Shown: one piece after another, positions 1 through 64,000 of the stretch
How the letters are laid out: the number at the start of each line of letters is the position of its first letter
Numbering within the stretch: the first letter of the stretch is position 1
Origin: Tepidanaerobacteraceae bacterium
Lineage (GTDB): Bacteria > Bacillota > Thermosediminibacteria > Thermosediminibacterales > Tepidanaerobacteraceae
NCBI GenBank assembly: GCA_050949725.1
Contig: JBMNGH010000007.1
Span: 4,622 to 68,621 of the forward strand
Reading direction: 5' to 3'
DNA length: 64,000 nucleotides
The notes under the pieces: generated by a model
The model's input: the letters and a program-made list of their open reading frames with translations, nothing else
Databases searched by the model: none
Told to the model about the DNA's origin: nothing
Program-made: the position numbers and the translations under genes

Positions 1-788
1 TTAATCTCCTCACTATGTCCAATGATATCATCAAATGTAAATTTTGCCTCAAGATGCCTAATTCTCCGCCTCACTACTTCAAGTTCATCACTCAACCTCT
101 TCAGTTCCGACACATCGTGTACAACTGCAACACTGCCCTTCAATTTATCATCGACTATTATGGGTGCTGCATCAACAATGACTTCTTTTTTATTGGGGCC
201 TGCTCGCATTGGAATGCCTTTTATGGGCTTTCCGGTTTTCAATACCCGATAATGAACACTCTCTCCCTCTGCAATATCTACTGTAGCCGGTTTTCCGATT
301 ATGTCATCTCTTGTAAACCCAATAAGCTTAGTATACGCTTTATTTATTAGTATTCCCTTGCCCTCTGCATCAACAACAGATATTGCATCTTGTGTAGAAT
401 TTATTATTGACTCCAACATAAATCGAATTTCATTTAAATTTGTAACCTCTTCAGCAAGTTTTTCTACATCAGTTATATCTCTAAACAAGGCCACGGCTCC
501 GCTTATTCTGTTTGCCTCATCATAAACAGGCATTCTGTTAGTGACAATCGTATTTTCTCGGATTCGTTGTATCTGGTTCAGTTCTGGTTGACCGGTTTTT
601 AATATTATATGCAATCTGGTGTTCGGCACTGTTTCTGATACTTTTTTTCCAAGGGCTTCGTCCCTATGCAGTTTGAGAAGCTTTTCTGCTGCTGGATTTA
701 TGATTGTCAGACATTCATTTTTGTCAACTGCAATCAACCCGTCATGAATGGAATCAATAATCGATAACAATTCCTTTATCGTCAGCAT
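1..788 (-). CDS. sigma-54-dependent transcriptional activator, N-terminal sensory part (partial, continues past the window start)
   Basis: This ORF is missing from the ORF track because no stop codon lies inside the window. My own translation of the minus strand starts at the ATG at 788-786, preceded by an AGGAAG Shine-Dalgarno (complement of 795-800), and stays open to base 1. It reads MLTIKELLSIIDSIHDGLIAVDKNECLTIINPAAEKLL..., then a second PAS-like module (ESIINSTQDAISVVDAEGKGILINKAYTKLIGFTRDDIIGKP). It ends ...AKFTFDDIIGHSEEI, the usual entry into the sigma-54 AAA+ module. Confidence 0.75.
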   Translation of the reverse strand, partial: MLTIKELLSIIDSIHDGLIAVDKNECLTIINPAAEKLLKLHRDEALGKKVSETVPNTRLHIILKTGQPELNQIQRIRENTIVTNRMPVYDEANRISGAVALFRDITDVEKLAEEVTNLNEIRFMLESIINSTQDAISVVDAEGKGILINKAYTKLIGFTRDDIIGKPATVDIAEGESVHYRVLKTGKPIKGIPMRAGPNKKEVIVDAAPIIVDDKLKGSVAVVHDVSELKRLSDELEVVRRRIRHLEAKFTFDDIIGHSEEI

Positions 789-1010
789 AATGCTCTTCCT
801 CACTGTGTTTATTCTTAGTTTTAATTCTACATTTATTGTTCTTTTCCTTCAGGAATACATTGTATTATTCCCGTGCAAGTAACATAATATATAGAAAATC
901 ACAGCTGACTAGCTTTAAATATAGAGTTTTTGTATAAAAGCCTGAATATTTTTGTGCTTCCAACAAGGGTTTAGTTCAACAATTTACTTCATGAAGAATA
1001 TACTATAAAC

Positions 1011-1592
1011 ATGACGATAAAAACACTATTGCGCTCTAAAATAAAAGGGGTGACGATTGTGGGAGTAGCTATAGCTGTTTCCGCACAAGGTTACGGCAGT
1101 GAAGGTGCTTTTGACTATCGTGCGGAAATGACAGGTCATATTGTAATAAAGACACATGATGGGGTTCAATTTTTGAACCAGCTTTCAGATATCTCTGGCA
1201 ACTTGGGCGACATACAGACAATAAAAATATTTAGCCATTCCTACCCTCGCGGTATCATAATGACTAATTGGAGTGGATTTTATGATGAACCTGGTCCTAG
1301 TGATACTGAAAGGGCAGCATACGTCAAAGATTTAGCAGATCTAATCAAATCTAGAAGCATTATTTTTTCATATAACTCGCAAATACTGATGTTCGGCTGT
1401 AATCTTTCGGGAAAATTTTCAGAAATGCTCTCAGGCGCCACTTCAGGAACCGTGATTGCTTCTGCAGGTGGTACATACCCTGAAATAGTTGGAAATAGAG
1501 AAACAGGGGTTTTTATATCAACATCGGACTGGAAGGTCTACAGAAATGGTATCTTTGCTTATAACGCCGGTAAAAGGCTCCGGGCATGGTAA
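1011..1592 (+). CDS. hypothetical protein with N-terminal hydrophobic (signal or anchor-like) segment
   Basis: 193-aa ORF with the N-terminus MTIKTLLRSKIKGVTIVGVAIAVSAQG. I recognise no family motif. It stands alone between a divergent regulator and a convergent gene. Confidence 0.5.
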   Translation: MTIKTLLRSKIKGVTIVGVAIAVSAQGYGSEGAFDYRAEMTGHIVIKTHDGVQFLNQLSDISGNLGDIQTIKIFSHSYPRGIIMTNWSGFYDEPGPSDTERAAYVKDLADLIKSRSIIFSYNSQILMFGCNLSGKFSEMLSGATSGTVIASAGGTYPEIVGNRETGVFISTSDWKVYRNGIFAYNAGKRLRAW

Positions 1593-1618
1593 TCTATTTG
1601 TCTGATTTCAGGCCTTTT

Positions 1619-2260
1619 TTATTGCTTGAAAGTTACCTTGACAGCAATTAGCAATCCATCCTTCAGCTTTATCGATGCATTATCTTTCACAAACAAATTG
1701 CTCACTCCTCTGGCAGGGCCAATTTTTAGGGTTTCTCCCTTTAAAGGATAATAAAGGCCCTCTGTCTCAATACCAGTTACCTGAGGTGTAATGGGAATCA
1801 ATGATAAAATATCACCTTTGGAACCTGTAATATCAGCATCTTTTTCTAACAGAAACATTTCCCAGTCCTCTCCTGCAATCCTTACATCCATGCCAAACCT
1901 CTTAAAATGAACCATCAGTAGAATATTTGCTAGACTATGATCCGGCCTTTCTCCTAAGGCCGCAAGTACCATGACTTTTGTCGCCCCTTTTTGCCGAGCA
2001 GTTTCCAGTGCCAGCTGAGTATCAGTATAGTCTTTTTCTATTGGATATGTCAGTATTTTTATTCCCTTGCTATTAATTAAATCAAGATCCTGCTTTGAAA
2101 CTGAGTCCATATCACCTACGATAAGATCTGGTACTATACCCAATGAAAAAGCGTGTCTCACTCCGCTGTCAGCGCAAATAACGAGCTTAGCACCTTCCAT
2201 ATGCTTTTTTATAGCACTATAATTCCTAATTTCTCCACCCGAAAAAACAACTGCTTTCAT
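1619..2260 (-). CDS. thiN: thiamine diphosphokinase
   Basis: 213 aa. It shows the TPK landmarks MKAVVFSGGEI, CADSG and VGDMDS, and a C-terminal thiamin-binding part (GLYYPLKGETL...GVSN). Confidence 0.85.
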   Translation of the reverse strand: MKAVVFSGGEIRNYSAIKKHMEGAKLVICADSGVRHAFSLGIVPDLIVGDMDSVSKQDLDLINSKGIKILTYPIEKDYTDTQLALETARQKGATKVMVLAALGERPDHSLANILLMVHFKRFGMDVRIAGEDWEMFLLEKDADITGSKGDILSLIPITPQVTGIETEGLYYPLKGETLKIGPARGVSNLFVKDNASIKLKDGLLIAVKVTFKQ

Positions 2261-2448
2261 GCCAAACCTACCTTTTCTACGTATCTCAGCTTATTGGGTA
2301 TTTAAAATGCCCTTTGCATCATTATATCACTATTTTAATAAAACAGTTTACTTAACGAATGAAAACTCACCAATTATGGTATAATTCATATCAAGGTTAT
2401 TTATTAATTTACATATTATTATCTAAAAATAGCCACGGAGGTGTTTTT

Positions 2449-3816
2449 TTGAAAACCCTAAACCCAAATATATTTAGGCAGTATGATATAAGAGGTATTG
2501 TAGGTGAAGACCTAGACGAAAAAGTTTCAGAAACACTCGGCCGTGCATTCGGCTCATTCGTGCTAGACAATGGAGAAAAACAGGTTTTGGTTGGATGTGA
2601 TAATCGCTTATCATCACCCAATTTGAAAGTCGCCCTGATACAAGGATTGGTTTCTACGGGATGCGATGTCTTAGATATAGGAACTACCATAACACCAGTT
2701 TTTTATTACGCCCGCATAAGGTATAATATCAACCCAGGTATCATGGTAACAGCCAGCCATAATCCGGGTCATTTTAATGGTTTTAAAATAGGGTTCGGTC
2801 CCGGAACAATATATGGGAAAGAAATACAAAACCTAAAAAAAATGATGGAAAGCGAAAATTTCGTCGTGGGTAGAGGCAAAGTATCCCAAGCAGATCCGGC
2901 TGAAGATTACATAAACATGATATGTTCCAAAATACACCTGCCAAGGAGATTAAAAGTAGGTATAGATTGCGGCAATGGAACTGCTTCCCTTTATGCTGAA
3001 AAACTATTTAATCGCCTCGGAGTAGATGTATTCCCACTATATTGCAATTCTGATCCGAATTTTCCAAACCACTTTCCTGATCCTGTAAAACCTGATAATC
3101 TAAAGGTTCTTAGGAAACTTGTCCTGAGGGAAGCTCTTGATGTGGGAGTTGGATTTGATGGGGATGGGGATAGAATCGGCGTTGTGGATGACAGTGGGAA
3201 TATTTTATTCGGCGACATGCTCATGATACTGTTTTGGAGAGAAATACTACCAAAATATCCTGGAACGACCGCGATTGTGGAGGTGAAGTGTTCAGACGCA
3301 TTAGTTGAAGAAATAAAAAAATTGGGAGGAAATCCCGTTTTTTATAAGACAGGTCATTCTTTGATAAAGGCAAAAATGCGCGAAACAGGTGCAGTTTTCA
3401 CAGGAGAAATGTCAGGACACATGTTTTTCGCAGATGAATACTATGGTTTTGACGATGCTCTTTATGCCGGAGCACGGCTTTTAAGGATACTGGTGAATTC
3501 CGAACAAAAGCTTTCCCAACTACTTTCAGATGTGCCAAAGTATCACTCAACACCTGAAATACGAGTGCCCTGTCCTGATGAAGAAAAATCATCAATGGTA
3601 AGCTCTGTAAAAAAATATTTTAAGAAAAAATTTCCTATGATTGAGGTTGACGGTGCAAGGGTAATTTTCCCCGATGGCTGGGGGCTTGTAAGAAGTTCAA
3701 ATACCGGGCCTGAACTCATAGTAAGAGGCGAATCTAAAACAAAACAAGGGCTATGTAAGATAATCGAGGAACTTAAGAATGCGTTACGACCCTTATACTT
3801 CGATATTAATATCTAA
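2449..3816 (+). CDS. phosphomannomutase/phosphoglucomutase (alpha-D-phosphohexomutase family)
   Basis: The ORF contains the active-site TASHNPG motif, the metal loop GFDGDGDR, a GEMSGH sugar-binding loop and an N-terminus FRQYDIRG. The track ORF starts at 2359. The in-frame TTG at 2449, preceded by GGAGGTG (2437-2443), is the more likely start. Confidence 0.85.
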   Translation: MKTLNPNIFRQYDIRGIVGEDLDEKVSETLGRAFGSFVLDNGEKQVLVGCDNRLSSPNLKVALIQGLVSTGCDVLDIGTTITPVFYYARIRYNINPGIMVTASHNPGHFNGFKIGFGPGTIYGKEIQNLKKMMESENFVVGRGKVSQADPAEDYINMICSKIHLPRRLKVGIDCGNGTASLYAEKLFNRLGVDVFPLYCNSDPNFPNHFPDPVKPDNLKVLRKLVLREALDVGVGFDGDGDRIGVVDDSGNILFGDMLMILFWREILPKYPGTTAIVEVKCSDALVEEIKKLGGNPVFYKTGHSLIKAKMRETGAVFTGEMSGHMFFADEYYGFDDALYAGARLLRILVNSEQKLSQLLSDVPKYHSTPEIRVPCPDEEKSSMVSSVKKYFKKKFPMIEVDGARVIFPDGWGLVRSSNTGPELIVRGESKTKQGLCKIIEELKNALRPLYFDINI

Positions 3817-4225
3817 ACATTAAATAACTCAGGGTAAGGGGATCGGGCACCGGTAGCCTGATAAAGCCTCTTGCATTCATCAGTGCTAACAGGGACTTGA
3901 AATTTGCTTTTTTGTGATGAAAATGCTTAGGCAATAAAAATGAATTAACAGAGCACAATTTCCCCTTTCCGAGCATGGCGTAACTGCATCTATCACAAGT
4001 CAACACAGATTTCTTCTTATTCATGATCATATAAAAATCAAGCTCCCTTTTGCCCATAAAGCTTCCCGGGCATACCATACTCAGTTTCAAACTAAAAAAT
4101 GTAATCCTATCTTTCCTCTCCTTCACAAAACAGTTATTAGCCATACTCATAATCTTTTCTGTCAAAGGACCTTTGGTAAAATCCAGTATGTTACCGTCAT
4201 ATCTGTAATAAAACAAACTGCCCAC
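3806..4225 (-). CDS. hypothetical protein (doubtful gene, possible remnant)
   Basis: 139-aa ORF with no recognisable family. Its GTG start sits inside the 3' arm of the glyQS terminator hairpin, and the AGGAG is only about 1 nt upstream. Internal Met codons lack ribosome-binding sites. Confidence 0.3.
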   Translation of the reverse strand: MGSLFYYRYDGNILDFTKGPLTEKIMSMANNCFVKERKDRITFFSLKLSMVCPGSFMGKRELDFYMIMNKKKSVLTCDRCSYAMLGKGKLCSVNSFLLPKHFHHKKANFKSLLALMNARGFIRLPVPDPLTLSYLMFRY

Positions 4226-4254
4226 TCTCCTTATTTATTTATAGTGGGCAGTTT
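4215..4254 (-). terminator. intrinsic terminator downstream of glyQS (bidirectional shape)
   Basis: An 11-bp stem, AAACTGCCCAC (4215-4225) with GTGGGCAGTTT (4244-4254), is flanked by AAAACAAA on one side and TTTTTTT on the other. A U-tract therefore follows the stem on either strand. Confidence 0.7.
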
Positions 4255-4288
4255 TTTTATAAAGTATTCGTACAGGAAGAGGCGGCAA

Positions 4289-5671
4289 TCAAAACTGTAG
4301 CTTTTCTTCCAGGCAATCCTTCAATCTGTCTATTGATATTCTATCCTGTTGCATGGTATCACGATCCCTTACAGTTACTTTGCCATCATCGAGACTTTCA
4401 AAATCTACCGTAACAGCGTAAGGTGTACCTATTTCATCCTGGCGGCGGTACCTTTTGCCTATACTTCCTGTATTGTCATACTCAACGTGATAGTGTTTTT
4501 TTAAATCATGATAAATTTTACGAGCAAGATTTTCTAGAGGTTCTTTTCTAGACAATGGAAGCACAGCACATTTTATAGGTGCGACTTCAGGATGGAACTT
4601 TAGCACTACGCGGAGTTCGCCGCTCACCTGTTCTTCATGGTATGCATCACATAATAGTGTAAGCATCGCCCTGTCTACGCCAAGTGAAGGCTCTATCACA
4701 TACGGCTTTATCTGTTTGTTTTCGGTTTGGTCAAAATACGTCAGTGACTTACCCGAATAAGCTATATGCCTTGACAAGTCAAAATCAGTCCTGTTTGCAA
4801 TCCCCCATAATTCACCCCAACCAAAGGGAAACTTGTACTCAAGATCTGTTGTTGCCTTAGAATAATGGGAAAGTTCTTCTGAGGAGTGATCCCTAAACCT
4901 TAAATTTTGTTTTTTCACACTTATAGATGTAAAAAAATCAATTGTGAACTGACGCCAAAAATCGAACCAATCTTCATCCTCACCCGGTTTCACAAAAAAT
5001 TCAAGCTCCATTTGTTCAAATTCTCTTGTCCGGAATATGAAATTACCCGGAGTAATTTCATTCCTGAAGGCCTTGCCTATCTGGGCTATTCCAAACGGGA
5101 GTTTTACACGGCTGGTATCAGATATATTTTTAAAATTCACAAAAATGCCCTGGGCTGTTTCTGGCCGGAGATAAATAACTGAACTGGAATCCTCCGTAAC
5201 CCCCTGGTGAGTTTTGTACATGAGATTAAATACCCTCGCATCAGTCCACGCCACATCACCACAAGTCGGACACTTTAACTTGTTTTCATGTATTATTTTA
5301 GAAAGCTCCTGAACACTTTTACCCTCCACATGCATGTCCAATGCATCTTCTATGAGGTGGTCTGCCCTAAAACGAGATTTGCACTGTTTACAGTCTACCA
5401 AAGCATCGTTAAATCCAGTCACATGGCCTGATGCTTCCCATACCTTGGGATGCATCAATATTGCACTGTCAAGGCCCACTACATCATCTCTCTCATGGAC
5501 AACTTTTTTCCACCATATGCTTTTTACATTCTGCTTAAGCTCTACACCCAAAGGCCCGTAATCCCATGTATTAGCAAGACCTCCATATATCTCTGAACCC
5601 TGAAACACAAAACCTCTTCTTTTACATAAAGATATTACTTTATTCATTGTTTTATCTTCATTACTTGCCAT
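4289..5671 (-). CDS. glyQS: glycine--tRNA ligase (class II, single-chain GlyQS type)
   Basis: The sequence reads as GlyRS over its full length (KRRGFVFQGSEIYGGLANTWDYGPLG, FRNEITPGNFIFRTREFEQMELEFF, GVDR). The likely start is the ATG at 5671, 9 nt after AAAAGGGG. A Gly-specific T-box leader lies directly upstream. Confidence 0.95.
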   Translation of the reverse strand: MASNEDKTMNKVISLCKRRGFVFQGSEIYGGLANTWDYGPLGVELKQNVKSIWWKKVVHERDDVVGLDSAILMHPKVWEASGHVTGFNDALVDCKQCKSRFRADHLIEDALDMHVEGKSVQELSKIIHENKLKCPTCGDVAWTDARVFNLMYKTHQGVTEDSSSVIYLRPETAQGIFVNFKNISDTSRVKLPFGIAQIGKAFRNEITPGNFIFRTREFEQMELEFFVKPGEDEDWFDFWRQFTIDFFTSISVKKQNLRFRDHSSEELSHYSKATTDLEYKFPFGWGELWGIANRTDFDLSRHIAYSGKSLTYFDQTENKQIKPYVIEPSLGVDRAMLTLLCDAYHEEQVSGELRVVLKFHPEVAPIKCAVLPLSRKEPLENLARKIYHDLKKHYHVEYDNTGSIGKRYRRQDEIGTPYAVTVDFESLDDGKVTVRDRDTMQQDRISIDRLKDCLEEKLQF

Positions 5672-5703
5672 AAACAATACCCCTTTTCAATGTGAATTAT
5701 ATT

Positions 5704-5910
5704 AAAAAAACCCTAAACCACTTTAAAATGGTCTAGGGGTCCAATGATTCAAGGACGGTTCCACCCTAGTTGTAGGTCAACCTACCGCTTTTCCGGAAAA
5801 CCATATTCATTTTTATTCTTCCGCTGCCGCATCTATATCTATGCTACAGGGCTCACACCGTCCCCTGCTCGCTTTGATGCAGTGAGATAAGACTTTACGG
5901 GAGGTTATGT
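5704..5910 (-). promoter_or_regulatory. T-box leader RNA, glycine (GGC) specifier, with terminator
   Basis: The minus strand carries the T-box core AACTAGGGTGGAACCG (complement of 5756-5771). A 9-bp terminator stem CCCUAGACC/GGUUUAGGG (5711-5739) is followed by U7. GGC followed by A (complement of 5825-5828) sits in an internal loop on the 3' side of a stem I-like helix (GCAUC/GAUGC). Confidence 0.85.
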
Positions 5911-6121
5911 TTTTCTCTACCATAAAATATATACTATGGGTTTAATCAAGTCAAGCCATTTATCTGTTCATTAAGATTAGTTTTCTATTTTTTGTGAGAT
6001 TATTACAAAAAATCAATGCTTCAAAAAAAAGTCGTATATTATAAGTATTATAAGGTGATCTCTTAATATAAGCATACTCATACGGCAAAACAATTATTCG
6101 GGCAAGCTTAGCTTTTGAGGC

Positions 6122-6745
6122 TTAAACAGTATTTAAAGTATTAAAATGAGATTGAGGCATAAATTCCTTATGACCGACATTTATAAGGTGATAGTAAAGA
6201 AATGCAACCTCTTCAATATATATGAGCTTTAGCAGGGCTTTTTCGAGCGTCTCTCCTGCCGCTAGAACACCATGGTATTTTAATAAACATACACTTGAAT
6301 CCTTTAATACTGCCTGTATGTTATCGACAAGCTTACTGCTTCCTGGTGCACCATAATCAGCTACCTTAACCGGTACTCCCTCGTAATGCACGGCTTCAAT
6401 AGAGACGGGCAGGATTTCCTTCCCCATACATGCAAAAATAGAGGCATATCTTGAATGAGAATGAGCTACCCCACCGGCCTCTTTTCTAAATTTATAGACA
6501 CCTGCGTGTATCGATGTCTCAATAGAAGGTCGATAAGGAGCTTCAATAGCATTGCCCTCTAAATCCACAATAGCTATTTTATCTTCAGTCAGTTCATCTC
6601 TTGAAATACCGGATGGTGTGATATATATAAGCCCGCTTTTTCTGTCAATAATGCTGAAATTCCCCGATTTGTATCTACAAAGCCCTATATCATCGGCCTT
6701 TTTAGCTATTCTCACTACTTCTTGTTTCATTTCCGAACAATTCAT
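6122..6745 (-). CDS. class II aldolase/adducin-family protein (fuculose-phosphate aldolase or ribulose-5-P epimerase-like)
   Basis: The ORF has the family pattern SGNFSI, ITPSG and the metal-ligand histidines in GGVAHSHS and KYHGVL. The likely start is the ATG at 6745, 6 nt after GAGGTG. The track ORF begins at a TTG at 6763. Confidence 0.8.
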   Translation of the reverse strand: MNCSEMKQEVVRIAKKADDIGLCRYKSGNFSIIDRKSGLIYITPSGISRDELTEDKIAIVDLEGNAIEAPYRPSIETSIHAGVYKFRKEAGGVAHSHSRYASIFACMGKEILPVSIEAVHYEGVPVKVADYGAPGSSKLVDNIQAVLKDSSVCLLKYHGVLAAGETLEKALLKLIYIEEVAFLYYHLINVGHKEFMPQSHFNTLNTV

Positions 6746-7032
6746 ATCAATCACCTCAATCAACGCAAACCGGCCGGTTTATTCAATTATAAAACTGTTC
6801 GGTAAAATTTACAAGCTAACTGAACGGAAATACTTCACTATTTACCTCTCTGTTTCTAGAATCTTATCTCATTTTTTAGTCTACCAAAAAGAAGTCCTCA
6901 CAAGCTGAGTTTTGGGCTAGCAAACGCTCTTTAAATCATCGATAAGAGTCATCATTAGAGGGTTATACCCTACCCTTATAGAATAACGACATCTACTTTG
7001 TTCCAGATTAATATATGATATCAGGTTTATTA

Positions 7033-7356
7033 TTATTTTAATGCTTTCAATCGTTTATTTATCTTTGTATAGTAGATGATGTCGATAATATCATTAACCA
7101 CACCTGCACCTCTTGCAAAAAGCAACCCTGTTAGCAGTGGGCCTAATATGGGCACTTGAAATGGTATACCTGCCAAAATAAAAATGTCCAAGTTTATCCC
7201 CAAGGTAATGATAACTGAAAGAATAGCAGTTACAATATGCTTTTTTTCTTCTTCCGACCACTGTTGCATGGGCTTTAAAGCAATATTTAAAATGAGAACA
7301 ACAGTCTTTGTAAGAGATTCTATCACAAGTGACAAAACCGTTAATATCTTAACCAT
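7033..7356 (-). CDS. small integral membrane protein, function unknown
   Basis: About 107 aa with three hydrophobic spans. The ATG at 7356 is preceded by a G/A-rich AAAGGTGG. I recognise no family. Confidence 0.5.
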   Translation of the reverse strand: MVKILTVLSLVIESLTKTVVLILNIALKPMQQWSEEEKKHIVTAILSVIITLGINLDIFILAGIPFQVPILGPLLTGLLFARGAGVVNDIIDIIYYTKINKRLKALK

Positions 7357-7442
7357 GTCCACCTTTTTTCCCCCCAATCTTATTACATCCTAATACATTA
7401 ATATGCAAAAAGTGATTGTAAGGGAATCAGTATGCACAATTA

Positions 7443-9263
7443 TTAATCGTGAAAAAAATCATAAACCGCCTGGGCAGATTTTGAAGTCATACCCTTAACA
7501 TTGGAGAGTTCCTGTAATGATGCCTTTTTAATACCGTCTAAACTGCCAAAAGCCTTTATGAGAGCTTTCTTACGCACCCTACCTATACCTGGGATATCAT
7601 CCAGGATAGACCGCAAATTTCTTTTGCTACGCAGTGACCTGTGAAATGACACGGCAAATCTATGTGCTTCATCCCTTATCCGCTGTAGCAGATGCAGGGC
7701 TTCGGAACAATCCGGCAAGATAATCGGTTCAGTTTTCCCTTCAATATATATATGGTCAAATCGCTCGGCTATCCCAATAATCGGTATACTAGTAAGATCA
7801 AGTTCTTTCATTGCTTCAGCAGCGTAACGAATCTGACCCTTACCTCCATCTATGAGCAAAAGATCAGGGAAATTATTGAATTTTTCGTCTCCCTTTATTC
7901 CTCGCTTAAACCTTCTAAAAACAGCCTCTTTTATGCTTTCAAAATCATTCGGCCCGTTTACGTTATATATTTTAAACTTTCTATAATCTTCCTTTTTTGG
8001 TAAACCGCCTTCAAATACCACCATTGAAGCGACAGATTCGGTTCCCTGAAAATTGGAGACATCAAATCCTTCTATTCTATATGGAACATTTATTAGATTC
8101 AAATACAACCTTAATTCATCAATTGCTTTGTCGTTTTTTTTCTCCAACCTGACTTCCGTGTTTTCGTACGTATCAAGATAAAGTCTTGCGTTTTCTGCAA
8201 CCATATTGGCAAGTTTTCTTTTTTCGCCACGACGCGGTATTAATAAATACACTTTTGACCCCTTTTTTCTAGATAGCCACTCTTGTATAGTTTCTACATC
8301 ATCTATCTCTTCATCTAAAATAATCTGTTTGGGTATAAAAATGGAATCATCATAAAACTGTTTAATAAAGGATGTCAGCACTTCTTTACGTTCAATTCCT
8401 TTAGTGTCTTTAATTATAAAGGGCTCTCGCTGTGTGAGCTTACCTTCACGGACAAAAAATATTTGCACACACGAGGCATCTAAACCCCTGGCCATTGCAA
8501 TTATATCTTGATCTATCATATTTGACGATACTATTTTTTGCTTTTGTAATACATCCTCAAGTGCCAGGATCTGGTTCCTGAGCACTGCCGCCGATTCAAA
8601 GTCTAAGTTTTCAGACGCCATCTCCATCTTATCTCTTAGTTTTTTCAAAAGAAAACCCGGCTTGCCTTCAAGAAACGTAATTATATTATTGATGATTTCA
8701 CGGTAATAGGTTTCTTCAACCTTCCCCTGGCATGGAGCAAGACATCTGCTTATATGATAATTAAGACATGGCCTTTCTTTTAAAGGCAGACTCCTCAAAT
8801 CCTTTTTACAGCTTCTAACCGGAAAAACCTTTCTGATAATATCAAGAGCTTCTCGCATTGACCCGACATTGGCATAAGGCCCGAAATATTTTGCACCATC
8901 CCTCTTTACCCTTCTGACAACCTTCAGCCTCGGGAACGGTTCATTTAAAGTCACTTTAATATAAGGATATTGTTTATCATCTCGGAGAAGTACATTATAC
9001 TTTGGCCTGTGAAATTTAATCAAATTACATTCCAGGATAAGTGCTTCTACTTCTGTATCGGTAGCCATATACTCTATATTCTCAATCTTCGATACCATAT
9101 GAGCAACTTTAGCCGGCAGATTTTTGGTTGATTGAAAATATGACTTGACTCTTTGTCTTAACGATCTAGCTTTGCCGACATATATTACTTTGTCATTATT
9201 ATCTTTCATGATGTATACCCCGGGTTTTTTCGGAAAAACCGCTACTTTTTCAGGATCAAACAT
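7443..9263 (-). CDS. uvrC: excinuclease ABC subunit C
   Basis: It contains a GIY-YIG N-terminus (PGVYIMKD...VIYVGKA), the UvrB-binding region, an endonuclease V-like domain and a C-terminal (HhH)2 (IPGIGRVRKKALIKAFGS). The start is the ATG at 9263, after GGGAGG. Confidence 0.95.
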   Translation of the reverse strand: MFDPEKVAVFPKKPGVYIMKDNNDKVIYVGKARSLRQRVKSYFQSTKNLPAKVAHMVSKIENIEYMATDTEVEALILECNLIKFHRPKYNVLLRDDKQYPYIKVTLNEPFPRLKVVRRVKRDGAKYFGPYANVGSMREALDIIRKVFPVRSCKKDLRSLPLKERPCLNYHISRCLAPCQGKVEETYYREIINNIITFLEGKPGFLLKKLRDKMEMASENLDFESAAVLRNQILALEDVLQKQKIVSSNMIDQDIIAMARGLDASCVQIFFVREGKLTQREPFIIKDTKGIERKEVLTSFIKQFYDDSIFIPKQIILDEEIDDVETIQEWLSRKKGSKVYLLIPRRGEKRKLANMVAENARLYLDTYENTEVRLEKKNDKAIDELRLYLNLINVPYRIEGFDVSNFQGTESVASMVVFEGGLPKKEDYRKFKIYNVNGPNDFESIKEAVFRRFKRGIKGDEKFNNFPDLLLIDGGKGQIRYAAEAMKELDLTSIPIIGIAERFDHIYIEGKTEPIILPDCSEALHLLQRIRDEAHRFAVSFHRSLRSKRNLRSILDDIPGIGRVRKKALIKAFGSLDGIKKASLQELSNVKGMTSKSAQAVYDFFHD

Positions 9264-9338
9264 AAAGAAACCTCCCAAAATTATTATATCACATTAGGGA
9301 GACCTTCTAGGACCGCAAGTCTATCGTTTTAGCACTTG

Positions 9339-9923
9339 TTAGCACATATCATTGCCCGGGAAATCGAGTTTTAAAAACCTGGATATGAAACTGACAATCT
9401 TTTTAGTCTCATTGAAATTCAAAACAGGGACTTTCCTTTTTTTAACCTTTAAACAATACGTATCACCTTCGTTTAAAATTTCAGTTTCAGGATAAACAGT
9501 TTTGATATCGTATATTGTATCAATACTTTCTACTGCAATTGCAACAACATCCTCATCTTCTATCATTTTCAAGGTCTGGATATTGCCCTTTCGGTAAACT
9601 ATAATCTTGGGAATCCTTGCGCCCTTATAGCCTTCAACAAATACAATATCTGATGATGAACACATCTCGTTTATGAGCTCATTAAGGTGTCGTTCCCGAG
9701 CCTGTCTTGAAATTTTTAAGATAACATCAGGCGCACTCACGATTATTTTATCTGCACCAGAAGTATAAAACTTATCTGAATCTCTACTTCCCATATCTAT
9801 ATGTTGAGCATGTTTGATGACGCCAATTGTATATCCCATCGCTTTCAGCTCAGGTATTATTTTAGAAAGAAGCGTTGTCTTACCGCTCCCTGAATAACCT
9901 GAAATACCTAGGATATTACCCAT
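9339..9923 (-). CDS. mobB: MobB-like P-loop protein (molybdopterin-guanine dinucleotide biosynthesis protein B family)
   Basis: The motif GISGYSGSGKTTLLSKIIPELKAMGYTIGVIKH is the MobB signature. The likely start is Met19 of the track ORF (9923), which has a GGAAGGA upstream. No other molybdenum cofactor genes are adjacent. Confidence 0.7.
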   Translation of the reverse strand: MGNILGISGYSGSGKTTLLSKIIPELKAMGYTIGVIKHAQHIDMGSRDSDKFYTSGADKIIVSAPDVILKISRQARERHLNELINEMCSSSDIVFVEGYKGARIPKIIVYRKGNIQTLKMIEDEDVVAIAVESIDTIYDIKTVYPETEILNEGDTYCLKVKKRKVPVLNFNETKKIVSFISRFLKLDFPGNDMC

Positions 9924-10110
9924 AGAACACAATCCTTCCATAATCAATTTCAAATTGATCTTGACTTCTATAAGCAATAAAAATAATCCTGCAAAGATTG
10001 CAATTATTTCCTTTGAAATCTGATTAACTTATTTTTCATTTTATTTTTTTATTAGATATCAAAATGTTCCCCATAGATTAAGTATATCTAGTATATGTTA
10101 AATTAATACT

Positions 10111-10139
10111 TTACGAAATAAAGCTATGTCGCTATAATA
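10111..10139 (+). promoter_or_regulatory. sigma-A type promoter (TTTACG-17-TATAAT) giving a roughly 250-nt leader for the ECF S-component gene
   Basis: TTTACG lies at 10111-10116 and TATAAT at 10134-10139, with an exact 17-nt spacer. The next start codon is at 10399. Confidence 0.5.
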
Positions 10140-10398
10140 ATTTATAGTGACGGAAACGAATTTTGTGCGAATTTCATCCGTTACTAGTAGATATGAACCA
10201 CTCGATGAGATCATTATATTTTATAAACAAATAATAAATCTGTTGAATAGATAGTCTAACGCATAGCTAAAGATAATAAAAGGTTTAGGCGCAAAAACTT
10301 AAAAGTAATATTTTGTTAATTTAGCTATGAAATTAGGAAACGTTAAACTAAGAAATGTAACTTGAATTTATATTTTCCTATGTTAAGGAGGAAATCCT

Positions 10399-10944
10399 AT
10401 GATAAAATCCTCGACTAAAAAATTCGTTTTATCAGCTTTTTTCCTAGCTCTCGGACTCGTATTGCCGTTTCTGACGATGCAAATACCGAGTCTTGGAAGC
10501 AGGTTACTGCCAATGCACATTCCTGTCTTGCTTTGTGGCTTTATCTGCGGATGGCCGTCCGGTTTGGTCGTCGGGCTTATTGTACCTGTCTTTAGGAGCA
10601 TGCTGTTTGGAATGCCTCCAATGTTTCCTACAGCTGTTGCGATGACCTTCGAATTAGCCATGTATGGTTGCATTTCGGGTGTTTTGTACGAACTCTTTCC
10701 TAAGAAGAATTCTTTTATAATAATATCATTAGGCTTGGCTATGATTTGTGGACGAATAGTCTGGGGAATTGTCAGCCTGTTTTTGTACGGTTTGAGTGGT
10801 AGCGAATTTACCTGGCAAGTTTTTGTGGTTGGTGCGTTCTTAAATGCTATTCCGGGAATAGTAATTCAGTTCATTATCATTCCTATCATTGTAATAGCCC
10901 TAGCAAAGACAAAGCTTGTGGGAAATGTTCCTGATGAATATTAG
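10399..10944 (+). CDS. ECF-transporter substrate-capture (S) component, specificity unknown
   Basis: 181 aa with about six hydrophobic helices. The N-terminal pattern is typical of ECF S components (KKFVLSAFFLALGLVLPFLT...LPMHIPVLLCGFICGWPSG). It has a strong RBS (AAGGAGG). No EcfA/EcfT genes are adjacent. Confidence 0.75.
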   Translation: MIKSSTKKFVLSAFFLALGLVLPFLTMQIPSLGSRLLPMHIPVLLCGFICGWPSGLVVGLIVPVFRSMLFGMPPMFPTAVAMTFELAMYGCISGVLYELFPKKNSFIIISLGLAMICGRIVWGIVSLFLYGLSGSEFTWQVFVVGAFLNAIPGIVIQFIIIPIIVIALAKTKLVGNVPDEY

Positions 10945-12007
10945 AAATGTGCTGTTAAGCCAATATAGACTTTATCCAATGATGCAAATACGTGATATTG
11001 TAAAGCTGATATACCAGAATGAATTTGCCGGTGAGCACCTTATTTTAAATGAAAAAGACAGTTTGCTAAAGTTACAAAAGGAATATAATCTCATAAAATG
11101 TAAGTCTGCTACCAATACGATATACAACAATGTCTTTGAGGAGATCGGCAATGGTCTATGTAGGTTAAATTTATTCACCCTAAAAGATTACGACATCGAT
11201 CTTACGACTGTTAACCGCTTCTTTTTAACTACTGCAAATTCGAACACTGGTAGTAAAAATAGTTTCGAAAATAAACTTGATGTGTTCAGTCATTGTTGCA
11301 GAAAAAAAGAGTTGCCTTATGATCCTCATGAGGTCGTAGCTTATCTGCTTGCTTACAGAAAGAAAGGTTATCCACCTGTTAGCCATAGCAATATTTACAA
11401 GATTGCATATTCCCCTGCATATCGAATTGTAAAAAAGGATTACAGCATTTTTTTTGAACTGTTTTGTAAAATTGACCTGCTCATGAAATCACACAAAAGA
11501 GTAATCGTTGCTATTGATGGCAACAGCGGTGCTGGAAAGACTACACTTGCTTCTTTAATAGGCAGTATATATGATTGTAACACTTTTCATATGGATGATT
11601 TTTTTCTAACCCCTGATTTGAAAACAGAAAAACGTCTTAAGGAAATCGGCGGAAATGTCGATTATGTCCGCTTTAAGCAGGAAGTAATCGATAAAATACA
11701 CAGCGGACATAAATTTGATTTTCGTGCATATGACTGCAAAAAAATGGCTTTTAAACAACCAGTATCGGTGATTCCAAAAAAACTGAATATTATCGAGGGT
11801 TGTTACAGCATGCACCCAACCTTAATAAATAATTACGATTTAAAAATCTTTTTGTGTATAGACAAAGAAAAACAAATTCAGTTAATATTAAAAAGAAACG
11901 GTGTGGATGTGCTAAACAAATATTTGGAGGAATGGATACCATTAGAAAATAAATACTTTGAAGAATACAAAATAAAAGAACGAAGTGATTTGGTTTTCAA
12001 TAGATGA
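10916..12007 (+). CDS. two-domain protein: unknown N-terminal domain plus C-terminal uridine-kinase-like P-loop kinase
   Basis: A Walker A motif (VIVAIDGNSGAGKTTLASLIG) is followed by HMDDFF and a PRK/uridine-kinase-like tail. I do not recognise the N-terminal 190 aa. Start candidates at 10916, 10925 and 10934 all overlap the 3' end of the S-component gene, which suggests translational coupling. Confidence 0.65.
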   Translation: MWEMFLMNIRNVLLSQYRLYPMMQIRDIVKLIYQNEFAGEHLILNEKDSLLKLQKEYNLIKCKSATNTIYNNVFEEIGNGLCRLNLFTLKDYDIDLTTVNRFFLTTANSNTGSKNSFENKLDVFSHCCRKKELPYDPHEVVAYLLAYRKKGYPPVSHSNIYKIAYSPAYRIVKKDYSIFFELFCKIDLLMKSHKRVIVAIDGNSGAGKTTLASLIGSIYDCNTFHMDDFFLTPDLKTEKRLKEIGGNVDYVRFKQEVIDKIHSGHKFDFRAYDCKKMAFKQPVSVIPKKLNIIEGCYSMHPTLINNYDLKIFLCIDKEKQIQLILKRNGVDVLNKYLEEWIPLENKYFEEYKIKERSDLVFNR

Positions 12008-12369
12008 CTTTGAATTATTTCTTCCCAAGCTTTTAACTTCATAGCCTGTAAACCCAATAATTTGCCGATGTTCAAAAAAAAAGATGCAACATTGAAGTAA
12101 CTTCTACACATTTCTACAATATGTAACAAATAAATTCATTCTAAATAACTTTTTAATTACAAGAAGGATTTTTGTATTATATGTAGAAATGATTATTATG
12201 TGAAATTAATTACATATAGTATCATTCGTCATTTTATGATTGTAATTAATGTAACTTAAAAATGGGCACGATAATACTAAGTATATACAAGTGAGTTTCA
12301 GTAAAAGAGGCTTTATTTTTTTGCAATAATTTTTACATAACAATATAAATATCAAGGAGGCATATTCAA

Positions 12370-13488
12370 ATGATAGTTGGGGTACCAAAAGAAATAAAGG
12401 CACAAGAAAATCGTGTTGCTATGACTCCTGCGGGAGCAGACACCATGATTAGGGCAGGACATAAAGTCCTGGTTGAAAAGGGAGCCGGACTTGGAGCAGG
12501 CTTTTCTGATGAAGAGTACAAGGCCGTCGGTGCTGAGATCATCAATGAGGCTTCCGATGTATGGGCAAAAAGCGAGATGATAATCAAGGTTAAAGAGCCA
12601 CTGGCATCTGAATATGGTTATTTTAGAAAAGGTCTTATCATTTTTACTTATCTGCACCTTGCGGCAGAACCTGACCTGACCAAAGCCCTTATAGATTCAG
12701 GTGCTGTTGCAATTGCTTATGAGACCGTGCAAAGAGCAGACAGGAGTTTACCGCTGCTCACTCCTATGAGTGAGGTTGCAGGGCGCATGGCTGTGCAGCA
12801 GGGTTCGATTTATCTCGAGAAGACACGTGGCGGCAAGGGTGTTTTGATTGACGGAGTGCCCGGTGTTCCCCCTGCTTCTGTGGTTGTAGTAGGTGCAGGC
12901 ATTGTGGGTACTGGTGCCATAAGGAGGGCCGTAGGTCTTGGTTCAAGAGTCACTATTTTGGATATCAATGTAGACAGGCTCCGTTATCTCGGAGAGGTAT
13001 TTATGGGCAGGGTTGAGACACTGTATTCAAACAACTTTAATATTACTCAAGCTGTAAAAAATGCTGATTTAGTCGTAGGAGCGGTCCTCATACCTGGTGC
13101 AAAAGCTCCAAAACTGGTAACCGAAGAGATGGTAAAGCAGATGGAACCAGGCAGTGTGATTGTCGATGTTGCCATAGACCAGGGCGGGTGTGTTGAGACG
13201 ATTGAACACCCGACAACACATGCTGAACCGATATTTGAAAAGTACGGTGTAATACACTACGCTGTTGCAAACATACCTGGGGCAGTTCCGCGCACATCTA
13301 CTTTGGCCCTAACTAATGTGACTGCACCTTATGCCCTCAAGATTGCGAATATGGGATGGAAGCAGGCCGTATTGGCAGATCCCGCACTTGCTAAAGGTGT
13401 AAATGTGCTTGATGGTAAGATAACTTACAAAGCTGTTGCTGATGCTTTTGAGCTTCCATATGTACCGCTGGATGAGCTTGTAAAATAA
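12370..13488 (+). CDS. ald: alanine dehydrogenase
   Basis: It matches Ald over its full length ([22 protein letters not shown], the Rossmann motif [13 protein letters not shown], and DVAIDQGG). The RBS is AAGGAGG. A TTGCAA-17-TATAAA promoter lies about 45 nt upstream. Confidence 0.95.
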
Positions 13489-13525
13489 CCAGGGTAATAC
13501 ACTAAAAGATACCAAGATATAAAAA

Positions 13526-13577
13526 AGAAGTAGGGCTGCCCTAAAGCGAACCAAATGACAGCTCTACTTCTTTTTTA
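13526..13577 (+). terminator. intrinsic terminator after ald
   Basis: AGAAGTAGGGCTG (13526-13538) pairs with CAGCTCTACTTCT (13559-13571) with one mismatch, followed by TTTTTT. Confidence 0.7.
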
Positions 13578-13875
13578 TTATGCCCAAAGCCATTTATGGT
13601 TCATTGATAACATATTGAAAATAAACAACTAACCAAATCTATAATGATTTAATATCACGGTGTCAATTTTTCTGCTACACCTTTGTACATCTTTTTTTCA
13701 GGATATTTATAAGAGTATAGTTTGCTCGTTTGTTTTCTCATATCCAAGCTGGCACACCTTTCATTACCCTCTGTTATCGTTATAAAATGATTTCCTGCCA
13801 ACGTCCGACCTTGCTTGGAAAACAGTGTTTCCATAAGAAAGAAATATTCAAATCCTTAAATCTTCCATGTCAACT

Positions 13876-15603
13876 TTACTTGTTTTTTGATGGAAGAAAA
13901 AATGAAAAGGTTGTGCAGCCTTCAGGGTAATTTGTTGCCCATACCTTACCCCTATGAGCATCGATTAAATTTTTAACTATTGCAAGACCCAGCCCTGTGC
14001 CTTCTGTGTGTCTAGCGCGAGACTTGTCTATTTTATAAAAACGTTCCCATATAAAAGGCAACTCATCCTCAGGAATTCCAACACCAGTGTTTGTCATTGA
14101 TACAATGATTCCCTCTTCAACCGTTTTAGCATGGATTTTAATTTCGCCACCTGGATCAGCATATCTCATGGCATTGTCCAAAAGGTTTATAAAAACTTGA
14201 ACTATGCGATCCTCATCAGCTTCAATAATCGGCAATTGGTCACAATCAACTACAATGCTTAAATCTTTTTCTTCCAATACAGGATCTAGCTTTTTGACAA
14301 CTCGCACAATTAGTTTATCTAGGCGTATTTTGTCCTTTTTTAGTACAAAATGCCCTCCTTCAATTTGGGAAAGGTCCAAGAGATCATTTACCAACCGACG
14401 AAGTCGCAATGTCTCATCAAGTATTATACTCAAGTACCTCTTTTGTTCTTCCGGGTTATCTACTATTTGGTCGAGAAGAGCCTCAGTGTATCCCTGAAGA
14501 TATGACAGAGGCGTCCGCAATTCGTGCGATACATCTCCTATGAATTCTCTTCTTAAGTGTTCCAGCTTCCTTTCCTTCGTCACGTCCTGCAATACAACTA
14601 GTACCCCTAGAATTGTGGACTTCTCATCCATTAAAGGAGCAAACCTAGCACTGATAATTTTTCCATCAATTTTTATTTCCTCAGCCAAATGCATTTTTTC
14701 CTGCTTAACTCTATTAAGAAATGGCATAAATATCTTATACCGTTCAGGGTTTTTACTGTTATATCCCTCACTACCCAAAATCGCTTTAGCTTGGGGATTG
14801 ACAATCAGTACTGTATTATCAGAGCCAAAAGTTATAACCCCATCAGTCATGCTCAAAAGCACATTGTGGAGCTGATTCTTCTCTTGATAAAGAGCATTAA
14901 TATTATCCTTTAATGCTTCTGAAAGGTAGTTTATTGATCTGGCCAAGGTCCCTATTTCGTCATCTGAAACAACTTCAATCCTATCGTCAAAAACACCACC
15001 GGCCATGTTTTCCGCCACTTTTTTAATGCGAACAAGAGGCTTTGAAATCATCTTTGACAAAATAAAACTCAGGGCAGTTGAGACTAGAATGGCCCCGGCA
15101 GCAGCTATAAGTATCAAGTGCCTTATATGTGTAATTGATTTCTGTATTGATGTAATTGGAGAATAAAGAATCACTGCCCCCATTACTCCGTCTTCCGTTT
15201 TAATGGGCAGTGCTACCATCAGCATTGATGTACCAAAATGTGGCACATATGATTTGTGCACAACCATGTTTCCATCCAAAATTTGTGCAAATTGTTTGCT
15301 GGTGAGAATAGAATCTCTCATATTAAGCAGGCTGGAACTGGCCATTATTAAACCCTGACGGTCAACTACCACAGCATGTGCGTTAATAAATTTGCTGATA
15401 TCTATTAACTCAGTGGGTTCGATTCCGCGCAAAATAAGGCTTATCAGTTGTTGACCTTCATTTATCATTTCATTCTTCTTTATACTAAAATAAAAGTTTT
15501 CAAAAAACCGTGACATCGTAAGGCCTGATACAAGAATTGCTACTATAGCTAAAAGTGTCATGAACAGCCAAAGTTTGCCAATAATACTCTTTTGAAAAAT
15601 CAC
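13876..15603 (-). CDS. sensor histidine kinase (two TM segments, HAMP, PAS, HisKA, HATPase_c)
   Basis: It has the H-box FIGDVSHELRTPL, an N-box (NLLDNAMRY), G-boxes (GTGLGLAIVK) and two N-terminal TM spans. Its 3' neighbour is an OmpR-type regulator, with a 4-nt overlap between the two genes. Confidence 0.9.
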   Translation of the reverse strand: MIFQKSIIGKLWLFMTLLAIVAILVSGLTMSRFFENFYFSIKKNEMINEGQQLISLILRGIEPTELIDISKFINAHAVVVDRQGLIMASSSLLNMRDSILTSKQFAQILDGNMVVHKSYVPHFGTSMLMVALPIKTEDGVMGAVILYSPITSIQKSITHIRHLILIAAAGAILVSTALSFILSKMISKPLVRIKKVAENMAGGVFDDRIEVVSDDEIGTLARSINYLSEALKDNINALYQEKNQLHNVLLSMTDGVITFGSDNTVLIVNPQAKAILGSEGYNSKNPERYKIFMPFLNRVKQEKMHLAEEIKIDGKIISARFAPLMDEKSTILGVLVVLQDVTKERKLEHLRREFIGDVSHELRTPLSYLQGYTEALLDQIVDNPEEQKRYLSIILDETLRLRRLVNDLLDLSQIEGGHFVLKKDKIRLDKLIVRVVKKLDPVLEEKDLSIVVDCDQLPIIEADEDRIVQVFINLLDNAMRYADPGGEIKIHAKTVEEGIIVSMTNTGVGIPEDELPFIWERFYKIDKSRARHTEGTGLGLAIVKNLIDAHRGKVWATNYPEGCTTFSFFLPSKNK

Positions 15604-16286
15604 CCTACCACCCCGAACTTATAACCTATCCCCCATACTGTGCTTATAAAAGAAGCAGCCTTACTTCTCCCAAGTTTTTCTCTTAGCTGCTTAATATGAG
15701 TATCAACAGTACGAAGACTCCCAAAGAAGTCGTAACCCCATACTTCCTCAAGAAGAGTCTCACGATTGAATACCCTACCCTCGTTTCTTGCCAAGTAATA
15801 TAAAAGATCGAATTCCTTTGGTGTTAAATATACTTCTCTTTCATCAACCTTTACAGTTCTCGAAACGGGATCAATAATCAAACCTGGAAACTCAAGAGTC
15901 TCCTTTTCCTCCTTTTTTAGGACAGAGCGTCTTAACAAGGCTTTGGCTCGAGCGGTAAGTTCCCTAGGGCTAAAAGGTTTTACAACATAGTCATCTGCTC
16001 CAAGTTCAAATCCTAAAACTTTATCAAATTCTTCTCCTCGTGCAGTCAGCATAATAATCGGCACATCACTGTTTTTTCGAATTTCCTTACACACGGTCCA
16101 CCCGTCTACAACCGGCAGCATCAAATCTAAAATGATAAGGTCATATCCATTTTCTTTTGCCATATCGAGGGCACGTTGTCCATCATACGCTCCATCAACT
16201 TTAAATCCCTCTTTTTCAAGATATAATTTCACAAGTTCTACCATACGCTTTTCGTCATCAACGACAAGCACCCTTAATAAAGGCAT
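15600..16286 (-). CDS. OmpR-family response regulator
   Basis: The receiver domain reads RVLVVDDE...LIILDLMLP...K. A winged-helix output domain follows (LTPKEFDLLYYL...GIGYKF). The real start is the ATG at 16286 (MPLLRVLVVDD), after GGAGG. The longer track ORF runs into the repeat element. Confidence 0.9.
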   Translation of the reverse strand: MPLLRVLVVDDEKRMVELVKLYLEKEGFKVDGAYDGQRALDMAKENGYDLIILDLMLPVVDGWTVCKEIRKNSDVPIIMLTARGEEFDKVLGFELGADDYVVKPFSPRELTARAKALLRRSVLKKEEKETLEFPGLIIDPVSRTVKVDEREVYLTPKEFDLLYYLARNEGRVFNRETLLEEVWGYDFFGSLRTVDTHIKQLREKLGRSKAASFISTVWGIGYKFGVVG

Positions 16287-16310
16287 GTCCAAGCTCCTCC
16301 TATTTGTAAT

Positions 16311-16374
16311 AAGAACCCCACCCGACGACGCAATCGATGATTGCTGTCGGGTCCCGGGAACCTTGCGCTTCGCT
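16311..16374 (+). repeat. dispersed hairpin repeat, copy 1 (first unit of a head-to-tail dimer, includes the linker TTGCGCTTCGCT)
   Basis: The sequence is AAGAACCCCACCCGACGACGCAATCGATGATTGCTGTCGGGTCCCGGGAACCTTGCGCTTCGCT. The outer helix is CCCGAC/GTCGGG and the inner helix is GCAATC/GATTGC. Confidence 0.9.
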
Positions 16375-16375
16375 A

Positions 16376-16435
16376 AAGAACCCCATCCAACACGCAATCG
16401 ATGATTGCTGCCGGGGCACGGGACCTTATTGTTTC
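16376..16435 (+). repeat. dispersed hairpin repeat, copy 2 (degenerate second unit of the dimer)
   Basis: The sequence is AAGAACCCCATCCAACACGCAATCGATGATTGCTGCCGGGGCACGGGACCTTATTGTTTC. The outer helix no longer pairs (CCAAC versus GCCGG) and the CCCGGG box is mutated. Confidence 0.85.
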
Positions 16436-16522
16436 AAATAAGGTCAAGTTGCCTTGACCCCAATAATCACTTAACTCATCCTATAGTAATTATAGGTTTT
16501 CGTATATTTTTAGTCAACAAGC

Positions 16523-17302
16523 TTATTTTGGCCTCATCTCTCCGGTAGACTTGTCAATATAATATTCACCCTTTATGAGAAGCTGAGAGATTGGTACAAT
16601 CTTGTAACCTTGGCGATCCAACTCATTTAAAATGATTTCTAAGGCTTCTGCAGTATTTTTTCCGTTGTTGTGGAATAACACAATTGAACCCGGTTTTATG
16701 CGTTTTATTACCCTGTCGTAGATTGCACTTGCGCTCAGATCTTTCCAATCCAATGAATCTACGTCCCACTGTATTACCTTATAATTTAGTTCAGAACAAG
16801 TTGTTATGAGCAAATTCCCATAATCGCCGAATGGCGGCCTGAATAGATTTGCTTCCTGCCCTGTTAGTTCCTTAATTTTTTTATGGGTCGTCTGTAACTC
16901 TTCAATCATTGATTCTTTGGACAAAGAGCTCATCCTTGGATGTGTTGCGGAGTGATTGCCTATCTCATGGCCTTCAGCGGCAATCCTACGTGTCATATCA
17001 GGATACTCTTCCATCCAGAATTTAACCAGAAAGAATGTTGTCTTTACTCCGTGTCTGCGTAAAATGTCGAGCAACCTTGGGGTAACGTCACTTCCCCATG
17101 CCGCATCAAATGATATAGCAGCTATTTTTTCCTCTGTCTGGACTCTGTATATTGGCACAAGTCTGTCTAACCCTCCAAAAACCAAAAGCGATTTTGTAGG
17201 CAAGTAACTTAAGCATGAAAAAACAATTATTATGACAGTAACAAGACATATTAATCCTGTAATATAATTACGTCGGATATTTTTCATCTTAATTGTAATC
17301 AC
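16523..17302 (-). CDS. polysaccharide deacetylase family protein (sporulation PdaA/PdaB-like)
   Basis: It has an N-terminal TM anchor followed by NodB-domain motifs (ISFDAAWG, HEIGNHSATHP, LFRPPFG, IVLFHN). Confidence 0.85.
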   Translation of the reverse strand: MITIKMKNIRRNYITGLICLVTVIIIVFSCLSYLPTKSLLVFGGLDRLVPIYRVQTEEKIAAISFDAAWGSDVTPRLLDILRRHGVKTTFFLVKFWMEEYPDMTRRIAAEGHEIGNHSATHPRMSSLSKESMIEELQTTHKKIKELTGQEANLFRPPFGDYGNLLITTCSELNYKVIQWDVDSLDWKDLSASAIYDRVIKRIKPGSIVLFHNNGKNTAEALEIILNELDRQGYKIVPISQLLIKGEYYIDKSTGEMRPK

Positions 17303-17415
17303 CCCCTAACTTAGTCATATTATTTTTATTCTCAGAGACAACAACTTATGATATGTCGAATATCCTGCATTCATGACGAATATTATTTAATAAAAACTAA
17401 AGGGGGGGGTTTTGA

Positions 17416-17715
17416 GTGTTGACTAAGGGTCAAAAGAAAGGTGTTATATTCGGTATAATATGGGGATTTTTTAGCTGGGTGCCCTATTACACAGAGTACT
17501 TAGGTAATATTAGAAATCTAATTGGCATTCCTGCGACACTGGGATTAAATTTAGAACTGGTCTTAAATAAGGGAAATGCATTTGTTTTCAGTATAATTAT
17601 GGGTGCGGGCATATGTTTTTTCATCGTAAGCCTTTTTGAGTTTTTAAGGACAGGAGTCAAAGTTATTGGTCTTTTCCCATATAAAAAGAGAAGGATGTTA
17701 AAGAGGGGGTTGTAA
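17416..17715 (+). CDS. small membrane protein, unknown function
   Basis: 99 aa with three hydrophobic spans. A GTG start lies 6 nt after a G8 tract (17402-17409) that could serve as the RBS. Its stop is 2 nt before the next gene. Confidence 0.45.
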   Translation: MLTKGQKKGVIFGIIWGFFSWVPYYTEYLGNIRNLIGIPATLGLNLELVLNKGNAFVFSIIMGAGICFFIVSLFEFLRTGVKVIGLFPYKKRRMLKRGL

Positions 17716-17717
17716 AC

Positions 17718-17993
17718 TTGATCCTCTGCAAAACTTTTTTTGCGACATTTGTACTTGTGTTCCTTGCAGAATTAGGCGATAAAACTCAATTATCAACTAT
17801 CCTAATGGCTGCACATAATGAATCTTTTTTGAGTGTTTTTTTGGGTGCCTCGCTTGCTCTGATACTAAATGCATTTATTGGTGTATATCTAGGAGGTATT
17901 ATCTCAAAATCTGTACCGATGGATTATATCCACTTGGGAGCGGGGATATCTTTTATTATTATTGGAATATTGCTCGTAACACAAAGGCTTTAA
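17718..17993 (+). CDS. UPF0016 (GDT1/TMEM165-like) half-size cation transporter subunit
   Basis: The signature AELGDKTQLSTI (E-x-G-D-K-T) lies in the first of three TM spans. At 91 aa it is one repeat of the normally two-repeat fold. Confidence 0.75.
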   Translation: MILCKTFFATFVLVFLAELGDKTQLSTILMAAHNESFLSVFLGASLALILNAFIGVYLGGIISKSVPMDYIHLGAGISFIIIGILLVTQRL

Positions 17994-18159
17994 TTTATTA
18001 TCACCTTATAATCCTTTATTTCAATAATTAAAATTGAATTAAAATTTCAACCTTTTGATGATAACATAAAAAATTGTTTTTGAAATGCCTAGCTTTTTTT
18101 TTATGCTTTCTGTTATAATAACAGATGGTGGTATAATAACTTTCTGAGGAGAGGTTACT

Positions 18160-19797
18160 TTGTCATTGGATACAGTATTCACTTTAATCGGTGGGCTAGG
18201 CCTTTTTATCTATGGAATGAGGCTCATGGGAGAGGGACTTGAAAAAGCTGCCGGCGACAAGCTCAAAAATCTGTTGGAACTCCTTACCAGAAATAGGTTC
18301 CTCGGTGTAACTGTCGGTATGCTTGTAACTGCAATCATACAAAGCAGCAGTGCTACAACCGTAATGGTAGTCGGCCTTGTAAATGCCGGCCTCATGAACC
18401 TCAATCAGGCCATCGGCATAATAATGGGAGCAAATATCGGTACTACCATGACCGCGCAGCTCATAGCATTTAAACTCACAGATTTAGCTCTCCCAGCAAT
18501 AGGTATTGGAACAGCCGTCTTTATGTTCAGCAAACAAAAAACCCAAAAATTTATAGGGGAAATAATACTCGGATTCGGGCTATTGTTTTTCGGGATGCAG
18601 ACAATGGAAATTGCTTTAAAGCCCCTTGCGAAAATGCCCGAATTTGTAAATTTCCTTGCTAGCTTTTCAAAGACACCTGTATTAGGCGTATTGGCGGGAT
18701 TTTTAACGACAGGCATTATTCAGAGCAGTAGTGCAACAATAGGAATTTTGCAGGCGCTGGCAGGACAAGGGATAGTGGATATTTCAATAGCACTGCCCAT
18801 ATTATTCGGCGATAATATTGGAACATGTGTCACAGCACTTCTCTCAAGTATAGGCACAAACATAACAGCAAGAAGAGCTGCTCTGCTTCATCTGATAATT
18901 AAAGTCATTGGTACTGTTATTTTTCTGTTTTTAATTCCTGTTTTAAAAACAGTAGTTTTAACAACCTCTCCTGACCCAATAAGACAAATAGCCAATGCTC
19001 ATACCATTTTTAACGTCACTAACACTATAATCCTGCTCCCCTTCTCTTTTGTGTTAATAAAACTGGTCACTCGTCTGATGCCAGGCGAACCAGTAATTGT
19101 TGAGAGAGGCTTAAAATTTATTGATGACAGACTGCTCAAAACCCCTTCAGTGGCTTTCTTACAGGTCAATAAAGAGATAGCCAGAATGGGGCGACTTTCA
19201 TTGGAAACCGTGAGAGATACAGTAAACATATTTCTGAACTACAATGAGCAAAAAGACAAGCTGGCCCGCGAAAAAGAGACTGTAATAAATGAACTCGCCC
19301 GTGACATAACCAGATTTCTCGCACTCCTTTCTAGGACACGTTTATCTTCGAATGAAGCAAGTTTTCTTACAAAAATGATAAATGCTGTCAATGATATGGA
19401 AAGGGTTGGAGACCATGCCATGAATATCTTGGAACTGGCAGAAGACAAACATGAGAAAAAACTTCCCTTTAGCAAGGAAGCTCTATCAGAATTAGTTCAG
19501 ATATCCTCAAAGGTTCAGGAAAACTTTTCCTTGTCTGTTGAAGCCTTTTCTGAGAACGATAGAGACAAATCAACAGCAATAATCATAAATGAAGAAGAAA
19601 TTGACAATATGGAAAAAAACCTCCGTGCAAATCATATAAAAAGACTAAATGAAGGTACATGTTATCCTAGTTCCGGTTTGTTGTTCCTCGACGTGTTGAA
19701 TAATCTAGAGCGTATAGGTGACCATGCTTTTAATTTGGCTTCATATATTCTCGATATTGATAAAAATTATAAGGATTTGACATTTATAAAAAAATAG
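18160..19797 (+). CDS. Na/Pi cotransporter family protein with C-terminal PhoU-like repeats
   Basis: The duplicated QSSSATT/QSSSATI motifs of the NaPi-II family are present. The C-terminus carries two PhoU-like repeats (MERVGDHAMNI, LERIGDHAFNL). Confidence 0.9.
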   Translation: MSLDTVFTLIGGLGLFIYGMRLMGEGLEKAAGDKLKNLLELLTRNRFLGVTVGMLVTAIIQSSSATTVMVVGLVNAGLMNLNQAIGIIMGANIGTTMTAQLIAFKLTDLALPAIGIGTAVFMFSKQKTQKFIGEIILGFGLLFFGMQTMEIALKPLAKMPEFVNFLASFSKTPVLGVLAGFLTTGIIQSSSATIGILQALAGQGIVDISIALPILFGDNIGTCVTALLSSIGTNITARRAALLHLIIKVIGTVIFLFLIPVLKTVVLTTSPDPIRQIANAHTIFNVTNTIILLPFSFVLIKLVTRLMPGEPVIVERGLKFIDDRLLKTPSVAFLQVNKEIARMGRLSLETVRDTVNIFLNYNEQKDKLAREKETVINELARDITRFLALLSRTRLSSNEASFLTKMINAVNDMERVGDHAMNILELAEDKHEKKLPFSKEALSELVQISSKVQENFSLSVEAFSENDRDKSTAIIINEEEIDNMEKNLRANHIKRLNEGTCYPSSGLLFLDVLNNLERIGDHAFNLASYILDIDKNYKDLTFIKK

Positions 19798-19875
19798 CTA
19801 AACTTGTTATCTGTGTAACCTGAAACATAATATTCTAACATAATATGCCCCTTTTTCGGTTAATTTATAAAAAAT

Positions 19876-19938
19876 AAGAACCCCACCCAACACGCAATCA
19901 AAGATTGCTGTTGAGTCCCGGGAACCTTGTTGTTTCAC
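19876..19938 (+). repeat. dispersed hairpin repeat, copy 3
   Basis: The sequence is AAGAACCCCACCCAACACGCAATCAAAGATTGCTGTTGAGTCCCGGGAACCTTGTTGTTTCAC. It is 1 nt shorter in the internal loop and has one outer-helix mismatch. It lies about 48 nt upstream of the SASP start. Confidence 0.9.
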
Positions 19939-19985
19939 AATAAGATTGCCAGTAAAAATTAAAAATACGGAAAGGGGGATTACAT

Positions 19986-20213
19986 TTGGCATCCGGGCAA
20001 AGCGGCAAAAAACATGTGGTTGAAGGTATTCACAGAGAGATGGACAATTTTAAATACGAGGTAGCAAGCGAGCTAAATATCCCTGTTTACCAAGGCTCTG
20101 AGGATTACTGGGGAAATATATCCTCAAGGGACTGCGGTGCCGTCGGAGGCAATATGGTGAGAAAAATGATACAAATGGCAGAAACTCAGATAGGTCAAAA
20201 GCAAAAGCTTTAA
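19986..20213 (+). CDS. alpha/beta-type small acid-soluble spore protein
   Basis: 75 aa with the SASP signatures KYEVASELNIPV and RDCGAVGGNMVRKMIQMAE. It has a TTG start after AAAGGGGGA. Confidence 0.9.
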   Translation: MASGQSGKKHVVEGIHREMDNFKYEVASELNIPVYQGSEDYWGNISSRDCGAVGGNMVRKMIQMAETQIGQKQKL

Positions 20214-20246
20214 ACTGAAACATTATAAACCAAAAAACGTAAATGT

Positions 20247-20295
20247 AACCGCCACAAGGTCAAACCATGAAACCAAGTGGCGGTTTAATTTTTAA
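20247..20295 (+). terminator. intrinsic terminator after the SASP gene
   Basis: AACCGCCAC (20247-20255) pairs with GTGGCGGTT (20277-20285), followed by TTTAATTTTT. Confidence 0.7.
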
Positions 20296-20302
20296 CTATT
20301 AA

Positions 20303-21925
20303 CTATGCTTCTTTGAGTTTTTCGAGTGTAAATATTATCTCATACATTAATCTATAGGGATTTAAAAGCGGATCATGGCCCAGCAAACTTGTAATTTTGT
20401 TTTTTCTATAAAAAATTGTATTCTTGTGTAAGTATAATTCATCAGATACGGCCTGCATATTTCCGTTATGTTCAATCAATTTTTCAAGTGTTTGCAGCAA
20501 TGATGATTTAGTTTGTAAATCATATTCTTTCAATCTTTCCAAAGCCTGATCTACAATTTTTTTAGTTGACTCTCTGTTCGCAAGTTGGTCTAAAAGAGTA
20601 TAAACACCTAAATCGGAATAAAAGATACAATTACCTCTTCCAAATATTTTCCTGCCCAATTTAATTGCTTTTATTGCTTCTTTATAACCTTTGGATATGT
20701 CCTGTATTTTGCCGAAATAATTGCAGATACCTATGGAGATAAACAGCTGGTTGTCTTTCGCGTATTTAATAATCCTATCACCCAGTTTTTTTGCACGTTT
20801 ATATAGGTTTTTTTCATCTTCCTTCCCCTCTAGCAAAACAATTATTAAATCACTTCTTAGTCCCACCAGATTTTTTGAATTGTCGTTTAAAATGATTTCC
20901 TCGATTTTTGGTAATATGAAATTTTTTGCATATAGCATACTGCCTTCTGCCTTGTTTTGTTTGTTTAGATCATTGAAATTATCAATATTACATATTAAAA
21001 GTAAATGCTTGTTTGTTAAATCCCAACCAAAACTTTTAGCTCTTGTGTGTGCAACCGTTTCATTGCTAAAATTCCATGTCATCAGGTCTGCTATAAAATC
21101 CCTTTTTAGGGTATCCTTCATATCTTCAAAGCGTTTCTTTTTTGTAAACATAAGCCCTATTGCTATAATGGCCTGTCCGATTGTCAATAATATTTTTTCA
21201 TCTTTGTCAATCATATCCAAAATTACTAAGTAACCATAGTATTGACTTGTCAATATGATCGGGTATATCAAAACTTTTTTTTGAGATACCCACAGAGGGG
21301 ATGGGTTACGGAAATCAACGATATTTCTTTTTACTATTTGTTTTATTTCAGGAATTTCCTCACTCTTAACCTTGTGTTTTGATATGCAAATATTATCACT
21401 ATCAAACAATGCTAACCTTTTTTTTATGATTGAACCTAATGTTGAAAGTAAATCATGTACATCTTTATCTGCTAAAATAACATCATACAATTGCTTTTGT
21501 ACATTTGATGCAAATAACAATTTCTCCTTTTCGATTTTTAATATTTCGTCCATTAATGGAGTTATAATGTCAACATATGCCATATCAGAGGGAACCAAGA
21601 TTAACGGTAAATTTAAGTTATTAGCGAGAGATATGACTTCTTCAGACACCTGTTTTAACCAAAATCCCAATGAGCATATAACCAGGCCGGAACAGGAGCG
21701 TTGTGCCAAAATCCTTATAATATTTAACTGTTTATCGATATCATCGGCAATAGAGTAAAAGGATGTTATGAATAATTCACCACCTCTAATCCAATTGGCT
21801 ACTTCAGAGGATGTGGCCTCCAAAACAGAGACGGAAGATATTTGTTTGTCAAGCCCTCCATGACCGGCTATTACTACCCCCTTTTTTAAGCCGCCTATTT
21901 CTATAGCTTTTCTTACAGATATCAT
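20303..21925 (-). CDS. PucR-family transcriptional regulator (paralog A)
   Basis: 540 aa. It has the N-terminal PucR-like ligand domain (VSVLEATSSEVANWIRGGELFITSFYSI) and a C-terminal PucR HTH (LYLHKNTIFYRKNKITSLLG). It aligns by eye along its whole length with 33529-35166. Confidence 0.85.
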   Translation of the reverse strand: MISVRKAIEIGGLKKGVVIAGHGGLDKQISSVSVLEATSSEVANWIRGGELFITSFYSIADDIDKQLNIIRILAQRSCSGLVICSLGFWLKQVSEEVISLANNLNLPLILVPSDMAYVDIITPLMDEILKIEKEKLLFASNVQKQLYDVILADKDVHDLLSTLGSIIKKRLALFDSDNICISKHKVKSEEIPEIKQIVKRNIVDFRNPSPLWVSQKKVLIYPIILTSQYYGYLVILDMIDKDEKILLTIGQAIIAIGLMFTKKKRFEDMKDTLKRDFIADLMTWNFSNETVAHTRAKSFGWDLTNKHLLLICNIDNFNDLNKQNKAEGSMLYAKNFILPKIEEIILNDNSKNLVGLRSDLIIVLLEGKEDEKNLYKRAKKLGDRIIKYAKDNQLFISIGICNYFGKIQDISKGYKEAIKAIKLGRKIFGRGNCIFYSDLGVYTLLDQLANRESTKKIVDQALERLKEYDLQTKSSLLQTLEKLIEHNGNMQAVSDELYLHKNTIFYRKNKITSLLGHDPLLNPYRLMYEIIFTLEKLKEA

Positions 21926-22109
21926 AATTAGCTCCTTTTTTTAAATTTATTAAAAAACAAATTTTTTGGCATCTTGGGCTTCATAATAGCAAATAAGGGT
22001 AACCTTAATTGTTACCCTTTTATATATTTCGGCATGCTATCAATAAATAATGTTACATATTTTATTTAAAACTATCAATATAACTAATTGGCAGGTAAAC
22101 CATATTTTT

Positions 22110-23570
22110 CTATTTTAGTTCTGCTAAAACATGTAGCAATAACTCCCATGAGCGATTTACAGAATTAAAATCTAAAGTCTCGTCCGGCGAGTGGACATTA
22201 TAAATATTTGGACCAAAGGATATTATATCGATTTCTTGTATATTGTTTTTAAAAAATCCGCACTCAAGCCCCGCATGCACTGCCGTTATCTGTGGCTCTG
22301 CGTTATATAGTTTTGTGTAAGTATTCACAAACAATTCCCGAATATTAGATTTGGGATCGTAATCCCATTCAGGATATTCGGAGTCCGACAATGTGTCAGC
22401 CTGAACGCGTTTTGCTATAAGTTCCATTTTGTTTAAAATATTATATTTTAGGCTTCTCTTTGAGCTCCTGATATTGCTTACAAATGTGACAGTGTTCTCA
22501 ACAGTGTTCACAACACCTAAATTAGTAGAGCTTTCAACTAGGCCCTTTATATCCATGCTCATCGTTTGAACACCATTAGGTATTGTCATTAACACAAATA
22601 TTAAATCGTCCAAGCTTTTATTTGAAAACACTTTTTTCGGCATATCTATTTCATTTATACTTATATTGACTTTTTCATCTGATGACATAAATTCGTTTTT
22701 AATTATTTGGTTCCATGATTCAACTTTACTTTTTAATTTGCCAAAGTCTTGGTTATCTATTAGTATTACCGACTCGGTTTTGCTCGGTATTATATTCATC
22801 TTGATTCCGCCATTGATTTCAGATAAACTGAAATTAATCGTGCTCTGAAGTTCATGCAAAAAGCGACCCATCAGTATATTTGAGTTGCCTCTCCCTTTAT
22901 CTATTTCCAAGCCTGAATGGCCTCCTTTAAGGCCGCTGATCGTAACTCTATATGGGACAAACTCTTTGGGAACGTCCTCCCAAACGATATCGAGTGAGAT
23001 TACATGTCTTATTCCACCGGCACAGCTGGCAACAAACACTCCTTCATCTTCAACATCTAAGTTTATCATGGTTTTACCCGTAATGTTAGTCATGTCAAGT
23101 TGGGCAGCCCCTTGAAGACCTTCTTCTTCATTGGCCGTGAAGATAACTTCTAATGGCGGGTGTGATATTTCTTTTGATTCCAGTATGGCTAAACTGATTG
23201 CCATTCCGATACCGTTATCTGCCCCAAGTGTTGTCCCGTTAGCCTTTATAGTATTTCCATCTATTACTAAGTCAATTGGATCCTTGTCAAAATCATGGGT
23301 TGAAGTGTCTGTTTTTGTACATACCATATCCATGTGGCTCTGCAGAATTACAGTAGGTGATTTTTCGTACCCTGATGTCCCAGGTTTTTTTATTATTACG
23401 TTATAGGCATCATCTTGTATAAATGTAAAGCCGTTTTGTTTTGCAAAGTCTACAAGGTATTTGCTTATCTTTTCTTCTTTGCCTGAGCATCTGGGGATCT
23501 GGCATATTTCTTCAAAAAACTTGAACACAGATTTTGGCTCAATATTATCTAATTTCCCCATTTTTTTCAC
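22110..23570 (-). CDS. pepD: aminoacyl-histidine dipeptidase (PepD, peptidase M20C)
   Basis: 486 aa with the PepD pattern: LDNIEPKSVFKFFEEICQIPRCSGKEEKISKY, LQSHMDMV, GADNGIGMA and NEEEG. Confidence 0.9.
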   Translation of the reverse strand: MKKMGKLDNIEPKSVFKFFEEICQIPRCSGKEEKISKYLVDFAKQNGFTFIQDDAYNVIIKKPGTSGYEKSPTVILQSHMDMVCTKTDTSTHDFDKDPIDLVIDGNTIKANGTTLGADNGIGMAISLAILESKEISHPPLEVIFTANEEEGLQGAAQLDMTNITGKTMINLDVEDEGVFVASCAGGIRHVISLDIVWEDVPKEFVPYRVTISGLKGGHSGLEIDKGRGNSNILMGRFLHELQSTINFSLSEINGGIKMNIIPSKTESVILIDNQDFGKLKSKVESWNQIIKNEFMSSDEKVNISINEIDMPKKVFSNKSLDDLIFVLMTIPNGVQTMSMDIKGLVESSTNLGVVNTVENTVTFVSNIRSSKRSLKYNILNKMELIAKRVQADTLSDSEYPEWDYDPKSNIRELFVNTYTKLYNAEPQITAVHAGLECGFFKNNIQEIDIISFGPNIYNVHSPDETLDFNSVNRSWELLLHVLAELK

Positions 23571-23631
23571 CTCAATGTTAACATTTACATAATTAAATTA
23601 TAACACACAAAAGTCTCTTTGCATCGGCCAT

Positions 23632-23922
23632 TTACTGCTCATCACAATTTTTTAGAATTTCTATTAGTTCAAAAGTCACTTCGTCCAACATGGAAATAAA
23701 CTTTTCTTCATCAGTCATTACCGATAACTTTTCATTTGCAATTTTTTCTGCAACCCTGTTTACTTCCTCATCGTCAAACAGATTGTATTTTTTGAGCAGA
23801 GCCATAAACTTTTCTATGGAATCTACAAGCCTGAAAGGGCCATACATCTTAGGTTCGTTTATACAGCCTTTTGCACTCGAAACAACATATGCCATATAAT
23901 CCAGTATGTCTCGCTTATTCAT
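23632..23922 (-). CDS. small conserved-looking hypothetical protein (96 aa)
   Basis: The ATG at 23922 overlaps the TGA of the upstream nitroreductase gene (ATGA), which suggests translational coupling. The protein is acidic and helical, and I cannot name a family with certainty. Its first 33 or so codons are duplicated at 28626-28750. Confidence 0.6.
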   Translation of the reverse strand: MNKRDILDYMAYVVSSAKGCINEPKMYGPFRLVDSIEKFMALLKKYNLFDDEEVNRVAEKIANEKLSVMTDEEKFISMLDEVTFELIEILKNCDEQ

Positions 23923-24446
23923 TTTTGCTCCCCCCATCGATTGATAAATGTGACTTCTTCTACAGGCCTCCTGGGAGGTGTTGAAGGTCTTTGGTCAGAA
24001 TAACCAAGGCTTATTATCAAATCTACGGAAATTTCATCCGGTAGATCTAGTATTCTCTTAACCGCCTCTTTATTGTATGATTTTACCGTGCAAGTGGCTA
24101 TTCCTTTTTCAGTAGCCATGAGCAGTATGTTCTGCGCTGCCATGGATACGTCTATTATGCTCAGCTCATCCCTGCCAAAAGCCCCTCCCCTTTCATAGGC
24201 CTTTTTACGGTCACTGCAAATCACTATCAGGTTCGGCGGGCCGCCTAGCAAACCTGGAGAAAATGCTTTGATTTGATTGCATATCTTTTCATCATCTACA
24301 ATTATAAAATACCAGGGCTGTATATTGCTCCCGGTTGGTGCATAGATGCCTGCTTCGATCAGTTCTTTAATCGTTTCTGTCGGCACTTTCTTTTTATCAT
24401 ATTTTCTGATACTTCTTCTTCTCTTTATTGTGTCCAAAATGCTCAT
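23919..24446 (-). CDS. nitroreductase-family protein
   Basis: The N-terminal RRSIRKY motif and the motifs APTGSNIQPW and ATEKGIATC place it in the FMN nitroreductase fold. Length is 175 aa. Confidence 0.85.
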   Translation of the reverse strand: MSILDTIKRRRSIRKYDKKKVPTETIKELIEAGIYAPTGSNIQPWYFIIVDDEKICNQIKAFSPGLLGGPPNLIVICSDRKKAYERGGAFGRDELSIIDVSMAAQNILLMATEKGIATCTVKSYNKEAVKRILDLPDEISVDLIISLGYSDQRPSTPPRRPVEEVTFINRWGEQK

Positions 24447-24487
24447 AAAATCTCCCTACCTCTTGTTTATTGTTTGAATAATTAATT

Positions 24488-24530
24488 GCTGTCAAAAGAA
24501 ATACGCTCTATGCGTATTTCTTTTGACAGC
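24488..24530 (-). other. perfect 19-bp inverted repeat (stem-loop) between the racemase and nitroreductase genes, with no U-tract
   Basis: GCTGTCAAAAGAAATACGC (24488-24506) pairs perfectly with GCGTATTTCTTTTGACAGC (24512-24530) around a 5-nt loop. Confidence 0.8.
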
Positions 24531-24548
24531 CGGGTATTTAACGTGAGT

Positions 24549-25280
24549 TTAAACTCGGCTCCAGATGTTTCGGTCTTTGTCACGTGGTGGGATATACGCT
24601 CTTTTGCTCTGAGATATGTTTAGCTTTATCAGTGATTCAAGGTACCTTATAGATACAGCAGCAGGATATAATACCGGAACTGAGTAGCCTTTTTCCTCTA
24701 GCTCTTGTGATAAAAGTTCGTCTACTCCTATCATGCCCGTACACCCAAGAATAATTGCTTGTGCACCGTCACGCTCTATTGCTTCAATAGATTTGTCAAG
24801 CAGGGCTTTGAGCAGTTTGTCTATATCAGATAGTTCTAATACGGGAATATCAACGGATTTCACTGATGCCAATTTTCCACTTAAGCCAACTTGTCTTCCA
24901 ACTTTTTCTATCAATGGCACTACTCCGTCGACAACTGTAACTACCGAAAATCTATGTGTCATATCAGCCGCATATAGCATTGATGCCCTGCAGGGGCCGA
25001 CTACGGGGATATCTAGTTTCTCTCTTGCTGCCTCTACTGCCGGATCTCCCATACAGCTAATAAATACCCCATCATATCCTTCAGCCTGTGCTTTTTCTGC
25101 AAGTTTGAGAATACCGGGTGCTGCTAATGCTTCATCATATTCCCCTTCAATTGATGCTGTGCCGTATTCTATTCTCTCAGCATCGATTTGCACATCTTCA
25201 GAAATAAATTTCTTTATTTCTTCTTTTGTATCATTTTCAAATTCCTTTGTGGTTATAGGGCAAATGACTTTGATTTTCAT
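24549..25280 (-). CDS. Asp/Glu/hydantoin racemase-family protein
   Basis: 243 aa. The N-terminus MKIKVICPITT and the two cysteine-containing half-sites (FISCMGDP and ILGCTGM) are typical of the hydantoin-racemase branch. Confidence 0.85.
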   Translation of the reverse strand: MKIKVICPITTKEFENDTKEEIKKFISEDVQIDAERIEYGTASIEGEYDEALAAPGILKLAEKAQAEGYDGVFISCMGDPAVEAAREKLDIPVVGPCRASMLYAADMTHRFSVVTVVDGVVPLIEKVGRQVGLSGKLASVKSVDIPVLELSDIDKLLKALLDKSIEAIERDGAQAIILGCTGMIGVDELLSQELEEKGYSVPVLYPAAVSIRYLESLIKLNISQSKRAYIPPRDKDRNIWSRV

Positions 25281-25309
25281 TTGTACTCCCTCCTTTACTT
25301 CCCCGTTTT

Positions 25310-26626
25310 TTACTTGAAATCAGCTTCTATATTTACATCTTTAACTGTTTGGCCAAACATATTTATGTTCATTGCTTTAAAGATATATACTAGCACTAGA
25401 TAGAGCACAAAACCCGCTACAAGTGAATTAATGCACTGAATTCCCCATTTTACTGAAAAGCCGATTATTGACGCAATGATCCAGGCAATAAAAGCCGGCC
25501 TTGAAATGTCTCCATATTCGGTGTCCTTATCAAAACTGTATTTACTTTTGTTGATGACAAAATAATCCGCTATTATTATACCTGCTACTGGAGGTACCCC
25601 AACTCCCAATATGGTCAGCCAATTGACGAAATAATCCGCAAGGCCGAAAACACCAGCGATGGTAGCTATTATACCGCATACCAATACTATTTTTGATTTT
25701 TTCACTTTGACTACATTTGAAAATGCCAGCGATGAGGAATACAAATTGTTGTCATTGGTTGTCCACTGTGCAGCGATGAGGACAATGAGCGCTGGTATGC
25801 CTAGACCTAATTGTATCATTGCAGCAGGTAAATCTCCCGTTCCTGTCGTCAAGCATGTTAGATATCCCGCTACGATTACAAATGAGTGCGCTATCATATA
25901 TCCTATAGCTGTTGCTATCAAGGATTGACCTGCATTCTTTGAGTATCTTGTGATATCTGCCTGGATTGCACCTCCAACTGCAAAGGCTCCTACTATGAGA
26001 ACAGCAGCTGCACCGTAACTCATAGTACCTTCAGGCCGTAACGCAAAAAGAGCATCCCAGCCTCCGGTGAGGTTTACAGCTTTTATTATACCCATAAGTG
26101 ATGTTATCAATATTGCAGGTGCTGCAATATTGCTTATTATGCTGAGCCCTCTGTATCCAATATATGCCGACGTCATCATCAAGAGGCCGCCCCATAAGCT
26201 TGCAAACTTTACTGATGTGATAAATCCTCCGTTTGGAAACATGGTGTTTATCGTCATGCCGAAGAACCCAACTTGATAGGCATACCATCCTACCAATGTG
26301 ACTGCTATAATCACGGAAATTACCATTGAGCCCTTTCTGCCAAAAGAATGCCTCGCCAGCATTGCCGTGCTTACACCTTCTCTGGCACCGGCTACACCAA
26401 CCAGACCACCATAAACTGTTAAAATTGCATTACCTATCAATGAGGCTATTATTGCTTCCCTTAGGTTGAGACCTGCTGCTAAAGCAGCTCCTGTAAATAG
26501 GCCGGCCATTGAAATACAAAATCCTATTGCAACTAAAGATACGTTAAATATACTCTTTCGACCCGATGCCGGTACTCGTGAAAGCGCATAGTCATTTTGG
26601 GCAGCAAGATTAGTATTGTTATCCAT
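25310..26626 (-). CDS. NCS1-family permease (cytosine/purine/hydantoin/allantoin transporter type), paralog A
   Basis: 438 aa with 12 hydrophobic spans and CodB-like motifs. It shares the exact string LGLGIPALIVLIAAQWTTNDNNLY with 35319-36617. Confidence 0.9.
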   Translation of the reverse strand: MDNNTNLAAQNDYALSRVPASGRKSIFNVSLVAIGFCISMAGLFTGAALAAGLNLREAIIASLIGNAILTVYGGLVGVAGAREGVSTAMLARHSFGRKGSMVISVIIAVTLVGWYAYQVGFFGMTINTMFPNGGFITSVKFASLWGGLLMMTSAYIGYRGLSIISNIAAPAILITSLMGIIKAVNLTGGWDALFALRPEGTMSYGAAAVLIVGAFAVGGAIQADITRYSKNAGQSLIATAIGYMIAHSFVIVAGYLTCLTTGTGDLPAAMIQLGLGIPALIVLIAAQWTTNDNNLYSSSLAFSNVVKVKKSKIVLVCGIIATIAGVFGLADYFVNWLTILGVGVPPVAGIIIADYFVINKSKYSFDKDTEYGDISRPAFIAWIIASIIGFSVKWGIQCINSLVAGFVLYLVLVYIFKAMNINMFGQTVKDVNIEADFK

Positions 26627-26931
26627 GTTTTATCCCCCTCAATTCATTTTCGAGTCATCTCATGGGTTGATTAGGATTAATCGGTGGTTTGTAACTAAAT
26701 TTTATTGATTGATATTACTCTTTAAGTACTCTTTGAGTTTAGCCTCTCAGTAAATCAATATGTTAAGATACCAATTAGATTTAAGTAAATATATTGCCGA
26801 AGTGTTCCTTAAAGAATAAATAATCCAGGAAATTATCCTTTACAAGCCAAAAATGCTTGTATTGAAAGTTGTGTATTTTTATATAATGTGGTAATCTAAT
26901 AAGGATTATGTCTCTTGGTATTTTAATAATA

Positions 26932-26979
26932 CCCTTGAAAGGTAAGTTCTTTTGAACTTACCTTTTTTTTCACCAAGGG
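26932..26979. terminator. compound hairpin between the DUF917 gene and the permease gene; the strong T8 tract is on the + strand
   Basis: The inner stem is GGTAAGTTC (26941-26949) with GAACTTACC (26954-26962). The outer stem is CCCTTG (26932-26937) with CAAGGG (26974-26979). On the + strand the inner stem is followed by TTTTTTTT, while on the minus strand only UUU follows. Confidence 0.55.
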
Positions 26980-27008
26980 CATTTTGTTATATCTGTAACC
27001 CCAATTTT

Positions 27009-28142
27009 TTACTTAAGCAAATCTTCAATCGGCACATAATCGAAGTCGAAGCCGAAATATCTGGGGCCTAAAATTCCTACACCTTTTTCTGTCCTGAACA
27101 TACTCCTTGCCTTAATTCCAAGCACCGCTACCTCGTCGCCTACCTTCAGTTTGGGGTTGGTTATGGGTTCGCCATCTTTTGAGCTGACTACTGTTATCAT
27201 ATCCGGGCTCGTTGCTACTACTTTATCATTGTTCCATGCTACATGGTTTTCGTTCTTGAACCATATTTTCATCACTTGGCCCGCATATTCTCCGCTGCCC
27301 TCTATTGTATGTGTTCCCCAATAGTAGCCAAGCTTGTCTTCTGTTTCTTTCTTTGTAACCTTACCTTTTATTAAAATCCAGCCTTCTAGCTTATCAGCAA
27401 CTGCCTTGACAGGATCTTTACCCGCTTCTCTTGCTTCCCTTATCATTTTCCCAAGCTCGTAACATTCTGTTAATGTCCCCGGGATTATTGCCTTTTTCAT
27501 TTCTTTGCCTGTCATCAAGAATCCGGTATCACCTGTGAGACCATATGCAGCAGCACTTATTTGCTTACCGATCCTCTCAACAATTCTGTAGTTGATCGCA
27601 TGTTTGATTACACTTACGTTTCCAAACTCATCCACAACAGATAGCGGCCACAACGGTATACCGTGCAGGTAAGGTGTTGTCTGCGGAATTTCAGGAATCG
27701 CTCTACCCGTGTAATCACCGTCTACTGCAGGTAGCCCATTGACCAATCCTGCTGCTATTCCACCTGGCGTGCTTGCCCCTCCTAATTCTAAAGGAACAAC
27801 CGCATCAATCTTTTTCCCCATGTATTTGGAAAGCTCTTTTATTGATTCGGCTATCCTCTGCTTCTCCGTATACTTGGAATCTGTCAGACCAAAACCTTCC
27901 ATCTCTTTCTTGACTTCTGGTGTGTGTGGTGCTATAGAGCCCATTAAAAATGGACATACTGTAATTGCGTCATCGGCTATATCATTTACGTCTACCCATC
28001 CGATTTCCTTGCCTGCCCTCAATTCTGTTAACAGTGAGTCCAGCCCGTTTTCTGCCAGGCCACCTCCGCCAGTTCCGTATAAAGTACAGCCCCTGACAAA
28101 GTCCCTAACCTCCATCTCTGTCTTTAACACTTTCTTAAACAT
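27009..28142 (-). CDS. DUF917-family protein
   Basis: 377 aa. The N-terminal motif VRGCTLYGTGGGG and the overall pattern match my memory of DUF917. It has a strong RBS (AAGGAGG). Confidence 0.8.
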   Translation of the reverse strand: MFKKVLKTEMEVRDFVRGCTLYGTGGGGLAENGLDSLLTELRAGKEIGWVDVNDIADDAITVCPFLMGSIAPHTPEVKKEMEGFGLTDSKYTEKQRIAESIKELSKYMGKKIDAVVPLELGGASTPGGIAAGLVNGLPAVDGDYTGRAIPEIPQTTPYLHGIPLWPLSVVDEFGNVSVIKHAINYRIVERIGKQISAAAYGLTGDTGFLMTGKEMKKAIIPGTLTECYELGKMIREAREAGKDPVKAVADKLEGWILIKGKVTKKETEDKLGYYWGTHTIEGSGEYAGQVMKIWFKNENHVAWNNDKVVATSPDMITVVSSKDGEPITNPKLKVGDEVAVLGIKARSMFRTEKGVGILGPRYFGFDFDYVPIEDLLK

Positions 28143-28389
28143 TTCTAGGCCTCCTTAAACATTTATTAATTAAATAAAATTCTTAATTTAATTTGAGTTT
28201 TTTATCACACCTCCTCCTAACTTTGATCAGGTATAATTTAAGTGGCTAAAAATTAAGATTTCAAAGTCTATTTTATCTTGGTTATTGTTCGAGTCATTCA
28301 ATTTTTGTATTATAAAACCCTTTGTTGTGATATCTAAAAAAAAGAGTATAATTTGTATCAAGATTACAAAAGAAAATACTAATCGGACT

Positions 28390-28525
28390 AGTTGTTCTGG
28401 CAGGAGAATTGATATACCAGTTTACCAAAGCTCTGAAGATTATCGAGTTGAATATGTGTTCTCGAGGTCATACTGTTGGTGGGCAACATATTATTAAACT
28501 GCAACATAGTCTTAGAATGATTCAA
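28390..28525 (+). pseudogene. frameshifted remnant of an alpha/beta-type SASP gene
   Basis: The DNA aligns with 20075-20200. One frame gives IDIPVYQSSEDY (intact gene: LNIPVYQGSEDY). A second frame gives SRGHTVGGQHIIKLQ (intact gene: SRDCGAVGGNMVRKMIQ). No start codon or N-terminus remains. Confidence 0.7.
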
Positions 28526-28625
28526 TGATTGAAATCAAAGTGGGGGGTAAATAATAATAGCCCTTTTGAAGGGCTTGAGTATGTTATAAATAACTAATAT
28601 ATTCTTTTCGATCGTTCAATCGCCA

Positions 28626-28750
28626 ACAAGCCTGAAAGGGCCGTACATTTTCGGTTCGTTTATACAGCCTTTTGCACTCGAAACAACATATGCCATATAA
28701 TCCAGTATGTCTCGCTTATTCATTTTTGCTCCCCCATCGATTGATAGATG
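28626..28750 (-). pseudogene. 125-bp duplicated fragment of the nitroreductase 3' end / small-ORF 5' end junction
   Basis: This stretch is near-identical to 23825-23950. I count about six substitutions by eye, concentrated in CATACATCTTAGG versus CGTACATTTTCGG, plus one C deleted from the C6 run. It is in the same orientation as the intact copy. Confidence 0.85.
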
Positions 28751-28839
28751 AATACAGGCTATTATATATGGAAACCATAAAAGAGGAGATATAGTTTTGT
28801 CGGCTAAGGATTTTTGATGGGGATAATCTGATTAAATAT

Positions 28840-28901
28840 AAGAACCCCACCCGACGACGCAATCAAAGATTGCTGTCGGGGCCCGGGAACCTTGTTGTTT
28901 T
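28840..28901 (+). repeat. dispersed hairpin repeat, copy 4
   Basis: The sequence is AAGAACCCCACCCGACGACGCAATCAAAGATTGCTGTCGGGGCCCGGGAACCTTGTTGTTTT. The outer helix is CCCGAC/GTCGGG. Confidence 0.9.
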
Positions 28902-28933
28902 ATAAAAAATGACAATAAAAGAGAGCAAGGTAT

Positions 28934-29074
28934 TCAGCCCTGCTCTTCATTCTTTTTTTCTTGTTTATTCTTTTCTGCCAGTACTGTCTTTCCACAATAC
29001 GGACATTTCCATGCCTCAAGATCTGCAGCGGAATATGAGCGTCTGCTGCAAAAAGGACATGTTGAGTATGGCAA
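28934..29074 (-). CDS. possible 46-aa zinc-ribbon protein (below the ORF-track cutoff)
   Basis: My own translation gives (TTG)PYSTCPFCSRRSYSAADLEAWKCPYCGKTVLAEKNKQEKKNEEQG, with two CxxC pairs. The TTG start lies 6 nt after GGGGGG. It is in a different frame from the 62-aa track ORF at 28900-29088. Confidence 0.3.
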   Translation of the reverse strand: MPYSTCPFCSRRSYSAADLEAWKCPYCGKTVLAEKNKQEKKNEEQG

Positions 29075-29241
29075 TAAAAACCCCCCAAACCTTGCGGTTT
29101 AACACTAAAACTTAATATACGTCTCCGCTTCGCTCTATTAAATAATTCCCCAAAGTTTTCAAAAATCCTTCATAAGGATAAACAAAGATTAGGCAAATTT
29201 ATGATTTACGGTGATTATATAAAATTTATGGGTGATAATAA

Positions 29242-29946
29242 ATGGACACTTTTTTTAAAATATTGGCTTATAGTTCTTTTTCCGGGCTGGCAGTAGTTAT
29301 CGGCGGTTATTTAGGTACTAAGAAGATACCTGACAAAATCCTCGCGTTTGTATTAACATTTGGTTCAGGTGTCCTTCTCTCAGTACTATCTTTTTCACTA
29401 ATGCATGAAGCATATCAACTTTCCGGGCCGGTATGCACCTCCTTAGCATTTATAATAGGTGGAGTTTCATTTTACCTATTAGAATACTTCGTATCGAAAC
29501 ACGTTGCTGAAGGTACCGGGATGATAATCGGCACTGCAATGGACGACCTACCAGAAGCTCTCAGCATGGGAATAGGTTTTGCAACTGGGAAGGGCAAGTT
29601 GGGTATTGTACTTGCTTTGTCAATATTTTTGCACAACATACCTGAAGGGATTTCATCAACCCAAGAGCTTATAGATAAGTCTAAATTGACTACAAAATCC
29701 GCAATGTTATTAGCTTTCCTGGTAGCCTTACTCGACCCTTTTGCCGCTTTAACAGGATACTATATATTAAGAAATGTGAGCACCGAATTACACGGCATGA
29801 TAATGGCTTTTTCCGGCGGATCCATACTGTTCATGACAGGAACCGATATGATTCCAAAAGCACATAAAATCGGCTCAAGGCTTGAAAATTTCGGAATGCT
29901 GGTCGGTTTTCTGACAACTTTTTTGCTCAGCAGAATTATGGGTTAA
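29242..29946 (+). CDS. ZIP-family metal (zinc) transporter
   Basis: 234 aa. It has the motif HNIPEGISS and a ZupT-like TM pattern. Confidence 0.85.
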   Translation: MDTFFKILAYSSFSGLAVVIGGYLGTKKIPDKILAFVLTFGSGVLLSVLSFSLMHEAYQLSGPVCTSLAFIIGGVSFYLLEYFVSKHVAEGTGMIIGTAMDDLPEALSMGIGFATGKGKLGIVLALSIFLHNIPEGISSTQELIDKSKLTTKSAMLLAFLVALLDPFAALTGYYILRNVSTELHGMIMAFSGGSILFMTGTDMIPKAHKIGSRLENFGMLVGFLTTFLLSRIMG

Positions 29947-30013
29947 TACCCATCGCTTTTAAATTGTGATATAATTGGTCTAACATAATAGGGATTATCA
30001 CTAACCACCGGAG

Positions 30014-30439
30014 GTGTCGCTATTGGAAAGTATCGATGTGGCAAAAATAGCAATTAAAATGGCCCTTTCCTCGAGAACTGAAGAAATGGAACTGAAACAG
30101 TCGTATTCAAAAATGAACGTAAAGGTTTGTGCAGTTGATTTTGGAGGAGATTTCGTAAATTCAGTCAAGAAAATCATTGAGCGAGCCCTTGTAGCAGCAA
30201 AAAGGGAAGGCGTGATAGAAGAAACTCACGTTTTTGAAGGGGCTGTTGTAGGCGCAACCCGAGAAGCCGTCTCGCAGATTGTCCCAAAAGCACTTGGACT
30301 TAATATCGGGGGTAAAATCGGAATAGCAAGACATGGCGAACATATAAGTGTGGCTATGTTTTTTGGGGTAGGTTTTTTAAATTTAAACGATGTTGTCATC
30401 GGTTTGGGGCACAGATCTATACCTAATCAGGTAACTTAG
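30014..30439 (+). CDS. HutP-family RNA-binding antiterminator-like protein
   Basis: About 140 aa. It can be aligned by eye with B. subtilis HutP: KVCAVDFGGD versus KVCLGKVGSMD, THVFEGAVVGATREA versus SHALYHATMEAL, HISVAMFFGVGF versus WIAVSLYGTIG, and a C-terminal GLGHRSI versus GVGINHI. The TTG at 30023, 8 nt after GGAGG, is a better start than the GTG at 30014. Confidence 0.8.
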   Translation: MSLLESIDVAKIAIKMALSSRTEEMELKQSYSKMNVKVCAVDFGGDFVNSVKKIIERALVAAKREGVIEETHVFEGAVVGATREAVSQIVPKALGLNIGGKIGIARHGEHISVAMFFGVGFLNLNDVVIGLGHRSIPNQVT

Positions 30440-30458
30440 GTAACTTAAACAAAGCATA

Positions 30459-30487
30459 TTGACAATGTGAGTATTATGAAATATAAT
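30459..30487 (+). promoter_or_regulatory. consensus sigma-A promoter TTGACA-17-TATAAT in front of the ABC importer leader
   Basis: TTGACA lies at 30459-30464 and TATAAT at 30482-30487, separated by an exact 17-nt spacer. Confidence 0.65.
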
Positions 30488-30502
30488 TGGTTTAAATACT
30501 TG

Positions 30503-30521
30503 TAGGATGGTAGTATGGTAG
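30503..30521 (+). promoter_or_regulatory. three TAG triplets in 8-nt register (candidate HutP-type binding site)
   Basis: The sequence is tgTAGgatggTAGtatggTAGgag, with TAG at 30503, 30511 and 30519. It starts roughly 10-15 nt downstream of the predicted transcription start. Confidence 0.45.
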
Positions 30522-30533
30522 GAGATCGGTTAT

Positions 30534-30565
30534 GAAAACACTCTTACCGGGGTGTTTTTTGTTTT
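30534..30565 (+). terminator. weak A/U-rich terminator-like hairpin plus T-tract in the ABC leader
   Basis: GAAAACAC (30534-30541) pairs with GTGTTTTT (30552-59) around a 10-nt loop, and runs into TTTTTTGTTTT. An alternative helix, GGTAGG (30517-22) with CTTACC (30543-48), includes the third TAG. Confidence 0.4.
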
Positions 30566-30608
30566 CTCCCCCATGCTGACCGTTTTTATTATTAAGGGGG
30601 TAATTTAT

Positions 30609-31640
30609 TTGAAAAGGTTTTTTGCTCTATGTATGTTGTCACTTTTAGTTTTGTCTCTTATGCTGGCTGGTTGTGGAGACCAGAACACCGGCAGCCAATC
30701 TTCTGAAGTTTCTAATGAAGGACAATCAGATACTACTGAAAAGGTGTTCAAGATTGGTATTTCACAATTCGTAGAACACCCGGCACTCGACTCTGCTAGA
30801 GAAGGGTTTATTGACGGTTTAAAGGAGTCAGGTTTTGAAGAAGGAAAAAACGTAATATTTGAATTGGAAAATGCTCAAGCGGATTTTCCTACAACCCAAA
30901 CGATCGCAAGCAAATTTGTGGCAGATGAAGTAGATTTAATTCTGGCAATAGCTACACCCTCCGCACAATCGGCGGCCAATGCCACAAAAGACATACCAAT
31001 CATGATAACGGCGGTGACTGACCCTGTTGAGGCCGGCCTTGTCAAAAGCCAGGAAAAACCCGATACAAATGTAACTGGCACAACAGACATGAATCCAATA
31101 AAAGACCAACTAGAGCTTCTAAAGAAAATACTGCCAAGTGCTAATAATGTGGGCATAATCTACAATGCCGCTGAACCCAATTCAAAAGTACAGGTCGACA
31201 TAGCAAAAGATGTGTCAGATGATATCGGTTTGACTATACTTGAAGCGACAGTTGCAAACAGTAATGAGGTCAACCAAGCCATTCAAACCTTGGTCGGAAA
31301 AGTAGACGCATTGTATGTACCAACCGATAACACGGTCGCCTCTGCCATTGGGGCTGTTGTTAAAGTATGCAATGATTCAAAAATACCCGTGATAGGTGCC
31401 GAAAGAGGGCATGTTGAAGGAGGAGCGCTAGCGACTTTGGGTATTGACTACTACCTTCTTGGTAAACAGACCGGAAACATGGCAGCCCGAGTTTTACAGG
31501 GCGAGAATCCACATAATATTCCAGTTGAAGGTTCAAAGGATCTAAAACTTATTATAAATATGACGTCAGCAAAAACCCTTGGAATAAATATACCGGATGA
31601 ACTTAAATCAAAAGCTGATGAGATATTAGGAACTGATTAG
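30609..31640 (+). CDS. ABC transporter substrate-binding lipoprotein (BMP/ABC_sub_bind type)
   Basis: A lipobox (LSLMLAGCG) follows a TTG start at 30609, which lies after AAGGGGG. The mature part has the motifs KIGISQFVEHPALD and VTGTTD, typical of the uncharacterised PF04392-like binding proteins. The track ORF start at 30552 lies inside the leader hairpin. Confidence 0.85.
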   Translation: MKRFFALCMLSLLVLSLMLAGCGDQNTGSQSSEVSNEGQSDTTEKVFKIGISQFVEHPALDSAREGFIDGLKESGFEEGKNVIFELENAQADFPTTQTIASKFVADEVDLILAIATPSAQSAANATKDIPIMITAVTDPVEAGLVKSQEKPDTNVTGTTDMNPIKDQLELLKKILPSANNVGIIYNAAEPNSKVQVDIAKDVSDDIGLTILEATVANSNEVNQAIQTLVGKVDALYVPTDNTVASAIGAVVKVCNDSKIPVIGAERGHVEGGALATLGIDYYLLGKQTGNMAARVLQGENPHNIPVEGSKDLKLIINMTSAKTLGINIPDELKSKADEILGTD

Positions 31641-31653
31641 AGGTGTCCCGTAA

Positions 31654-32577
31654 ATGTGGCTTAACACTTTACTTACATCTGCCGAGCAGGGTCTGGTATT
31701 TGGAATCATGGCCCTTGGCGTATACATTACATTTAAAATTCTCAAATTTGCCGATTTAACTGTTGACGGAAGTTTCCCTCTCGGTGCAGCTGTGGCCGCT
31801 TCATTAATAGTGAGCGGCCAAAATCCTTTTCTCGCAACAGCTGTAGCTTTTGCTGCAGGCGGAGGGGCAGGTATCTTTACTGGATTGCTAAACACCAAGG
31901 CTAAAATAAGTGACTTGTTAGCAGGAATTTTAACAATGACATCATTGTACTCAATTAATTTGAGAATAATGGGAAAACCGAATATACCTTTATTAAACCA
32001 ACCTACTATTTTTACTTTTGTGCAGGATTTAATTAAAAGCATGATTCCCGGTTTTCCTTTAAAATATATGTTTATAATCATCTTTATAATTACCGCCTTA
32101 GCGGTTAAAATCCTTTTGGACATTTTCCTCAAGACGCAAATGGGTTTTTCATTACGAGCAACAGGGGATAACCCACAAATGATACGAAGTCAAGGGGTCA
32201 ATACTGATATTGCCAAAATTACCGGTCTCTGCCTTTCGAATGCGATCATAGCCACTGCTGGAGCTCTTGTAGCCCAATATCAGGGATTTGCCGATGTAGG
32301 AATGGGAATAGGAACAGTAGTTGCCGGCCTTGCATCTGTAATAATAGGTGATGCTCTTATCGGCGAAAGATCTATTTTCTTTAGTACATTGAGTGCTCTG
32401 TTCGGGTCTTTTTTGTACCGGCTAAGCATTTCCCTTGTACTGTCTTTTAGATTAGCCCAGGCCTCAGATCTAAAGTTGCTCACAGCATTAGTAGTGATAG
32501 CAGCGCTTACTTTACCGCAATTTAAAAAGACGTTAAAGATAAACTTCGGGAGGGGGGCTTCTGATGCTCAAAATTGA
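31654..32577 (+). CDS. ABC transporter permease
   Basis: 307 aa with multiple TM spans. It resembles the branched-chain/BMP-type permease pattern. It is located between the binding-protein and ATPase genes, with a 14-nt overlap with the ATPase gene. Confidence 0.85.
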   Translation: MWLNTLLTSAEQGLVFGIMALGVYITFKILKFADLTVDGSFPLGAAVAASLIVSGQNPFLATAVAFAAGGGAGIFTGLLNTKAKISDLLAGILTMTSLYSINLRIMGKPNIPLLNQPTIFTFVQDLIKSMIPGFPLKYMFIIIFIITALAVKILLDIFLKTQMGFSLRATGDNPQMIRSQGVNTDIAKITGLCLSNAIIATAGALVAQYQGFADVGMGIGTVVAGLASVIIGDALIGERSIFFSTLSALFGSFLYRLSISLVLSFRLAQASDLKLLTALVVIAALTLPQFKKTLKINFGRGASDAQN

Positions 32578-33358
32578 AAGTGTTTCAAAGACATTTAATC
32601 GAAATACCCCTAATGAAAACAAGGTTTTTGACGGACTTTCACTTGAAATAAATGAGGGCGACTTTGTCACAATAATTGGCAGCAACGGAGCTGGTAAGTC
32701 AACACTTCTCAATATAATTGCGGGGGTCTTCCCTATAGATGCGGGCTCAATAAAGCTCGATAACAATGACATATCCAATTTCCCCGAATATAAAAGGGCT
32801 GCCTATATTGGGAGGGTTTTCCAGGATCCAATGCTGGGAACTTCTCCATCGATGACAATCGAAGAAAATCTGTCTCTCGCCTATTCGCGCTGTGAAAACT
32901 TTAGTTTAACCTGGGGACTAAATCCCTTGAAAAGGAGTCTATTTAAAAAGTACCTGTCAGACATCCCTCTAGGGTTGGAAAAAAGACTGACAACAAAAGT
33001 TAGGCTGCTTTCAGGTGGCCAAAGACAGGCACTGACACTTGTTATGGCAACCATGAAAAAGCCGAGGCTCCTTCTGTTAGACGAACACACCGCCGCTCTA
33101 GACCCGAAAACCGCCATACTTGTAAATGACTTGACCGAACAAATCATCCGCAAAGACAAAATTACGACACTTATGGTGACCCATAACTTGGAACATGCTA
33201 TCAAAATGGGCAACAGACTTATTATGATGCATATGGGAAAAGTAGTTTTGGATATAAGTGGTGAGGAAAAAGCCACGATGACAATTCCCATGTTACTGAA
33301 AAAATTCGAACAGACGCAGGGTGAACAATTTGTCAATGACAGGGTTATGCTCGCTTAG
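32564..33358 (+). CDS. ABC transporter ATP-binding protein
   Basis: It has Walker A (GSNGAGKST), the signature LSGGQRQ and Walker B (LLLLDEHTAALD). Confidence 0.9.
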   Translation: MLKIESVSKTFNRNTPNENKVFDGLSLEINEGDFVTIIGSNGAGKSTLLNIIAGVFPIDAGSIKLDNNDISNFPEYKRAAYIGRVFQDPMLGTSPSMTIEENLSLAYSRCENFSLTWGLNPLKRSLFKKYLSDIPLGLEKRLTTKVRLLSGGQRQALTLVMATMKKPRLLLLDEHTAALDPKTAILVNDLTEQIIRKDKITTLMVTHNLEHAIKMGNRLIMMHMGKVVLDISGEEKATMTIPMLLKKFEQTQGEQFVNDRVMLA

Positions 33359-33528
33359 AATTTATTCATAATTGAATTTTGCATAACAAGTATTCTCACC
33401 ATTTCTGAAGATATTGATTAACTTGATTACCGCAACTATAATAATATTATAATACTACTTTTATTAATTTTTATTAAATTTGCCTCAATTTTCCGATCGA
33501 CTGATTATGTTGGAGGGAAAATATACAT

Positions 33529-35166
33529 ATGATCATCAAGGTTAAAGATGTGCTTACTTTTGGCGGCCTAAAAAATGCAAAGCTAGTTGCGGGTGCAGGT
33601 GGCATCGAAAACGAAGTTGAGAGCATAAGTGTCTTGGAGGTAGCCGAGTCCGCCATTGGAAGGTGGGTCCTTAAAAATCAGCTATATATTACTTCCTTTT
33701 ATGCCATACATTCAAATGTAGAAATGCAGAAAATAGTCATCAAAACATTGGTCGATTCTAAATGTTGTGGCTTGGTATTGTGCCACATTAATTTATGGGT
33801 TAAGAATATTCATCCCGAAGTTATTGACCTATGCAATCAACTTAACTTTCCACTAATAGTAGCCGATTCTGATGTTTCTTATGTTGAGATCTTAAATCCC
33901 ATTATTGAGAGACTGATGAAAATAAACATGGCTGACACTCAGCTAATGCTCAGTGCACAAAACAAGCTGATAGATATAGTTGCCACTAATGATCAATTAG
34001 AGGATATTTTTAGAAGTATAACAAGTGTCTTTAAAAGCGAAATTTCATTTTATGATTTGGATAATAAGTGCATTTTTGCCAACTGTTATTGCAGTTCTGT
34101 CACAATTTCCAAAATCGAGAATTTTTTAAAGGATTCCTGTTACAGCTTGTTTGCTGAATTGAAAAACAATTCTTTTACAACGAAAACTATTGATGGAAAA
34201 TCATGGATTATATATCCTATTAAAGCTGTAGGCGTATTTTACGGCTTTGTTGTTGTTTTAAACAGCTTCGATAGCCCTGAAATTGCCCAAAATTTGATAA
34301 AAAATATAGCCAAGATGTGTACACTGATTTACACCAAAAAAAGTAGGCTTAAAGAACTGCAAGAAATTTATGTCCAAAATTATATCAGCGATCTGATAAC
34401 CTGGAATTTTAGAAACGACGATGTTGCAATCAAATCTGGTTTAGACCTGGGTTGGGATATAAGAAATAAATCCTACCTAGTTATTATAAATATTAACAGT
34501 ATTCAAGAGTATTTGTTTCGTAAAGAGGTAAAAGATATACAAAACTATGTGAAAAAATATCTTTATCCTCTCATTGTAGAAGAAGTAAAATCATTTAATC
34601 CTAAAAATTTAATCGGTTATAGAAGTGATATGGTTTTTATACTGATAGAAAGAGATAAAAAACTTGATGAGGAAAATATAGAAACAGTGACTGCTAACAG
34701 AATATTAAAACTTTGCTCGGAACATTTCCAGGGTTCTGTATCAATAGGAATCAGTGATTACATTTCTGACTATACAAGAATTCCCACCAGCTATGTTGAA
34801 GCTACAAATGCTGCTATTCTCGGCCGTAAATTTTTCGGTGAAAATAAGGTTACAAAATATTCCGACCTCGGTTTTTTAATGTTGTTAAAAGAGATGAAAA
34901 AAACCAAGAATACAGATATGATTATCGATTATTTGTTGCAACCCCTTATTGAATATGATAGGCTAAATTATACAACCCTCGTAAAAACATTTGAGTGTCT
35001 GCTGGAGAACAATATGGATGCTACTAGGGTTTCCGAAGCCTTGTTCGTTCACAAGAATACTGTAAATTACAGGAAAGGCAAAATAATAGAGATTTTAGGT
35101 AAAAATCCTTTCGAAATGCCGCATTTGATAAATTATCTCTTGGCATACACTTTACAAAAGTTGTAA
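33529..35166 (+). CDS. PucR-family transcriptional regulator (paralog B)
   Basis: 545 aa with the same architecture as 20303-21925 (ISVLEVAESAIGRWVLKNQLYITSFYAI and a C-terminal HTH LFVHKNTVNYRKGKIIEILG). Confidence 0.85.
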   Translation: MIIKVKDVLTFGGLKNAKLVAGAGGIENEVESISVLEVAESAIGRWVLKNQLYITSFYAIHSNVEMQKIVIKTLVDSKCCGLVLCHINLWVKNIHPEVIDLCNQLNFPLIVADSDVSYVEILNPIIERLMKINMADTQLMLSAQNKLIDIVATNDQLEDIFRSITSVFKSEISFYDLDNKCIFANCYCSSVTISKIENFLKDSCYSLFAELKNNSFTTKTIDGKSWIIYPIKAVGVFYGFVVVLNSFDSPEIAQNLIKNIAKMCTLIYTKKSRLKELQEIYVQNYISDLITWNFRNDDVAIKSGLDLGWDIRNKSYLVIININSIQEYLFRKEVKDIQNYVKKYLYPLIVEEVKSFNPKNLIGYRSDMVFILIERDKKLDEENIETVTANRILKLCSEHFQGSVSIGISDYISDYTRIPTSYVEATNAAILGRKFFGENKVTKYSDLGFLMLLKEMKKTKNTDMIIDYLLQPLIEYDRLNYTTLVKTFECLLENNMDATRVSEALFVHKNTVNYRKGKIIEILGKNPFEMPHLINYLLAYTLQKL

Positions 35167-35178
35167 ATTTGTTAATTA

Positions 35179-35230
35179 TATGCATCTGTTTGTGTGTTTG
35201 AACAAACGGATGCATATTTTTTTATTTTTT
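35179..35230 (+). terminator. intrinsic terminator after PucR paralog B
   Basis: TATGCATCTGTTTG (35179-35192) pairs with CAAACGGATGCATA (35203-35216) with one G-U pair, followed by a T-rich run (35217-35230). Confidence 0.75.
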
Positions 35231-35276
35231 GCAATAATGTTTTAAAAAAATGCATATTATATACTTGAGTTAAACA

Positions 35277-35300
35277 AGCTAAAATCATAGCTAAAATCAT
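35277..35300 (+). repeat. exact tandem 12-bp repeat AGCTAAAATCAT x2 immediately upstream of the RBS of NCS1 permease B
   Basis: The sequence reads directly as AGCTAAAATCATAGCTAAAATCAT, followed by ATAGGGAGGAG and the start codon at 35319. Confidence 0.9.
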
Positions 35301-35318
35301 ATAGGGAGGAGATGAGTG

Positions 35319-36617
35319 ATGAGTACTACTGCAGAGACACAAAAATCGAGCGCTCATGACCACGCGACTGAAAGGGTCCCTGAGCGGGAGAAGAAGGGAA
35401 TTTTTGAAGTTGCAATCGTCACAGCAGGGTTTTGTATTTGCATGTCCGGCCTTTTTACAGGAGCCTCAATCGCCATCGGCTTAAATTTCAGACAGGCTAT
35501 AATCGCTGGAATCATAGGGAACTTAATTCTTTCAGTATACGGTGGCGCTGTTGGAATGGCAGGTGCAAAAGAGGGTGTGTCCACATCCTTGTTGGCAAGG
35601 CAGGGGTTTGGGCGCGAAGGATCAAAGGTAGTGAGTATGGTGCTTGCCCTAACAATGTTGGGGTGGTTCTCAGTCCAAGTAGGGTTTTTCGGGGATACCA
35701 TCAGTGCCATGTTCCCGAATGGGGGTTTCTTCGCAACCAAATATGTGGCAGCTTTTTGGGGTGGAATCTTAATGCTTTTGACCGCCTATTACGGATTTAA
35801 AGGAATCAGTGTGCTCAGCAAAATTGCGGTGCCTGCAATTGCAATACTGTCGATTATCGGAATTTTTGCTGCGGTAAACACTGTAGGTGGTTGGAATTCA
35901 ATTACTGCTGTAAAGCCTGCCCAAAACATCAGCTTGGGTTCCGGCATTGTAATGGTAGTGGGTTCATTTGCCGCCGGTGCTTCAGCTCAAGCCGACATAA
36001 CTCGGTATGCTAAATCGCCGAGAGTTTCCTGGATAGCCACAATTATTGGTTACATGATAGCAAATTTGTTTATTATAATGGCAGGCTACATTACGAGTTT
36101 GGCTACCGGTTTGGGAGACTTGCCATCGGCAATGCTGCAATTAGGTCTTGGAATCCCCGCACTAATAGTCCTTATTGCCGCACAGTGGACTACAAATGAT
36201 AACAACCTTTACACCTCTTCTCTAGGCCTTGCAAACATAATCAATGTAGACAGATCTAAAATCGTTTTGGTCACCGGTGTATTGGCAACACTTGTGGGGG
36301 TTGCTGGTCTGTCTAACTACTTCGAAAGCTGGTTGGTTATTTTAGGAATTGGTGTCCCTCCTATGGCAGGAATTATCTTGGCAGATTATTTCTTCATCAG
36401 TGGACAAAAATATAGCTATGGAAAAGGCACTGAATACGCCAAATGGAACCTCAACGCATTTATAAGCTGGATCATAGCTTGTGTCGTAGGATATTTTGTA
36501 ACCTGGGGCATCGGCTCATTAAATTCCTTAATAGTGGGTCTTGTCCTATACATCATATTGATGAAAGTAAATAAGGACAAAGCTATGATAGGAAAATATA
36601 TTGAAGAAAAGTTTTAA
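35319..36617 (+). CDS. NCS1-family permease, paralog B
   Basis: About 432 aa. It aligns along its full length with 25310-26626 (FGREGSKVVSMVLALTMLGWFSVQVGFFG versus FGRKGSMVISVIIAVTLVGWYAYQVGFFG). The ATG at 35319 lies 7 nt after AGGGAGGAG. Confidence 0.9.
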   Translation: MSTTAETQKSSAHDHATERVPEREKKGIFEVAIVTAGFCICMSGLFTGASIAIGLNFRQAIIAGIIGNLILSVYGGAVGMAGAKEGVSTSLLARQGFGREGSKVVSMVLALTMLGWFSVQVGFFGDTISAMFPNGGFFATKYVAAFWGGILMLLTAYYGFKGISVLSKIAVPAIAILSIIGIFAAVNTVGGWNSITAVKPAQNISLGSGIVMVVGSFAAGASAQADITRYAKSPRVSWIATIIGYMIANLFIIMAGYITSLATGLGDLPSAMLQLGLGIPALIVLIAAQWTTNDNNLYTSSLGLANIINVDRSKIVLVTGVLATLVGVAGLSNYFESWLVILGIGVPPMAGIILADYFFISGQKYSYGKGTEYAKWNLNAFISWIIACVVGYFVTWGIGSLNSLIVGLVLYIILMKVNKDKAMIGKYIEEKF

Positions 36618-36650
36618 AACAAATAAAAATATCTTTAAGGAGGTTTTTCA

Positions 36651-37697
36651 ATGCCGACATATTTAGACATGGAGCTGACTCAAGCTGCCTACAAGCTAAT
36701 GCACGACATGGTAAAAGTCAAAAAAGGAGAAAGTGTTTTAGTTACTATTGATTCAATATCAGACTTCAGAGTTGCAGAGGAAATAGCAAAGATATCAGAA
36801 GCCCTCGGTGCCAAAGTCATGCTTGCATGGCATTCTACACCTAAAGGATATGGTGCGATGACAATGCCGTATCTACCAGAACCTCTAATTGCGTGTGCTG
36901 ACAAAACCGATGTGTGGATTGAGCTAAATGACCAATGGCTGCTCTACTCTCCCCTTTGGGATAAAGCCGTTACTAATGGTCGGACGAGACAGGTGATGTT
37001 AGGTGGATTGGGCATTGAGAGGATAGTGAGAAACATAGGTAAGGTTGATATGGCAGTCCAAAAACAATTCCAGGATGAACTGACAAGAATGACAAAAGAA
37101 GCAAAAGAGGTTCGTATAACTAACAAGGCTGGCACCGACATTAAGTTCAACAATGACCCGAACAGACCTATTAATAACGAGATTGACTACAGCACCCCTG
37201 GTGCCCACTTCCTCATCGGGCAAATTGGTTGGGCTCCTAAAGAAGAAACCATCAATGGGAAAATAGCAATCGACGGAGCAATAAGCGGCGGAGGAGATGC
37301 AGAATTAGGGGTGCTCGATGAGGTCATAACGTATATAGTTGAAAAAGGCAGGATCGTAGATTTTCAAGGAGGTCAAAAAGCAGAAATAATCAAAAACCAC
37401 TTCAAATCACTCAATGATCCTAATATGTATATAGCTGCACACGTATGCTATGGCTGCAGCCCGAACGCCAAGCTCGAAGGCTGTACAACAGAAGATGAAA
37501 GAGTATGGGGAAGCACTCAATGGGGTTTCGGCCATCAAGGTCCTAACTACTCAGGAGGAGAGCCAAGGACTGCAAAAAGCCACATTGACGGTATATGCTT
37601 AGATTGTTCTGTATGGCTGGACGGTCGCAAGATACTTGAAGACGGTGTATTCATTGACAGCAAACTTGCCGAATTAGCTAAAAAACTCGGTAAATAG
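36651..37697 (+). CDS. aminopeptidase-T / NicX-like (M29 fold) protein, paralog B
   Basis: 348 aa. The overall pattern is that of COG2309-type leucyl aminopeptidase T or 2,5-dihydroxypyridine dioxygenase-like proteins (EDERVWGSTQWGFGHQG...SHIDGI). It is a paralog of 45801-46865. Confidence 0.7.
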   Translation: MPTYLDMELTQAAYKLMHDMVKVKKGESVLVTIDSISDFRVAEEIAKISEALGAKVMLAWHSTPKGYGAMTMPYLPEPLIACADKTDVWIELNDQWLLYSPLWDKAVTNGRTRQVMLGGLGIERIVRNIGKVDMAVQKQFQDELTRMTKEAKEVRITNKAGTDIKFNNDPNRPINNEIDYSTPGAHFLIGQIGWAPKEETINGKIAIDGAISGGGDAELGVLDEVITYIVEKGRIVDFQGGQKAEIIKNHFKSLNDPNMYIAAHVCYGCSPNAKLEGCTTEDERVWGSTQWGFGHQGPNYSGGEPRTAKSHIDGICLDCSVWLDGRKILEDGVFIDSKLAELAKKLGK

Positions 37698-37710
37698 CTT
37701 AATCAGAGGT

Positions 37711-37739
37711 CAGTAGGCTGTACATACTACAGCCTACTG
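37711..37739 (+). other. perfect 12-bp stem-loop without U-tract between the M29-like gene and the SBP-like gene
   Basis: CAGTAGGCTGTA (37711-37722) pairs with TACAGCCTACTG (37728-37739) around a 5-nt loop. Confidence 0.8.
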
Positions 37740-37797
37740 AAATTGTCTAATAGCACAATTGTGTAAAAAATAATAAATAAACACAGGGGGCAGTTTT

Positions 37798-38415
37798 ATG
37801 AGCAAACTGGTTAAAGTCGGGGCAGATCCCTTTCCTCCTTATCAGTTTTATGATGAATCGGGAAATGTGAAAGGTTCCGATTATGACTTGGTAAAAAAAG
37901 CATTTAAATTAGCAGGCTACGACATAGAAGTAAAATTGGATGAATGGAAAAAAATAGAGGAAGACCTGATCAACAAAGTTTTCGATGCTGCCTTCCAGGT
38001 CCAACATACGCCTGAAAGAGAAAAGAAATATCACTTTTCTGACCTCTTGAGAAATGCAGTAACGGAAGTTGTAACAGGTAAGGAAGGGTTAATTCTTAAT
38101 TCATATAAGGAAATTGAAGAGAAGGGGTTGAAGATAGGTGTAATCGACAACTACACTTATGGGGACGATGTTGATTCCTTGGATCCATCTCTAAAGGTAA
38201 CTTATCCGGATCAACTTCCTCTGTTGAAGGCAATAAATGATAAGGAAGTAGATGTAGGCATATTTGACAAAGGCGTCAAAGAATATTTAATGAAAAGTGC
38301 AGGTATAACAAATATCCACTCAATTAAACCTCTGGAATTCATCAGGCCTTTGTATGTGGTCTTTAACGATCCATCACTGAGGGACGAGTTTAACAAAGGT
38401 CTTGCAAAAGTATGA
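37798..38415 (+). CDS. solute-binding-protein-like domain protein lacking a signal peptide (SBP_bac_3-like, short)
   Basis: 205 aa. It starts MSKLVKVGADPFPPYQFYDESGNVKGSDYDLVKKAFKLAGYDIEV, which is the beginning of a mature type-3 amino-acid binding protein, with no leader or lipobox. Confidence 0.6.
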   Translation: MSKLVKVGADPFPPYQFYDESGNVKGSDYDLVKKAFKLAGYDIEVKLDEWKKIEEDLINKVFDAAFQVQHTPEREKKYHFSDLLRNAVTEVVTGKEGLILNSYKEIEEKGLKIGVIDNYTYGDDVDSLDPSLKVTYPDQLPLLKAINDKEVDVGIFDKGVKEYLMKSAGITNIHSIKPLEFIRPLYVVFNDPSLRDEFNKGLAKV

Positions 38416-38426
38416 TTTTGGTGACA

Positions 38427-38483
38427 AGCCCCCTTGCATAAAAACAGTTTAGATAAAACTGTTTTACAAGGGGGCTATTTTTT
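38427..38483 (+). terminator. long intrinsic terminator after the SBP-like gene (shared with convergent thiI)
   Basis: AGCCCCCTTG (38427-36) pairs with CAAGGGGGCT (38467-76). An inner helix pairs AAAACAGTTT with AAACTGTTTT. ATTTTTT follows. Confidence 0.75.
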
Positions 38484-38499
38484 CTTTGTACTTCATTGA

Positions 38500-39660
38500 C
38501 TACGGTTTTATATCAATGGTTTGTATGTCACACAACCCTGTATGAATGAGCCTGGCTACGTCAAGGTTGCTTTCGGCATCATGAACAGACGAAAGCGCTG
38601 GCCTAGTCTTGGGGTGCTTTGGCACAAATACCGTACAACAGTCAGCATACGGCTGTATAGAAATATCATAAGTGCCTATTTTACGGGCATAATCCATTAT
38701 CTCCACCTTGTCAAAGCCGATAAGGGGTCGGAAAATGGGCATTTCTGCCACTTCATCAGTTGCCATCAATGCCTCCAGTGTCTGGCTGGCTACTTGTCCC
38801 ACGCTCTCGCCCGTCACCAGGGCCTTTGCTCCGAACGTTTGGGCCAGCCGTTGTGATATCCTAACCATCATACGGCGCATAAGTATTGTAAGAAAATCTT
38901 CAGGCCCTTTTTCCGCAAGGTTCTTCAGGACATCGGTGAAATTGACCACATGCAAACGAATACCGTTTGAATAACTTGCGAGAACCCTGCAAAGATCAAT
39001 CACCTTCTCCTTTGCCCTGTCACTCGTGAACGGGAAACTGTGAAAGTATACTGCATCAATTTCTATTCCCCTTTTCATTGTCATATAACCTGCAACAGGA
39101 CTGTCAATCCCTCCCGACAACAGCAGCATAGCCTTGCCATTTGAACCTAAAGGGAGGCCACCCGGTCCCGGGATTTTTTCAAGATATACAAAAGCCCTTT
39201 CTCTTATCTCAATCTCAAGCACAACATCGGGATTGTGAACATCCACGCTTAGACCGTCCAAATTTGAAAGTAAATGAGCTCCAATCTCTTTACTTACTTC
39301 CGGAGATTTTAATGAAAAAGATTTGTTTGGCCTGCGCGTCTCAACCTTAAAAGTTTTACCGAAATAAGCCGCACTTTTCATAATTGATAGGGCTGTTTCT
39401 TTTATAGAACTCATTTTGAGTTCACAGCTCATGGCAGGTGAAACTGATACTATGCCAAATACCTTGCTCAAGGAATCTGCTATCTCTTCAGGAATACCAC
39501 TTGCATAGCAATATATACGTCCATGCGTCTTTTTCACGATTATATTGTCGAACCGCTTAAGCGCAGCTTTTATCCTCTGTATTAGAATCCTTTCAAAAAA
39601 AGGGCGGTTTTCACCTTTTAAGGCTATTTCACCAAAGCTTACCAAAAATAGGTTTTCCAT
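38500..39660 (-). CDS. thiI: tRNA 4-thiouridine(8) synthase ThiI (no rhodanese domain)
   Basis: It has a THUMP-like N-terminus and the PP-loop LLLSGGIDSPVA. Length is 386 aa. Confidence 0.9.
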   Translation of the reverse strand: MENLFLVSFGEIALKGENRPFFERILIQRIKAALKRFDNIIVKKTHGRIYCYASGIPEEIADSLSKVFGIVSVSPAMSCELKMSSIKETALSIMKSAAYFGKTFKVETRRPNKSFSLKSPEVSKEIGAHLLSNLDGLSVDVHNPDVVLEIEIRERAFVYLEKIPGPGGLPLGSNGKAMLLLSGGIDSPVAGYMTMKRGIEIDAVYFHSFPFTSDRAKEKVIDLCRVLASYSNGIRLHVVNFTDVLKNLAEKGPEDFLTILMRRMMVRISQRLAQTFGAKALVTGESVGQVASQTLEALMATDEVAEMPIFRPLIGFDKVEIMDYARKIGTYDISIQPYADCCTVFVPKHPKTRPALSSVHDAESNLDVARLIHTGLCDIQTIDIKP

Positions 39661-39662
39661 GA

Positions 39663-40817
39663 CTACCTCCGCACAAATTTTCTAATTTCATTGACCTGTC
39701 TCTTAAGTACATCTACCGTGTAATATATGTCTTCAGTTGTAATGAATGGAGACAAGCTGAACCGCACGGCGCCTTCTATTTCTTCTGAGGTTTTCCCCAT
39801 TGCCTTTAAGACATGACTTTTACCTGATTTATGTGATGAACATGCAGAGCCTGTAGAAACGTATATGCCGTGGGATTCAAGTGCATGCAATAGTATCTCT
39901 CCTTTTACCCCGAGAAAAGATAAGTTTAATATGTGTGGCGCACCGCCTGACTCCGGCCCGTTAACAACAATATCATCAATTTCATCCTGGACTCCTGAGA
40001 GCAATAAGGCCTTTAGTTCCTTCATGTGCCTGCCCCAATTGTCTAAATTGTTGTAAGCCTCCTCAACCGCAACCCGAAATCCTGCTATTCCAGGTATATT
40101 TTCAGTCCCCGATCTAATTCCGAATTCCTGGCCACCACCGTCAAACAGCGGTCTGAGCTTAACCCCGTCTTTTACAAATACGGCGCCCACACCCATTGGG
40201 CCATATATCTTATGGCTGCTTACAGAAAGAAGATCAATCCCCTTTATACCGGGAATAAGTCGAATCTTGCCAAAGGCCTGGACTGCATCAACATGAAATA
40301 ATGTGCCGGCATTTTTTTTGATAATATTAGAAGCCCTTTCAATATCCTGGATAGACCCTACCTCGTTGTTGACATACATCATGCTCACTAAAACTGTATC
40401 AGACGTCAAAGAACTGTCAAGTTCATCAATGTCAACATGACCTTGATTATTCACACTGAGATATGTGACAGAGAAGCCTTCTTTCTCGAGCTGTTTAAAT
40501 ACTTCTAATACGGAAGGGTGTTCTACTGCTGTTGTAATTATGTGTGCATCCCTGGTATTTAAAGCACGTAGCACACCTTTTATTGCAAGGTTATTAGACT
40601 CTGTCCCGCCAGAAGTAAAGTAAATTTGGTCAGTTCTCACACCCATTGCAGTTGAGACAGCTCTCCTAGCCTCCTTTAGATATTTCTCAGCTACAATGCC
40701 CATTTCGTGTAGAGAAGATGGATTGCCGTAATGGTTTACCATGGCTTCGAAGACAGCCTCGGCTGCTTTGGGAGAAACACGGGTTGTAGAGCTGTTGTCC
40801 AAATATACTTTTTTCAA
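39663..40817 (-). CDS. cysteine desulfurase (NifS/IscS class), partner of ThiI
   Basis: It has the PLP-lysine motif SVSSHKIYGP, the active-site loop SGSACSS and an N-terminus YLDNSSTT. Its stop lies 2 nt before the thiI start. Confidence 0.9.
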   Translation of the reverse strand: MKKVYLDNSSTTRVSPKAAEAVFEAMVNHYGNPSSLHEMGIVAEKYLKEARRAVSTAMGVRTDQIYFTSGGTESNNLAIKGVLRALNTRDAHIITTAVEHPSVLEVFKQLEKEGFSVTYLSVNNQGHVDIDELDSSLTSDTVLVSMMYVNNEVGSIQDIERASNIIKKNAGTLFHVDAVQAFGKIRLIPGIKGIDLLSVSSHKIYGPMGVGAVFVKDGVKLRPLFDGGGQEFGIRSGTENIPGIAGFRVAVEEAYNNLDNWGRHMKELKALLLSGVQDEIDDIVVNGPESGGAPHILNLSFLGVKGEILLHALESHGIYVSTGSACSSHKSGKSHVLKAMGKTSEEIEGAVRFSLSPFITTEDIYYTVDVLKRQVNEIRKFVRR

Positions 40818-40842
40818 AATATATCACCTGCTATAAAATTTT

Positions 40843-41196
40843 CTATTTTAACAATTTATCCGGAAAAATTTCTGATTGATTTTTCGTGACCTCATTGATC
40901 AATGCGTCAACTTGACAAATAATATCACCGTACATTTTAACGAGTTTTTCACCTTCAGATGTAAGGGTCGCACCTCCGCCATCTTCTCCTCCTATACGTC
41001 TTTCTAATAATTGTACCTTTAAACGCCCTTCTGTCCGCTTTATCTTTCCCCAAGCCTGTCGGTATGACATCTTCTCTTTTGCCGCTGCCTGGTTTATTGA
41101 ACCGTATTTGTTGATCAAAACCAAGAGTCTGTAAATACCATCACCAAATATTTGTTCACCTTGTTCTTCAAGCCATATTTTGTATTTGAGCTCCAT
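40843..41196 (-). CDS. ModE-N-terminal-like winged-helix DNA-binding protein
   Basis: 117 aa. The motifs GSINQAAAKEKMSYRQAWGKIKRTE and ATLTSEGEKL resemble the ModE/LysR-type HTH module without Mop domains. Confidence 0.6.
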   Translation of the reverse strand: MELKYKIWLEEQGEQIFGDGIYRLLVLINKYGSINQAAAKEKMSYRQAWGKIKRTEGRLKVQLLERRIGGEDGGGATLTSEGEKLVKMYGDIICQVDALINEVTKNQSEIFPDKLLK

Positions 41197-41382
41197 GCTT
41201 TTCCCCTCTTTTGAAAAATAGGAATAATATTCTCCACAATTATTATATCATAATACCCTATAATGTCATTTTTTAAGCTTTTTTAGCACACATTTTTAAT
41301 ATTATTTGATTGGTATTTAATTACAGTAGCATAGCAAGCCAACTATTAGGATAACATAAAAAGAGAAGGTCTTAAGAAGGAG

Positions 41383-41601
41383 GTGAAGAACTTGCAACTA
41401 ACCCAAAAAGAGAAGTTTTATCTTCAGGATGCCCTAAGTCATGAACACATTTGTGTTATTAAGTACAACAATTATGCAAACCAGGTTCAGGACATGGAAC
41501 TTGCTAACATGTTCAGAAACTTAGCAACAAGAGAACAGCAGCACATTGACACAATAACAAGTTTACTACAACAGGGCGGTGTAAATACTACTGGCCAATA
41601 A
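41383..41601 (+). CDS. CotF-like spore coat protein (ferritin-like four-helix family), first of a pair
   Basis: The motifs DALSHEHICVIKYNNYANQ and REQQHIDTI fit the coat-F domain. The TTG at 41392, 6 nt after AAGGAGGTG, is a probable start. Confidence 0.7.
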   Translation: MKNLQLTQKEKFYLQDALSHEHICVIKYNNYANQVQDMELANMFRNLATREQQHIDTITSLLQQGGVNTTGQ

Positions 41602-41624
41602 GTTAGTTAAAAGGAGGAATTTAA

Positions 41625-41849
41625 ATGTCTATAAGCCGAAACCGAACTAAGACAGCTGCTGACAAAGATTTACTAAACGACATGCTCATGACTGAGAAAT
41701 ACGTGTCAGGAACTTACGAAACAGCAATAATGGAGTCAAGTAATGAGAGTGTTAGAAATGCACTCCGCCATATTCAAGACGAAGAACAACAGCATGCCAA
41801 AATGATTTTCGACGCCATGAATCAAAGAGGCTGGTATACGCCACAGTAA
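41625..41849 (+). CDS. CotF-like spore coat protein, second of a pair
   Basis: The sequence reads DLLNDMLMTEKYVSGTYETAIMESSNESVRNALRHIQDEEQQH. The RBS is AAAGGAGGA. Confidence 0.7.
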   Translation: MSISRNRTKTAADKDLLNDMLMTEKYVSGTYETAIMESSNESVRNALRHIQDEEQQHAKMIFDAMNQRGWYTPQ

Positions 41850-41886
41850 TCTCATACATTTATGCATCCTAATCAGAACATACAAC

Positions 41887-41924
41887 ACACCCAAATGACG
41901 ACGGTTATTTGGGTGTCGGTTTTA
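41887..41924 (+). terminator. terminator-like hairpin after the CotF pair
   Basis: ACACCCAAAT (41887-96) pairs with ATTTGGGTGT (41907-16), followed by CGGTTTT. The U-tract is short. Confidence 0.45.
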
Positions 41925-42935
41925 CTTTAACCGTCTTATAGCCCATTGAACGTGTTCTCTAACTGTTTCTGATGGGTCTCTTAGCATACTTTCCAAAAAA
42001 GGAATAGCATCTGATGATGTGTTTGCAAGAGCACACACCGCATTTCTCCTTATCGTATTTCTTCCCCTCCAACCGGCAGCCGTTTTTCCAAAAGACTTAA
42101 TATATTCATTTTTACTTATTTTAGCCACCTTGTACAGGTTTGTATCAATCCCGTCTTTTACTACAAACTCTAAATGGTTAGGTATTCGTACATGTGTATT
42201 GTGGGGGCATACTTCTTGGCAGGTGTCACAACCAAAAATTCTATCCCCAAGAATTGTCCTATATTCTTTAGGGATCGAGCCTTTCATCTGGGTAATATAT
42301 GAAAGGCACTTGTAGGGATTTATCTGATAAGGAGCAAAAAGCGCACCTGTAGGGCACGCCCTGATACAGCGGCCACAATTATCACACTGAGTCTCAAGAG
42401 GTTCATCAGGATCAATTTGTATATCTGTCAATATTTCACCCAAAAATACCCATGAGCCTAATTCAGGAACAAATAAACACGTGTTCTGACCCAGCCACCC
42501 TATCCCAGCTCTCTTTGCGGCGGCCCTTTCGATGAGACTTCCGGAATCAACTAAGACTTCAAACTTACCATTTTGTCTTTTGGATATAAAATCGACAATC
42601 TCATTGAGCTTCCTTCGTATTAGGTGATGATAATCATATACCTGCGCATATTTGGATAGTCTTCCACAGTCATCTTTTTGAGTGATTAGCTCCCGATCAC
42701 TTTGTAATGTTAAATACCCAATAGCAACACATATTATGGTCCTTACACCAGAAAGTATTTGATCTGGACAACATCTCCTGTCTATGTGGTAGTCTTCAAA
42801 AGGTGATAGTAATCCTTGAGATTTTCGCCTTTTAAGTATGCGATTCTCTTCGAAAAAAGGTTCAGCATTGGCAAAACCAACCCTGTCAAATCCGATATCA
42901 TGTGCAAATCTTCTTATCTCCGCCTTCAAGTTCAT
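41922..42935 (-). CDS. queG: tRNA epoxyqueuosine(34) reductase
   Basis: It has two 4Fe-4S ferredoxin motifs (CDNCGRCIRACP and CDTCQEVCP), a QueG-type N-terminal domain and a C-terminal HEAT-like repeat. Confidence 0.9.
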   Translation of the reverse strand: MNLKAEIRRFAHDIGFDRVGFANAEPFFEENRILKRRKSQGLLSPFEDYHIDRRCCPDQILSGVRTIICVAIGYLTLQSDRELITQKDDCGRLSKYAQVYDYHHLIRRKLNEIVDFISKRQNGKFEVLVDSGSLIERAAAKRAGIGWLGQNTCLFVPELGSWVFLGEILTDIQIDPDEPLETQCDNCGRCIRACPTGALFAPYQINPYKCLSYITQMKGSIPKEYRTILGDRIFGCDTCQEVCPHNTHVRIPNHLEFVVKDGIDTNLYKVAKISKNEYIKSFGKTAAGWRGRNTIRRNAVCALANTSSDAIPFLESMLRDPSETVREHVQWAIRRLK

Positions 42936-42963
42936 AGCTATAACACCATCTTATCTGTGAAGT

Positions 42964-43027
42964 AAGAACCCCACCCGGCAACGCAATCAAAGACTCCTGC
43001 CGGGTCCCGGGAACCTTGTTGTTGCAC
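42964..43027 (+). repeat. dispersed hairpin repeat, copy 5
   Basis: The sequence is AAGAACCCCACCCGGCAACGCAATCAAAGACTCCTGCCGGGTCCCGGGAACCTTGTTGTTGCAC. The outer helix is CCCGGC/GCCGGG and the inner helix is partly degraded. It lies 28 nt upstream of the queG start codon. Confidence 0.9.
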
Positions 43028-43055
43028 ACAAGTATTTTTTATTCTCGAGAAAGGT

Positions 43056-43583
43056 TTATAATATGCTGCAGCCAAGGGTATTCTGAGCTTCTTTTAAAGC
43101 AAAATCATGTACCGTTCTATCGAATGATGCTACTCCATCTTTATAGATATTTACTTTGTAGCCCAGGTTTCTGGCATCTGCTGCCGTGTAAAGCACACAA
43201 ATGTTCGTACAAACTCCTACGATGGAAATCTCATCTATCGACTTTTCCCTTAAAAAGATGTCTAAGTCAGTGCCAAAAAAAACGCTGTACCGGCGTTTGT
43301 AAATTACTTTATCCTCGTCTGCCACATCTATTTGATCGATTATTTGACTACCCCAACTGCCCGCTATACAGTGGGGATTGAACATATCAAATTCTTTGTC
43401 GTCTTTTTCATGATTATCACATATAAATATGATCGGAAAATTGTTACTTCTATATTCATTAATTTTCTTATTGACATAAGGAATGATCTCTTCACCCTGC
43501 CGTCCTATATACAGTGCTCCGTCTTTATCGATAAAATCGCGGAGCATGTCTATTACCATCAAAGCCTTCAAATAATTCACCAC
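43056..43583 (-). CDS. isochorismatase-family cysteine hydrolase (nicotinamidase-like)
   Basis: The motifs ALMVIDMLRDF, a K residue and the catalytic cysteine in VGVCTNICV match the family. Length is 175 aa. Confidence 0.8.
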   Translation of the reverse strand: MVNYLKALMVIDMLRDFIDKDGALYIGRQGEEIIPYVNKKINEYRSNNFPIIFICDNHEKDDKEFDMFNPHCIAGSWGSQIIDQIDVADEDKVIYKRRYSVFFGTDLDIFLREKSIDEISIVGVCTNICVLYTAADARNLGYKVNIYKDGVASFDRTVHDFALKEAQNTLGCSIL

Positions 43584-43652
43584 CTGCTTTTGATTTGTCC
43601 AACTATTTCAAAAAAATTCTATGTACAACTTACTTCTAATTGTATCTAGTTT

Positions 43653-44165
43653 TTACTCATATCGTTCATAACAGACTATCTCTTCAAGCTTCTTTCTCGG
43701 TTTTTGCGGGGGATCCTCAGCTGGGTATCCTAAAGGGGTCATCGTTACTACCCGCACCTTATCAGGAATCATCAGGATTTCCTTAACCTTGTTCTCATCA
43801 AAATTTCCAAGCCAGCATGTACCCAGTCCTTGCTCATACGCCTCAAGGATCATGTATGCAGTAGCTATTGATAAGTCTATAGTGTAACGATATTGTCCAC
43901 ACTTCATAACCCCTTCAGGTTCTATTCCACATGATACTAATACAACCGGAGCCTCAGCCACAAATGAATAGTTGAAGGTAGCCTCTGCAAGCTTTTTCCT
44001 AGTTTCTGGATTTTTAACAACAATAAACTTCCAGTTCTGCAGGTTTTGGGCTGATGGTGATAGCCTTGCAGCTTCTAAAACCTTAAACAGTTTTACATCT
44101 TCTACCTGTCTATTACTGTACTTTCTAATACTCCTTCTACCTTTGATTGCTGATAAAATGTCCAT
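43653..44165 (-). CDS. nitroreductase-family protein (second copy in the window)
   Basis: The motifs are GRRSIRKY, SPSAQNLQNW and GLGTCWLG. The ATG at 44165 follows GGAGGGA. Confidence 0.8.
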   Translation of the reverse strand: MDILSAIKGRRSIRKYSNRQVEDVKLFKVLEAARLSPSAQNLQNWKFIVVKNPETRKKLAEATFNYSFVAEAPVVLVSCGIEPEGVMKCGQYRYTIDLSIATAYMILEAYEQGLGTCWLGNFDENKVKEILMIPDKVRVVTMTPLGYPAEDPPQKPRKKLEEIVCYERYE

Positions 44166-44326
44166 CGGACATCCCTCCAATTGTCAATAATATAATGTTT
44201 ATAAAATTATAACAAATATTGTTAGAATAACAAAATCTTAATTGACCTCATCTGCAAACGCCCCTATGTTAACAAGACCACATGTTTACTTTAAAACCAT
44301 CGTTTTGGCAACATCCCGAAAAAAAC

Positions 44327-44362
44327 AAAACCGCCTAATTACAATCAGACGGTTTTTAAAAA
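44327..44362 (-). terminator. terminator closing the tRNA-Leu(GAG) transcription unit (bidirectional shape)
   Basis: AAAACCGCCT (44327-36) pairs with AGACGGTTTT (44347-56) with one mismatch. A-runs and T-runs flank it on both sides. Confidence 0.6.
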
Positions 44363-44429
44363 TATTTGATACGTTTAATACTTACTATGTTCTTAGAAGC
44401 TAAGTCACATACTTTTAAAATCCAAAATA

Positions 44430-44590
44430 CCGCTATCTCCAAATTTTGACTACCTACCTCTCGATAGGTGGGTGTTCTCAACCGTGCTTCTATCGCTTTA
44501 CTGGGCATATGGCCCTCCTGAAAGTACATATCTACACAGCATGTGTGAACTCCCGTATTTATTTTGTAGGTTCAAAATAGGAGATTGGCA
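44430..44590 (-). ncRNA. candidate structured RNA, rod-shaped with an internal bubble (6S-RNA-like)
   Basis: No credible ORF covers this stretch. On the minus strand the 5' segment CAAUCUCC-U-AUUUUGA-ACCUAC pairs with the 3' segment GUAGGU-AG-UCAAAAU-UU-GGAGAUAG. Further in, GGGAGUUCAC pairs with GAGAACACCC, CAUGCU with AGCACG and CUUU with AAAG. The apex is a GGGC-CAUAU-GCCC hairpin (44503-44515). Confidence 0.35.
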
Positions 44591-44617
44591 AATATTCCAG
44601 ACAATTTCAGACGATTA

Positions 44618-44702
44618 TGGTGCGGGCGGTGGGACTTGAACCCACACGTCTGTTGACATACGCCCCTCAAACGTACCTGTCTGCCTGTTCCAGCACGCCC
44701 GC
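44618..44702 (-). tRNA. tRNA-Leu (anticodon GAG), CCA encoded
   Basis: The minus strand reads GCGGGCG-UG-CUG-GAACAGGCAGA-CAG-G-UACGU-UUGAGGG-GCGUA-long variable arm (GUC AACA GAC)-GUGGG-UUCAAGU-CCCAC-CGCCCGC-ACCA. This is a class II cloverleaf. Confidence 0.95.
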
Positions 44703-44839
44703 TTAATTAGACTTACCTAATCCTTGGATAGCTTTTACATAAAATGCTTTACCGCAACTCGCTATCCTCTTATGCGTGACATTTATTATTATATATACTA
44801 ATTTGCTCTATGTCAATACACCCGAAACCAAGTCAAAAG

Positions 44840-45637
44840 CTATACCTGAGTTCTGCATATATCTGAATATAACTCTGGAATTCTATAATTTAGCCAAGGT
44901 ATCTCCTTTCTTCTCTGTACAATACTTTTCTTAATTAATTTATCTACAAGCATTCCCTGTTCGTTATTGAATTGCTTGTTAATGTTTCCGCTAGGATCGA
45001 CAATCATAGAATAACCGCAGTAATTTGAATAAAGACCTTTTCCTGTTCTATTCACACCTACAACATATAGCTGATTTTCGGCTGCCCGTGCCCTTAACAT
45101 TAAAGTCCAAAGATCCTCATAAGGTGCAGCCCATGCACTGGGGAAGATTATAATTTCCGCATTTTTCAGTGCAAAAATTCTACTTACTTCTGGGAAGCCG
45201 ACATCCGCACAAAGAGAAATGCCTATTTTCCATCCTTTGTAATCAATTACTTGAAAATCACGGCCTGTTTCAAAGAATAGTCTTTCTTGATCCCATAAGT
45301 GAATTTTATTATGAATACAAATCAATTTTCCGTTTTCATCCCAGAGAGCTGCTGAATCATAAAATCTCCCCTTAAGATAATTAGATATTCCTGCAACTAT
45401 GGCAACATTGTATTTCTTGGACAGCTGTGAAAAAAAGCTTTTTGTTATTTCATTCGTGTCTTTTTCTTTTATCACGTCAAATTCATATCCCGTTAGCGAT
45501 AATTCCGGAAAACAGACCATATCAACATCGGATAAGTTATTTTGTTCAATAAACTTCTCAATAATGTTTTTATTTTTCTCAATGTCTCCGTCAAATAATT
45601 CTATTTGACCTAAAGCAATATTTAACGTTTCTCTCAC
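44840..45637 (-). CDS. carbon-nitrogen hydrolase (nitrilase superfamily amidase)
   Basis: The E-K-C triad context is present: VCFPELSLTGY, HNKIHLW and ISLCADVGFPE. Length is 265 aa. Confidence 0.85.
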   Translation of the reverse strand: MRETLNIALGQIELFDGDIEKNKNIIEKFIEQNNLSDVDMVCFPELSLTGYEFDVIKEKDTNEITKSFFSQLSKKYNVAIVAGISNYLKGRFYDSAALWDENGKLICIHNKIHLWDQERLFFETGRDFQVIDYKGWKIGISLCADVGFPEVSRIFALKNAEIIIFPSAWAAPYEDLWTLMLRARAAENQLYVVGVNRTGKGLYSNYCGYSMIVDPSGNINKQFNNEQGMLVDKLIKKSIVQRRKEIPWLNYRIPELYSDICRTQV

Positions 45638-45800
45638 AAACTCCCCTCCTACCAGTCTAAATATTTATTTTATTTAGGAGACGCCGGAGATAAAATAGTA
45701 ACAATTAAACAGATACACTAATCAGTATTAAGCGCACGGGAGATATAGGTGTGCTAGTCATGAACAAAGCATTCAATATTATTACCCCATTGGATTAAAC

Positions 45801-46865
45801 TTAATACCCGGCAACATTTAATTTGCGGCAGAGTTCCTGCGCTTTAGGCAATTTGTATATTCCGTTTTCTTCGAATACCTCTCCATCTAAGATTATCGTC
45901 GGTTTCAACAGTATACCGTCGGTATGTGAAGCTGCTGACCAGCATTCACCCATAATCGAGGCTCCTTGGCTGCCGATGCCAAATTCCATGCAGCCGAACA
46001 CCCTTTCATCTTCTACAATTCGACCTGTGGTTCTCGTCACACCAGGGTTGAAGCCAAGGGAATAATGAGCTAATCTATACATATTCGAGTCGTCCATTGA
46101 TTTGATCCAGTTTTCAAAAATCCTTGCTTCTACATCTCCATCTATATTTACAACCCGGCCTTCTTTTATTTCCAGTTTAACAGGGCTTTTCAGCAGGCCA
46201 AGCTCCAATGGAGGCCATAAGGCTCCGTCAAACACCAGTGTACCGTTAATAGTGCTCTCTATGGGACACCAGCTTATCTGGCCTCCCAGCATTATGGGAT
46301 ATCCCTTTTGGGTAGCTTTCTGGCCGGAATGACGCACCTTTCTTCCGCGATTATAAGCAGTCAGATATGTTCCATTGTCACTTTTTACTATTACTTCATC
46401 CGCCGACTGAACTGCTTCTTTAAAGAATTCTCCAAGCTCTATAAGTAAATCGTAATCCACTCTAGCAATAGTTTTTACCAACATTTCCACATCCATGCCG
46501 GTAAGACAAATATACCTGCACCCGTTCTCCAGTGATTTCTTCCAGGAAGGAGAGTGCATAATGTAAGAATATGTAAATTCTATCCACACATCAGCATTTG
46601 AAACCGCACCTCCTACGGGAGCAGGGGGCTCTATGCAGGCATTTGGTGCTGTGGGATAGTATACAACCGTCGGCATGGCTCCAATGCTGTAAACAGCATT
46701 GGCCGTGGCCTCCGCTACTCTCCTGTCGGTAGAGGAGTCAGCAGTTATGACAACATTTTCCCCTTCTTTAACCAACATTACATCTTTCACCAGCTTTAAT
46801 GCCCCTTTGGCAACCTCAAAACTCAAGTACTCTGCTGTTGGTTCAATGCCAATGTTCAATTCCAT
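45801..46865 (-). CDS. aminopeptidase-T / NicX-like (M29 fold) protein, paralog C
   Basis: About 354 aa. It aligns with 36651-37697 (EDERVFGCMEFGIGSQG...SHTDGI). The start is the ATG at 46865, after GAAAGGATGG. Confidence 0.7.
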   Translation of the reverse strand: MELNIGIEPTAEYLSFEVAKGALKLVKDVMLVKEGENVVITADSSTDRRVAEATANAVYSIGAMPTVVYYPTAPNACIEPPAPVGGAVSNADVWIEFTYSYIMHSPSWKKSLENGCRYICLTGMDVEMLVKTIARVDYDLLIELGEFFKEAVQSADEVIVKSDNGTYLTAYNRGRKVRHSGQKATQKGYPIMLGGQISWCPIESTINGTLVFDGALWPPLELGLLKSPVKLEIKEGRVVNIDGDVEARIFENWIKSMDDSNMYRLAHYSLGFNPGVTRTTGRIVEDERVFGCMEFGIGSQGASIMGECWSAASHTDGILLKPTIILDGEVFEENGIYKLPKAQELCRKLNVAGY

Positions 46866-46924
46866 AATTACCATCCTTTCTTTAAACATATTAATTTGCT
46901 TTTATTAAGCATTTATTATAACCT

Positions 46925-48325
46925 CTATTTAATTAACTCATAAATCGCCTGAACATAAATTTTCGAAATTTTTCTGAGATCCTCCAGCAAAATATATTCG
47001 TCTTTTTGGTGAGCCAGTTCCTTTTGCCCAGGAAACACCGGCCCAAAGGAAACGGTATTTTTTATATACCTGCAGTAAGTGCCTCCACCGATCGAAATAA
47101 GTTCCGCTTCGGCCCCGGTCATCTCCTTATAAATGTTCTGAAGTTTTTTAATAAAAGGCGTGTCTGGTTCAACATATAGGGGCAATTTGTGTTGGATTAT
47201 TCTAAATTCAGATTCTAAATCCATGGCGATTTCCTTCAGTTTTTCGATGATCTGATTTCCATCAGCCGTCACAGGATATCTTACATCAAATTTAAGGCTC
47301 CCACGTTCTGCATTGAAATCCGCTATACCTAAATTAATTGTCAAGGCACCGGAAACTTTGTCACTACATGATATCCCAAGCGTTCTCCCATCATGCTCCA
47401 TTTTTAATCTGGCCACTGCGGCATCAATGAAAGTTTTTGCTTTCCTGCCACCGAAACTAATGTGAGATAAAAAACTCAAAAGCATTTGAATAGCGTTTTC
47501 CCCATCTTCAGGGTAACTGGCATGAGCCGAAAGCCCTTCAGCTTTTATGTGGATGCCATCAAGGGAGTCTTCAATAAGGATTTTGCCAGCAAAACCCTCT
47601 TGGTTTACTAATTGCAAGATTTTTTCCTTATCCACACCTTTTATTATCGCTTCCGCACAGTCTGGCACTACATTCAAACGTGTCCCACCTTGAACACTTA
47701 TCAGGAATGGCCTGCATCCTTTGTCTTGGGTAAAGCTTTTAATTATCTCAAATCGCAAAATCCCTTTTTCCGCATAAATAATTGGAAACTCCGCATCCGG
47801 GGAAAAACCGTATATAGGTGTTTCTTCCTTTTCAAGATAGTATTTCAAACCCCTGGCTTCAGTCTCCTCATCAGTTCCTATTATTAAACGGGCTCTCTTT
47901 GAAACAGGAAGCCTGGATTCCTTTATCGCTTTTAGAGCATATAAAGCAGCGAGCGTCGGCCCTTTGTCGTCAACCGAGCCACGGCCGTAAAGCTTTCCTT
48001 CTTTAATTTCTCCACCGAAAGGAGATGCTGCTGACCAGCCTGTCCCGGCAGGTACCACATCGATATGCCCCAAAATACCCACCATCTCAATGCCTTTACC
48101 TGTTTCTGCATATCCTGCATAGTTATCTACATTTTTGGTTGCTAGCCCCATCTCCCGACTTTTATTTAATATCCACTTAAGTGCCTCATCTATTTTTGGT
48201 CCAAAGGGGTAATTCTTATCAGACTTATCTTCGTCCAAGACGCTTGGAATCATTATGAATTCTTGAAGATTTCTCACCATTTCATTAAAATACTCATCAA
48301 TTTTTAGATTCAGAACGCTTTCCAT
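46925..48325 (-). CDS. pepV: M20-family dipeptidase (PepV/Sapep-like)
   Basis: The motifs are GHIDVVP, RGSVDDKGP, DEETE and YGFSPDAEFPIIYAEKG. The start is the ATG at 48325, after AGGAGAG. Confidence 0.8.
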   Translation of the reverse strand: MESVLNLKIDEYFNEMVRNLQEFIMIPSVLDEDKSDKNYPFGPKIDEALKWILNKSREMGLATKNVDNYAGYAETGKGIEMVGILGHIDVVPAGTGWSAASPFGGEIKEGKLYGRGSVDDKGPTLAALYALKAIKESRLPVSKRARLIIGTDEETEARGLKYYLEKEETPIYGFSPDAEFPIIYAEKGILRFEIIKSFTQDKGCRPFLISVQGGTRLNVVPDCAEAIIKGVDKEKILQLVNQEGFAGKILIEDSLDGIHIKAEGLSAHASYPEDGENAIQMLLSFLSHISFGGRKAKTFIDAAVARLKMEHDGRTLGISCSDKVSGALTINLGIADFNAERGSLKFDVRYPVTADGNQIIEKLKEIAMDLESEFRIIQHKLPLYVEPDTPFIKKLQNIYKEMTGAEAELISIGGGTYCRYIKNTVSFGPVFPGQKELAHQKDEYILLEDLRKISKIYVQAIYELIK

Positions 48326-48882
48326 TCTATCTCTCCTAAAAATATAATTTGTTATATAAATTTTGGTCCATTGCAAATCGTGTTTTATAGAAATAAACTG
48401 CTTGCTTAAAAAACTAATTTAATAAATTGAAGATAAACACCCCCTCCGAGGTAATTGTTTCTCAGTATTGGGCATTTATGCTGGGATTCTAGCTTCTATT
48501 TATCTCTGGAAAATCAGCAGAACTGATTTCAATTTTGCAATTTATACGTCGACATAATCACACGTCTTTATATAAGCGAAATATTTTTAATAATATGAAC
48601 ATGGCCTTCATTGTTAATTTTAACATAATGGATAATAGCGTCAAGTATTTGGATAGTGGTCAAATAAGGTTCAACTTTACAAAATACAAAAAAAGGCCCC
48701 GTAAACCCTTCAAATGAGAGTAGAGACCTCGATTCAGTATTCATAAAGCATTTTTAATCTAGACAAGCATTCAATTACGTAATCTCACGGTCTTCATAAA
48801 CAACTATGTAATAATCATGCAAGTTATTGCTTAAACCTAGGATTAGATTGGCAAAACATAAATTAAAAACGGTAACCAAATA

Positions 48883-49263
48883 CTAAATAGACGCAATAAA
48901 CTCCATTTCTATTTTTACATCTTTTGGCAACCTAGATACTTCAACACAGCTTCTTGCAGGGGGAGAATTTTTGAAATAGCCGGAATATATATCGTTTATC
49001 GTCGCAAAGTCATCCATATCTGCTATGAACAATGTTGTTTTAACTATGTTATCCATTGATGCTCCAAGGGATTCCAACAGCCCTTGCACGTTTTCCAAAA
49101 CCTGTTTTGTCTGTTCTTGAATGCCTCCGTCCACAATTTTTCCAGTAGCAGGATTAAGCGGTATCTGACCCGAAGCAAACAAAAACCCCCCCGATTTAAC
49201 CGCCTGTGAATAGGGTCCTATAGCGGCCGGTGCTTTTTCTGTGGAAATAACTTTCTTGTCCAT
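48883..49263 (-). CDS. ridA: RidA (YjgF/YER057c/UK114) reactive-intermediate deaminase
   Basis: 126 aa. The motifs are APAAIGPYSQAV, SGQIPLNP and ARSCVEVSRLPKDVKIEME. Confidence 0.9.
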   Translation of the reverse strand: MDKKVISTEKAPAAIGPYSQAVKSGGFLFASGQIPLNPATGKIVDGGIQEQTKQVLENVQGLLESLGASMDNIVKTTLFIADMDDFATINDIYSGYFKNSPPARSCVEVSRLPKDVKIEMEFIASI

Positions 49264-49293
49264 AAAATCACTCTCCTTTTAATAATACCTTAA

Positions 49294-50910
49294 TCATTCA
49301 ACGTACCATTTGGAAATGCTGTCAAATACATTACTGGTGTCAGGCGCAACTCCTTTGATTCTTTCACTGACACACACAATGCTATTGGGACTGTACAAGA
49401 AAAGATACGGTACATCACGTGCTATTATCTCTTGTGCTTCATACATTAACTCTTGAAATTTTTCCTCATCCTTTTCTACATTTGCTTTATCCAGTATAGC
49501 ATCAAGTTCATCTTCACTATAAGAAACAAAGTTATACCCATTTTTAATCGCCTTGCTTGAAAACATCGAATTTAAATCGGGAACAGTTAAGAGCTTCCAC
49601 CCCATTAAGGCCGCATCATACTGCTTATCTAACACCCTTTTTTTAAGTTCATCCCAAGAAAGGTTTACAAGTCTAACTGATATCCCTATTTCCTTTAGAT
49701 TTTCTTGTATATCAACAGCAGCTTGGTATCTTGAGGAATTAGATGAATTTACCAGTAGCTCAAATTCAAATTTATGGGTCTTTCCTTTAATTCTTTTTTC
49801 TTTTATCCCATCACCATCAATATCCTCCCATCCCGCATCCTTTAAGATTTGGGCAGCCATGTCCATATTGTACATGCTACTTTGTACAGCTGAATTAAAT
49901 ACCCATGAGTGAGGCAAAACAGGACCATCAACGATAATTCCCAAACCCTGGACGGCATTTTGGAGGATCGCAGGCCTGTCAATCCCGGCCAGTAATGCCT
50001 TCCTAACGCTAGCATCTTCAAAAATTGGGTTTCTTTGATTCAGGGCAACAAATTCCAAATAACTGGACGGATACTGAATCAGGTTCATGCCTTTTACATC
50101 GCGAAAGAAATTCCAGTCCTGATTATTGATAAAGAGCAGGTCAATTTCACCTTTTCTGAATGATTGTTTGGCAGAGGCTTTTTCTCCAAACATCCGTACA
50201 TTGACCTTTGCAATTATAGGCTTAGTGCCGAAATAGCTTTCATTCCTTTCTAGGGTTATTGTATCAGTTGTACTATTTGTTACTTTAAACTGACCTGTTC
50301 CAGGCACTAATTCCGCATTTTCTTCATTTGACTGGGATTTTAAATACGAAGCTGGCGCGATTCCAAAAGTCATTCTGCCGAGTATACCTCCGAAAGGCTG
50401 ATTTAAAGTAACCACAACAGTGCTTTCATCAGGTGCGCTATAATCTAATATATAGTCTAATTCCGGAAATACAGTTGCTTTGTCTTCTTTATATCTCGTT
50501 TCTTTTAAAAGAAAGAGCCTGTCAAAAGTCGCTATGACATCTTGTGATGTCAAATTTTGGCCATCATGCCACTTAACACCCTTTTTTAGGTGAAAGGTAT
50601 AGATTTTGCCATCATCGGAAATATCCCATGACTCAGCAAGACAAGGTTTAGTATGCCCCTTACCGTCAATTATCACAAGGCCGTTATACACCAAATTAGA
50701 AATTAACCTTTCTTCATCATTTTTAATCTGAAATGGGTCAAGTTTAACATGTGAACATACGCCGATTCTTAACTCGTCTGTAATATGTGGCATGTTCTGT
50801 GTATCCTCTTTTTCTATCGGCGTAAGTAAATTGTCATTAGAACAACCAGAAATCAGAAATGTTATACATAAGAGAAGTGCCGCTGCCAACTTCAAAATTG
50901 TTTTCATCAT
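49294..50910 (-). CDS. ABC-type peptide/nickel substrate-binding lipoprotein (family 5), orphan
   Basis: It has a lipobox (LISGCS) after MMKTILKLAAALLL, and its body pattern is that of SBP_bac_5. No cognate permease or ATPase genes lie nearby. Confidence 0.8.
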   Translation of the reverse strand: MMKTILKLAAALLLCITFLISGCSNDNLLTPIEKEDTQNMPHITDELRIGVCSHVKLDPFQIKNDEERLISNLVYNGLVIIDGKGHTKPCLAESWDISDDGKIYTFHLKKGVKWHDGQNLTSQDVIATFDRLFLLKETRYKEDKATVFPELDYILDYSAPDESTVVVTLNQPFGGILGRMTFGIAPASYLKSQSNEENAELVPGTGQFKVTNSTTDTITLERNESYFGTKPIIAKVNVRMFGEKASAKQSFRKGEIDLLFINNQDWNFFRDVKGMNLIQYPSSYLEFVALNQRNPIFEDASVRKALLAGIDRPAILQNAVQGLGIIVDGPVLPHSWVFNSAVQSSMYNMDMAAQILKDAGWEDIDGDGIKEKRIKGKTHKFEFELLVNSSNSSRYQAAVDIQENLKEIGISVRLVNLSWDELKKRVLDKQYDAALMGWKLLTVPDLNSMFSSKAIKNGYNFVSYSEDELDAILDKANVEKDEEKFQELMYEAQEIIARDVPYLFLYSPNSIVCVSERIKGVAPDTSNVFDSISKWYVE

Positions 50911-51013
50911 TGGGCCCCCAGTATAAACCAGAAACATTTGACATTATAATGAAATTATAGTATACATGAAATCAGAGGTCAATTTCCAAGGCCATTTAAC
51001 TCGGAGGTATGTT

Positions 51014-51418
51014 ATGGAAAGGACTTTTGTCATGATAAAACCGGATGGTGTAAGACGCGGACTGATAGGCACAATCTTAAAAAAATATGAAGACAAAGGG
51101 CTTAAAATAATCGCCGGAAAGTTGATGAACGTTCCAATAGAACTCGCCAAAAAACACTACTGTGAACACACCTCAAAACCTTTTTTTAATGAATTAATCA
51201 GCTACATAACATCTGGACCAGTCTTTGCAGCGGTTCTAGAAGGCAATAAGGCAGTGACAATCGTCCGCCTCCTCAACGGGGCCACTAAGGTTGAAGATGC
51301 CCTTCCCGGTACAATTCGTGGGGATATGGCAATTTCTACAACAGAAAACCTAGTCCACGGCTCGGACAGTGGTGACAGTGCAAAAAGAGAAATAGCCCTC
51401 TGGTTCCCTGAATTGTGA
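51014..51418 (+). CDS. ndk: nucleoside-diphosphate kinase
   Basis: It reads [19 protein letters not shown] and has the active-site motif NLVHGSDS. The ATG at 51014 lies 7 nt after GGAGG. Confidence 0.95.
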
Positions 51419-52453
51419 TTATTTCATTTTCTTAAGCTTTGGATTATCAACAATACCTGGAATTCTTCCCCTCTTTGCTATCGGTTTGCCGTCAACCATT
51501 TTTAAATCAAGGGTCATATCTATCGGCGGCGCCCCCGATATATAGCTTCCAACACCGAACGCATCTGCGCCCGCATCTGACAGAATTTTTATCCTGTCCG
51601 GACAAAGCCCCCCTGAAACAAATATCTTGATATGCTCATACCCCTTCTGATCTAATCTCTTTCTGAGTTCATAGACGAGCCCAGGGGTTACCCCGCCCCT
51701 TTCACTCGGCGTGTCAAGTCTTACACCTTCTAATGCGCTACCAAGAGCCTCGGCTAACGCAAGCGTCTCTTCTACCTCGTCCCTAAATGTATCGACTAAG
51801 ATAATCCTGGGAGAATCGGGAGGCATTATCTCATCATATACCTTTGCAACCGAAATTGTTTGGCCTGCGACAATCATGGCAGCATGTGGAATGGTCCCTG
51901 AAGGGTCCCTCCCAAGCAGCTTTGCAGCCAATATGCAGCTGGCGTTATTGGCCCCTCCTATTATGGCCGCGCGCTCCATTACAGGGGCAACAGCAGGGTG
52001 AACATGGCGGGCACCAAAGCAGATAAATACCTTGTCCTCTACAGCCTGACGACATTTCCATGCTGCGGTAGCCCAGGCACTTGAATGTGCCATCATGCCT
52101 AAAATCACTGTTTCGTAAATACCGAATTCCCGATAAGGCCCCTTTATCCGCATGACTGTATCCTTGGCCTCAAAGGTTTCACCTTCCGGTATAGCATCAA
52201 TCTCGACGGCCTTGTTTTTTAATAAGTTGAGCACTTCTTGGGTCCCGCACATCATCCCTGATTTCCTGGGAAATATTTCTGCTACTACTTCCTTTGAAGC
52301 AATTCCCATATGATTTAAAATATCCATTGTCTTTATGAAATATATGTCAGTCGTAAGCCCGGCTGCTATTTCATCATGATTTGCAGAAAACAATGGCCTG
52401 TCGTGTTCGAGTTTTAATCTTTTCACTTGAGACAATGTTTTAATTTCTTCCAT
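51419..52453 (-). CDS. nicotinate phosphoribosyltransferase (short, archaeal/clostridial type)
   Basis: The pattern TDIYFIKT...FGARHVHP...GVRLDTPS...IFVSGGL matches type II PRTases of the NAPRTase branch. Confidence 0.8.
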   Translation of the reverse strand: MEEIKTLSQVKRLKLEHDRPLFSANHDEIAAGLTTDIYFIKTMDILNHMGIASKEVVAEIFPRKSGMMCGTQEVLNLLKNKAVEIDAIPEGETFEAKDTVMRIKGPYREFGIYETVILGMMAHSSAWATAAWKCRQAVEDKVFICFGARHVHPAVAPVMERAAIIGGANNASCILAAKLLGRDPSGTIPHAAMIVAGQTISVAKVYDEIMPPDSPRIILVDTFRDEVEETLALAEALGSALEGVRLDTPSERGGVTPGLVYELRKRLDQKGYEHIKIFVSGGLCPDRIKILSDAGADAFGVGSYISGAPPIDMTLDLKMVDGKPIAKRGRIPGIVDNPKLKKMK

Positions 52454-52528
52454 AATAGTAAACCTCTCTTTCGTTTTAAAAAAAATTAACATATACAGCC
52501 GAGTATTATTAATTTATCAAAACAACCT

Positions 52529-53104
52529 CTAAAAAGCGTATAATTTTCTATACCACCTGTAAGCCTTTTTTACTTTTATGACAAATTCCCTCGTCTCATC
52601 AAACGGTATACCATCTTCTCTGGCATCGACTAACTTGCCGTTCTTTAACCACTTAGCTACATTTCCCCTGCCTCCATTATACGCAGCAAGGACAAGAGTC
52701 ATATCATCGCCAAACTCATTTTGTAAGGTTTTAAGATACCATGTCCCAATTTTGATGTTAAGTTCAGGGTCTTTTAGCTGCTCGGTTTCAAAATCCCGAA
52801 TTCCCATCTTGTCGGCTGACCATTTAGCTGTTTCAGGCATGAGCTGCATTAACCCAACAGCACCTTTAGAGGAAATTGCTTTTGGGGAAAAACCACTTTC
52901 CACCTTTATAACAGCAGCTGTTAAATAAGGGTCAACCTCATATTCGACAGAATATCGAGTAATTACATCCCGATACTTTAATGGGTAGATGTATTTCATA
53001 AACCAGAGGATATTATTGTGCAATGCAAATAACCCTATGACAATTACAAGTACAATAATAATTGCTGTTAATTTTTTTATCACTGGATAGATAAATCCTC
53101 CCAA
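52529..53104 (-). CDS. lytic transglycosylase (SLT domain) with N-terminal membrane anchor
   Basis: It has the catalytic motif VIKVESGF, plus GLMQLMP and AYNGG. Confidence 0.85.
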   Translation of the reverse strand: MGGFIYPVIKKLTAIIIVLVIVIGLFALHNNILWFMKYIYPLKYRDVITRYSVEYEVDPYLTAAVIKVESGFSPKAISSKGAVGLMQLMPETAKWSADKMGIRDFETEQLKDPELNIKIGTWYLKTLQNEFGDDMTLVLAAYNGGRGNVAKWLKNGKLVDAREDGIPFDETREFVIKVKKAYRWYRKLYAF

Positions 53105-53712
53105 ATTTTTTCTACCTGTCTTTTTGTATGTGCAATATCGCTACTGTTATCAATTATTCTTTTTGCAAACTTGAGTTTTTCCTCAAGAGGCATTTGAGCT
53201 CTTATTCTATTGATCGCCTGTCTAACTGTCATGTTTTTTTCGCGATTCATGAGCCTTTGAATTTGAGTTTTTTCATCAACCGTTACAACCCAGACCTCAT
53301 CAACATACGAATCGAGACCAACTTCCAAGAGCAAAGCGGCATCTATTACCACAACCCTCTGATTTTCTCTTTTGTAAACTAAAAGTTCATTTTTAATCTC
53401 ATCGATTATTTTGGGATGTGTAATACCATTTAAGATTTTTAGCTTTTTTTTATCGGAAAAGACTAAGCTCCCTAATTTTTTACGGTTTATCTTTCCATCA
53501 GGACATAAAATTTCATCACCAAAATGTTTTTTTATTTCAAACCAAGCTTCTTTTCCTGGAAGCATTACTTGCCTGCTTATCTTATCAGCATCTATTATAA
53601 CAGCACCTTTCTGTTTAAGCAATAAAGAAACCGTACTCTTTCCACTTGCTATCCCACCTGTAAGACCTATGACTAACAGATTAATGCCTCCTTCATTTAG
53701 AGTTCTCCCCAT
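53080..53712 (-). CDS. coaE: dephospho-CoA kinase
   Basis: It has IGLTGGIASGKST and the CoaE body pattern. It overlaps the polA stop by 16 nt. Confidence 0.9.
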   Translation of the reverse strand: MGRTLNEGGINLLVIGLTGGIASGKSTVSLLLKQKGAVIIDADKISRQVMLPGKEAWFEIKKHFGDEILCPDGKINRKKLGSLVFSDKKKLKILNGITHPKIIDEIKNELLVYKRENQRVVVIDAALLLEVGLDSYVDEVWVVTVDEKTQIQRLMNREKNMTVRQAINRIRAQMPLEEKLKFAKRIIDNSSDIAHTKRQVEKIWEDLSIQ

Positions 53713-56291
53713 GTGTATGCTTGCTTTAAGTCTACTAACAAAGGCACTTTAAGCAAAACGGCGTTTTCCATATGATGCTTTACTGCCTGTTTTACCTCAG
53801 AAAGCTCGTTTTTTGGAACATCAAGAATGAGCTCATCGTGTATTTGAAGCACCAACTTAGTTTTAAGATTATTTTGTTCTAGGTATTCATAAACCTTGAT
53901 CATTGCTATCTTTATTATATCTGCAGCACTTCCTTGTATTGGAGTATTCATAGCTGCCCTTTCCGCAAATGACCTAATGTTATAATTTTTGCTGTTTATA
54001 TCGGGTAAATACCGCCTTCGATTAAAGATAGTAGTAACATACCCCCTTGTTTTGGCTTGCTTAATTGTATTTCGAACATAATCCCTAACACCTTGATACC
54101 TTTTAAAGTATGCTTCTATATATTCTTTTGCTTCACTGTTGGTAATGCCCAACCCTTGAGCTAAACCATACTCGCTTATGCCATAAACGATACCGAAGTT
54201 TACAGCCTTTGCCTTATCCCTTAGCTCATATGAAACATCTTCTTTCGGGACTCCAAAGACTTCGCTTGCAGTCCTCGTATGTATGTCATCATTGTTTTTA
54301 AATGCCTCAATCAGACCGGTATCACCTGAAACATGTGCTAGTACCCGAAGCTCTATTTGTGAATAATCACCGGACAACAGAAGACGATCAGGGTTTTCTG
54401 CAGAAAAAACACTGCGAATTCTCCTTCCCTCATCTGTCTTTACCGGAATATTTTGCAAGTTTGGTTCAGTGCTGCTTATACGGCCGGTCGATGTCACAGT
54501 CTGATTATAATGTGTATGAATTTTTTCTGTCTCTTTGTCTAGGACGGCCAACAAGCCATCGGCATATGTTGATTTTAGCTTCATCAAGAATCTGTACCTC
54601 AAAATTTTCTCGACTATAGGGTGACTCGACTTCAGTTTTTCCAAAACATCTGCATCAGTAGAATATCCTGTCTTTGTCTTTTTAACTACAGGCAGATGTA
54701 ACTTTTCAAACAAGACTTCACCAAGTTGTTTTGGTGAATTAATGTTAAATTTTATCCCTGCCAGCTCATATATTTCATTTGTCAGGTCAGACATCTTTCT
54801 GCCAAACTCTGCTGAGAGTACCTCTAGTTTTTGCTTATCAGCTTTAATTCCAACTGTCTCCATTTCAGAGAGTACTTTGCCAAGGGGCATTTCTACATTT
54901 TCAAAAAGGTCATGCATTCCCACATCATCAAGTTGCTCGGCCAGAAAATCTTTCAATTGAATAAGCGCCAAAGCTCTAAGTCCGAAATCCTGGATATCCT
55001 GCAATTCTTTTCCCAAGTATTCATATGCTATATTTTCAATATCATAGCTGGATTTTGAAGGATTTAATAAATATGCGGCAAGCATTGTGTCAAACTTGCA
55101 ACCAAAGTTTATATTCCAGCTCTTAAAAGCACATCTGGCCAATTTCCAGTCGTGTGTAATTATTTTGCCAGATGAATGTTCAACAAAATTTTTTAGCAAT
55201 GACCTGATATCTTCATTAGAATCAAGTTCTTCCCTCTTTAGGTAATATGCACACTTTGCTGTAGAAAAACCTATTTCTAAGATATCATAAAGCGCAGGCG
55301 AAATTTTTGCTGTCTTTATGAGTATTGCCAAGAAATCCGAATTCTCAAGCACACTTATCGCTTTTTCCATATCATCAGTCGTTTTTATCCTGCTCGAAGT
55401 AATTTGTTCATGATTTGCTTCTTTTTTGTCTTGTCTTACTTCAATCTTGCTAATAAGGCTGTAAAACTCCATTTCTCGAAACAATTTTAAAAGGCGGTCA
55501 TAATCCGGGCTTTTTCTGCCGAATTCCGAAAAATCACATTCTACATCAAGTTCCCTCACTATAGTTGCCAATTTTTTGCTCATCAGAATCTGATCTTCAT
55601 AACACATTACTCCCTCTCTTATTTTTCCCTTTAGCTCATCCTTGCTTTTTAATAAATTTTCAACACTCCCAAATTGTTTTATGAGCTTAGATGCAGTTTT
55701 TAAGCCTATTCCAGGTATACCCGGAATATTGTCAGACGTATCTCCTTTTAGGGCTTTTAAATCTGTAATCCTTTCAGGTTCTACCCCATAACGATCTATG
55801 ACCTTCAGTGTATCATATAATTCCATCTTACTTATACCTTTAATTGTAAGCATCACATGTGTCAAATCAGACACTAGTTGAAGAGCATCCTTATCTCCAG
55901 TAACGATTATTGTGTATAATCCTGCATCTTCAGCCTTTTTGGAGAAAATACCCAACAAATCATCAGCCTCGAGCCCTTCCTTTTCCACATAAGAAACATT
56001 TAAAGCATTCAGCACATCCTTTAAAAGGTCGAATTGTCGGATCAGTTCATCAGGGGTTCTAGGTCGGGTGGCCTTATATTCTGAATACATGTCCTGTCTA
56101 AAAGTGGGCCCCTTTTTATCAAAAGCAACCATAACATAGTCAGGATTTTGCTCTTTTAACAGCCTAAAGAACATATTGATAAAGCCGAAAACGGCGTTTG
56201 TATATATTCCTTTTGACGACCTCAAGGGAGGCAGTGCATGAAAAGCCCTGTGTACAAGACTATTCCCATCAATTAACAACATCTTTTCCAT
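53697..56291 (-). CDS. polA: DNA polymerase I
   Basis: It has a 5'-3' exonuclease N-terminus (LLIDGNSLVHRAF), a 3'-5' exo-like middle region, and Pol A motifs (DYSQIELR, RRxAKAVNFGIVYG, QIHDEL). The ATG at 56291 follows GAGGTGA. Confidence 0.97.
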   Translation of the reverse strand: MEKMLLIDGNSLVHRAFHALPPLRSSKGIYTNAVFGFINMFFRLLKEQNPDYVMVAFDKKGPTFRQDMYSEYKATRPRTPDELIRQFDLLKDVLNALNVSYVEKEGLEADDLLGIFSKKAEDAGLYTIIVTGDKDALQLVSDLTHVMLTIKGISKMELYDTLKVIDRYGVEPERITDLKALKGDTSDNIPGIPGIGLKTASKLIKQFGSVENLLKSKDELKGKIREGVMCYEDQILMSKKLATIVRELDVECDFSEFGRKSPDYDRLLKLFREMEFYSLISKIEVRQDKKEANHEQITSSRIKTTDDMEKAISVLENSDFLAILIKTAKISPALYDILEIGFSTAKCAYYLKREELDSNEDIRSLLKNFVEHSSGKIITHDWKLARCAFKSWNINFGCKFDTMLAAYLLNPSKSSYDIENIAYEYLGKELQDIQDFGLRALALIQLKDFLAEQLDDVGMHDLFENVEMPLGKVLSEMETVGIKADKQKLEVLSAEFGRKMSDLTNEIYELAGIKFNINSPKQLGEVLFEKLHLPVVKKTKTGYSTDADVLEKLKSSHPIVEKILRYRFLMKLKSTYADGLLAVLDKETEKIHTHYNQTVTSTGRISSTEPNLQNIPVKTDEGRRIRSVFSAENPDRLLLSGDYSQIELRVLAHVSGDTGLIEAFKNNDDIHTRTASEVFGVPKEDVSYELRDKAKAVNFGIVYGISEYGLAQGLGITNSEAKEYIEAYFKRYQGVRDYVRNTIKQAKTRGYVTTIFNRRRYLPDINSKNYNIRSFAERAAMNTPIQGSAADIIKIAMIKVYEYLEQNNLKTKLVLQIHDELILDVPKNELSEVKQAVKHHMENAVLLKVPLLVDLKQAYTWGEL

Positions 56292-56348
56292 ATTTATCAC
56301 CTCGATACTATTATTTCACCAAAAAAACAGAAAAACCTGCAAAAAAAT

Positions 56349-56412
56349 AAGAACCCCACCCAACAACGCAATCAAAGATTGCTGTTGGGGCCCGGGAACC
56401 TTGCGCTTCGCT
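56349..56412 (+). repeat. dispersed hairpin repeat, copy 6 (first unit of a dimer, with the linker TTGCGCTTCGCT)
   Basis: The sequence is AAGAACCCCACCCAACAACGCAATCAAAGATTGCTGTTGGGGCCCGGGAACCTTGCGCTTCGCT. The outer helix is CCCAAC/GTTGGG. Confidence 0.9.
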
Positions 56413-56413
56413 G

Positions 56414-56477
56414 AAGAACCCCACCCAACAACGCAATCAAAGATTGCTGTTGGGGCCCGGGAACCTTTTTGTTGCAC
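56414..56477 (+). repeat. dispersed hairpin repeat, copy 7 (second unit of the dimer)
   Basis: It is identical to copy 6 over the first 54 nt and then ends TTTTTGTTGCAC. Confidence 0.9.
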
Positions 56478-56526
56478 AATAAAAAAGCCCTGAATTCCGA
56501 TATCAGAGCTTTTTGTGAAAACAAAA

Positions 56527-57804
56527 TTACTTCTTGTTGCGTCTTGTGCGGTTGTATATTATAAGAATGATTATACATAAAAAAGCGATGACTGCTGCAA
56601 CCGGAAGAATGATACCTGTCAGATGGGCCACCCATGCCAGCGCGTTTGTCAATACATTCAGGGCTGTGATAAACCCCTCCCTGATTTTCCCCAACACTTC
56701 ATTGAATGATATTCCTGTAACCGTCTCCTTGGACGGCCGTTGTTCGATCAAGTTTATATTTATAGATGACAAACGTATCATCTTATCCCATGCCCTTAAT
56801 TGTCCTGTTAGCTGATCTTGTTCAGTTCTCACCCTGTTCAATTCATTCTCTATCCTCAGCAGTTCATCAACATTGTTTGCCATATTTAATAGCTCAAGAA
56901 GCCTCTCTTCTTGGCGTTTCAGGTTCCTAACCTTTGCATCGGTATCGTAATAGCTGTCAGTTATCTCCTGGCCGCTGATGTTTTCGCTTTGGCATTTCCC
57001 AAAAGACCTGATTTCTTCAACCGCATCCATCAGCTTATCTTCGGGGACACGTATGGTTATATTTGCTTGGCGGGATATTATTCCTGAGTCATAAGAAGTT
57101 ACATTGCTGTTTTCCACATACCCCCCATACCTTTGTGCAAGCTCGATCGATGATTCCAATTTTTGTTCAAAATGTTCTACGTAAACGGTTATACCTGCGC
57201 TTTTAATTATCTTGCGCTCTCTAACACTCTCTTCTTCTAAAGGGGTAGAGCTCATAAGTGACGGTTGTTCTAGGGCCTGTTCTTGTGGGGCACTTTTCAT
57301 CAAGTATTTACGTGATTCATTATCTATTCCTTCATCCGATTCCACAAAGAAGCTGTCTTCTTCTGCCATTTCACTCTGTTGTATCCCTATTTCACCGCTT
57401 CCGCTCATAGATAAATTGTCAAATGTAGGTTGGGTCAAAATTTTGATTCCAATAATTCCTACCAGAATCACCGCTATACCTGCCGCTATACGCCTCTTGT
57501 TTTGGACAAAACCTGAAAATACAGTTAATGCTTTTTTTAGACCTGAAAAGTTGAACGAAGTTCTATCAGTACTCTGTTTACTGCTAACACGAACCAGTTT
57601 GTCATGAAGGGTAGACATATAATCGTGCGGTAGTTCTACTTGTTCAACTGAGTTTAAGGTTTTCACGATTTGTTCCATAGCCTTTAGTTCTTCTCTACAT
57701 TCAGCACAGTTGCGTATATGCTCATTAAGAATTTCTCTTTCTTCAAGTGTAATGGTTCCTTCTATATACTTGTTTATAAGTTCTTCAAAGCGTTCAAATG
57801 CCAT
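56527..57804 (-). CDS. anti-sigma factor (N-terminal zf-HC2, one TM span, extracytoplasmic DUF4349-like domain)
   Basis: The N-terminus has HIRNCAECREEL (H-x3-C-x2-C). The mid TM span is RRIAAGIAVILVGIIGI. The C-terminal coiled-coil-rich domain ends in a second hydrophobic segment. The gene lies directly downstream of the ECF sigma gene. Confidence 0.75.
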   Translation of the reverse strand: MAFERFEELINKYIEGTITLEEREILNEHIRNCAECREELKAMEQIVKTLNSVEQVELPHDYMSTLHDKLVRVSSKQSTDRTSFNFSGLKKALTVFSGFVQNKRRIAAGIAVILVGIIGIKILTQPTFDNLSMSGSGEIGIQQSEMAEEDSFFVESDEGIDNESRKYLMKSAPQEQALEQPSLMSSTPLEEESVRERKIIKSAGITVYVEHFEQKLESSIELAQRYGGYVENSNVTSYDSGIISRQANITIRVPEDKLMDAVEEIRSFGKCQSENISGQEITDSYYDTDAKVRNLKRQEERLLELLNMANNVDELLRIENELNRVRTEQDQLTGQLRAWDKMIRLSSININLIEQRPSKETVTGISFNEVLGKIREGFITALNVLTNALAWVAHLTGIILPVAAVIAFLCIIILIIYNRTRRNKK

Positions 57805-57827
57805 ACCCTTCCCCCCTTTCGTCCCAT

Positions 57828-58397
57828 TTAGACGTCATTTTTAAATAAAAGTTCCAGGTCCAAAGATTTACGCAAATTTCTTCGTCCCCTGTTTATTCTG
57901 GACTTTACAGTTCCTAACGAGCAATTTAAAATTTCACTTATTTCAAGATAGCTAAAGCCCTGTATATCCCTTAATATTATGCATGCCTTCTGGTCTTCTG
58001 GTAATGAATTAATAGCTTCTAAAATGGCTGTTCTCATCTCTTTTCTCTCAACAGATTGTTCAGGTGTAGTAGGGTGGACCCCAGGCTTTGTATTAGGGAC
58101 TTTAAGCTCTTCTATAAGGGGAACTTCTTCTCCCCTTTTTTTTCGACAATAATCAATACACGTGTTTACTGCTATGCGGTAAATCCATGTGGAGATAGAG
58201 GAGTTTTCCTTAAAATTCCTTAAAGATAAATATATTTTAAGGAAAATTTCTTGTGAAATATCCCTTGCGTCTTCAATATTATTAAAAAACCTATAAGCTG
58301 TATTGAACACTTTTTTCTCATATCCTGAAATAAGCTGTTCAAACGCTGTGATGTCGCCGCACTTAGCCTGGCGGACAAGGTCTTTTTCTGCAACCAA
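57828..58397 (-). CDS. ECF (group IV) sigma-70 factor
   Basis: It has region 2 (FNTAYRFFNNIEDARDISQEIFLKIY...WIYRIAVN) and region 4 (LRDIQGFSYLEISEILNCSLGTVKSRINRGR). Confidence 0.9.
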   Translation of the reverse strand: MVAEKDLVRQAKCGDITAFEQLISGYEKKVFNTAYRFFNNIEDARDISQEIFLKIYLSLRNFKENSSISTWIYRIAVNTCIDYCRKKRGEEVPLIEELKVPNTKPGVHPTTPEQSVERKEMRTAILEAINSLPEDQKACIILRDIQGFSYLEISEILNCSLGTVKSRINRGRRNLRKSLDLELLFKNDV

Positions 58398-58683
58398 ACC
58401 TGTCCCCCTCCCTCCATAAGAATTCCTTTACAGTATTCTATGCTGAGCGCACGAATTCCTCCAACTAGTAAAAACAATAAATGGTGTCGGTATTTTTCAC
58501 TACATCTTTGTATTCGTTAAACAACCTTTTTATGTTTTATTATCACTGTTAAACGATTGACAATAATTGAAATATCATGCACAATAATATTATAAGGATA
58601 GAATTACTTTTCGAAATATTCGTCGATTTTTTTTTGGAAAGATTTAAGGAACAGATGGCTCTTCTGGAAAGGATGAGTTATAA

Positions 58684-60177
58684 TTGAATGTGCTATTTGA
58701 CAAATTAAAAGAGGTATTATATTCTGTTGTACCGATTACAATAATAGTGCTGGTGTTAAACTTTACTTTAACCCCACTTGATATGACATCAATCTTAAGG
58801 TTTGTCATAGGAGCAGTTCTCATAATTGTGGGTCTATCTATATTTTTATTCGGGGTAGACCTTGGAATTGCCCCTATAGGGAATTTATTAGGTTCAACAA
58901 TTGCTAAGTCAAATAAAATATTGATAGTAGCTGTTGCCGGATTGGTCCTCGGCTTTTTTATTTCCGTTGCCGAGCCTGATCTGCATATCCTCGCAGGTCA
59001 AGTAGATTTGGTTACATCAGGTCTGATAACTAAAATCAGTATTGTTGTAGTCGTATCCATTGGAATTGGGGTTATGTTTTCGTTCGGGTTGGGCAGAATT
59101 GTTTACAACATCCCGATGTATAAGGTATTCACACTCGTCTACTTTATCGTCTTTATTCTGGCACTGTTTACATCTCCTGAATTTTTAGCCATTTCTTTCG
59201 ATGCTTGCGGCGCAACTACCGGTGCAATGACGGTTCCATTCATTCTGGCTGTGGCATTAGGTATATCGTCATTAAAAAAGGATAGCCTTGCTTCAGAAGG
59301 AGACAGTTTTGGATTAGTTGGCATAACGTCTACAGGTGCAATATTATCTGTCATGATCATGAGCATCATTTCAAAAACCGATAAAATAACAGGAAGCATT
59401 GGATACAACGAAGCGATTTCTGTTTCGATAATAAGCCCTTTTATTAAAAACATTCCGATAGTAGCCTGGGAAGTTTTTATGGCACTGCTCCCTATATTAT
59501 TAATTCTGGTTGTGTTTCAGAAAATTTCATTCAAGATGTCCAAAAAGTCCTTCAGAAGGACGGTAATAGGGCTTATATTTACATTTGTGGGTTTAGTCTT
59601 TTTTTTAGTAGGGGTCAATGCGGGTTTCATGGATGTTGGTAGCACTGTGGGTTACAAATTAGCCTCCTTGGGAAATAAAACATACGTTGTTTTAATTGGA
59701 TTTATATTGGGATTAGTGACAATTTTAGCCGAACCTGCGGTTTATGTATTGACACATCAAATAGAAGATGTCACAAGCGGATATGTAAAAAGAAAAGCCG
59801 TAATGGTATCACTTTCAATCGGCGTTGGCTTTGCTGTTGCCTTATCCATGTTGAGGATAATCGTTCCTCAAATCCAGCTGTGGCATTATTTATTACCATG
59901 TTATATAATTGCCATATCCTTAATGTATTTTGTGCCAGAGCTTTTTGTTGGAATTGCATTCGATTCGGGCGGTGTAGCTTCAGGCCCGATGACTGCAACA
60001 TTCATATTGGCTTTTGCACAAGGTGCTGCCGAAGCGATAGAGGGAGCAAATGTATTAATAGATGGTTTTGGTGTAATAGCAATGGTTGCCACAACCCCTT
60101 TAATAGCTTTACAGTTGTTAGGTTTTATTTTTAAAATAAAATCTAATAAAAGGAGGATTATGAAGAATGATGGATAA
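58684..60177 (+). CDS. DUF1538-family membrane protein (two fused DUF1538 repeats)
   Basis: 497 aa with about 12 TM spans and an internal duplication. GATTGAMTVPFILAL appears in the first half and GVASGPMTATFILAF in the second, which fits my memory of DUF1538. Confidence 0.75.
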   Translation: MNVLFDKLKEVLYSVVPITIIVLVLNFTLTPLDMTSILRFVIGAVLIIVGLSIFLFGVDLGIAPIGNLLGSTIAKSNKILIVAVAGLVLGFFISVAEPDLHILAGQVDLVTSGLITKISIVVVVSIGIGVMFSFGLGRIVYNIPMYKVFTLVYFIVFILALFTSPEFLAISFDACGATTGAMTVPFILAVALGISSLKKDSLASEGDSFGLVGITSTGAILSVMIMSIISKTDKITGSIGYNEAISVSIISPFIKNIPIVAWEVFMALLPILLILVVFQKISFKMSKKSFRRTVIGLIFTFVGLVFFLVGVNAGFMDVGSTVGYKLASLGNKTYVVLIGFILGLVTILAEPAVYVLTHQIEDVTSGYVKRKAVMVSLSIGVGFAVALSMLRIIVPQIQLWHYLLPCYIIAISLMYFVPELFVGIAFDSGGVASGPMTATFILAFAQGAAEAIEGANVLIDGFGVIAMVATTPLIALQLLGFIFKIKSNKRRIMKNDG

Positions 60178-60835
60178 CTCGCTAAATGCAGACTTTGAAT
60201 TGATTTGCGTGATAGTAAATTTCGGAGTAGGCAGCAAAATAATGCATACAGCCAAGCAGTGCGGCATTTCAGGAGGAACTATATTGCTCGGAAAAGGAAC
60301 AGTAAATAACCGGATTTTGGATTTCTTTGGCATTACAGATATCAGAAAAGAAATAGTACTGATGGTTGCCGATAAAAAAACAGCGACTAAAACGGTAACT
60401 AAACTCGATAAGGATTTTAAATTTGAAAAACCTAATCACGGTATAGCATTTACTACATTTGTTTGTGATGTGATAGGCGCAAGTTGCTGCAAAAACGACA
60501 ATCTAAAAGAGGGAAGAGGTGTGGATAACACGATGTATCAGGCGATAATAACAATAGTGGATAAAGGAAAAGCGGAGTACGTTATTAATGCTGCCAATGC
60601 AGCGGGCTCTAAAGGTGGTACAATAATCAATGGGAGGGGCTCGGGCATTCATGAAACAGCCAAGCTGTTTTCAATGGAGATTGAGCCCGAGAAAGAAATA
60701 GTTCTAATCCTATCCAAGCGCGAAAGAACCGAGTCAATCATAAATTCGATAAGAGAACAGTTGAAAATAGACGACCCTGGAAAAGGTATAATCTTCATTC
60801 AAGATGTAAACAAAACATACGGTCTATATGAGTAA
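60167..60835 (+). CDS. tandem P-II-like signal-transduction protein
   Basis: 222 aa. It has two roughly 100-aa halves, each with a PII-like beta-alpha-beta pattern (ELICVIVNFGVGSKIMHTAKQCGISGGTILLGKG and QAIITIVDKGKAEYVINAANAAGSKGGTIINGRG). It overlaps the DUF1538 gene by 11 nt. Confidence 0.7.
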   Translation: MMDNSLNADFELICVIVNFGVGSKIMHTAKQCGISGGTILLGKGTVNNRILDFFGITDIRKEIVLMVADKKTATKTVTKLDKDFKFEKPNHGIAFTTFVCDVIGASCCKNDNLKEGRGVDNTMYQAIITIVDKGKAEYVINAANAAGSKGGTIINGRGSGIHETAKLFSMEIEPEKEIVLILSKRERTESIINSIREQLKIDDPGKGIIFIQDVNKTYGLYE

Positions 60836-60847
60836 TAAAAGAGGCAT

Positions 60848-62088
60848 TTATTTTACTTTTAAATTCCTGAAGCGGTTTAAAACAGCTGCTACCTCGTACT
60901 TTCGAGGAAGAGCCATGTTACCTGGATGCCCTCTGAACGGAGATACAGCGTCCAGCCCATTTTTACTGACATAGCTAAAAATCTTCTCTGCTGCCTGCGG
61001 CAGGGTTATTTTTTCATCAACGATATACTTCTGTATGAACTCGAGCATAAAACAAATGGTATTAGTTTGATTTGAATCAATCAACTGTTCCAAATCGCGA
61101 AGATCTATCTCGGTTTTATCGTATGTTATTTTGTCCTTTCCTCGGGGTTTTATCTTCACTCTCTGCCGGTTTTTTGAAAAAGTGGATTTCAATATTATTC
61201 TCTGTGGGCTTTATTTTCACGAGTTACAACAAATTCCCTTCCATCCCCGTAGATATGGTCATAGACCCCTAATTGCAATGCTTGAAGCAAAGTGGATTTT
61301 CCGTGAAAACCCCCTCCCACAATAAGGGTAACCCCTTCAGGAATGCCCATCCCTTTAATCTTTCCATGATTTGGCAGGTTTATCTCAACTTCATATTCTT
61401 TTGGACTTATAAAAGGTACAGCACCCATTTTCATTGGCCTCTGAGATATACCGCTTTCTCGTGGGAGAATACTACCATTTGCAATAAAAGCCACCAGGCG
61501 GCGGTCTATAATTTCCTCACGCAAAAAGTGCTGATCTTCGACTAATGCAACCTGTCTGATCAATTTATCTTTTGGAATAGCATCAAAAAAAAGAGATGCC
61601 TCGACGATTTTGGGGATTGTATCAAGTAATATTACCTTGGCGTTGCGGCTTAGAATGCGCCTACCGGCAGCCGGAAGACCCACCTCTAGCCTCGCTTCAA
61701 TCAAATTACGGTTAATCACAATAAAGTTTCTCTCCAAAATCTCTTGGCCGCAATGTCCTATCGAGAGCAAACCGCTCTTTCCTGTTCCACTTACATGGTT
61801 GTAAATACTGTATATTGTTTTTGCAACATGCCTGCTTAAAAAATCCACAACAGCCCTGCGTTTATATGCGGTGTCATATAATTCATGCGGGAATCCGGCC
61901 TCTTTTCCGGGAACCGTAACCCGAATCCTTGACGGGGAAGCAAATGGATCCCCTTGTACATAGTCGATTGATAATGTAAAAGTGTTGAACTTATACTGCC
62001 CTTCCAATTCCTTGTAAGCCTTGTAACCTCTTCCGTCTATATCATCCAGGATTTTTTCAAGATCTTTATATGATTTCAACTTATTCAC
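60848..62088 (-). pseudogene. ABC-class ATPase (PF09818-like) gene disrupted by an internal out-of-frame deletion
   Basis: The 297-aa N-terminal ORF carries the family N-domain and Walker A (VGGGFHGKSTLLQAL) and stops 27 aa later. A 114-aa ORF starts 2 nt further on in another frame and matches only the family C-terminus (RGKDKITYDKTEIDL...ALPRKYEVAAVLNRFRNLKV). The roughly 150 aa that normally lie between them, including Walker B, are absent. Confidence 0.6.
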
Positions 62089-62166
62089 TCTTTCCTTACT
62101 AGTATTAAAATAATTATCTATACAGTGATAAATCCATGTATTAAGCTTATTATGTTTAATTATATC

Positions 62167-62183
62167 TTTTTTTTTTTTTTTTT
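62167..62183. repeat. T17 homopolymer
   Basis: Direct count gives 17 consecutive T at 62167-62183. The tract lies 78 nt upstream of the disrupted ATPase gene start, where it reads as A17 on that gene's strand. Confidence 0.95.
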
Positions 62184-62315
62184 AATAAAGCAAAAACTAT
62201 TTGCCCTATTCGGGATGCAGTTGATTTCATCTCTTTTAAAAATGAAAATTCGAGAATAATTGGCATAAAAAAACTCTCAAATCCGAATCGCCGTATTTAA
62301 GAGTTGGTTATTTTC

Positions 62316-62402
62316 TGGTGCCGGTGGTGGGAGTCGAACCCACACGTCCTTGCGGACAACGGATTTTGAGTCCGTCTCGTCTGCCAATTCCAACACACCG
62401 GC
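62316..62402 (-). tRNA. tRNA-Leu (anticodon CAA), CCA encoded
   Basis: The minus strand reads GCCGGUG-UG-UUG-GAAUUGGCAGA-CGA-G-ACGGA-CUCAAAA-UCCGU-long variable arm-GUGGG-UUCGACU-CCCAC-CACCGGC-ACCA. Confidence 0.95.
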
Positions 62403-62627
62403 TCAATAATAAGTTTCTCTAAAAATCAAATTATGGACAATCAAAAATACATATCAATAATAACTAAAAAATCGGTTGACATGGTGTGTCTATATATTAG
62501 CATATACTTTTAAATAGTTCAAGTAGAATGATTAAAGGTTTTCTAGTACGAAATGATTAAATTAAGAATTAAAATTTGTAAAAGATAAAAAATATATATA
62601 AACAACTAAAAACCTCGGAGGGCAAAT

Positions 62628-63557
62628 ATGCTAAAAAAGGTTACAACTATTATCACACTGCTCATCTTTCTATTTTCTTATTCAACAAATCTCTACGCGG
62701 TCCCTAAGTGCACATGCAGTCAAGACAGGGTTTTGAAACTACAAACACCACCTCTTTATGGTGAGGATATTAAGGAAATTCAAATACAATTAAATAGAAT
62801 GGGCTACTATACACATGATATAAACGGCATCTATGATAAAACCACAGCAGAGGCAGCAAAACAATTCCAGAGGTCGTATAACCTCGTAGCAGACGGCATT
62901 TTTGGTATCAAGTCAATGACAATGCTTGCTGAAATATTCGAAAGCCCGGCATATAATCCAAACACCGAAGACCCTGAGGGTGAGATTTATATAATTATCA
63001 ATTCACTTGAAAGAAGACTCACTGTCATGTCTGACGGAAAACCGTTCAAATCATTTCCGGTCGCTGTAGGCACATTCGAAACACCAACACCTATAGGGGC
63101 ATTTAAAATAATACAAAAATCTTCTTGGGGCGAAGGGTTCGGTGCACGTTGGATGAGATTAAACGTGCCCTGGGGTATTTACGGAATCCACGGGACAAAC
63201 AAGCCTTGGTCTATAGGGGGATTTGAATCTCATGGCTGCATAAGGATGCATAATAACCACGTAAAGCAGGTATATAATTGGATTGATGTCGGCACCAAGG
63301 TATATATTGTCGGCGGTGTGGACGGCCCGTTCACTTTTGGGCTAAGGCCTCTTTCTACGGGCTCCAAAGGTTCTGACGTTGTAGAAGTTCAAAAGCGCCT
63401 AGCTGGTTTTGGCTTGTACAACGGAAATTTTGACGGCATATACGGTTCTGGAACAGCTCAAGCTGTTAGGAAATTCCAGAAGGATAACGGGTTAAAAATA
63501 ACCGGAAGTGTCAATATGGCAACTTATGAAAAACTCGGTATACAGTTGTTTGAGTAG
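62628..63557 (+). CDS. L,D-transpeptidase (YkuD domain) with two peptidoglycan-binding domains
   Basis: After a signal peptide come PG_binding_1 repeats at both ends (GEDIKEIQIQLNRMGYY and GSDVVEVQKRLAGFGLY). The central YkuD active site is HGTN...SHGCIRM. Confidence 0.9.
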   Translation: MLKKVTTIITLLIFLFSYSTNLYAVPKCTCSQDRVLKLQTPPLYGEDIKEIQIQLNRMGYYTHDINGIYDKTTAEAAKQFQRSYNLVADGIFGIKSMTMLAEIFESPAYNPNTEDPEGEIYIIINSLERRLTVMSDGKPFKSFPVAVGTFETPTPIGAFKIIQKSSWGEGFGARWMRLNVPWGIYGIHGTNKPWSIGGFESHGCIRMHNNHVKQVYNWIDVGTKVYIVGGVDGPFTFGLRPLSTGSKGSDVVEVQKRLAGFGLYNGNFDGIYGSGTAQAVRKFQKDNGLKITGSVNMATYEKLGIQLFE

Positions 63558-64000
63558 GATTTTTGGCAAAACATATTTTCATATTCTAACAACCGTAATA
63601 AATCCACCGGCTTTTTTATAATAGCTCTCGCACCGGATTCCATTAGTTCAGCTTCGTCTCTAAAGCCCCATAAGACACCTACGGCGCACATGCCAGCCGC
63701 ATTTGAGGTTCTCATATCAACATTTGTATCTCCGACAAACAAGAAATTTTCCGGCTTTATGCCTATTTTTTTTGCTATCTCAAACGCCCCACATGGGTGC
63801 GGTTTTTTAGGTATTCCATCTCGTTGACCCAACACAGGAGCAAATTCCCAATCTGGTAACAAGCTTCTGACAACTAACCTTGTCAATTTGTCAGGCTTGT
63901 TTGAAAGAATAGCCATCTTGATTCTTCTTTTTGTAAGTTCATCAAGAAGTTCTGCTATTCCATCATAAGGTTTGGTCTTATATGTCATTCGATTGCTGTA
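63524..64000 (-). CDS. HAD-superfamily phosphatase (phosphoglycolate phosphatase-like), partial; the N-terminus lies beyond the window end
   Basis: It carries HAD motif II/III parts (ILSNK and VGDTNVDMRTSNAAG). The frame stays open upstream of the track Met through base 64000, and the DxD motif is missing from the window. Confidence 0.8.
   Translation of the reverse strand, partial: YSNRMTYKTKPYDGIAELLDELTKRRIKMAILSNKPDKLTRLVVRSLLPDWEFAPVLGQRDGIPKKPHPCGAFEIAKKIGIKPENFLFVGDTNVDMRTSNAAGMCAVGVLWGFRDEAELMESGARAIIKKPVDLLRLLEYENMFCQKSYSNNCIPSFS

Follow-up and report, generated by a model that had tools for sequence, protein, structure and literature searches.

The seven hairpin units of the window, by which we mean the whole 64,000-nt stretch of the Tepidanaerobacteraceae bacterium contig JBMNGH010000007.1 that was analysed (positions 4,622 to 68,621), are best explained as copies of a non-autonomous, structure-dependent mobile repeat of the broad class of REP/PATE/MITE-like small elements, a reading to which we give a probability of roughly 0.55. 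Orthologous sites carry a unit in some genomes and lack it in others, and an insertion amounts to exactly one unit. Their behaviour is likely that of small parasitic insertions near gene ends and terminators rather than that of a dedicated RNA gene. Beyond the original prediction, which was made from this DNA alone, we found the same repeat in many genera, a second hairpin, and polar insertion next to A-runs and terminators. No description of the repeat was found in the literature searched, and the family is apparently undescribed so far.

Structure of the unit and its copies in the window

When re-delimited from its relatives, the repeat unit is about 66-69 nt long and consists, from 5' to 3', of the block AAGAACCCCA, a bipartite hairpin P1, the block (N)NCCCGGGAACC and a second, variable hairpin P2. 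In P1 an asymmetric internal loop separates the CCCnnn/nnnGGG outer stem from an inner helix of 6 bp; P2 has the form TTGTTGT-loop-ACAAT (TTGTTGT..ACAATAA), with strands CTTGTTGT-loop-ACAATAAG. The unit had been taken to measure about 60 nt and to end in GTTGTT; it runs further 3' to include P2, of which GTTGTT is the 5' strand. The unit termini, AAGAACCCC.. on the left and ..TTCACAAT on the right, are not inverted repeats. Most sites hold a single unit, and head-to-tail arrays are common across the family; in these the 3' strand of P2 and the beginning of the following unit overlap, and adjoining units are joined by a shared 14-nt hairpin without spacers.

All seven units predicted at five intergenic sites on the + strand are present. 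A 25-nt degenerate pattern gave 5 matches in the window (0.00 expected in shuffled sequence), and a covariance model built from 126 relatives and run without filters gave six (E = 1e-11 to 1e-17; next best E = 0.76), the decayed unit at 16376 being swallowed by its neighbour's flank. At site 1, the first unit (16311..16375, +, 76 bits with the covariance model) has its core at 16311-16364 and an atypical P2/linker GCGCTTCGCTA; the second (16376..16439, +, nhmmer 37.7 bits) is indeed decayed, with TCCAAC opposite GCCGGG, then CACGGGACCTT, and ends in ATTGTTTCAAAT. Site 2 is a single unit with its P2, GTTGTTTCACAAT (19876..19941, +, 88 bits); this sense-oriented unit follows the stop of a Na/Pi cotransporter gene by 78 nt and precedes a SASP gene by about 45 nt. 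Site 3 holds one unit, whose P2 loop is enlarged, GTTGT-TTTATAAAAAATG-ACAAT (28840..28916, +, 89 bits), and site 4 a single unit with a damaged inner helix (GACTCC) between the isochorismatase and queG genes (42964..43033, +, 76 bits). Site 5 has a first unit of core and linker GCGCTTCGCTG, found by the covariance model (56349..56413, +), and a second with a canonical P2, TTTGTTGCACAAT (56414..56480, +, 83 bits). The outer-stem states were also quoted correctly, namely CCCGAC/GTCGGG at 16311 and 28840, CCCAAC/GTTGGG at 56349 and 56414, and CCCGGC/GCCGGG at 42964; the unit at 19876 has one outer-stem mismatch (GTTGAG). Likewise, three of the sites do lie 24, 28 and 57 nt from start codons, those at 16286, 42935 and 56291 respectively.

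Three features outside the units belong to their context. The right end of the site 5 array abuts an A-run, an imperfect hairpin GCCCTGA..TCAGAGC and a T-run (56481..56517, no strand assigned), which look like a bidirectional terminator and are a right-flank context typical of the family; this feature was read from the sequence by eye, the terminator scan program having called 0 terminator-like sites. Downstream of the site 3 unit, a terminator-like hairpin (AGAGCAAGG..CCCTGCTCT) followed by a T-run was likewise read in the sequence (28924..28966, +). Upstream of the site 1 array lies a promoter-like TTGACT-17-TATAAT (16489..16517, -, 11/12 match).

Covariation and conservation

A sample of 126 distinct units, drawn from about 56 assemblies, bears out the two-part hairpin with compensatory substitutions: paired cells make up 88% (79% in shuffles), and pairing falls to 34-45% once the partners are slid. 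Double-change cells number 303 (94 expected), a value reached in 0 of 500 shuffles, and covariation is strong in P1a, P1b and the P2 tip. The unpaired blocks are near-invariant while both hairpins covary; in a sample anchored on the inner helix alone, divergence per site is 4-5% in the blocks and 13-21% in the outer stem. Blocks that are near-identical across bacterial classes are unusual for selfish repeats.

Insertion sites and array dynamics

The element is strictly intergenic and lies near stops, starts and terminators, and its flanks are polar. The left flank, which is AAT at about 90% of sites, has frequencies of 0.84, 0.90 and 0.94 for its A, A and T; on the right the first two A stand at 0.82 and 0.86, with A-rich sequence beyond, and the right end always faces an A-run or a hairpin. 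Of 107 sites, 39 (+) and 55 (-) carry a terminator-like hairpin in their right flank, and 8 and 6 carry one in their left flank. At 13 sites the TAA of the upstream gene lies inside AATAAG (upstream-gene distance -2). Being placed 3' of AAT and 5' of an A-run, the element typically sits either at a TAA stop or at the base of an intrinsic terminator.

The single clean filled/empty pair shows a gain of exactly one unit (66 nt), placed after a stop codon and ahead of a terminator that was already there: the filled site of Parvimonas sp. G1425 reads ACATAAAAAT[66 nt]AGAAGC..terminator, and its empty counterpart in P. parva and a third lineage reads ACATAAAAGC|AGAAGC..terminator. No target duplication is seen at this pair; its junction differs by 2 nt (GC vs AT), so that a prior polymorphism or conversion of the core is needed. 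Two relatives that keep the gene order around site 4, next to queG, have no unit there (QueG identity 72% and 68%). Moreover, the left-flank variants AGT, AAG, ATT, AAC and TTG have no mirror at the right end, which is AAT even where the left flank differs, and the match between the ends therefore does not reflect duplication of a target.

Array length differs between near-identical strains. With identical flanks, unit number varies between strains at sites 1, 3 and 5; site 3 has two units in strain L113, and unit 1 of site 5 is missing from strains L133 and L134. Metagenome contigs end within the repeat. A change of array length requires no transposition.

Orientation and transcription

All units had been said to share one orientation. 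This is true inside the window, but elsewhere orientation is mixed relative to genes and to replication, and the one-strand pattern is thus local. At 114 sites, the flanking genes are both antisense to the element in 39 cases, both sense in 25, convergent in 16 and divergent in 10. By local GC skew there is a weak bias to the C-rich strand (61 vs 38 among the matches listed), and in the complete Parvimonas sp. G1425 genome 4 copies are leading and 6 lagging among the matches listed, both samples being small; for an IS200/IS605-type insertion a clearer strand bias would be expected. The mixed orientation and the weak strand bias make a fixed strand-specific RNA role unlikely. The idea that the element is transcribed as its reverse complement in 5' UTRs fits site 1, where the strong minus-strand promoter match upstream of the array predicts such transcription in the 5' UTR of the response-regulator operon, but does not hold as a general rule given the mixed orientation.

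These data bear on the reading that the units are a functional structured RNA module, either a cis hairpin that stabilises mRNA ends or marks their processing, or a protein-binding module multimerised in arrays, which we regard as possible although unlikely. The strong covariation of both hairpins and the conservation of unpaired blocks across classes are as in ncRNA families, and the strictly intergenic placement agrees with it, as does the predicted 5' UTR in which the site 1 array falls. In 121 of 126 units the minus-strand RNA is the more stable one, by about 3 kcal/mol, via G-U pairs AAGGUUCCC/GGGGUUCUU, and P2 retains a G-T wobble able to pair on the + strand only; these two wobble signals, however, favour opposite strands, P1 has no strand preference, and the minus-strand signal rests on invariant letters and counts as a single observation. 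The mixed orientation to flanking genes, the left-flank logo unlike a -10 box (the would-be A-11 position is A in only 50% of sites), the free variation of copy number between strains, the absence from orthologous sites and the lack of a matching Rfam family all speak against an RNA module.

Distribution of the family

The same element occurs in about 56 Bacillota assemblies, at no fewer than 108 loci (at least) and with 111 distinct cores; carriers include Parvimonas, Peptoniphilus, Fenollaria, Syntrophomonas, Ruminiclostridium, Eubacterium, Sedimentibacter and Oscillospiraceae. P1 variants are specific to lineages, which points to amplification inside each lineage. Among 2.9 million viral contigs there were 0 full-pattern matches and 2 real copies, and among the plasmids searched no true plasmid carried the element; it is confined to the chromosomes of Clostridia and related Bacillota and almost absent from phages and plasmids. 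Such near-absence is unusual for selfish repeats. As predicted, no named family fits: Rfam yields nothing for the element at gathering thresholds or at permissive E-values. Only 6S RNA and one tRNA reach the gathering threshold of Rfam 15 in the whole window, and permissive scans of window positions 56320-56510 and of the four-unit array of L057 gave only chance-level matches (E > 1).

This chromosomal restriction, together with sequence blocks invariant across classes, could also be expected of a DNA site for a conserved host protein, such as a ParB/Noc-type nucleoid, segregation or occlusion factor, or of a gyrase/IHF site as in BIMEs, the hairpins being incidental or serving cruciform formation. 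The Parvimonas copies even contain a perfect 14-bp palindrome, GGTTCCCGGGAACC, which resembles the Noc site of B. subtilis, ATTTCCCGGGAAAT. Conservation does not extend to this palindrome, however, most lineages carrying GGGTCCCGGGAACC or GGGTACCCGGGAACC instead; stem covariation is not expected of a duplex-binding site, and the presence/absence and array polymorphism of close strains conflict with a positioned architectural role, which leaves this reading improbable. The ordinary-MITE reading, which supposes descent from a DDE-transposase insertion sequence, inverted repeats at the termini and a target-site duplication, can draw on the small, high-copy, intergenic and imperfectly palindromic nature of the element and on AAT(AA) at both ends, but it is largely refuted and very improbable, the termini not being inverted repeats, variant left flanks not being repeated at the right end, no target site being duplicated and the head-to-tail arrays having no intervening target sequence.

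Possible mode of propagation

For the mobile repeat that we prefer, the invariant unpaired blocks would be recognition sites for a trans-acting enzyme, and the covarying hairpins would need to form in a single strand for propagation; on these two assumptions, the most likely mechanism would be that of IS200/IS605 or RAYT, the 'peel-and-paste' of a single strand by a transposase of the HUH/Y1 type. Alternatively, a recombinase might integrate a circular unit at the (A)AT core. Arrays would afterwards grow or shrink through recombination or slippage between units. A copy between co-directional genes would be passively co-transcribed as a stable hairpin, any REP-like mRNA effect being a by-product. 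Against a mobile repeat, no transposase or recombinase lies near any copy in the loci examined, no pair of units encloses a gene, and about 1.7 Mb of loci sequence showed no TnpA (Y1) element with the same ends. Since no mobilising enzyme was found, we infer the mechanism, which would be structure-dependent and probably insertion of a single strand.

More tentatively, and with doubt, the repeat may be not merely selfish but acted on by a conserved protein of Clostridia, whether an enzyme or a binding protein, e.g. a RAYT-like domesticated single-strand transposase or a structure-specific recombinase, that would have the repeat as its substrate and recognise the invariant blocks AAGAACCCCACCC and CCCGGGAACCTTGTT on the folded strand. 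It would then be the first REPIN-like host-element system across several Bacillota classes, with a new insertion chemistry, that of a unit circle into an (A)AT core at the foot of a terminator.

If the mobile-repeat reading is true, one structured repeat family of about 66 nt is common to gut, oral, digester and thermophilic Clostridia, small hairpin repeats can stay conserved across bacterial classes, and a widely distributed enzyme probably acts on folded single-stranded DNA, for the finding of which the unit would be a defined substrate. In practice, the repeat breaks metagenome assemblies, its strain-variable arrays could serve for typing, and stable hairpins in 5' UTRs and between stops and terminators could alter expression at housekeeping loci such as polA, queG and two-component operons.

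Comparison with known systems

The REP/BIME elements and REPINs of Proteobacteria are mobilised by RAYT (TnpA-REP), a Y1 HUH enzyme. The analogy with REP/BIME drawn in the original prediction is sound as to the intergenic hairpin niche: both are short GC-rich imperfect hairpins, high-copy, clustered and passively transcribed, often in the gap that separates a stop codon from a terminator or one operon gene from the next, and the propagation of both is thought to depend on a folded single strand. It fails on membership. REPs are palindromes of 20-40 nt marked at one foot by a conserved tetranucleotide, GTAG or CGTC (PMC3733652); the present unit has about 66 nt and neither head on either strand, the conserved blocks compared being AAGAACCCCA and CCCGGGAACC. 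Its arrays are direct, head-to-tail tandems and not the inverted pairs of BIMEs/REPINs, and no RAYT lies between the two inverted pairs in the sample, where the genes are those of an amidase, a PLP-dependent enzyme and similar. Further, the element has two unlike hairpins and long invariant unpaired blocks, and it is conserved across classes, whereas REPs are species- or genus-specific.

With IS200/IS605 and PATEs the element shares the lack of inverted termini and of target duplication, the hairpins near its ends, subterminal in those elements, and orientation-specific insertion on the 3' side of a short AT-rich target resembling its own right end (AAT|...AAT|); the (A)AAT left flank occurs at 84-94% of sites, in one orientation and without duplication, as in PATE-type insertion. 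By analogy, the internal GTT could pair with target and right end like a guide sequence. However, its two hairpins are dissimilar, those at IS200/IS605 ends being similar; P2 is terminal, reaching the very end of the unit, and not subterminal; the lagging-strand bias is weak among the matches listed; no TnpA/TnpB partner with these ends was found in the loci examined; and known PATEs are larger than this 66-nt unit.

Integron attC sites are alike in their short conserved end sequences, variable but always paired centre, asymmetric unpaired bases and length of about 60-70 nt, and as folded single strands they are recognised by structure rather than sequence. Read by eye, the cores of our element do not fit RYYYAAC/GTTRRRY on either strand, the copies are scattered among housekeeping genes and not placed after cassettes, there is no integrase or attI, and, unlike attC, the element forms tandem arrays. 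A CRISPR array or a type III antitoxin RNA array was rejected on the absence of spacers, the mostly single units and the unrelated neighbour genes. Among other small repeats, Correia and RUP have inverted termini and TA duplications, and BOX has a modular box structure; to our knowledge, Neisseria Correia, pneumococcal BOX/RUP/SPRITE and Rickettsia RPE are each restricted to one genus. Like them, the present element is a dispersed, structured, non-coding repeat that ends up in UTRs, able to change transcript stability and to break assemblies.

Units in the window

Reading the five intergenic sites showed all seven + strand units of the original prediction to be present, namely at 16311-16439 (site 1, two units), 19876 (site 2), 28840 (site 3), 42964 (site 4) and 56349-56480 (site 5, two units); the stem variants agreed on re-reading and the distances to three start codons were correct. 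The seven units were grouped as one family by an independent repeat search, a 25-nt degenerate pattern had five matches in the window (0.00 expected), and a covariance model derived from relatives, run over the whole window with no filters, gave six matches (E = 1e-11 to 1e-17), while its remaining matches all had E >= 0.76 and none with E < 2 lay on the minus strand. The genes beside the sites have ordinary housekeeping functions; they encode a response regulator and kinase, Na/Pi transporter, PucR-type regulator, ZIP transporter, isochorismatase, QueG, PolA and a DUF4349 anti-sigma-like protein. A deposited QueG protein with 100% identity assigns the window to a Thermoanaerobacterales MAG. 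The left unit of both window arrays has an atypical second hairpin (P2), and GCGCTTCGCTR instead of ..CACAAT ends these units at two separate sites (16311-16375 and 56349-56413), which suggests a two-unit composite spreading as a whole.

Several other features of the window were recorded. The 19876-19941 unit is followed ~45 nt downstream by the start of a + strand gene (~19986-20213) for a 75-aa small acid-soluble spore protein (PF00269), which is missing from the list of ORFs of at least 90 aa. Two stretches, 23825-23934 and 28626-28735, form a direct repeat of 110 nt with 97% identity; one copy makes up the 5' end of a minus-strand DUF6092 gene (23632-23937), and the other is an orphan fragment ~100 nt left of site 3, for which a sister contig has a 35-aa gene fragment call. 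On the minus strand, a 6S RNA gene (44415-44606, Rfam RF00013, 59.6 bits) lies directly beside tRNA-Leu(gag) (44618-44702), and a second tRNA-Leu(caa) is at 62316-62402.

Anatomy and covariation of the unit

From flanks in register and the alignment of 126 distinct units, the layout was determined as (A)AT, AAGAACCCCA, P1, (N)NCCCGGGAACC, P2 (TTGTTGT-loop-ACAAT) and AA(A/G). P1 consists of CCCnnn, an asymmetric internal loop (usually 3 nt vs 1), a 6-bp inner helix, a 3-4 nt loop and nnnGGG; P2, overlooked in the original prediction, ranges from 5 bp to 19 bp, and in arrays its 3' strand AATAAG continues into the following unit. The element termini have no inverted repeat relation. An outer helix AAG/CTT closing the unit was unsupported, as the variants AACAACC and AAAAACC are uncompensated on the opposite side. 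Reading frames through the unit were rejected because in most arrays the repeat period (68-69 nt) cannot be divided by three, and a Noc/ParB-type palindrome because it is not conserved beyond Parvimonas.

The hairpin with compensatory stem substitutions is strongly supported by covariation over the 126 units, scored on a manually written structure. Paired cells reached 88%, whereas shuffling the columns gave 79.4 ± 0.3% and sliding the partners by 1-3 columns gave 34-45%; double changes occurred in 14 of the 23 pairs, and the double-change cells numbered 303 against 94 ± 8 expected (0/500 shuffles reached 303). Fully paired states included GCAATC/GATTGC, CGATGC/GCATCG, CGACGC/GCGTCG, AGCAGC/GCTGCT and CCAAATC/GATTTGG in the inner helix, ATC/GAT, GAC/GTC, AAC/GTT, GTT/AAC and GC/GC in the outer helix, and GT/AC, AC/GT, GC/GC and AT/AT at the tip of P2. 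Because our first search had fixed both blocks (the conserved unpaired segments flanking P1), a second, unbiased scan, this time of metagenomes, was anchored on the inner helix alone. Among its 56 distinct true copies, per-site departure from the consensus was 5% in the left block and 4% in the right block, below the outer stem (13-21%) and P2 (~7%), indicating that the unpaired blocks are the most constrained part.

The 19-mer inner-helix scan also matched two unrelated conserved gut-metagenome sequences that have no Rfam match, and its unique non-family matches were about as many as chance predicts. One of the two, a non-coding sequence at L204:5585-5700 and ~35 similar metagenome loci (human gut, fermentation), contains the exact 19-mer ACGCAATCAAAGATTGCTG as CTTTCTTTGAAACC..CTAAGCTACACA[19-mer]TTCCGCTAAG..CAAAGAAAG, with no Rfam match at E < 0.01; the sharing probably arose by chance. 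Another small family, GACCTACA[19-mer]TTAGGTC (loci L244, L267, L274, L275), has the same hairpin tip and a different outer stem. In addition, a "palindromised" copy was found in Clostridia MAG SM3-B6.2 (L048:5321-5375), whose left arm AAGAACCCCACCCAAC is exactly mirrored on the right as GTTGGGTGGGGTTCTT in place of the block CCCGGGAACCTT, so that one arm seems to have been copied from the other.

Distribution across genomes, phages and plasmids

When one genome per species was scanned with the pattern AAGAACCCCA-N25-45-CCGGGAACCTT, at least 108 loci matched, three of those listed being chance matches in GC-rich genomes. Among the matches listed, true loci came from about 56 assemblies and comprised at least 132 units with at least 111 distinct cores; the carriers were Parvimonas, Peptoniphilus, Fenollaria, Tissierellia, Syntrophomonas, Ruminiclostridium, Eubacterium, Senimuribacter, Sedimentibacter, Oscillospiraceae, Acutalibacteraceae, Lachnospiraceae, Thermoanaerobacterales and unnamed Clostridia/Bacillota, and units commonly formed arrays of two to four, repeating every 68-69 nt. 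Each lineage has its own P1 stem variants, indicating that the element was amplified within lineages.

BLAST against 50,697 phage records found no match, and the sole plasmid match was a 2.6-Mb entry that is in fact an Acetoanaerobium chromosome. In the 2.9 million viral contigs of IMG/VR there were 0 matches to the full pattern; two 15-mer half patterns matched there at about chance level, with real copies at two loci only, one of them at the extreme edge of a prophage contig.

In five Oscillospiraceae/Acutalibacteraceae MAGs (L054, L058, L070, L071 and L085; e.g. L058:5860-6125) the unit lies inside a ~330-nt block, nearly all columns of which are identical between species in a five-way alignment, exceeding the neighboring PPDK (pyruvate phosphate dikinase) coding sequence. 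Upstream of the unit is a PPDK 3'-end fragment with its TAA stop within AATAAG, downstream are ~190 nt and a terminator, and the L070 block has a different upstream context.

Insertion sites and array dynamics

In the window, the spacer between the isochorismatase gene and queG measures 120 nt, unit included; in two relatives of the same gene order (72% and 68% QueG identity) it lacks the unit and measures 50 and 41 nt. One clean filled/empty pair was obtained: Parvimonas sp. G1425 has ..ACATAAAAAT[AAGAACC...66 nt...CACAAT]AGAAGCTATTGAATTTTTCAATAGCTTTTTT, and P. parva and a third lineage have the matching empty site ..ACATAAAAGCAGAAGCTATTGAATTTTTCAATAGCTTTTTT, so that the gain is exactly one unit between a TAA stop and a pre-existing terminator. 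This pair has no target duplication; its 2-nt junction, GC in the empty site, is AT on both sides of the unit, a difference that would require a prior polymorphism or core conversion. A metagenome search for empty sites with the PolA N-terminus returned no relatives.

Across 107 sites, the left flank logo is A 0.84, A 0.90, T 0.94 and the right flank A 0.82, A 0.86 followed by an A-rich run; the left flank does not fit a -10 promoter box. Left flanks of AGT, AAG, ATT, AAC and TTG still have AAT at the right end, and therefore the matching ends are not a target duplication. Of the 107 sites, 39 (+) and 55 (-) have a terminator-like hairpin no more than ~85 nt from the right end, compared with just 8 (+) and 6 (-) in the left flank, a polarity due to the preference for AAT|A-run, since A-runs lead into terminator hairpins read on either strand. 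At 13 sites the TAA stop of the upstream gene is inside AATAAG (upstream-gene distance -2).

Unit number also differed between strains, compared through contigs of other samples whose flanking proteins are identical: site 1 has two units in the window and three in other strains (L110, and rearranged in L109), site 3 one vs two (L113), and site 5 two vs one (L133, L134). An orthologous array has two units in Parvimonas sp. G1425 and at least four in Parvimonas sp. C2, and many assemblies end inside a unit. Such changes can come from inter-unit recombination and alone do not demonstrate transposition.

With regard to an autonomous parent, orphan half-sites were truncated or random, no split units with cargo were found, the genes between inverted copies were metabolic, and no mobilising enzyme was found in ~1.7 Mb of surrounding sequence. 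An rve-type (DDE) integrase gene (L123:11049-12128) lies ~4 kb from the empty queG site of the 68% QueG relative, with no unit nearby.

Orientation and strand

The single orientation noted originally holds at all five window sites but not elsewhere: over 114 sites, both neighboring genes ran antisense to the unit 39 times and sense 25 times, and they were convergent 16 times and divergent ten times. G>C marks the leading strand in Bacillota; 61 of 99 loci had the + form on the C-rich strand, and of ten sampled copies in the complete Parvimonas sp. G1425 genome four were on the G-rich (leading) strand vs six on the other. Therefore, we attribute the five-for-five pattern of the window to this mild bias plus chance. 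The window + strand is itself C-rich (skew -0.077) and carries the minority of genes.

In 121 of the 126 units, RNA from the minus strand has the more favorable fold by ~3 kcal/mol, solely via the invariant letters AAGGUUCCC/GGGGUUCUU, while P1 has equal fold energies on both strands and equally common G-T and A-C mismatches, and P2 retains G-T pairing on the + strand only (98/126). With P1 neutral and the invariant-letter signals conflicting, the functional strand is not callable from sequence. Single-stranded DNA of either strand folds at about -12 to -14 kcal/mol. A strong minus-strand promoter match upstream of the site 1 array places that array probably in a 5' UTR, in line with the proposed REP/BIME-like reverse-strand RNA, which overall is only partly supported. 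Neither side of sites 4 and 5 had a convincing promoter, and the orientation elsewhere is mixed.

Interpretation and comparison with known systems

We consider a structure-dependent mobile repeat the best explanation of the units, with a probability of about 0.55. A non-autonomous repeat would spread by orientation-specific, duplication-free insertion that relies on the folded hairpins and the two invariant blocks. The main rival, a functional RNA module, appears unlikely; more broadly, the element may have a host function as an RNA hairpin or protein site, since the conservation across classes and the absence from phages and plasmids are both atypical of selfish repeats. MITE-type mobility appears very unlikely, as the ends are not inverted repeats and non-AAT left flanks are unmatched at the right end.

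As originally noted, no named RNA or repeat family fits. Rfam, at gathering and permissive thresholds with single units and arrays, gave nothing relevant; the conserved 12-13-mers were absent from full texts in this context; Clostridial repeats of such a type go unmentioned in two surveys of REP and HUH elements; and no description was found in the literature searched on Clostridial repeats, REP, RAYT, PATE and MITE, although coverage of subscription journals was thin and an earlier description is possible.

For a mobile repeat, the closest known mechanism would be single-strand peel-and-paste by HUH/Y1 enzymes (IS200/IS605, RAYT); alternatively, a circular unit may integrate at the (A)AT core, which would also account for the junction conversion. 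A replication-strand bias is expected of IS200/IS605, whereas that of the present element is weak. Given the missing enzyme, the cross-class conservation and the phage and plasmid absence, we file the element under the small-hairpin-repeat kind, outside REP, MITE, PATE and attC.

Follow-up and report, generated by a model that had tools for sequence, protein, structure and literature searches.

A DUF917-centred gene cluster of a Tepidanaerobacteraceae bacterium and its possible role in the uptake and breakdown of a small cyclic amide

In the DNA stretch analysed here (64,000 nucleotides, hereafter the window), seven genes on the minus strand form a cluster around a protein of the DUF917 family (Table 1). 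We tentatively propose, giving it somewhat less than an even chance, that the cluster is a PucR-regulated locus for the uptake and breakdown of a small cyclic amide, in which a 2,5-diketopiperazine is the likeliest substrate, DUF917 opens the ring and a PepD peptidase finishes the breakdown. The cluster itself is real: all seven open reading frames described in a sequence-only reading of this DNA were present at the coordinates it gave, and its family calls were kept for all seven with strong matches in profile searches. Fragments of all of the cluster genes were found in digester metatranscriptome contigs, and the genes are thus transcribed. The host is a bacterium of anaerobic digesters. The earlier interpretation held in part, namely for the gene set, DUF917, the absence of a hydantoinase and PepD, but not for the analogy with hydantoin-utilisation (hyu) clusters or for the treatment of an oxidase-like pair as separate unknowns.

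Table 1. Positions of the cluster genes and of other features in the window
Feature	Position	Strand	Basis or remark
PucR-family transcription regulator, 540 aa	20303-21925	-	PucR, GGDEF_2, HTH_30 domains
Palindromic stem-loop between PepD and PucR	21995-22019		terminator scan: 9-bp stem, 4 GC pairs; terminator-like on both strands
PepD-type M20C dipeptidase, 486 aa	22110-23570	-	TIGR01893, 591 bits
CDOB-like small subunit, 96 aa (ATG 23922) or 101 aa (23937)	23632-23922/23937	-	PF19585 DUF6092, 89 bits
CDOA-like nitroreductase-fold flavoprotein, 175 aa	23919-24446	-	PF00881; cyclodipeptide-oxidase A-subunit PDB matches
Perfect 19-bp stem-loop between racemase and CDOA genes	24488-24530	-	terminator scan
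Racemase, hydantoin/allantoin type, two-cysteine, 243 aa	24549-25280	-	PF01177, 140 bits
NCS1 permease, CodB-type, 438 aa	25310-26626	-	PF02133
Stem-loop just 3' of DUF917 stop	26928-26983	-	within 382-nt gap ahead of permease gene
DUF917 / S-Me-THD-family protein, 377 aa, stand-alone	27009-28142	-	S-Me-THD_N + S-Me-THD_C
Relic: CDOA 3' end + CDOB first 33 codons, upstream of DUF917	28616-28750	-	direct repeat
Companion module: PucR2 33529-35166, NCS1b 35316-36617, NicX-like metalloprotein 36651-37697	33529-37697	+	Pfam, blastp
Third related module	43056-50937		includes CN_hydrolase gene

The 377-aa protein indeed belongs to DUF917, now named S-Me-THD in Pfam, matching PF06032 with 141 bits and PF20906 with 210 bits. 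It had been regarded as an unassigned enzyme, which is correct for its own subfamily but not for the family, in which two enzymes, thiohydantoin desulfurase and S-methyl-thiohydantoin desulfurase, have curated equivalog models in NCBIfam (NF058529 and NF058532). With these desulfurases the window protein shares the two-domain organisation (PF06032 and PF20906) and the family-wide motifs GGGG, E119, DxD...R147, NE...W and PD, which are also found in the structure 2o3i. However, it scored 66 and 58 bits against the two models, in its C-terminal part only, where the cut-offs are 440 and 450, and is thus not the desulfurase itself; since its gene surroundings also differ, it represents a different, unassigned subfamily. 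In both desulfurase reactions a carbon of the ring is attacked hydrolytically; in these characterised relatives the exocyclic sulfur at C2 is replaced and the ring stays closed. When an AF2 model of the window protein (pLDDT 90.8) was compared with known folds in the PDB by Foldseek, the sole significant match was 2o3i (E 6e-19, TM 0.75), and the search gave no clue to the mechanism. We propose DUF917 as a ring-acting hydrolase, the opening of the ring being above all what we infer.

The nitroreductase-fold protein and its 96-aa neighbour, whose relation had gone unrecognised, form a cyclodipeptide-oxidase-like pair of the AlbA/AlbB type (CDOA and CDOB), as judged from alignments. The best PDB matches of CDOA were CDO A subunits (9exv_A, 1.2e-24; AlbA 8uc3_A, 1.7e-23) and those of CDOB were AlbB 9exv_C (2.9e-5) and 8uc3_D (1.7e-3); AlbA/AlbB of Streptomyces noursei (8uc3) is therefore one of the two closest solved structures for either subunit. 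FMN and interface residues are conserved. Residues R24, R28, S54, N55, C135, V137, S139 and R175 of AlbA, which include the FMN-phosphate arginines and the CxVxS strand, correspond to R10, R14, S40, N41, C119, V121, S123 and R159 of the window protein, and E33, P34, Y37, R41 and M78 of AlbB are kept in CDOB. The CDOA stop and the start of the 96-aa CDOB, noted earlier as translationally coupled, overlap in a 4-nt ATGA visible in the sequence; the T. phaeum CDOB orthologue has 96 aa. Unlike AlbA, the window CDOA has D99 in the aligned position of C115, the covalent FMN site. Furthermore, the window pair has no cyclodipeptide synthase (CDPS) partner, AlbAB uses O2 whereas the host is an anaerobe, and the gene context is catabolic, not biosynthetic. 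According to Andreas et al. (Nat Commun 2024, PMC11055893), all characterised CDOs need O2, they act specifically on the 2,5-diketopiperazine scaffold, and the four with an assigned role are all biosynthetic. Thus, the presence of the pair points to diketopiperazines rather than hydantoins.

CDO-like clusters without CDPS were catalogued in the same study, and the window locus belongs to this known class. The association of CDO with DUF917, a racemase, a transporter and a peptidase had been published there, and its authors, in their discussion of these clusters, favoured hydantoin- or allantoin-like substrates. As in the window, the clusters described have overlapping genes for CDOA (nitroreductase fold) and CDOB (PF19585) without CDPS and without Cys115, and their enriched neighbours are hydantoin racemase, DUF917, transporters and peptidases; the dataset includes a Syntrophaceticus schinkii contig and the Thermacetogenium phaeum CDO pair, which correspond to our loci L010 and L085. 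However, that analysis was built on CDOB and, in its treatment of these clusters, left the function unassigned, whereas in our comparison DUF917 and the transporter are the constant core and CDO is accessory. The window also adds a CodB-type NCS1 permease and PepD, a combination not mentioned in the passages of that account considered here.

The comparison set consisted of 78 loci with DUF917 orthologues (49-82% identity). A transporter lies beside DUF917 in 57 loci: an NCS1 permease adjoins it in 29, a Dpp/Opp-type ABC importer (SBP_bac_5, OppC_N, oligo_HPY) accompanies it in 28, and the NCS1 and Dpp-type systems never occur together in one of the 78 loci. The exchange is seen even among DUF917 orthologues at least 66% identical, and this substitution of NCS1 by a Dpp-type importer suggests that the substrate resembles a peptide. 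The constant core of the locus type is DUF917 itself; the variable components are PucR (flanking DUF917 in 38 of 78 loci), the racemase (32), the NicX-like family (25), CDOA plus CDOB (21, with CDO genes missing from 56-57) and PepD, found within 10 kb in 11 loci of several phyla, including Thermotogae, Aerophobetes and Anaerolineae. Thus, the gene set is conserved as a neighbourhood, as a whole in a Christensenella MAG (L015), where all seven genes have identical order and strand, and in part, as sub-modules, in dozens of loci spread over several phyla. Minimal units of PucR, DUF917 and NCS1 were found in Tissierella, Facklamia, Eubacterium minutum and Acidaminobacter, which suggests that a single DUF917 step gives an ordinary metabolite. 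The downstream enzymes encoded in the loci belong to amide hydrolases that act on small peptides or acyl-amino compounds: PepD, ArgE/DapE-type M20 enzymes, CN_hydrolase and the M29-like NicX-like proteins.

The classical hyu cluster, with an Mhp1/HyuP permease, racemase, hydantoinase and N-carbamoyl-amino-acid amidohydrolase, shares three elements with the window locus: a permease of the NCS1 superfamily, a two-cysteine hydantoin/allantoin-type racemase and a hydrolase of the M20 family. However, the window permease is of the CodB type (201 bits for CodB and 21 for Mhp1; PDB matches, CodB 7qoa 3e-58 and Mhp1 1.7e-3), although its score against the cytosine permease model NF008241 (296 bits) is under the cut-off of 326. 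The M20 enzyme is, as called earlier, a PepD dipeptidase and not a carbamoylase: it exceeds the TIGR01893 cut-off of 344 and matches PepD structures 3mru (3e-107) and 2qyv (2e-105). Neither type of hydantoinase was found, since a HyuA-like query gave no tblastn match in the whole window and the Pfam-scanned window ORFs, a set that leaves aside a few mid-sized ones, included no amidohydrolase-type enzyme. The hyu analogy is therefore weak, and a classical hyu cluster was rejected. The supposed adjacency of DUF917 to hydantoinase/oxoprolinase genes proved true for a distant subfamily but not for that of the window, where no HyuA-like partner matched in the 78 loci. In seven sampled plasmid loci (Lactiplantibacillus, Listeria, Parageobacillus, Rhizobium, Mesorhizobium, Ketogulonicigenium and Haloferax), a HyuA-like gene of about 515 aa adjoins DUF917 in all cases and usually overlaps it; through its translational coupling to a HyuA-like hydantoinase/oxoprolinase, this distant subfamily is linked to lactam-opening machinery. 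These loci share with the window PucR, a cytosine-type permease or ABC importer and DUF917, and in one case AroM and M20 neighbours, but their DUF917 shares only 27-35% identity with that of the window.

As suggested by the sequence-only reading, the most reasonable interpretation is that a cyclic-amide or dipeptide-like compound is broken down by an uncharacterised route, DUF917 being the invariant core of recurring loci. In the proposed pathway, PucR is presumably a substrate-responsive activator, and the ring compound would be imported by the CodB-type symporter or, in other genomes, by the Dpp-type ABC importer. The racemase, which in the PDB matched allantoin/hydantoin racemases best (3qvj, 1e-30; 5lfd; 2eq5) and in which both catalytic cysteine motifs align (SCMGDP with Cys76; GCTGM), could interconvert stereoisomers at the ring C-alpha. 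The CDOA/CDOB flavoenzyme might carry out C-alpha/C-beta redox on the ring, the direction of which, like the substrate, we infer; this step would be accessory because most of the related loci have no CDO genes. DUF917 would then add water at a ring carbonyl carbon, opening the ring, and PepD would split the resulting linear dipeptide. The curated desulfurase models speak for the pathway, in that the family acts on such rings, and so does the link of the distant DUF917 subfamily to lactam opening. Against it, the characterised desulfurases leave the ring closed, and CDOs characterised in the account of Andreas et al. need O2 (PMC11055893) while the host lives in anaerobic digesters; furthermore, with CDO genes present in a minority of loci, the diketopiperazine link rests on an accessory module.

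A somewhat unlikely alternative is a hydantoin- or imidazolone-type pathway, in which DUF917 would hydrolytically replace the C2 exocyclic group (desulfurase- or deiminase-like) or open a five-membered ureide ring, the racemase would work at hydantoin C5 and the remaining hydrolases would complete the breakdown. Candidate substrates are 5-substituted hydantoins, allantoin-like ureides, and 2-thio-, 2-imino- or 2-alkylthio-imidazolones. A cytosine-carrier-like permease with an allantoin/hydantoin-like racemase makes a five-membered ureide plausible, and the desulfurase models inside the DUF917 family, the typical occurrence of PucR and NCS1 in purine and ureide catabolism, the CN_hydrolase (a family including carbamoylases) accompanying DUF917 in six loci and in the third window module, and the preference expressed in PMC11055893 are in accord with this. 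However, DUF917 falls far below the desulfurase cut-off, neither the window nor the minimal PucR-DUF917-NCS1 units have a carbamoylase-type M20 or hydantoinase, the M20 enzyme is a true PepD, Dpp/Opp-type peptide importers make up half of the transporters, and the permease is neither Mhp1- nor PucI-type. It is quite improbable that the NicX-like protein (M29 fold, His/His/Asp metal site) or an M20 enzyme opens the ring while DUF917, for example, isomerises, hydrates or deaminates the compound. NicX-like genes do recur in the DUF917 loci and occur twice in the window, once alone with their own PucR and NCS1 genes; their metal-ligand positions are conserved, and the NicX substrate 2,5-dihydroxypyridine would resemble an oxidised diketopiperazine ring. 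Nevertheless, many loci have DUF917 and a transporter with neither gene, so that any first step there falls to DUF917, and NicX is an O2-dependent dioxygenase, the hydrolase role of anaerobic relatives being only putative.

A biosynthetic role, in which the cluster would tailor a natural product of the diketopiperazine or hydantoin kind like the CDPS-associated CDO clusters, is very improbable. Although every CDO with an assigned role is biosynthetic and the discussion in PMC11055893 leaves this possibility open, no CDPS or NRPS gene was found among the scanned window ORFs, the genes constantly associated encode importers, a catabolic regulator of the PucR type and peptidases, and the window CDOA is without Cys115, a residue limited to CDPS-linked CDOAs. 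The hardly credible case of unrelated neighbours, in which the permease and PepD would serve the ordinary use of cytosine and dipeptides independently of DUF917, could appeal to the gap and hairpin after DUF917, to the hairpin ahead of CDOA and to the search for a shared operator motif, in which none was demonstrated. It is largely refuted by synteny, namely the direct adjacency of NCS1 and DUF917, the recurrence of PepD nearby and the repetition of the seven-gene order in L015.

The hairpin after DUF917 (-29.8 kcal/mol, z = -4.2; equalled by 0 of 200 shuffles) has no clear U-tract and no Rfam match; it may act in partial termination or in stabilising the RNA. The 121 nt around the hairpin that follows the racemase gene fold with -37.2 kcal/mol (z = -6.4); its tail is AT-rich with no U-run, and its arm sequence has no second copy within the window. 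Because of these two strong hairpins, the cluster may be transcribed in separate units. Upstream of DUF917, the relic makes up a 125-nt direct repeat together with 23825-23950 (97% identity) and holds a 35-aa ORF, MNKRDILDYMAYVVSSAKGCINEPKMYGPFRLVGD; the same CDOA/CDOB relic was found in an independent JGI contig (L079). Two further modules related to the cluster, overlooked in the sequence-only reading, lie in the same window. In the companion module, NCS1b is 57% identical to the first permease (blastp), and the NicX-like protein matches NicX (7cn3, 3.7e-12) with H, H and D at the positions of H265, H318 and D320. The NCS1b/NicX-like junction is covered by one metatranscriptome contig.

The seven minus-strand ORFs delimited by the sequence-only reading were recovered at exactly the coordinates it gave, and all of them have strong profile matches (see the table). 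Its 377-aa ORF is a member of DUF917 (Pfam S-Me-THD, PF06032 and PF20906), both Pfam domains being above the cut-offs of 27. The stop codon of CDOA and the start codon of CDOB share a 4-nt ATGA overlap, read from the sequence.

Features of the DUF917 locus and of neighbouring modules (CDOA and CDOB, A and B subunits of a cyclodipeptide-oxidase-like enzyme)
Feature	Position	Strand	Remarks
DUF917, S-Me-THD_N / S-Me-THD_C	27009-28142	-	377 aa; 141 and 210 bits (profile search)
NCS1 permease	25310-26626	-	438 aa; PF02133
Asp/Glu/hydantoin racemase	24549-25280	-	243 aa; PF01177, 140 bits
Inverted repeat between racemase and CDOA genes	24488-24530	-	perfect, 19 bp; z = -6.4
Nitroreductase fold (CDOA-like)	23919-24446	-	175 aa; PF00881
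DUF6092 (CDOB-like)	23632-23922	-	96 aa; PF19585, 89 bits; 101 aa from upstream ATG at 23937
PepD	22110-23570	-	486 aa; TIGR01893, 590.7 bits vs cut-off 343.75
PucR-type regulator	20303-21925	-	540 aa; PucR, GGDEF_2, HTH_30
Direct repeat, copy upstream of DUF917	28616-28750	-	125 nt, 97% identical to the next
Direct repeat, copy in CDOA/CDOB	23825-23950	-	
HutP and ABC importer	30014-33358	+	
Second module: PucR2, NCS1b, NicX-like	33529-37697	+	PucR2 34% identical to first PucR; NCS1b 57% to first permease
Third module, whole	43056-50937	-	
Third module, SBP_bac_5	49294-50937	-	
Third module, M20 peptidase	46925-48376	-	
Third module, second NicX-like gene	45801-46889	-	
Third module, CN_hydrolase	44840-45637	-	
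Third module, CDOA-like nitroreductase	43653-44180	-	no visible CDOB
Third module, isochorismatase-like hydrolase	43056-43583	-	

The locus had been read as a hydantoin-utilisation (hyu)-like cluster. However, hyu clusters have a permease of the Mhp1/HyuP type, whereas the NCS1 permease of the window matched the cytosine-type CodB (7qoa, 3.2e-58, 201 bits) far better than Mhp1 (2jln/4d1a, 1.7e-3, 20.8 bits), and reached only 26 bits against the allantoin permease model. Likewise, the M20 enzyme of hyu clusters is an N-carbamoyl-amino-acid amidohydrolase, whereas that of the window is a PepD, which exceeds the TIGR01893 cut-off, matches PDB 3mru over residues 7-482 (3e-107) and a second PepD structure (2e-105), and scores only 36 bits with the allantoate amidohydrolase model. 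A HyuA-like query had no tblastn match in the 64-kb window, and the Pfam scan, covering all window ORFs but a few mid-sized ones, revealed no amidohydrolase-type hydantoinase; within this scope the lack of a hydantoinase, also reported before, holds. The racemase aligns at both catalytic Cys motifs and has its nearest structures among allantoin/hydantoin racemases (3qvj, 1e-30), although sequence alone does not tell its substrate. Judged from these matches, the locus is not a hyu cluster, as the analogy fails on three of the four defining features. Thus, the earlier interpretation is supported as to an uncharacterised catabolic locus with DUF917 at its core, but not as to its hyu-like nature.

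The nitroreductase and the 96-aa protein, previously taken as separate unknowns, are instead recognisable as a CDOA/CDOB pair from their PDB matches and conserved residues. Among all PDB sequences, the top two matches of CDOA were the A subunits of cyclodipeptide oxidases (CDOs), namely 9exv_A (1.2e-24) and AlbA of Streptomyces noursei (8uc3_A, 1.7e-23), and the significant matches of CDOB were only to AlbB, in 9exv_C (2.9e-5) and 8uc3_D (1.7e-3). HMMER alignments were read against the residues named in the AlbAB structure paper (Andreas et al., Nat Commun 2024; PMC11055893). AlbA R24, R28, S54, N55, C135, V137, S139 and R175 are kept in the window CDOA as R10, R14, S40, N41, C119, V121, S123 and R159, and AlbB E33, P34, Y37 (the catalytic base proposed in that paper), R41 and M78 are all kept in CDOB; the only changes at such sites are P136 to T, G138 to K, and AlbB G79 to T. 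[quoted passage not shown] With a nitroreductase-fold A subunit and a PF19585 B subunit encoded by overlapping genes, the two proteins together are, by sequence comparison, most probably one enzyme of the cyclodipeptide-oxidase type, a type marked by filament formation and by alpha,beta-dehydrogenation of 2,5-diketopiperazines.

Clusters without CDPS that pair CDOA/CDOB with a hydantoin racemase, DUF917, transporters and peptidases are described by Andreas et al. (PMC11055893, 2024) as 88% of 274 CDO operons, with occurrences in anaerobes and with no function given. The window has all of these gene types within 20303-28142, and CDPS is absent among the ORFs scanned. The Supplementary Data of that paper contain the Syntrophaceticus schinkii contig (our locus L010) and the CDO pair of Thermacetogenium phaeum. 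The window is therefore a further case of an already described, uncharacterised cluster class. What is new here is the core of DUF917 and importer with CDO as an accessory, the exclusivity of the NCS1 and Dpp importers, the division between HyuA-paired and stand-alone DUF917, and the failure of the hyu analogy on three of four features.

Scanning one genome for each species yielded 398 stretches coding for a relative, and 78 loci with DUF917 at 49-82% identity were analysed by tblastn, ORF clustering and Pfam, partners being counted within 10 kb of DUF917. Any transporter was near DUF917 in 57 of these 78 loci, an NCS1 permease in 29 and a Dpp/Opp-type ABC importer in 28, with both in none (0/78); either transporter type adjoins DUF917 orthologues of at least 66% identity. 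The other partners were PucR (38/78), the racemase (32/78), CDOA together with CDOB (21/78), PepD (11/78), CN_hydrolase (6/78) and DUF1177 (5/78). All seven genes are present in the same order as in the window in a Christensenella MAG (L015), and T. phaeum has a tight same-strand run of PucR, DUF917, five Dpp genes, CDOA, CDOB, a NicX-like gene and an ArgE/DapE-type M20 gene, and only PucR, DUF917 and NCS1 occur in Tissierella, Facklamia, Eubacterium minutum and Acidaminobacter. These counts and arrangements show that DUF917 and an importer are the core, that CDO and all other genes are accessory modules, and that importers of the NCS1 and Dpp types replace and exclude one another. The loci are spread over Bacillota, Chloroflexota, Thermotogae, Bipolaricaulota, Aerophobetes, Spirochaetes, Alphaproteobacteria and archaea. 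The host of the window is an uncultured member of Bacillota, with a DUF917 99% identical to that of a "Thermoanaerobacterales bacterium" MAG, and the sequence occurs in anaerobic digester, bioreactor and landfill metagenomes; orthologous loci are present in the cultivable strains Tissierella praeacuta DSM 18095, T. phaeum, S. schinkii and Acidaminobacter hydrogenoformans.

The AF2 model of the DUF917 protein (pLDDT 90.8) had a fold match in Foldseek only to 2o3i, a structural-genomics entry (E 6e-19, TM 0.75), and no likeness to amidohydrolase-type or ASKHA-type hydantoinases. Sequence and profile searches of the PDB also returned 2o3i alone, and no liganded structure. The cleft between the two domains is lined by the invariant GGGG, E119, D141, D143, R147, N297, E298 and D314. 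According to PMC11055893, DUF917 proteins are suggested to be hydantoinases by comparison of sequences and structures; our fold search gave this no support. Two or three tandem DUF917 paralogues are often present (L029, L031, L052, L061, L077 and L089); these could form hetero-oligomers or be enzymes that differ in stereo- or regio-specificity.

The frequent adjacency of DUF917 to hydantoinase/oxoprolinase genes, as supposed in the sequence-only reading, proved right for a distant subfamily only. A search of plasmid proteins gave DUF917 relatives 27-35% identical to the window protein, and in all seven plasmid loci inspected (L086-L092) a HyuA-like "hydantoinase/oxoprolinase family protein" of about 515 aa adjoins DUF917, usually with an overlap of a few bases and often with PucR and a cytosine-type permease also there; a literature example of such a neighbour is known from C. 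difficile. In contrast, neither the window nor the 78 loci of its DUF917 subfamily gave a match to the HyuA-like partner, and large ORFs neighbouring DUF917 in related loci, considered as HyuA/HyuB candidates, turned out to be ABC exporters, CoA enzymes and kinases. The family therefore falls into two classes, HyuA-paired and stand-alone, and the window's subfamily is stand-alone. A HyuB gene adjoins none of the seven DUF917/HyuA pairs (in the Ketogulonicigenium locus a separate hydantoinase A/B pair lies about 2.3 kb upstream), which suggests that in the HyuA-paired subfamily DUF917 may replace the HyuB subunit of a two-component ring-opening enzyme. HyuA/HyuB-type enzymes, such as N-methylhydantoinase, 5-oxoprolinase and caprolactamase, are ATP-dependent openers of lactam or ureide rings; thus, by analogy, the pairing in the sister subfamily would give indirect support to a role of DUF917 in ring hydrolysis.

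As a tentative reading that we hold to fall somewhat short of probable, and of which we infer every chemical step, the locus would serve the uptake and breakdown of a 2,5-diketopiperazine. The NCS1 permease would import the ring compound, the two-cysteine racemase would epimerise the ring C-alpha, the CDO-like flavoenzyme might perform C-alpha/C-beta redox chemistry as an optional step, DUF917 would hydrolyse the ring open and PepD would cleave the resulting dipeptide, with PucR controlling expression of the locus. This substrate is favoured because the characterised CDOs are specific for the 2,5-diketopiperazine scaffold (PMC11055893), because the importer used in place of NCS1 is an ABC system of the peptide type, because the downstream enzymes are dipeptidase- or deacylase-like and not carbamoylases, and because the minimal units of DUF917 and importer fit one hydrolysis that delivers a dipeptide to housekeeping peptidases.

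The main rival, a hydantoin- or imidazolone-type substrate with DUF917 acting at C2 like its named relatives, seems rather unlikely. These relatives are represented in NCBIfam by equivalog models for thiohydantoin desulfurase and S-methyl-thiohydantoin desulfurase, enzymes of ergothioneine breakdown that hydrolytically exchange the C2 sulfur of the thiohydantoin for oxygen; in the open-access literature searched, no paper turned up on thiohydantoin desulfurase or S-Me-THD. The window protein scored 66.5 against a cut-off of 440 and 57.9 against 450, in a partial match confined to residues 211-353, and is thus a member of the family but neither of the two desulfurases. Opening of the ring by the NicX-like metalloprotein (348 aa), which is near DUF917 in 25 of the 78 loci, appears more improbable still. 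A biosynthetic cluster is unlikely: characterised biosynthetic CDOs bind FMN covalently via Cys115 and are clustered with a CDPS gene, whereas the window has neither, CDPS having been sought among the ORFs scanned. Chance adjacency of the genes is also unlikely; the set is conserved elsewhere, complete in L015 and as sub-modules across the 78 loci, contrary to a refuting condition named in the sequence-only reading.

The diketopiperazine reading can be widened, in a form that is possible yet more doubtful, to stand-alone DUF917 proteins as the missing ATP-independent diketopiperazine hydrolases at the core of a widespread, modular salvage of cyclic dipeptides in anaerobic bacteria and archaea, in which CDO-like flavoenzyme filaments would do without oxygen and the ring would be epimerised by hydantoin-type racemases. 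Heated and fermented protein and peptone media are rich in cyclic dipeptides, which also abound as microbial signals. Paenibacillus chibensis is among the known degraders of diketopiperazines. No gene for a diketopiperazine-ring-opening enzyme is named in the open literature searched, and therefore the locus, whose type supplies candidates with DUF917 as the constant enzyme, importers that can replace one another and a dipeptidase, is worth assaying. If DUF917 does open diketopiperazines, this would give a function to the large stand-alone branch, explain most CDO-like enzymes lying outside biosynthetic clusters, and raise the question of how CDO works without O2; if the ring is instead of the hydantoin or imidazolone type, the enzymology would likewise be new, though of narrower interest.

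Promoter and terminator scans gave counts near the shuffled expectation, and three hairpins alone were retained: a stable one 3' of the DUF917 gene (z = -4.2 in RNA folding), the inverted repeat after the racemase gene, and a palindrome between the PepD and PucR genes. With these as boundaries, the cluster may be read as four units, DUF917, NCS1-racemase, CDOA-CDOB-PepD and PucR. The inverted repeat, which lacks a U-tract and occurs only once in the window, may serve in processing or stability, or as a palindrome to which a protein binds. Metatranscriptome contigs from digesters (four runs) contain pieces of every gene of the locus at low depth and are too short to tell co-transcription; the sole gene junction spanned by one of them is NCS1b/NicX-like. 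A permissive Rfam search of 19500-30500 detected neither riboswitches nor leaders in the long intergenic regions. As a shared PucR operator, only one 10-mer, ATGACTCGAA, was common to the DUF917 and NCS1 upstream regions among the nine upstream regions searched, and with about 0.35 expected by chance it was discarded.

Upstream of DUF917, the 125-nt direct repeat carries, as a 35-aa ORF, the 3' end of CDOA with the initial 33 codons of CDOB. Its two copies enclose the genes for DUF917, NCS1, the racemase and CDOA, and it has the look of a scar left when duplication or rearrangement created the present gene order. The CDOA/CDOB relic is also present in an independent JGI contig (L079). In contigs X27 and X28 from two biogas-fermenter metatranscriptomes, 28192 is joined to 34896, with the 6.7 kb between them (Zip, HutP, the ABC genes and most of PucR2) left out; the shorter side of this junction is only 21 nt, and either strain variation or chimeric assembly could account for the join. 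HutP, of the histidine-responsive RNA-binding antiterminator family, precedes an ABC importer (PF04392 binding protein, permease and ATPase) and not hut catabolic genes, and the 11-mer ACCAATTATAT is present upstream of hutP and again upstream of the gene for the binding protein. A histidine link, with cyclo(His-Pro) or carnosine as the substrate, had been considered from HutP near PepD and was rejected, as HutP fronts its own importer and is not conserved beside DUF917 elsewhere. In the NicX-like protein of the second module, His, His and Asp are kept at the positions aligned with the NicX iron ligands; in an anaerobe, this protein has a role other than that of a dioxygenase. Taken together, the three modules give about 30 kb of the window the appearance of an island for peptide-like N-compounds.

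Follow-up and report, generated by a model that had tools for sequence, protein, structure and literature searches.

In the 64-kb window (the whole stretch of DNA analysed here), a gene for a HutP-fold protein is followed by a leader and a three-gene ABC importer that are conserved with it in related genomes. We propose, with slightly better than even confidence, that this regulator, loaded with an aromatic amino acid, binds a GGUAG array in the leader RNA and represses the importer both by transcription termination and by a block of the ribosome site. The evidence comes from the family and fold of the protein, the conservation of the leader, an RNA motif shared with other lineages, linkage to genes of aromatic amino acid synthesis and a signature in the binding protein of the importer.

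The HutP-like protein and its gene

An earlier note on this DNA had assigned the open reading frame at 30014–30439 to the HutP family and proposed a profile search as a check, and the assignment is borne out. The frame matches the Pfam HutP profile (PF09021) over positions 1–128 of 128 with 164 bits (cutoff 25); B. subtilis HutP reaches 111 bits on the same profile. The best 10 PDB matches of its AF2 monomer model (pLDDT 93.1) in Foldseek are all HutP, with 1VEA, 1WMQ, 4OK9, 1WPV and 4H4L among the entries; TM values against the HutP crystal structures are 0.67–0.78 (E 6e-9), whereas the next fold stays below 0.46. We conclude that the frame encodes a true HutP-fold family protein. Its start as listed is the GTG at 30014, which is overlapped by a GGAGGTG ribosome site at 30010–30016. 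Given the position of this site, and given that the orthologues are 138–139 residues long and begin MESIDV, the true start is probably the TTG at 30023, with a predicted product of 138 residues. Two further points of the earlier note also hold: a 9-nt tandem duplication, GTAACTTAG GTAACTTAA, lies in the stop region of the gene (30430–30447), and hut genes are absent, with no HutH, HutU or HutI among the 20 window ORFs of 300 aa or more that were scanned.

The protein shares ~20% identity with Bacillus HutP. Neither a phmmer search with the protein itself nor a profile of 21 clade sequences reached HutP among the PDB sequences, and the link to the HutP crystal structures is made by Pfam, by the fold search and by profile–profile alignment. 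The last of these gives a probability of 70% and E 4e-5, with the C-terminal region that contains His138 lying outside the alignment. B. subtilis HutP is activated by histidine and Mg2+, and His73, His77 and His138 reportedly coordinate the Mg2+ and L-histidine. In the HutP-like clade, in contrast, invariant Gly76 and Gly80 stand opposite the invariant His73 and His77 of canonical HutP. Nor does this clade conserve the positions that we take to contact RNA in B. subtilis HutP, so that it is the context of the gene that points to RNA binding. We place the protein in a large clostridial clade distinct from Bacillus HutP; in this search the clade comprised ~3200 clusters at 90% identity, compared with ~770 for Bacillus-type HutP.

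The leader and its alternative structures

The gene is followed by the series of elements listed in Table 1. Most had been described in the earlier note, and the perfect promoter, the three TAG triplets in 8-nt register, the hairpin, the AAGGGGG ribosome site and the TTG start of the binding-protein gene were all found again. According to the terminator scan the hairpin (30534–30559) has 11 pairs, three of them G-C, and a 4-nt loop, and runs into TGTTTTCTCC. The AG dinucleotide is absent throughout 30525–30593, and hence from the terminator, and a second NAG site is likewise missing from this interval.

Table 1. Coordinates of the regulator gene, the leader elements and the importer genes
Feature	Position	Strand	Evidence
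HutP-fold RNA-binding regulator gene (predicted)	30023–30439	+	Pfam HutP, fold, orthologue length
Promoter of leader and importer operon, TTGACA-17-TATAAT	30459–30487	+	12 of 12 consensus positions; hexamers alike in orthologues
Predicted protein-binding array, three (G)GUAG units, exact 8-nt period	30501–30524	+	UAG at 30503, 30511 and 30519
Predicted antiterminator 5′ strand GGUAGGAG, holding the third UAG	30517–30524	+	Folds; pairing in the alignment
Intrinsic terminator GAAAACACUCU-UACC-GGGGUGUUUUU, then UGUUUU	30534–30565	+	Terminator scan; all 13 orthologous leaders
Predicted antiterminator 3′ strand CUCUUACC, the end of the terminator 5′ arm plus loop	30541–30548	+	Folds; complementarity
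CUCCCCCAUGCUGACCG, two-partner segment (UAG array, or C-run with ribosome site)	30566–30582	+	Folds; CCCCAT invariant
Ribosome site AAGGGGG (30594–30600) and TTG start (30609–30611) of the binding-protein gene	30594–30611	+	Sequence; GGGGG conserved
Lipoprotein substrate-binding protein, predicted tyrosine-specific	30609–31640	+	PF04392, 328 bits
ABC importer permease	31654–32577	+	Pfam BPD_transp_2; syntenic in 13 loci
ABC importer ATPase	32564–33358	+	Pfam ABC_tran; syntenic in 13 loci

The array is the only occurrence of TAG-N5-TAG-N5-TAG in the window, and none with 4-nt spacers is present there. Its occurrence alone is not significant, 0.29 such arrays being expected by chance per window and at least one being found in 25 of 100 shuffles. 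It is conservation that marks the leader as more than chance. The order of HutP-like gene, promoter, three UAGs 8 nt apart, terminator, C-run, GGGGG site and ABC importer is found in 13 of 16 related genomes; in the other three the HutP-like gene has no adjacent importer. Alignment of the orthologous loci, which the earlier note had suggested, shows that both the triplet register and the hairpin are kept in the 13 leaders. Within these leaders GGTAGTATGGTAGG is invariant, as are CACTCTT in the terminator and CCCCAT, the GGGGG run is conserved, and TTGACA-like and TATAAT-like hexamers precede the array. The period of 8 is common to the window, all 13 orthologues and the covariance-model hits outside the training set that are described below. 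The 5-nt spacers and the single cluster, raised as caveats in the earlier note, are thus correctly described but are conserved properties of the clade rather than defects.

The array can pair in more than one way. An alternative helix containing the third TAG had been suggested between GGTAGG and CTTACC; it is real and longer than this, with 8 pairs between GGUAGGAG and CUCUUACC, and the minimum-energy fold of the nascent RNA contains it in 10 of 10 orthologues. In the full free leader the minimum-energy fold instead contains a long-range helix between the UAG array and the CUCCCCCAUGCUGACCG segment. When the array is blocked in silico, the terminator and a CCCCC–GGGGG pairing appear in 10 of 10 orthologues, and the ribosome site becomes paired at 4–5 of its 5 positions in every one, whereas otherwise it is mostly free.

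The register of the predicted antiterminator is well defined, with 98.1% of alignment cells paired compared with 30–59% when the strands are slid against each other. The complementarity of each array to its own terminator arm sums to an energy of −98.8, compared with −72.1 (sd 6.6) for shuffles, none of which reaches it in 1000 trials. Cognate complementarity also exceeds non-cognate complementarity (10 of 20000 permutations), although G+C content is a partial confounder of this test. Within the Tepidanaerobacteraceae group both strands hardly vary, and no two-sided covariation of the helix is seen there. The nascent-RNA folding energy of individual leaders is no better than with the upstream part shuffled, and we therefore claim for the antiterminator a conserved register and cognate-arm complementarity and no thermodynamic exceptionality. 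The terminator register of the window is shifted by one base relative to the other aligned sequences, which spoiled the terminator pair count.

These structures suggest how the leader could work. The regulator would assemble like HutP, carry an aromatic amino acid, most likely tyrosine, and bind the three GGUAG units at the start of the leader RNA. As long as no protein is bound, GGUAGGAG would pair with CUCUUACC as soon as the latter is transcribed, holding back part of the terminator 5′ arm, so that RNA polymerase would read through; in the full-length transcript the array would then pair with CUCCCCCAUGCUGACC, leaving the ribosome site free and allowing the importer to be made. With protein bound, the array would be unavailable, the terminator would form and transcription would stop near 30560–30565. 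In any transcripts that escape, the C-run would pair with the GGGGG ribosome site and block translation. The overall logic would be end-product repression of tyrosine uptake, as for TRAP but on a HutP scaffold. Three repeats per array would fit a three-fold face of a HutP-type homohexamer, which has two such RNA-binding faces, the AF2 model being of a monomer only.

Comparison with B. subtilis HutP bears on the direction of this switch. The two systems share a Pfam family and fold, in both the regulator gene adjoins the target leader, and in both three NAG triplets lie at a fixed period beside an intrinsic terminator. In B. subtilis the triplets begin at U498, U505 and U512, giving a period of 7 with 4-nt spacers, whereas here the period is 8 and GG precedes each triplet; the B. 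subtilis leader has two sites flanking a stem, whereas the window has one array. B. subtilis HutP, the only characterised member of the family, is a ligand-activated antiterminator, and the earlier note accordingly proposed that ligand-bound protein on the UAG array prevents terminator formation and turns the importer on. We consider this unlikely. The prying apart of a terminator by protein held at two sites cannot apply here, because no second NAG cluster lies in or after the terminator, which has no AG at all; 12 nt separate the end of the array from the hairpin. Since the 3′ end of the array doubles as the 5′ strand of the one plausible antiterminator, bound protein should favour the terminator and so repress rather than antiterminate, as the architecture of the RNA and physiological logic both suggest; once the array is blocked, the terminator has no competitor left and the C-run is free for the ribosome site in all ten orthologues folded. 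Antitermination does draw some support from energies: in several orthologues, the window among them, the predicted stability of the terminator slightly exceeds that of the antiterminator (−10.8 to −12.7 compared with −8.1 to −10.9). It is thus not assured that polymerase reads through by default, and termination could be a default that needs relief. Of the switch envisaged in the earlier note, the HutP-family protein, the UAG array, the terminator, the alternative helix and the importer stand, whereas its direction is not supported.

Predicted tyrosine uptake and aromatic gene neighbourhoods

The earlier note recognised a three-gene importer but left its substrate uncertain; the number of genes is upheld, and the substrate can be narrowed. 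The binding protein has a lipoprotein signal ending in LAGC, and its closest solved structure is CD0873 of C. difficile with bound tyrosine (320 bits); Tyr, Phe and Trp are the ligands of the three closest binding proteins of solved structure. Glu263 and Tyr279 confer tyrosine specificity in CD0873, and equivalents of both are present, IPVIGAERG aligning with IPVIAAESG and GIDYY with GINYE. They are kept in all 12 orthologues and in locus L148 of T. thermosaccharolyticum. The importer is thus predicted to be tyrosine-specific, a specificity read from only two residues. The combination of a PF04392 lipoprotein with one permease and one ATPase is also that of the CD0873 and TrpXYZ systems. TrpX, however, is controlled by a T-box, whereas the leader here is predicted to be a GGUAG-array attenuator, and the binding protein, unlike TrpX, falls below the cutoff of the NCBIfam TrpX equivalog (341.9 bits against 390).

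Outside the Tepidanaerobacteraceae the HutP-like gene keeps different company. A chorismate mutase gene (CM_1) lies directly downstream in 8 of 13 such loci, followed in five of the eight by DAHP synthase, TyrA and AroA and in one by a trp operon; no T-box was found at the aro loci examined. The canonical arrangement of regulator with hutHUIGM was not encountered, the neighbours in 29 related loci being an ABC importer or aro/trp genes.

A covariance model, R1, trained on the transporter leaders only, scores best outside its training set on leaders next to hutP-like or aro genes. The scores are 30.1 bits (E 1e-4) at locus L149, 28.6 at L143, 27.2 at L150 and 24.7 at L140, with a further 23.2 bits at the DAHP synthase ribosome site of L149 and weaker matches at L148, L146, L151 and L145. 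Of the 24 triplets in these untrained hits, 19 are NAG and 19 have GG before them, and the period is 8 throughout; some of the other lineages, unlike the window, have two arrays. In Desulfitobacterium an array abuts the ribosome site of DAHP synthase. In L148 an array without a terminator precedes the tyrosine-type binding-protein gene, and blocking it in silico gives a hairpin of 12 pairs in which the ribosome site is sequestered. A metagenome scan with GTAGNNNGGTAGNNNGGTAGG was swamped by simple tandem repeats of the GGTA type and gave no locus with a HutP-like or binding protein.

These arrangements in other lineages, with the array placed against a ribosome site or in control of a hairpin that masks one, weigh further against antitermination, as does the biosynthetic nature of the co-regulated genes (DAHP synthase, TyrA, AroA), whose induction by an amino acid would make little sense. 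In other lineages the same protein–RNA pair would instead repress hutP-like/chorismate mutase and DAHP synthase–TyrA–AroA operons. The effector, which the earlier note had left as an unknown ligand, can be narrowed by the genomic ties of the clade to chorismate mutase, DAHP synthase, TyrA and AroA. Taken with the tyrosine residues of the binding protein and the arrays in aro leaders, this linkage indicates that the effector of the HutP-like protein is probably tyrosine or another aromatic amino acid.

A protein that still senses histidine, with a HisXYZ-type importer and a histidine regulon lacking catabolic genes, is in our view very improbable. The family name points to histidine, and HisXYZ transporters, which histidine regulates in many Firmicutes, are members of the same PF04392-type ABC family. 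Against this stand the Tyr, Phe and Trp ligands of the closest solved binding proteins together with the tyrosine-determining Glu and Tyr, the loss to glycine of the canonical His73 and His77, and the clade neighbours, which include chorismate mutase, DAHP synthase, TyrA, AroA and trp genes and no his or hut genes. A HisXYZ histidine importer was accordingly rejected on the residues of the binding protein and the aro gene contexts.

It is also rather improbable, if less so, that the leader is a protein-independent RNA switch or structural attenuator, or that another factor binds it, the adjacent hutP-like gene having no functional part. The leader does fold well as a whole (z = −2.7), and the gene and importer are separated in the three orthologous genomes mentioned above. 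Short repeats at an exact period, with any base tolerated at the first triplet position, are however the hallmark of a symmetric oligomer and not of a ligand pocket, and the motif is found together with the hutP-like gene in lineages that have different targets. No Rfam family (T-box, leaders, riboswitches) gives a gathering-score match in the window or in 11 loci, and at E up to 10 the best match of the leader is 17 bits against a cutoff of 55.

Relation to known regulators

The repression that we favour for the importer leader resembles that exerted by TRAP on the B. subtilis trp leader. There an amino-acid-loaded oligomer occupies (G/U)AG repeats that overlap the antiterminator 5′ strand, and the same is predicted here; a hairpin that sequesters the ribosome site provides TRAP with a second level of control, as it does here in silico; and TRAP regulates both synthesis and uptake of an aromatic amino acid, again as predicted for the present system. 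The fold of TRAP, however, is unrelated to that of HutP, and its ligand is tryptophan rather than the likely tyrosine. TRAP sites have 9–11 repeats with 2–3-nt spacers, whereas there are 3 repeats with 5-nt spacers here. TRAP (MtrB) as the binder was ruled out on the number and spacing of the repeats, and the adjacent protein matches only Pfam HutP. PyrR and other attenuation proteins follow the same logic as that predicted here, in which a leader-bound protein shifts the antiterminator to the terminator when end product is abundant. PyrR, however, has another fold and recognises a structured hairpin, whereas the present array is predicted to be read as single-stranded periodic repeats.

More tentatively, and at slightly less than even confidence, we extend this proposal to the dominant clade of the HutP family, which would be a tyrosine- or aromatic-sensing attenuation protein of Clostridia and their relatives and not a regulator of histidine utilisation. 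Such a protein would be a TRAP analogue on the HutP scaffold, binding three GGNAG units at an 8-nt period and repressing chorismate mutase, DAHP synthase–TyrA–AroA operons and tyrosine importers through termination and ribosome-site occlusion. Its targets, a tyrosine-type importer and aro biosynthesis genes, are not the hutHUIGM genes controlled by B. subtilis HutP, and binding is predicted to cause termination with a translational block rather than antitermination. The conserved leader, with its probable shut-off of a tyrosine importer, suggests that most ‘HutP family’ proteins control the supply of aromatic amino acids rather than the breakdown of histidine.

If this is true, thousands of annotations as ‘hut operon positive regulator HutP’ would be wrong, in Clostridia, Thermoanaerobacterales, Peptococcaceae-type sulfate reducers and Halanaerobiales, and these organisms would gain a concrete candidate for control of the common aromatic pathway and of tyrosine supply. 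A small oligomeric RNA-binding scaffold would also have been reused with the opposite sign and another ligand, converging with TRAP. The short, periodic RNA site with its 5-nt spacers could also find use as a compact attenuator part that responds to amino acids. In a 2025 review of RNA-binding antiterminators, HutP appears for Bacillus hut operons only, and the literature searched contained neither ‘HutP family’ nor ‘HutP-like’ and no link of HutP to aromatic amino acid regulation.

Two minor observations concern other sites. In locus L142 a dense TRAP-like array precedes trpE beside a hutP-like gene, and the TRAP and HutP-like systems may coexist there. Within the window, two UAGs 8 nt apart abut a ribosome site on the minus strand at 45640–45659 (12.4 bits, E 1.4 with R1), a possible second target.

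A HutP-fold regulator and its leader

Reading of positions 29700–30900, together with mechanical scans, recovered every feature that the earlier note had listed, and the Pfam match upholds its assignment of the regulator to the HutP family. It had also remarked on the lack of hut genes, and none of the 20 scanned open reading frames of at least 300 residues in the window, which derives from a Tepidanaerobacteraceae MAG, encodes a hut enzyme.

Features of the regulator gene and importer leader
Feature	Position	Strand	Remarks
HutP-family ORF	30014–30439	+	Pfam HutP, 164 bits, entire profile covered
Promoter TTGACA-17-TATAAT	30459–30487	+	12/12 consensus positions
TAG triplets	30503, 30511, 30519	+	sole TAG-N5-TAG-N5-TAG within the window
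11-pair hairpin running into T-run	30534–30559	+	mechanical scan
Ribosome site AAGGGGG	30594–30600	+	read from sequence
TTG start of lipoprotein binding protein (PF04392)	30609	+	permease, then ATPase, 3' of it

The regulator probably starts at TTG 30023, because a ribosome site lies at 30010–30016 and the orthologues, of 138–139 residues, begin MESIDV. The listed GTG start (30014) falls within that ribosome site, GGAGGTG, and TTG 30023 suits both the spacing and the orthologue N-terminus. At the other end, a 9-nt tandem duplication (30430–30447; GTAACTTAG GTAACTTAA) creates two in-frame stops; the orthologue C-termini differ (IPNFNE and others), and the duplication therefore seems to be a local slip without apparent function.

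Judged from its AF2 model (pLDDT 93), the regulator is a HutP-fold protein: the ten best fold matches in the PDB are all HutP, with TM scores up to 0.78 at ∼20% identity, and the next fold scores below 0.46. In sequence it is very remote from characterised HutP: searches of the PDB sequences, whether by phmmer or with a profile built from the window's clade, failed to reach it. Profile–profile alignment of this clade with a Bacillaceae HutP profile gave 70% probability and places the invariant Gly76 and Gly80 of the clade opposite the canonical invariants His73 and His77, which we take to be the Mg2+/L-histidine ligands; Glu55/Thr56, Arg88 and Arg98/Thr99, also invariant in canonical HutP, are not shared either. 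The same kind of search returned 3198 clusters for the window's clade versus 768 for B. subtilis HutP, whose top matches were Bacillus and allied bacilli.

An array of three TAG triplets at this spacing is expected by chance ∼0.29 times per window and is therefore weak evidence by itself. A scan of the whole window found no array with 4-nt spacers. The regulator shares with the canonical HutP–hut system its Pfam family, by sequence and fold, but departs from it in genomic target, in His73/His77, in the 4-nt spacers and in the dual sites.

Conservation, gene contexts and importer substrate

The TAG register and hairpin, whose conservation the earlier note had proposed as a check, are kept in related genomes. 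The locus scan covered a single genome for each species and yielded 18 loci, 16 of them close; in 13 of these 16 the hutP-like gene is followed by the promoter, three UAG triplets at period 8, the terminator, CUCCCCCAUxCUxACC, the GGGGG ribosome site and the genes for binding protein, permease and ATPase. This order is seen in Tepidanaerobacter, Thermovorax, Fervidicola and related MAGs, with regulators 70–85% identical to that of the window. In the leader alignment GGTAGTATGGTAGG, CACTCTT and CCCCAT are invariant and the linkers variable; conserved stretches reach well past the three triplets, which indicates constraints besides protein contact. Two leaders (L006:4385–4465 and L011:5500–5580) carry, between promoter and array, an extra, apparently structured segment of ∼60 nt (ggtcacc...ggtgc...gggtgccc) that is absent from the others.

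Among 13 more distant clade members (57–67% identity), a chorismate mutase gene (CM_1) lies directly 3' of the hutP-like gene in eight, and no T-box or other Rfam element was found in the CM_1-linked loci. A covariance model, R1, trained on 13 transporter leaders only, found its best untrained matches in the leaders of the hutP-like/aro operons and of a Thermoanaerobacterium binding-protein gene. The common unit is GGNAG three times at a period of exactly 8 nt; in the untrained matches the triplet is NAG in 19 of 24 cases, and GG stands before the triplet in 19 of 24.

Genes after CM_1, and R1 matches, in compared loci
Locus	Source	Genes after CM_1	R1 match
L140	Desulfoscipio gibsoniae	DAHP synthase, TyrA, AroA	before DAHP synthase-TyrA-AroA
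L142	Acididesulfobacillus	trp operon	
L143	Selenihalanaerobacter	DAHP synthase, TyrA, AroA	5' of hutP-like gene
L145	Calderihabitans	no DAHP synthase/TyrA/AroA or trp operon	5' of hutP-like gene
L146	MAG	DAHP synthase, TyrA, AroA	before DAHP synthase-TyrA-AroA
L148	Thermoanaerobacterium thermosaccharolyticum		before PF04392 binding-protein gene, 5 kb from regulator
L149	Desulfitobacterium	DAHP synthase, TyrA, AroA	5' of hutP-like gene; on DAHP synthase ribosome site
L150	MAG	no DAHP synthase/TyrA/AroA or trp operon	5' of hutP-like gene
L151	MAG	DAHP synthase, TyrA, AroA	before DAHP synthase-TyrA-AroA

The nearest solved relatives of the window's binding protein are CD0873 (320 bits, tyrosine), VC_1101 (Phe) and SP1069 (Trp); for the TrpX equivalog its score does not reach the cutoff. 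[quoted passage not shown] Glu and Tyr are kept at these positions in the window protein, in all 12 orthologues and in the T. thermosaccharolyticum protein, and the importer therefore most likely imports tyrosine. The effector and substrate, which the earlier note had left uncertain, are narrowed by these residues and the aro contexts, probably to tyrosine or another aromatic amino acid.

Leader folding and the sense of control

The B. subtilis HutP mechanism requires NAG-rich sites on both sides of a G-C stem. The window leader holds one array only and lacks any AG dinucleotide between 30525 and the ribosome site, and a site II of the B. subtilis kind is therefore impossible. The 3' end of the array, GGUAGGAG, has two possible downstream partners: CUCUUACC, comprising the last bases of the terminator 5' arm and the terminator loop, and CUCCCCCAUGCUGACC, a post-terminator segment whose C-run in turn complements the GGGGG of the ribosome site. 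Folds computed for ten orthologous leaders predict the GGUAGGAG:CUCUUACC helix in all ten nascent RNAs, two nearly isoenergetic alternatives once the RNA extends through the terminator, and, in the free full-length leader, a long-range helix with the ribosome site mostly open. Forcing the array to be single-stranded, which mimics bound protein, gave the terminator and the CCCCC:GGGGG hairpin in 10/10 leaders; in some orthologues the terminator is slightly favoured thermodynamically. Two other lineages seem to arrive at this outcome by other routes: blocking the L148 array is predicted to free a 12-pair hairpin in which the ribosome site is sequestered, and the L149 array lies directly against the DAHP synthase ribosome site.

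In a comparison of nine leaders whose terminators differ, each array is better complemented by its own terminator arm than by those of other leaders (10/20000 permutations, confounded by G+C), and this complementarity exceeds that expected from composition (sum −98.8 versus −72.1, sd 6.6; 0/1000 shuffles). Two-sided covariation in the antiterminator is absent within the near-invariant Tepidanaerobacteraceae set, and per-leader folding energies are not above those of shuffles.

Biosynthesis and uptake, the two routes served by the co-regulated genes, both provide tyrosine. Taken with the RNA evidence, this speaks for end-product repression: the bound regulator would promote termination and block translation. 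Such a system would carry the logic of TRAP on a HutP scaffold, with a protein and site geometry unlike those of TRAP. The earlier note's proposal of a HutP-family protein with a cognate UAG-array leader controlling the importer stands, but the antitermination that it suggested probably has the wrong sign. We think it very likely that the array is bound, and the operon controlled, by this regulator, and repression is the probable outcome of binding. The ligand is likely to be an aromatic amino acid; tyrosine in particular is a tentative choice. We rate the regulator and leader as a variant of the ligand-responsive RNA-binding attenuation proteins. The literature searched, of incomplete coverage, describes HutP solely for Bacillus hut operons and contains neither "HutP family" or "HutP-like" nor a link from HutP to aromatic amino acid regulation; an earlier description elsewhere is possible.

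Further arrays and neighbouring genes

In the Selenihalanaerobacter leader (L143:5781–5830), five GGUAN units recur every 8 nt (GGUAA, GGUAG, GGUAG, GGUAA, GGUAU); after them come a second cluster, with GGUAGGAG at its end, and a terminator that nearly matches that of the window. The leader may have two sites, occupied by both faces of a hexamer. Between CM_1 and trpE in Acididesulfobacillus (L142:7133–7205, +), two genes downstream of the hutP-like gene, ∼12 dense UAG/GAG/CAG triplets with a period of ∼6 nt (UUAGAG repeats) resemble a TRAP binding site, and TRAP-type and HutP-like systems may coexist there, with the Trp and Tyr branches shared out between them.

Some gene order recurs in distant lineages. 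On the 5' side of the hutP-like gene lie an HI0933-like flavoprotein gene (L018, L142, L143, L149, L150) and a gene of ∼180 residues without Pfam match (L142, L143, L149, L150); downstream, aro genes and then cytidylate kinase follow in L143, L146, L149 and L151. In L018 (Oscillospiraceae) aro genes are absent and cmk abuts the hutP-like gene.

Within the window, UAGACUGGUAGGAGGGGAG (45640–45659, −), 5' of the ORF at 44840–45637, contains UAG twice at an 8-nt interval, and the second UAG lies directly against the ribosome site of this ORF. R1 scores it low, at 12.4 bits (E 1.4), and it may be either a weak second target or a chance occurrence; the ORF product, its translation read by eye, looks like a carbon-nitrogen hydrolase. 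Only two Rfam matches in the window reach gathering scores, a 6S RNA (44415–44606, −; 59.6 bits) and a tRNA (62319–62402, −). The locus is flanked by two regulators of the PucR family and by a pair of large ORFs of 438 and 433 residues (among 20303–21925, −; 33529–35166, +; 25310–26626, −; 35316–36617, +), the latter read as paralogous permeases from their visibly similar translations, and by S-Me-THD-like and M20 peptidase genes. We read this set as a catabolic module that has been duplicated and has nothing to do with the HutP-like system.
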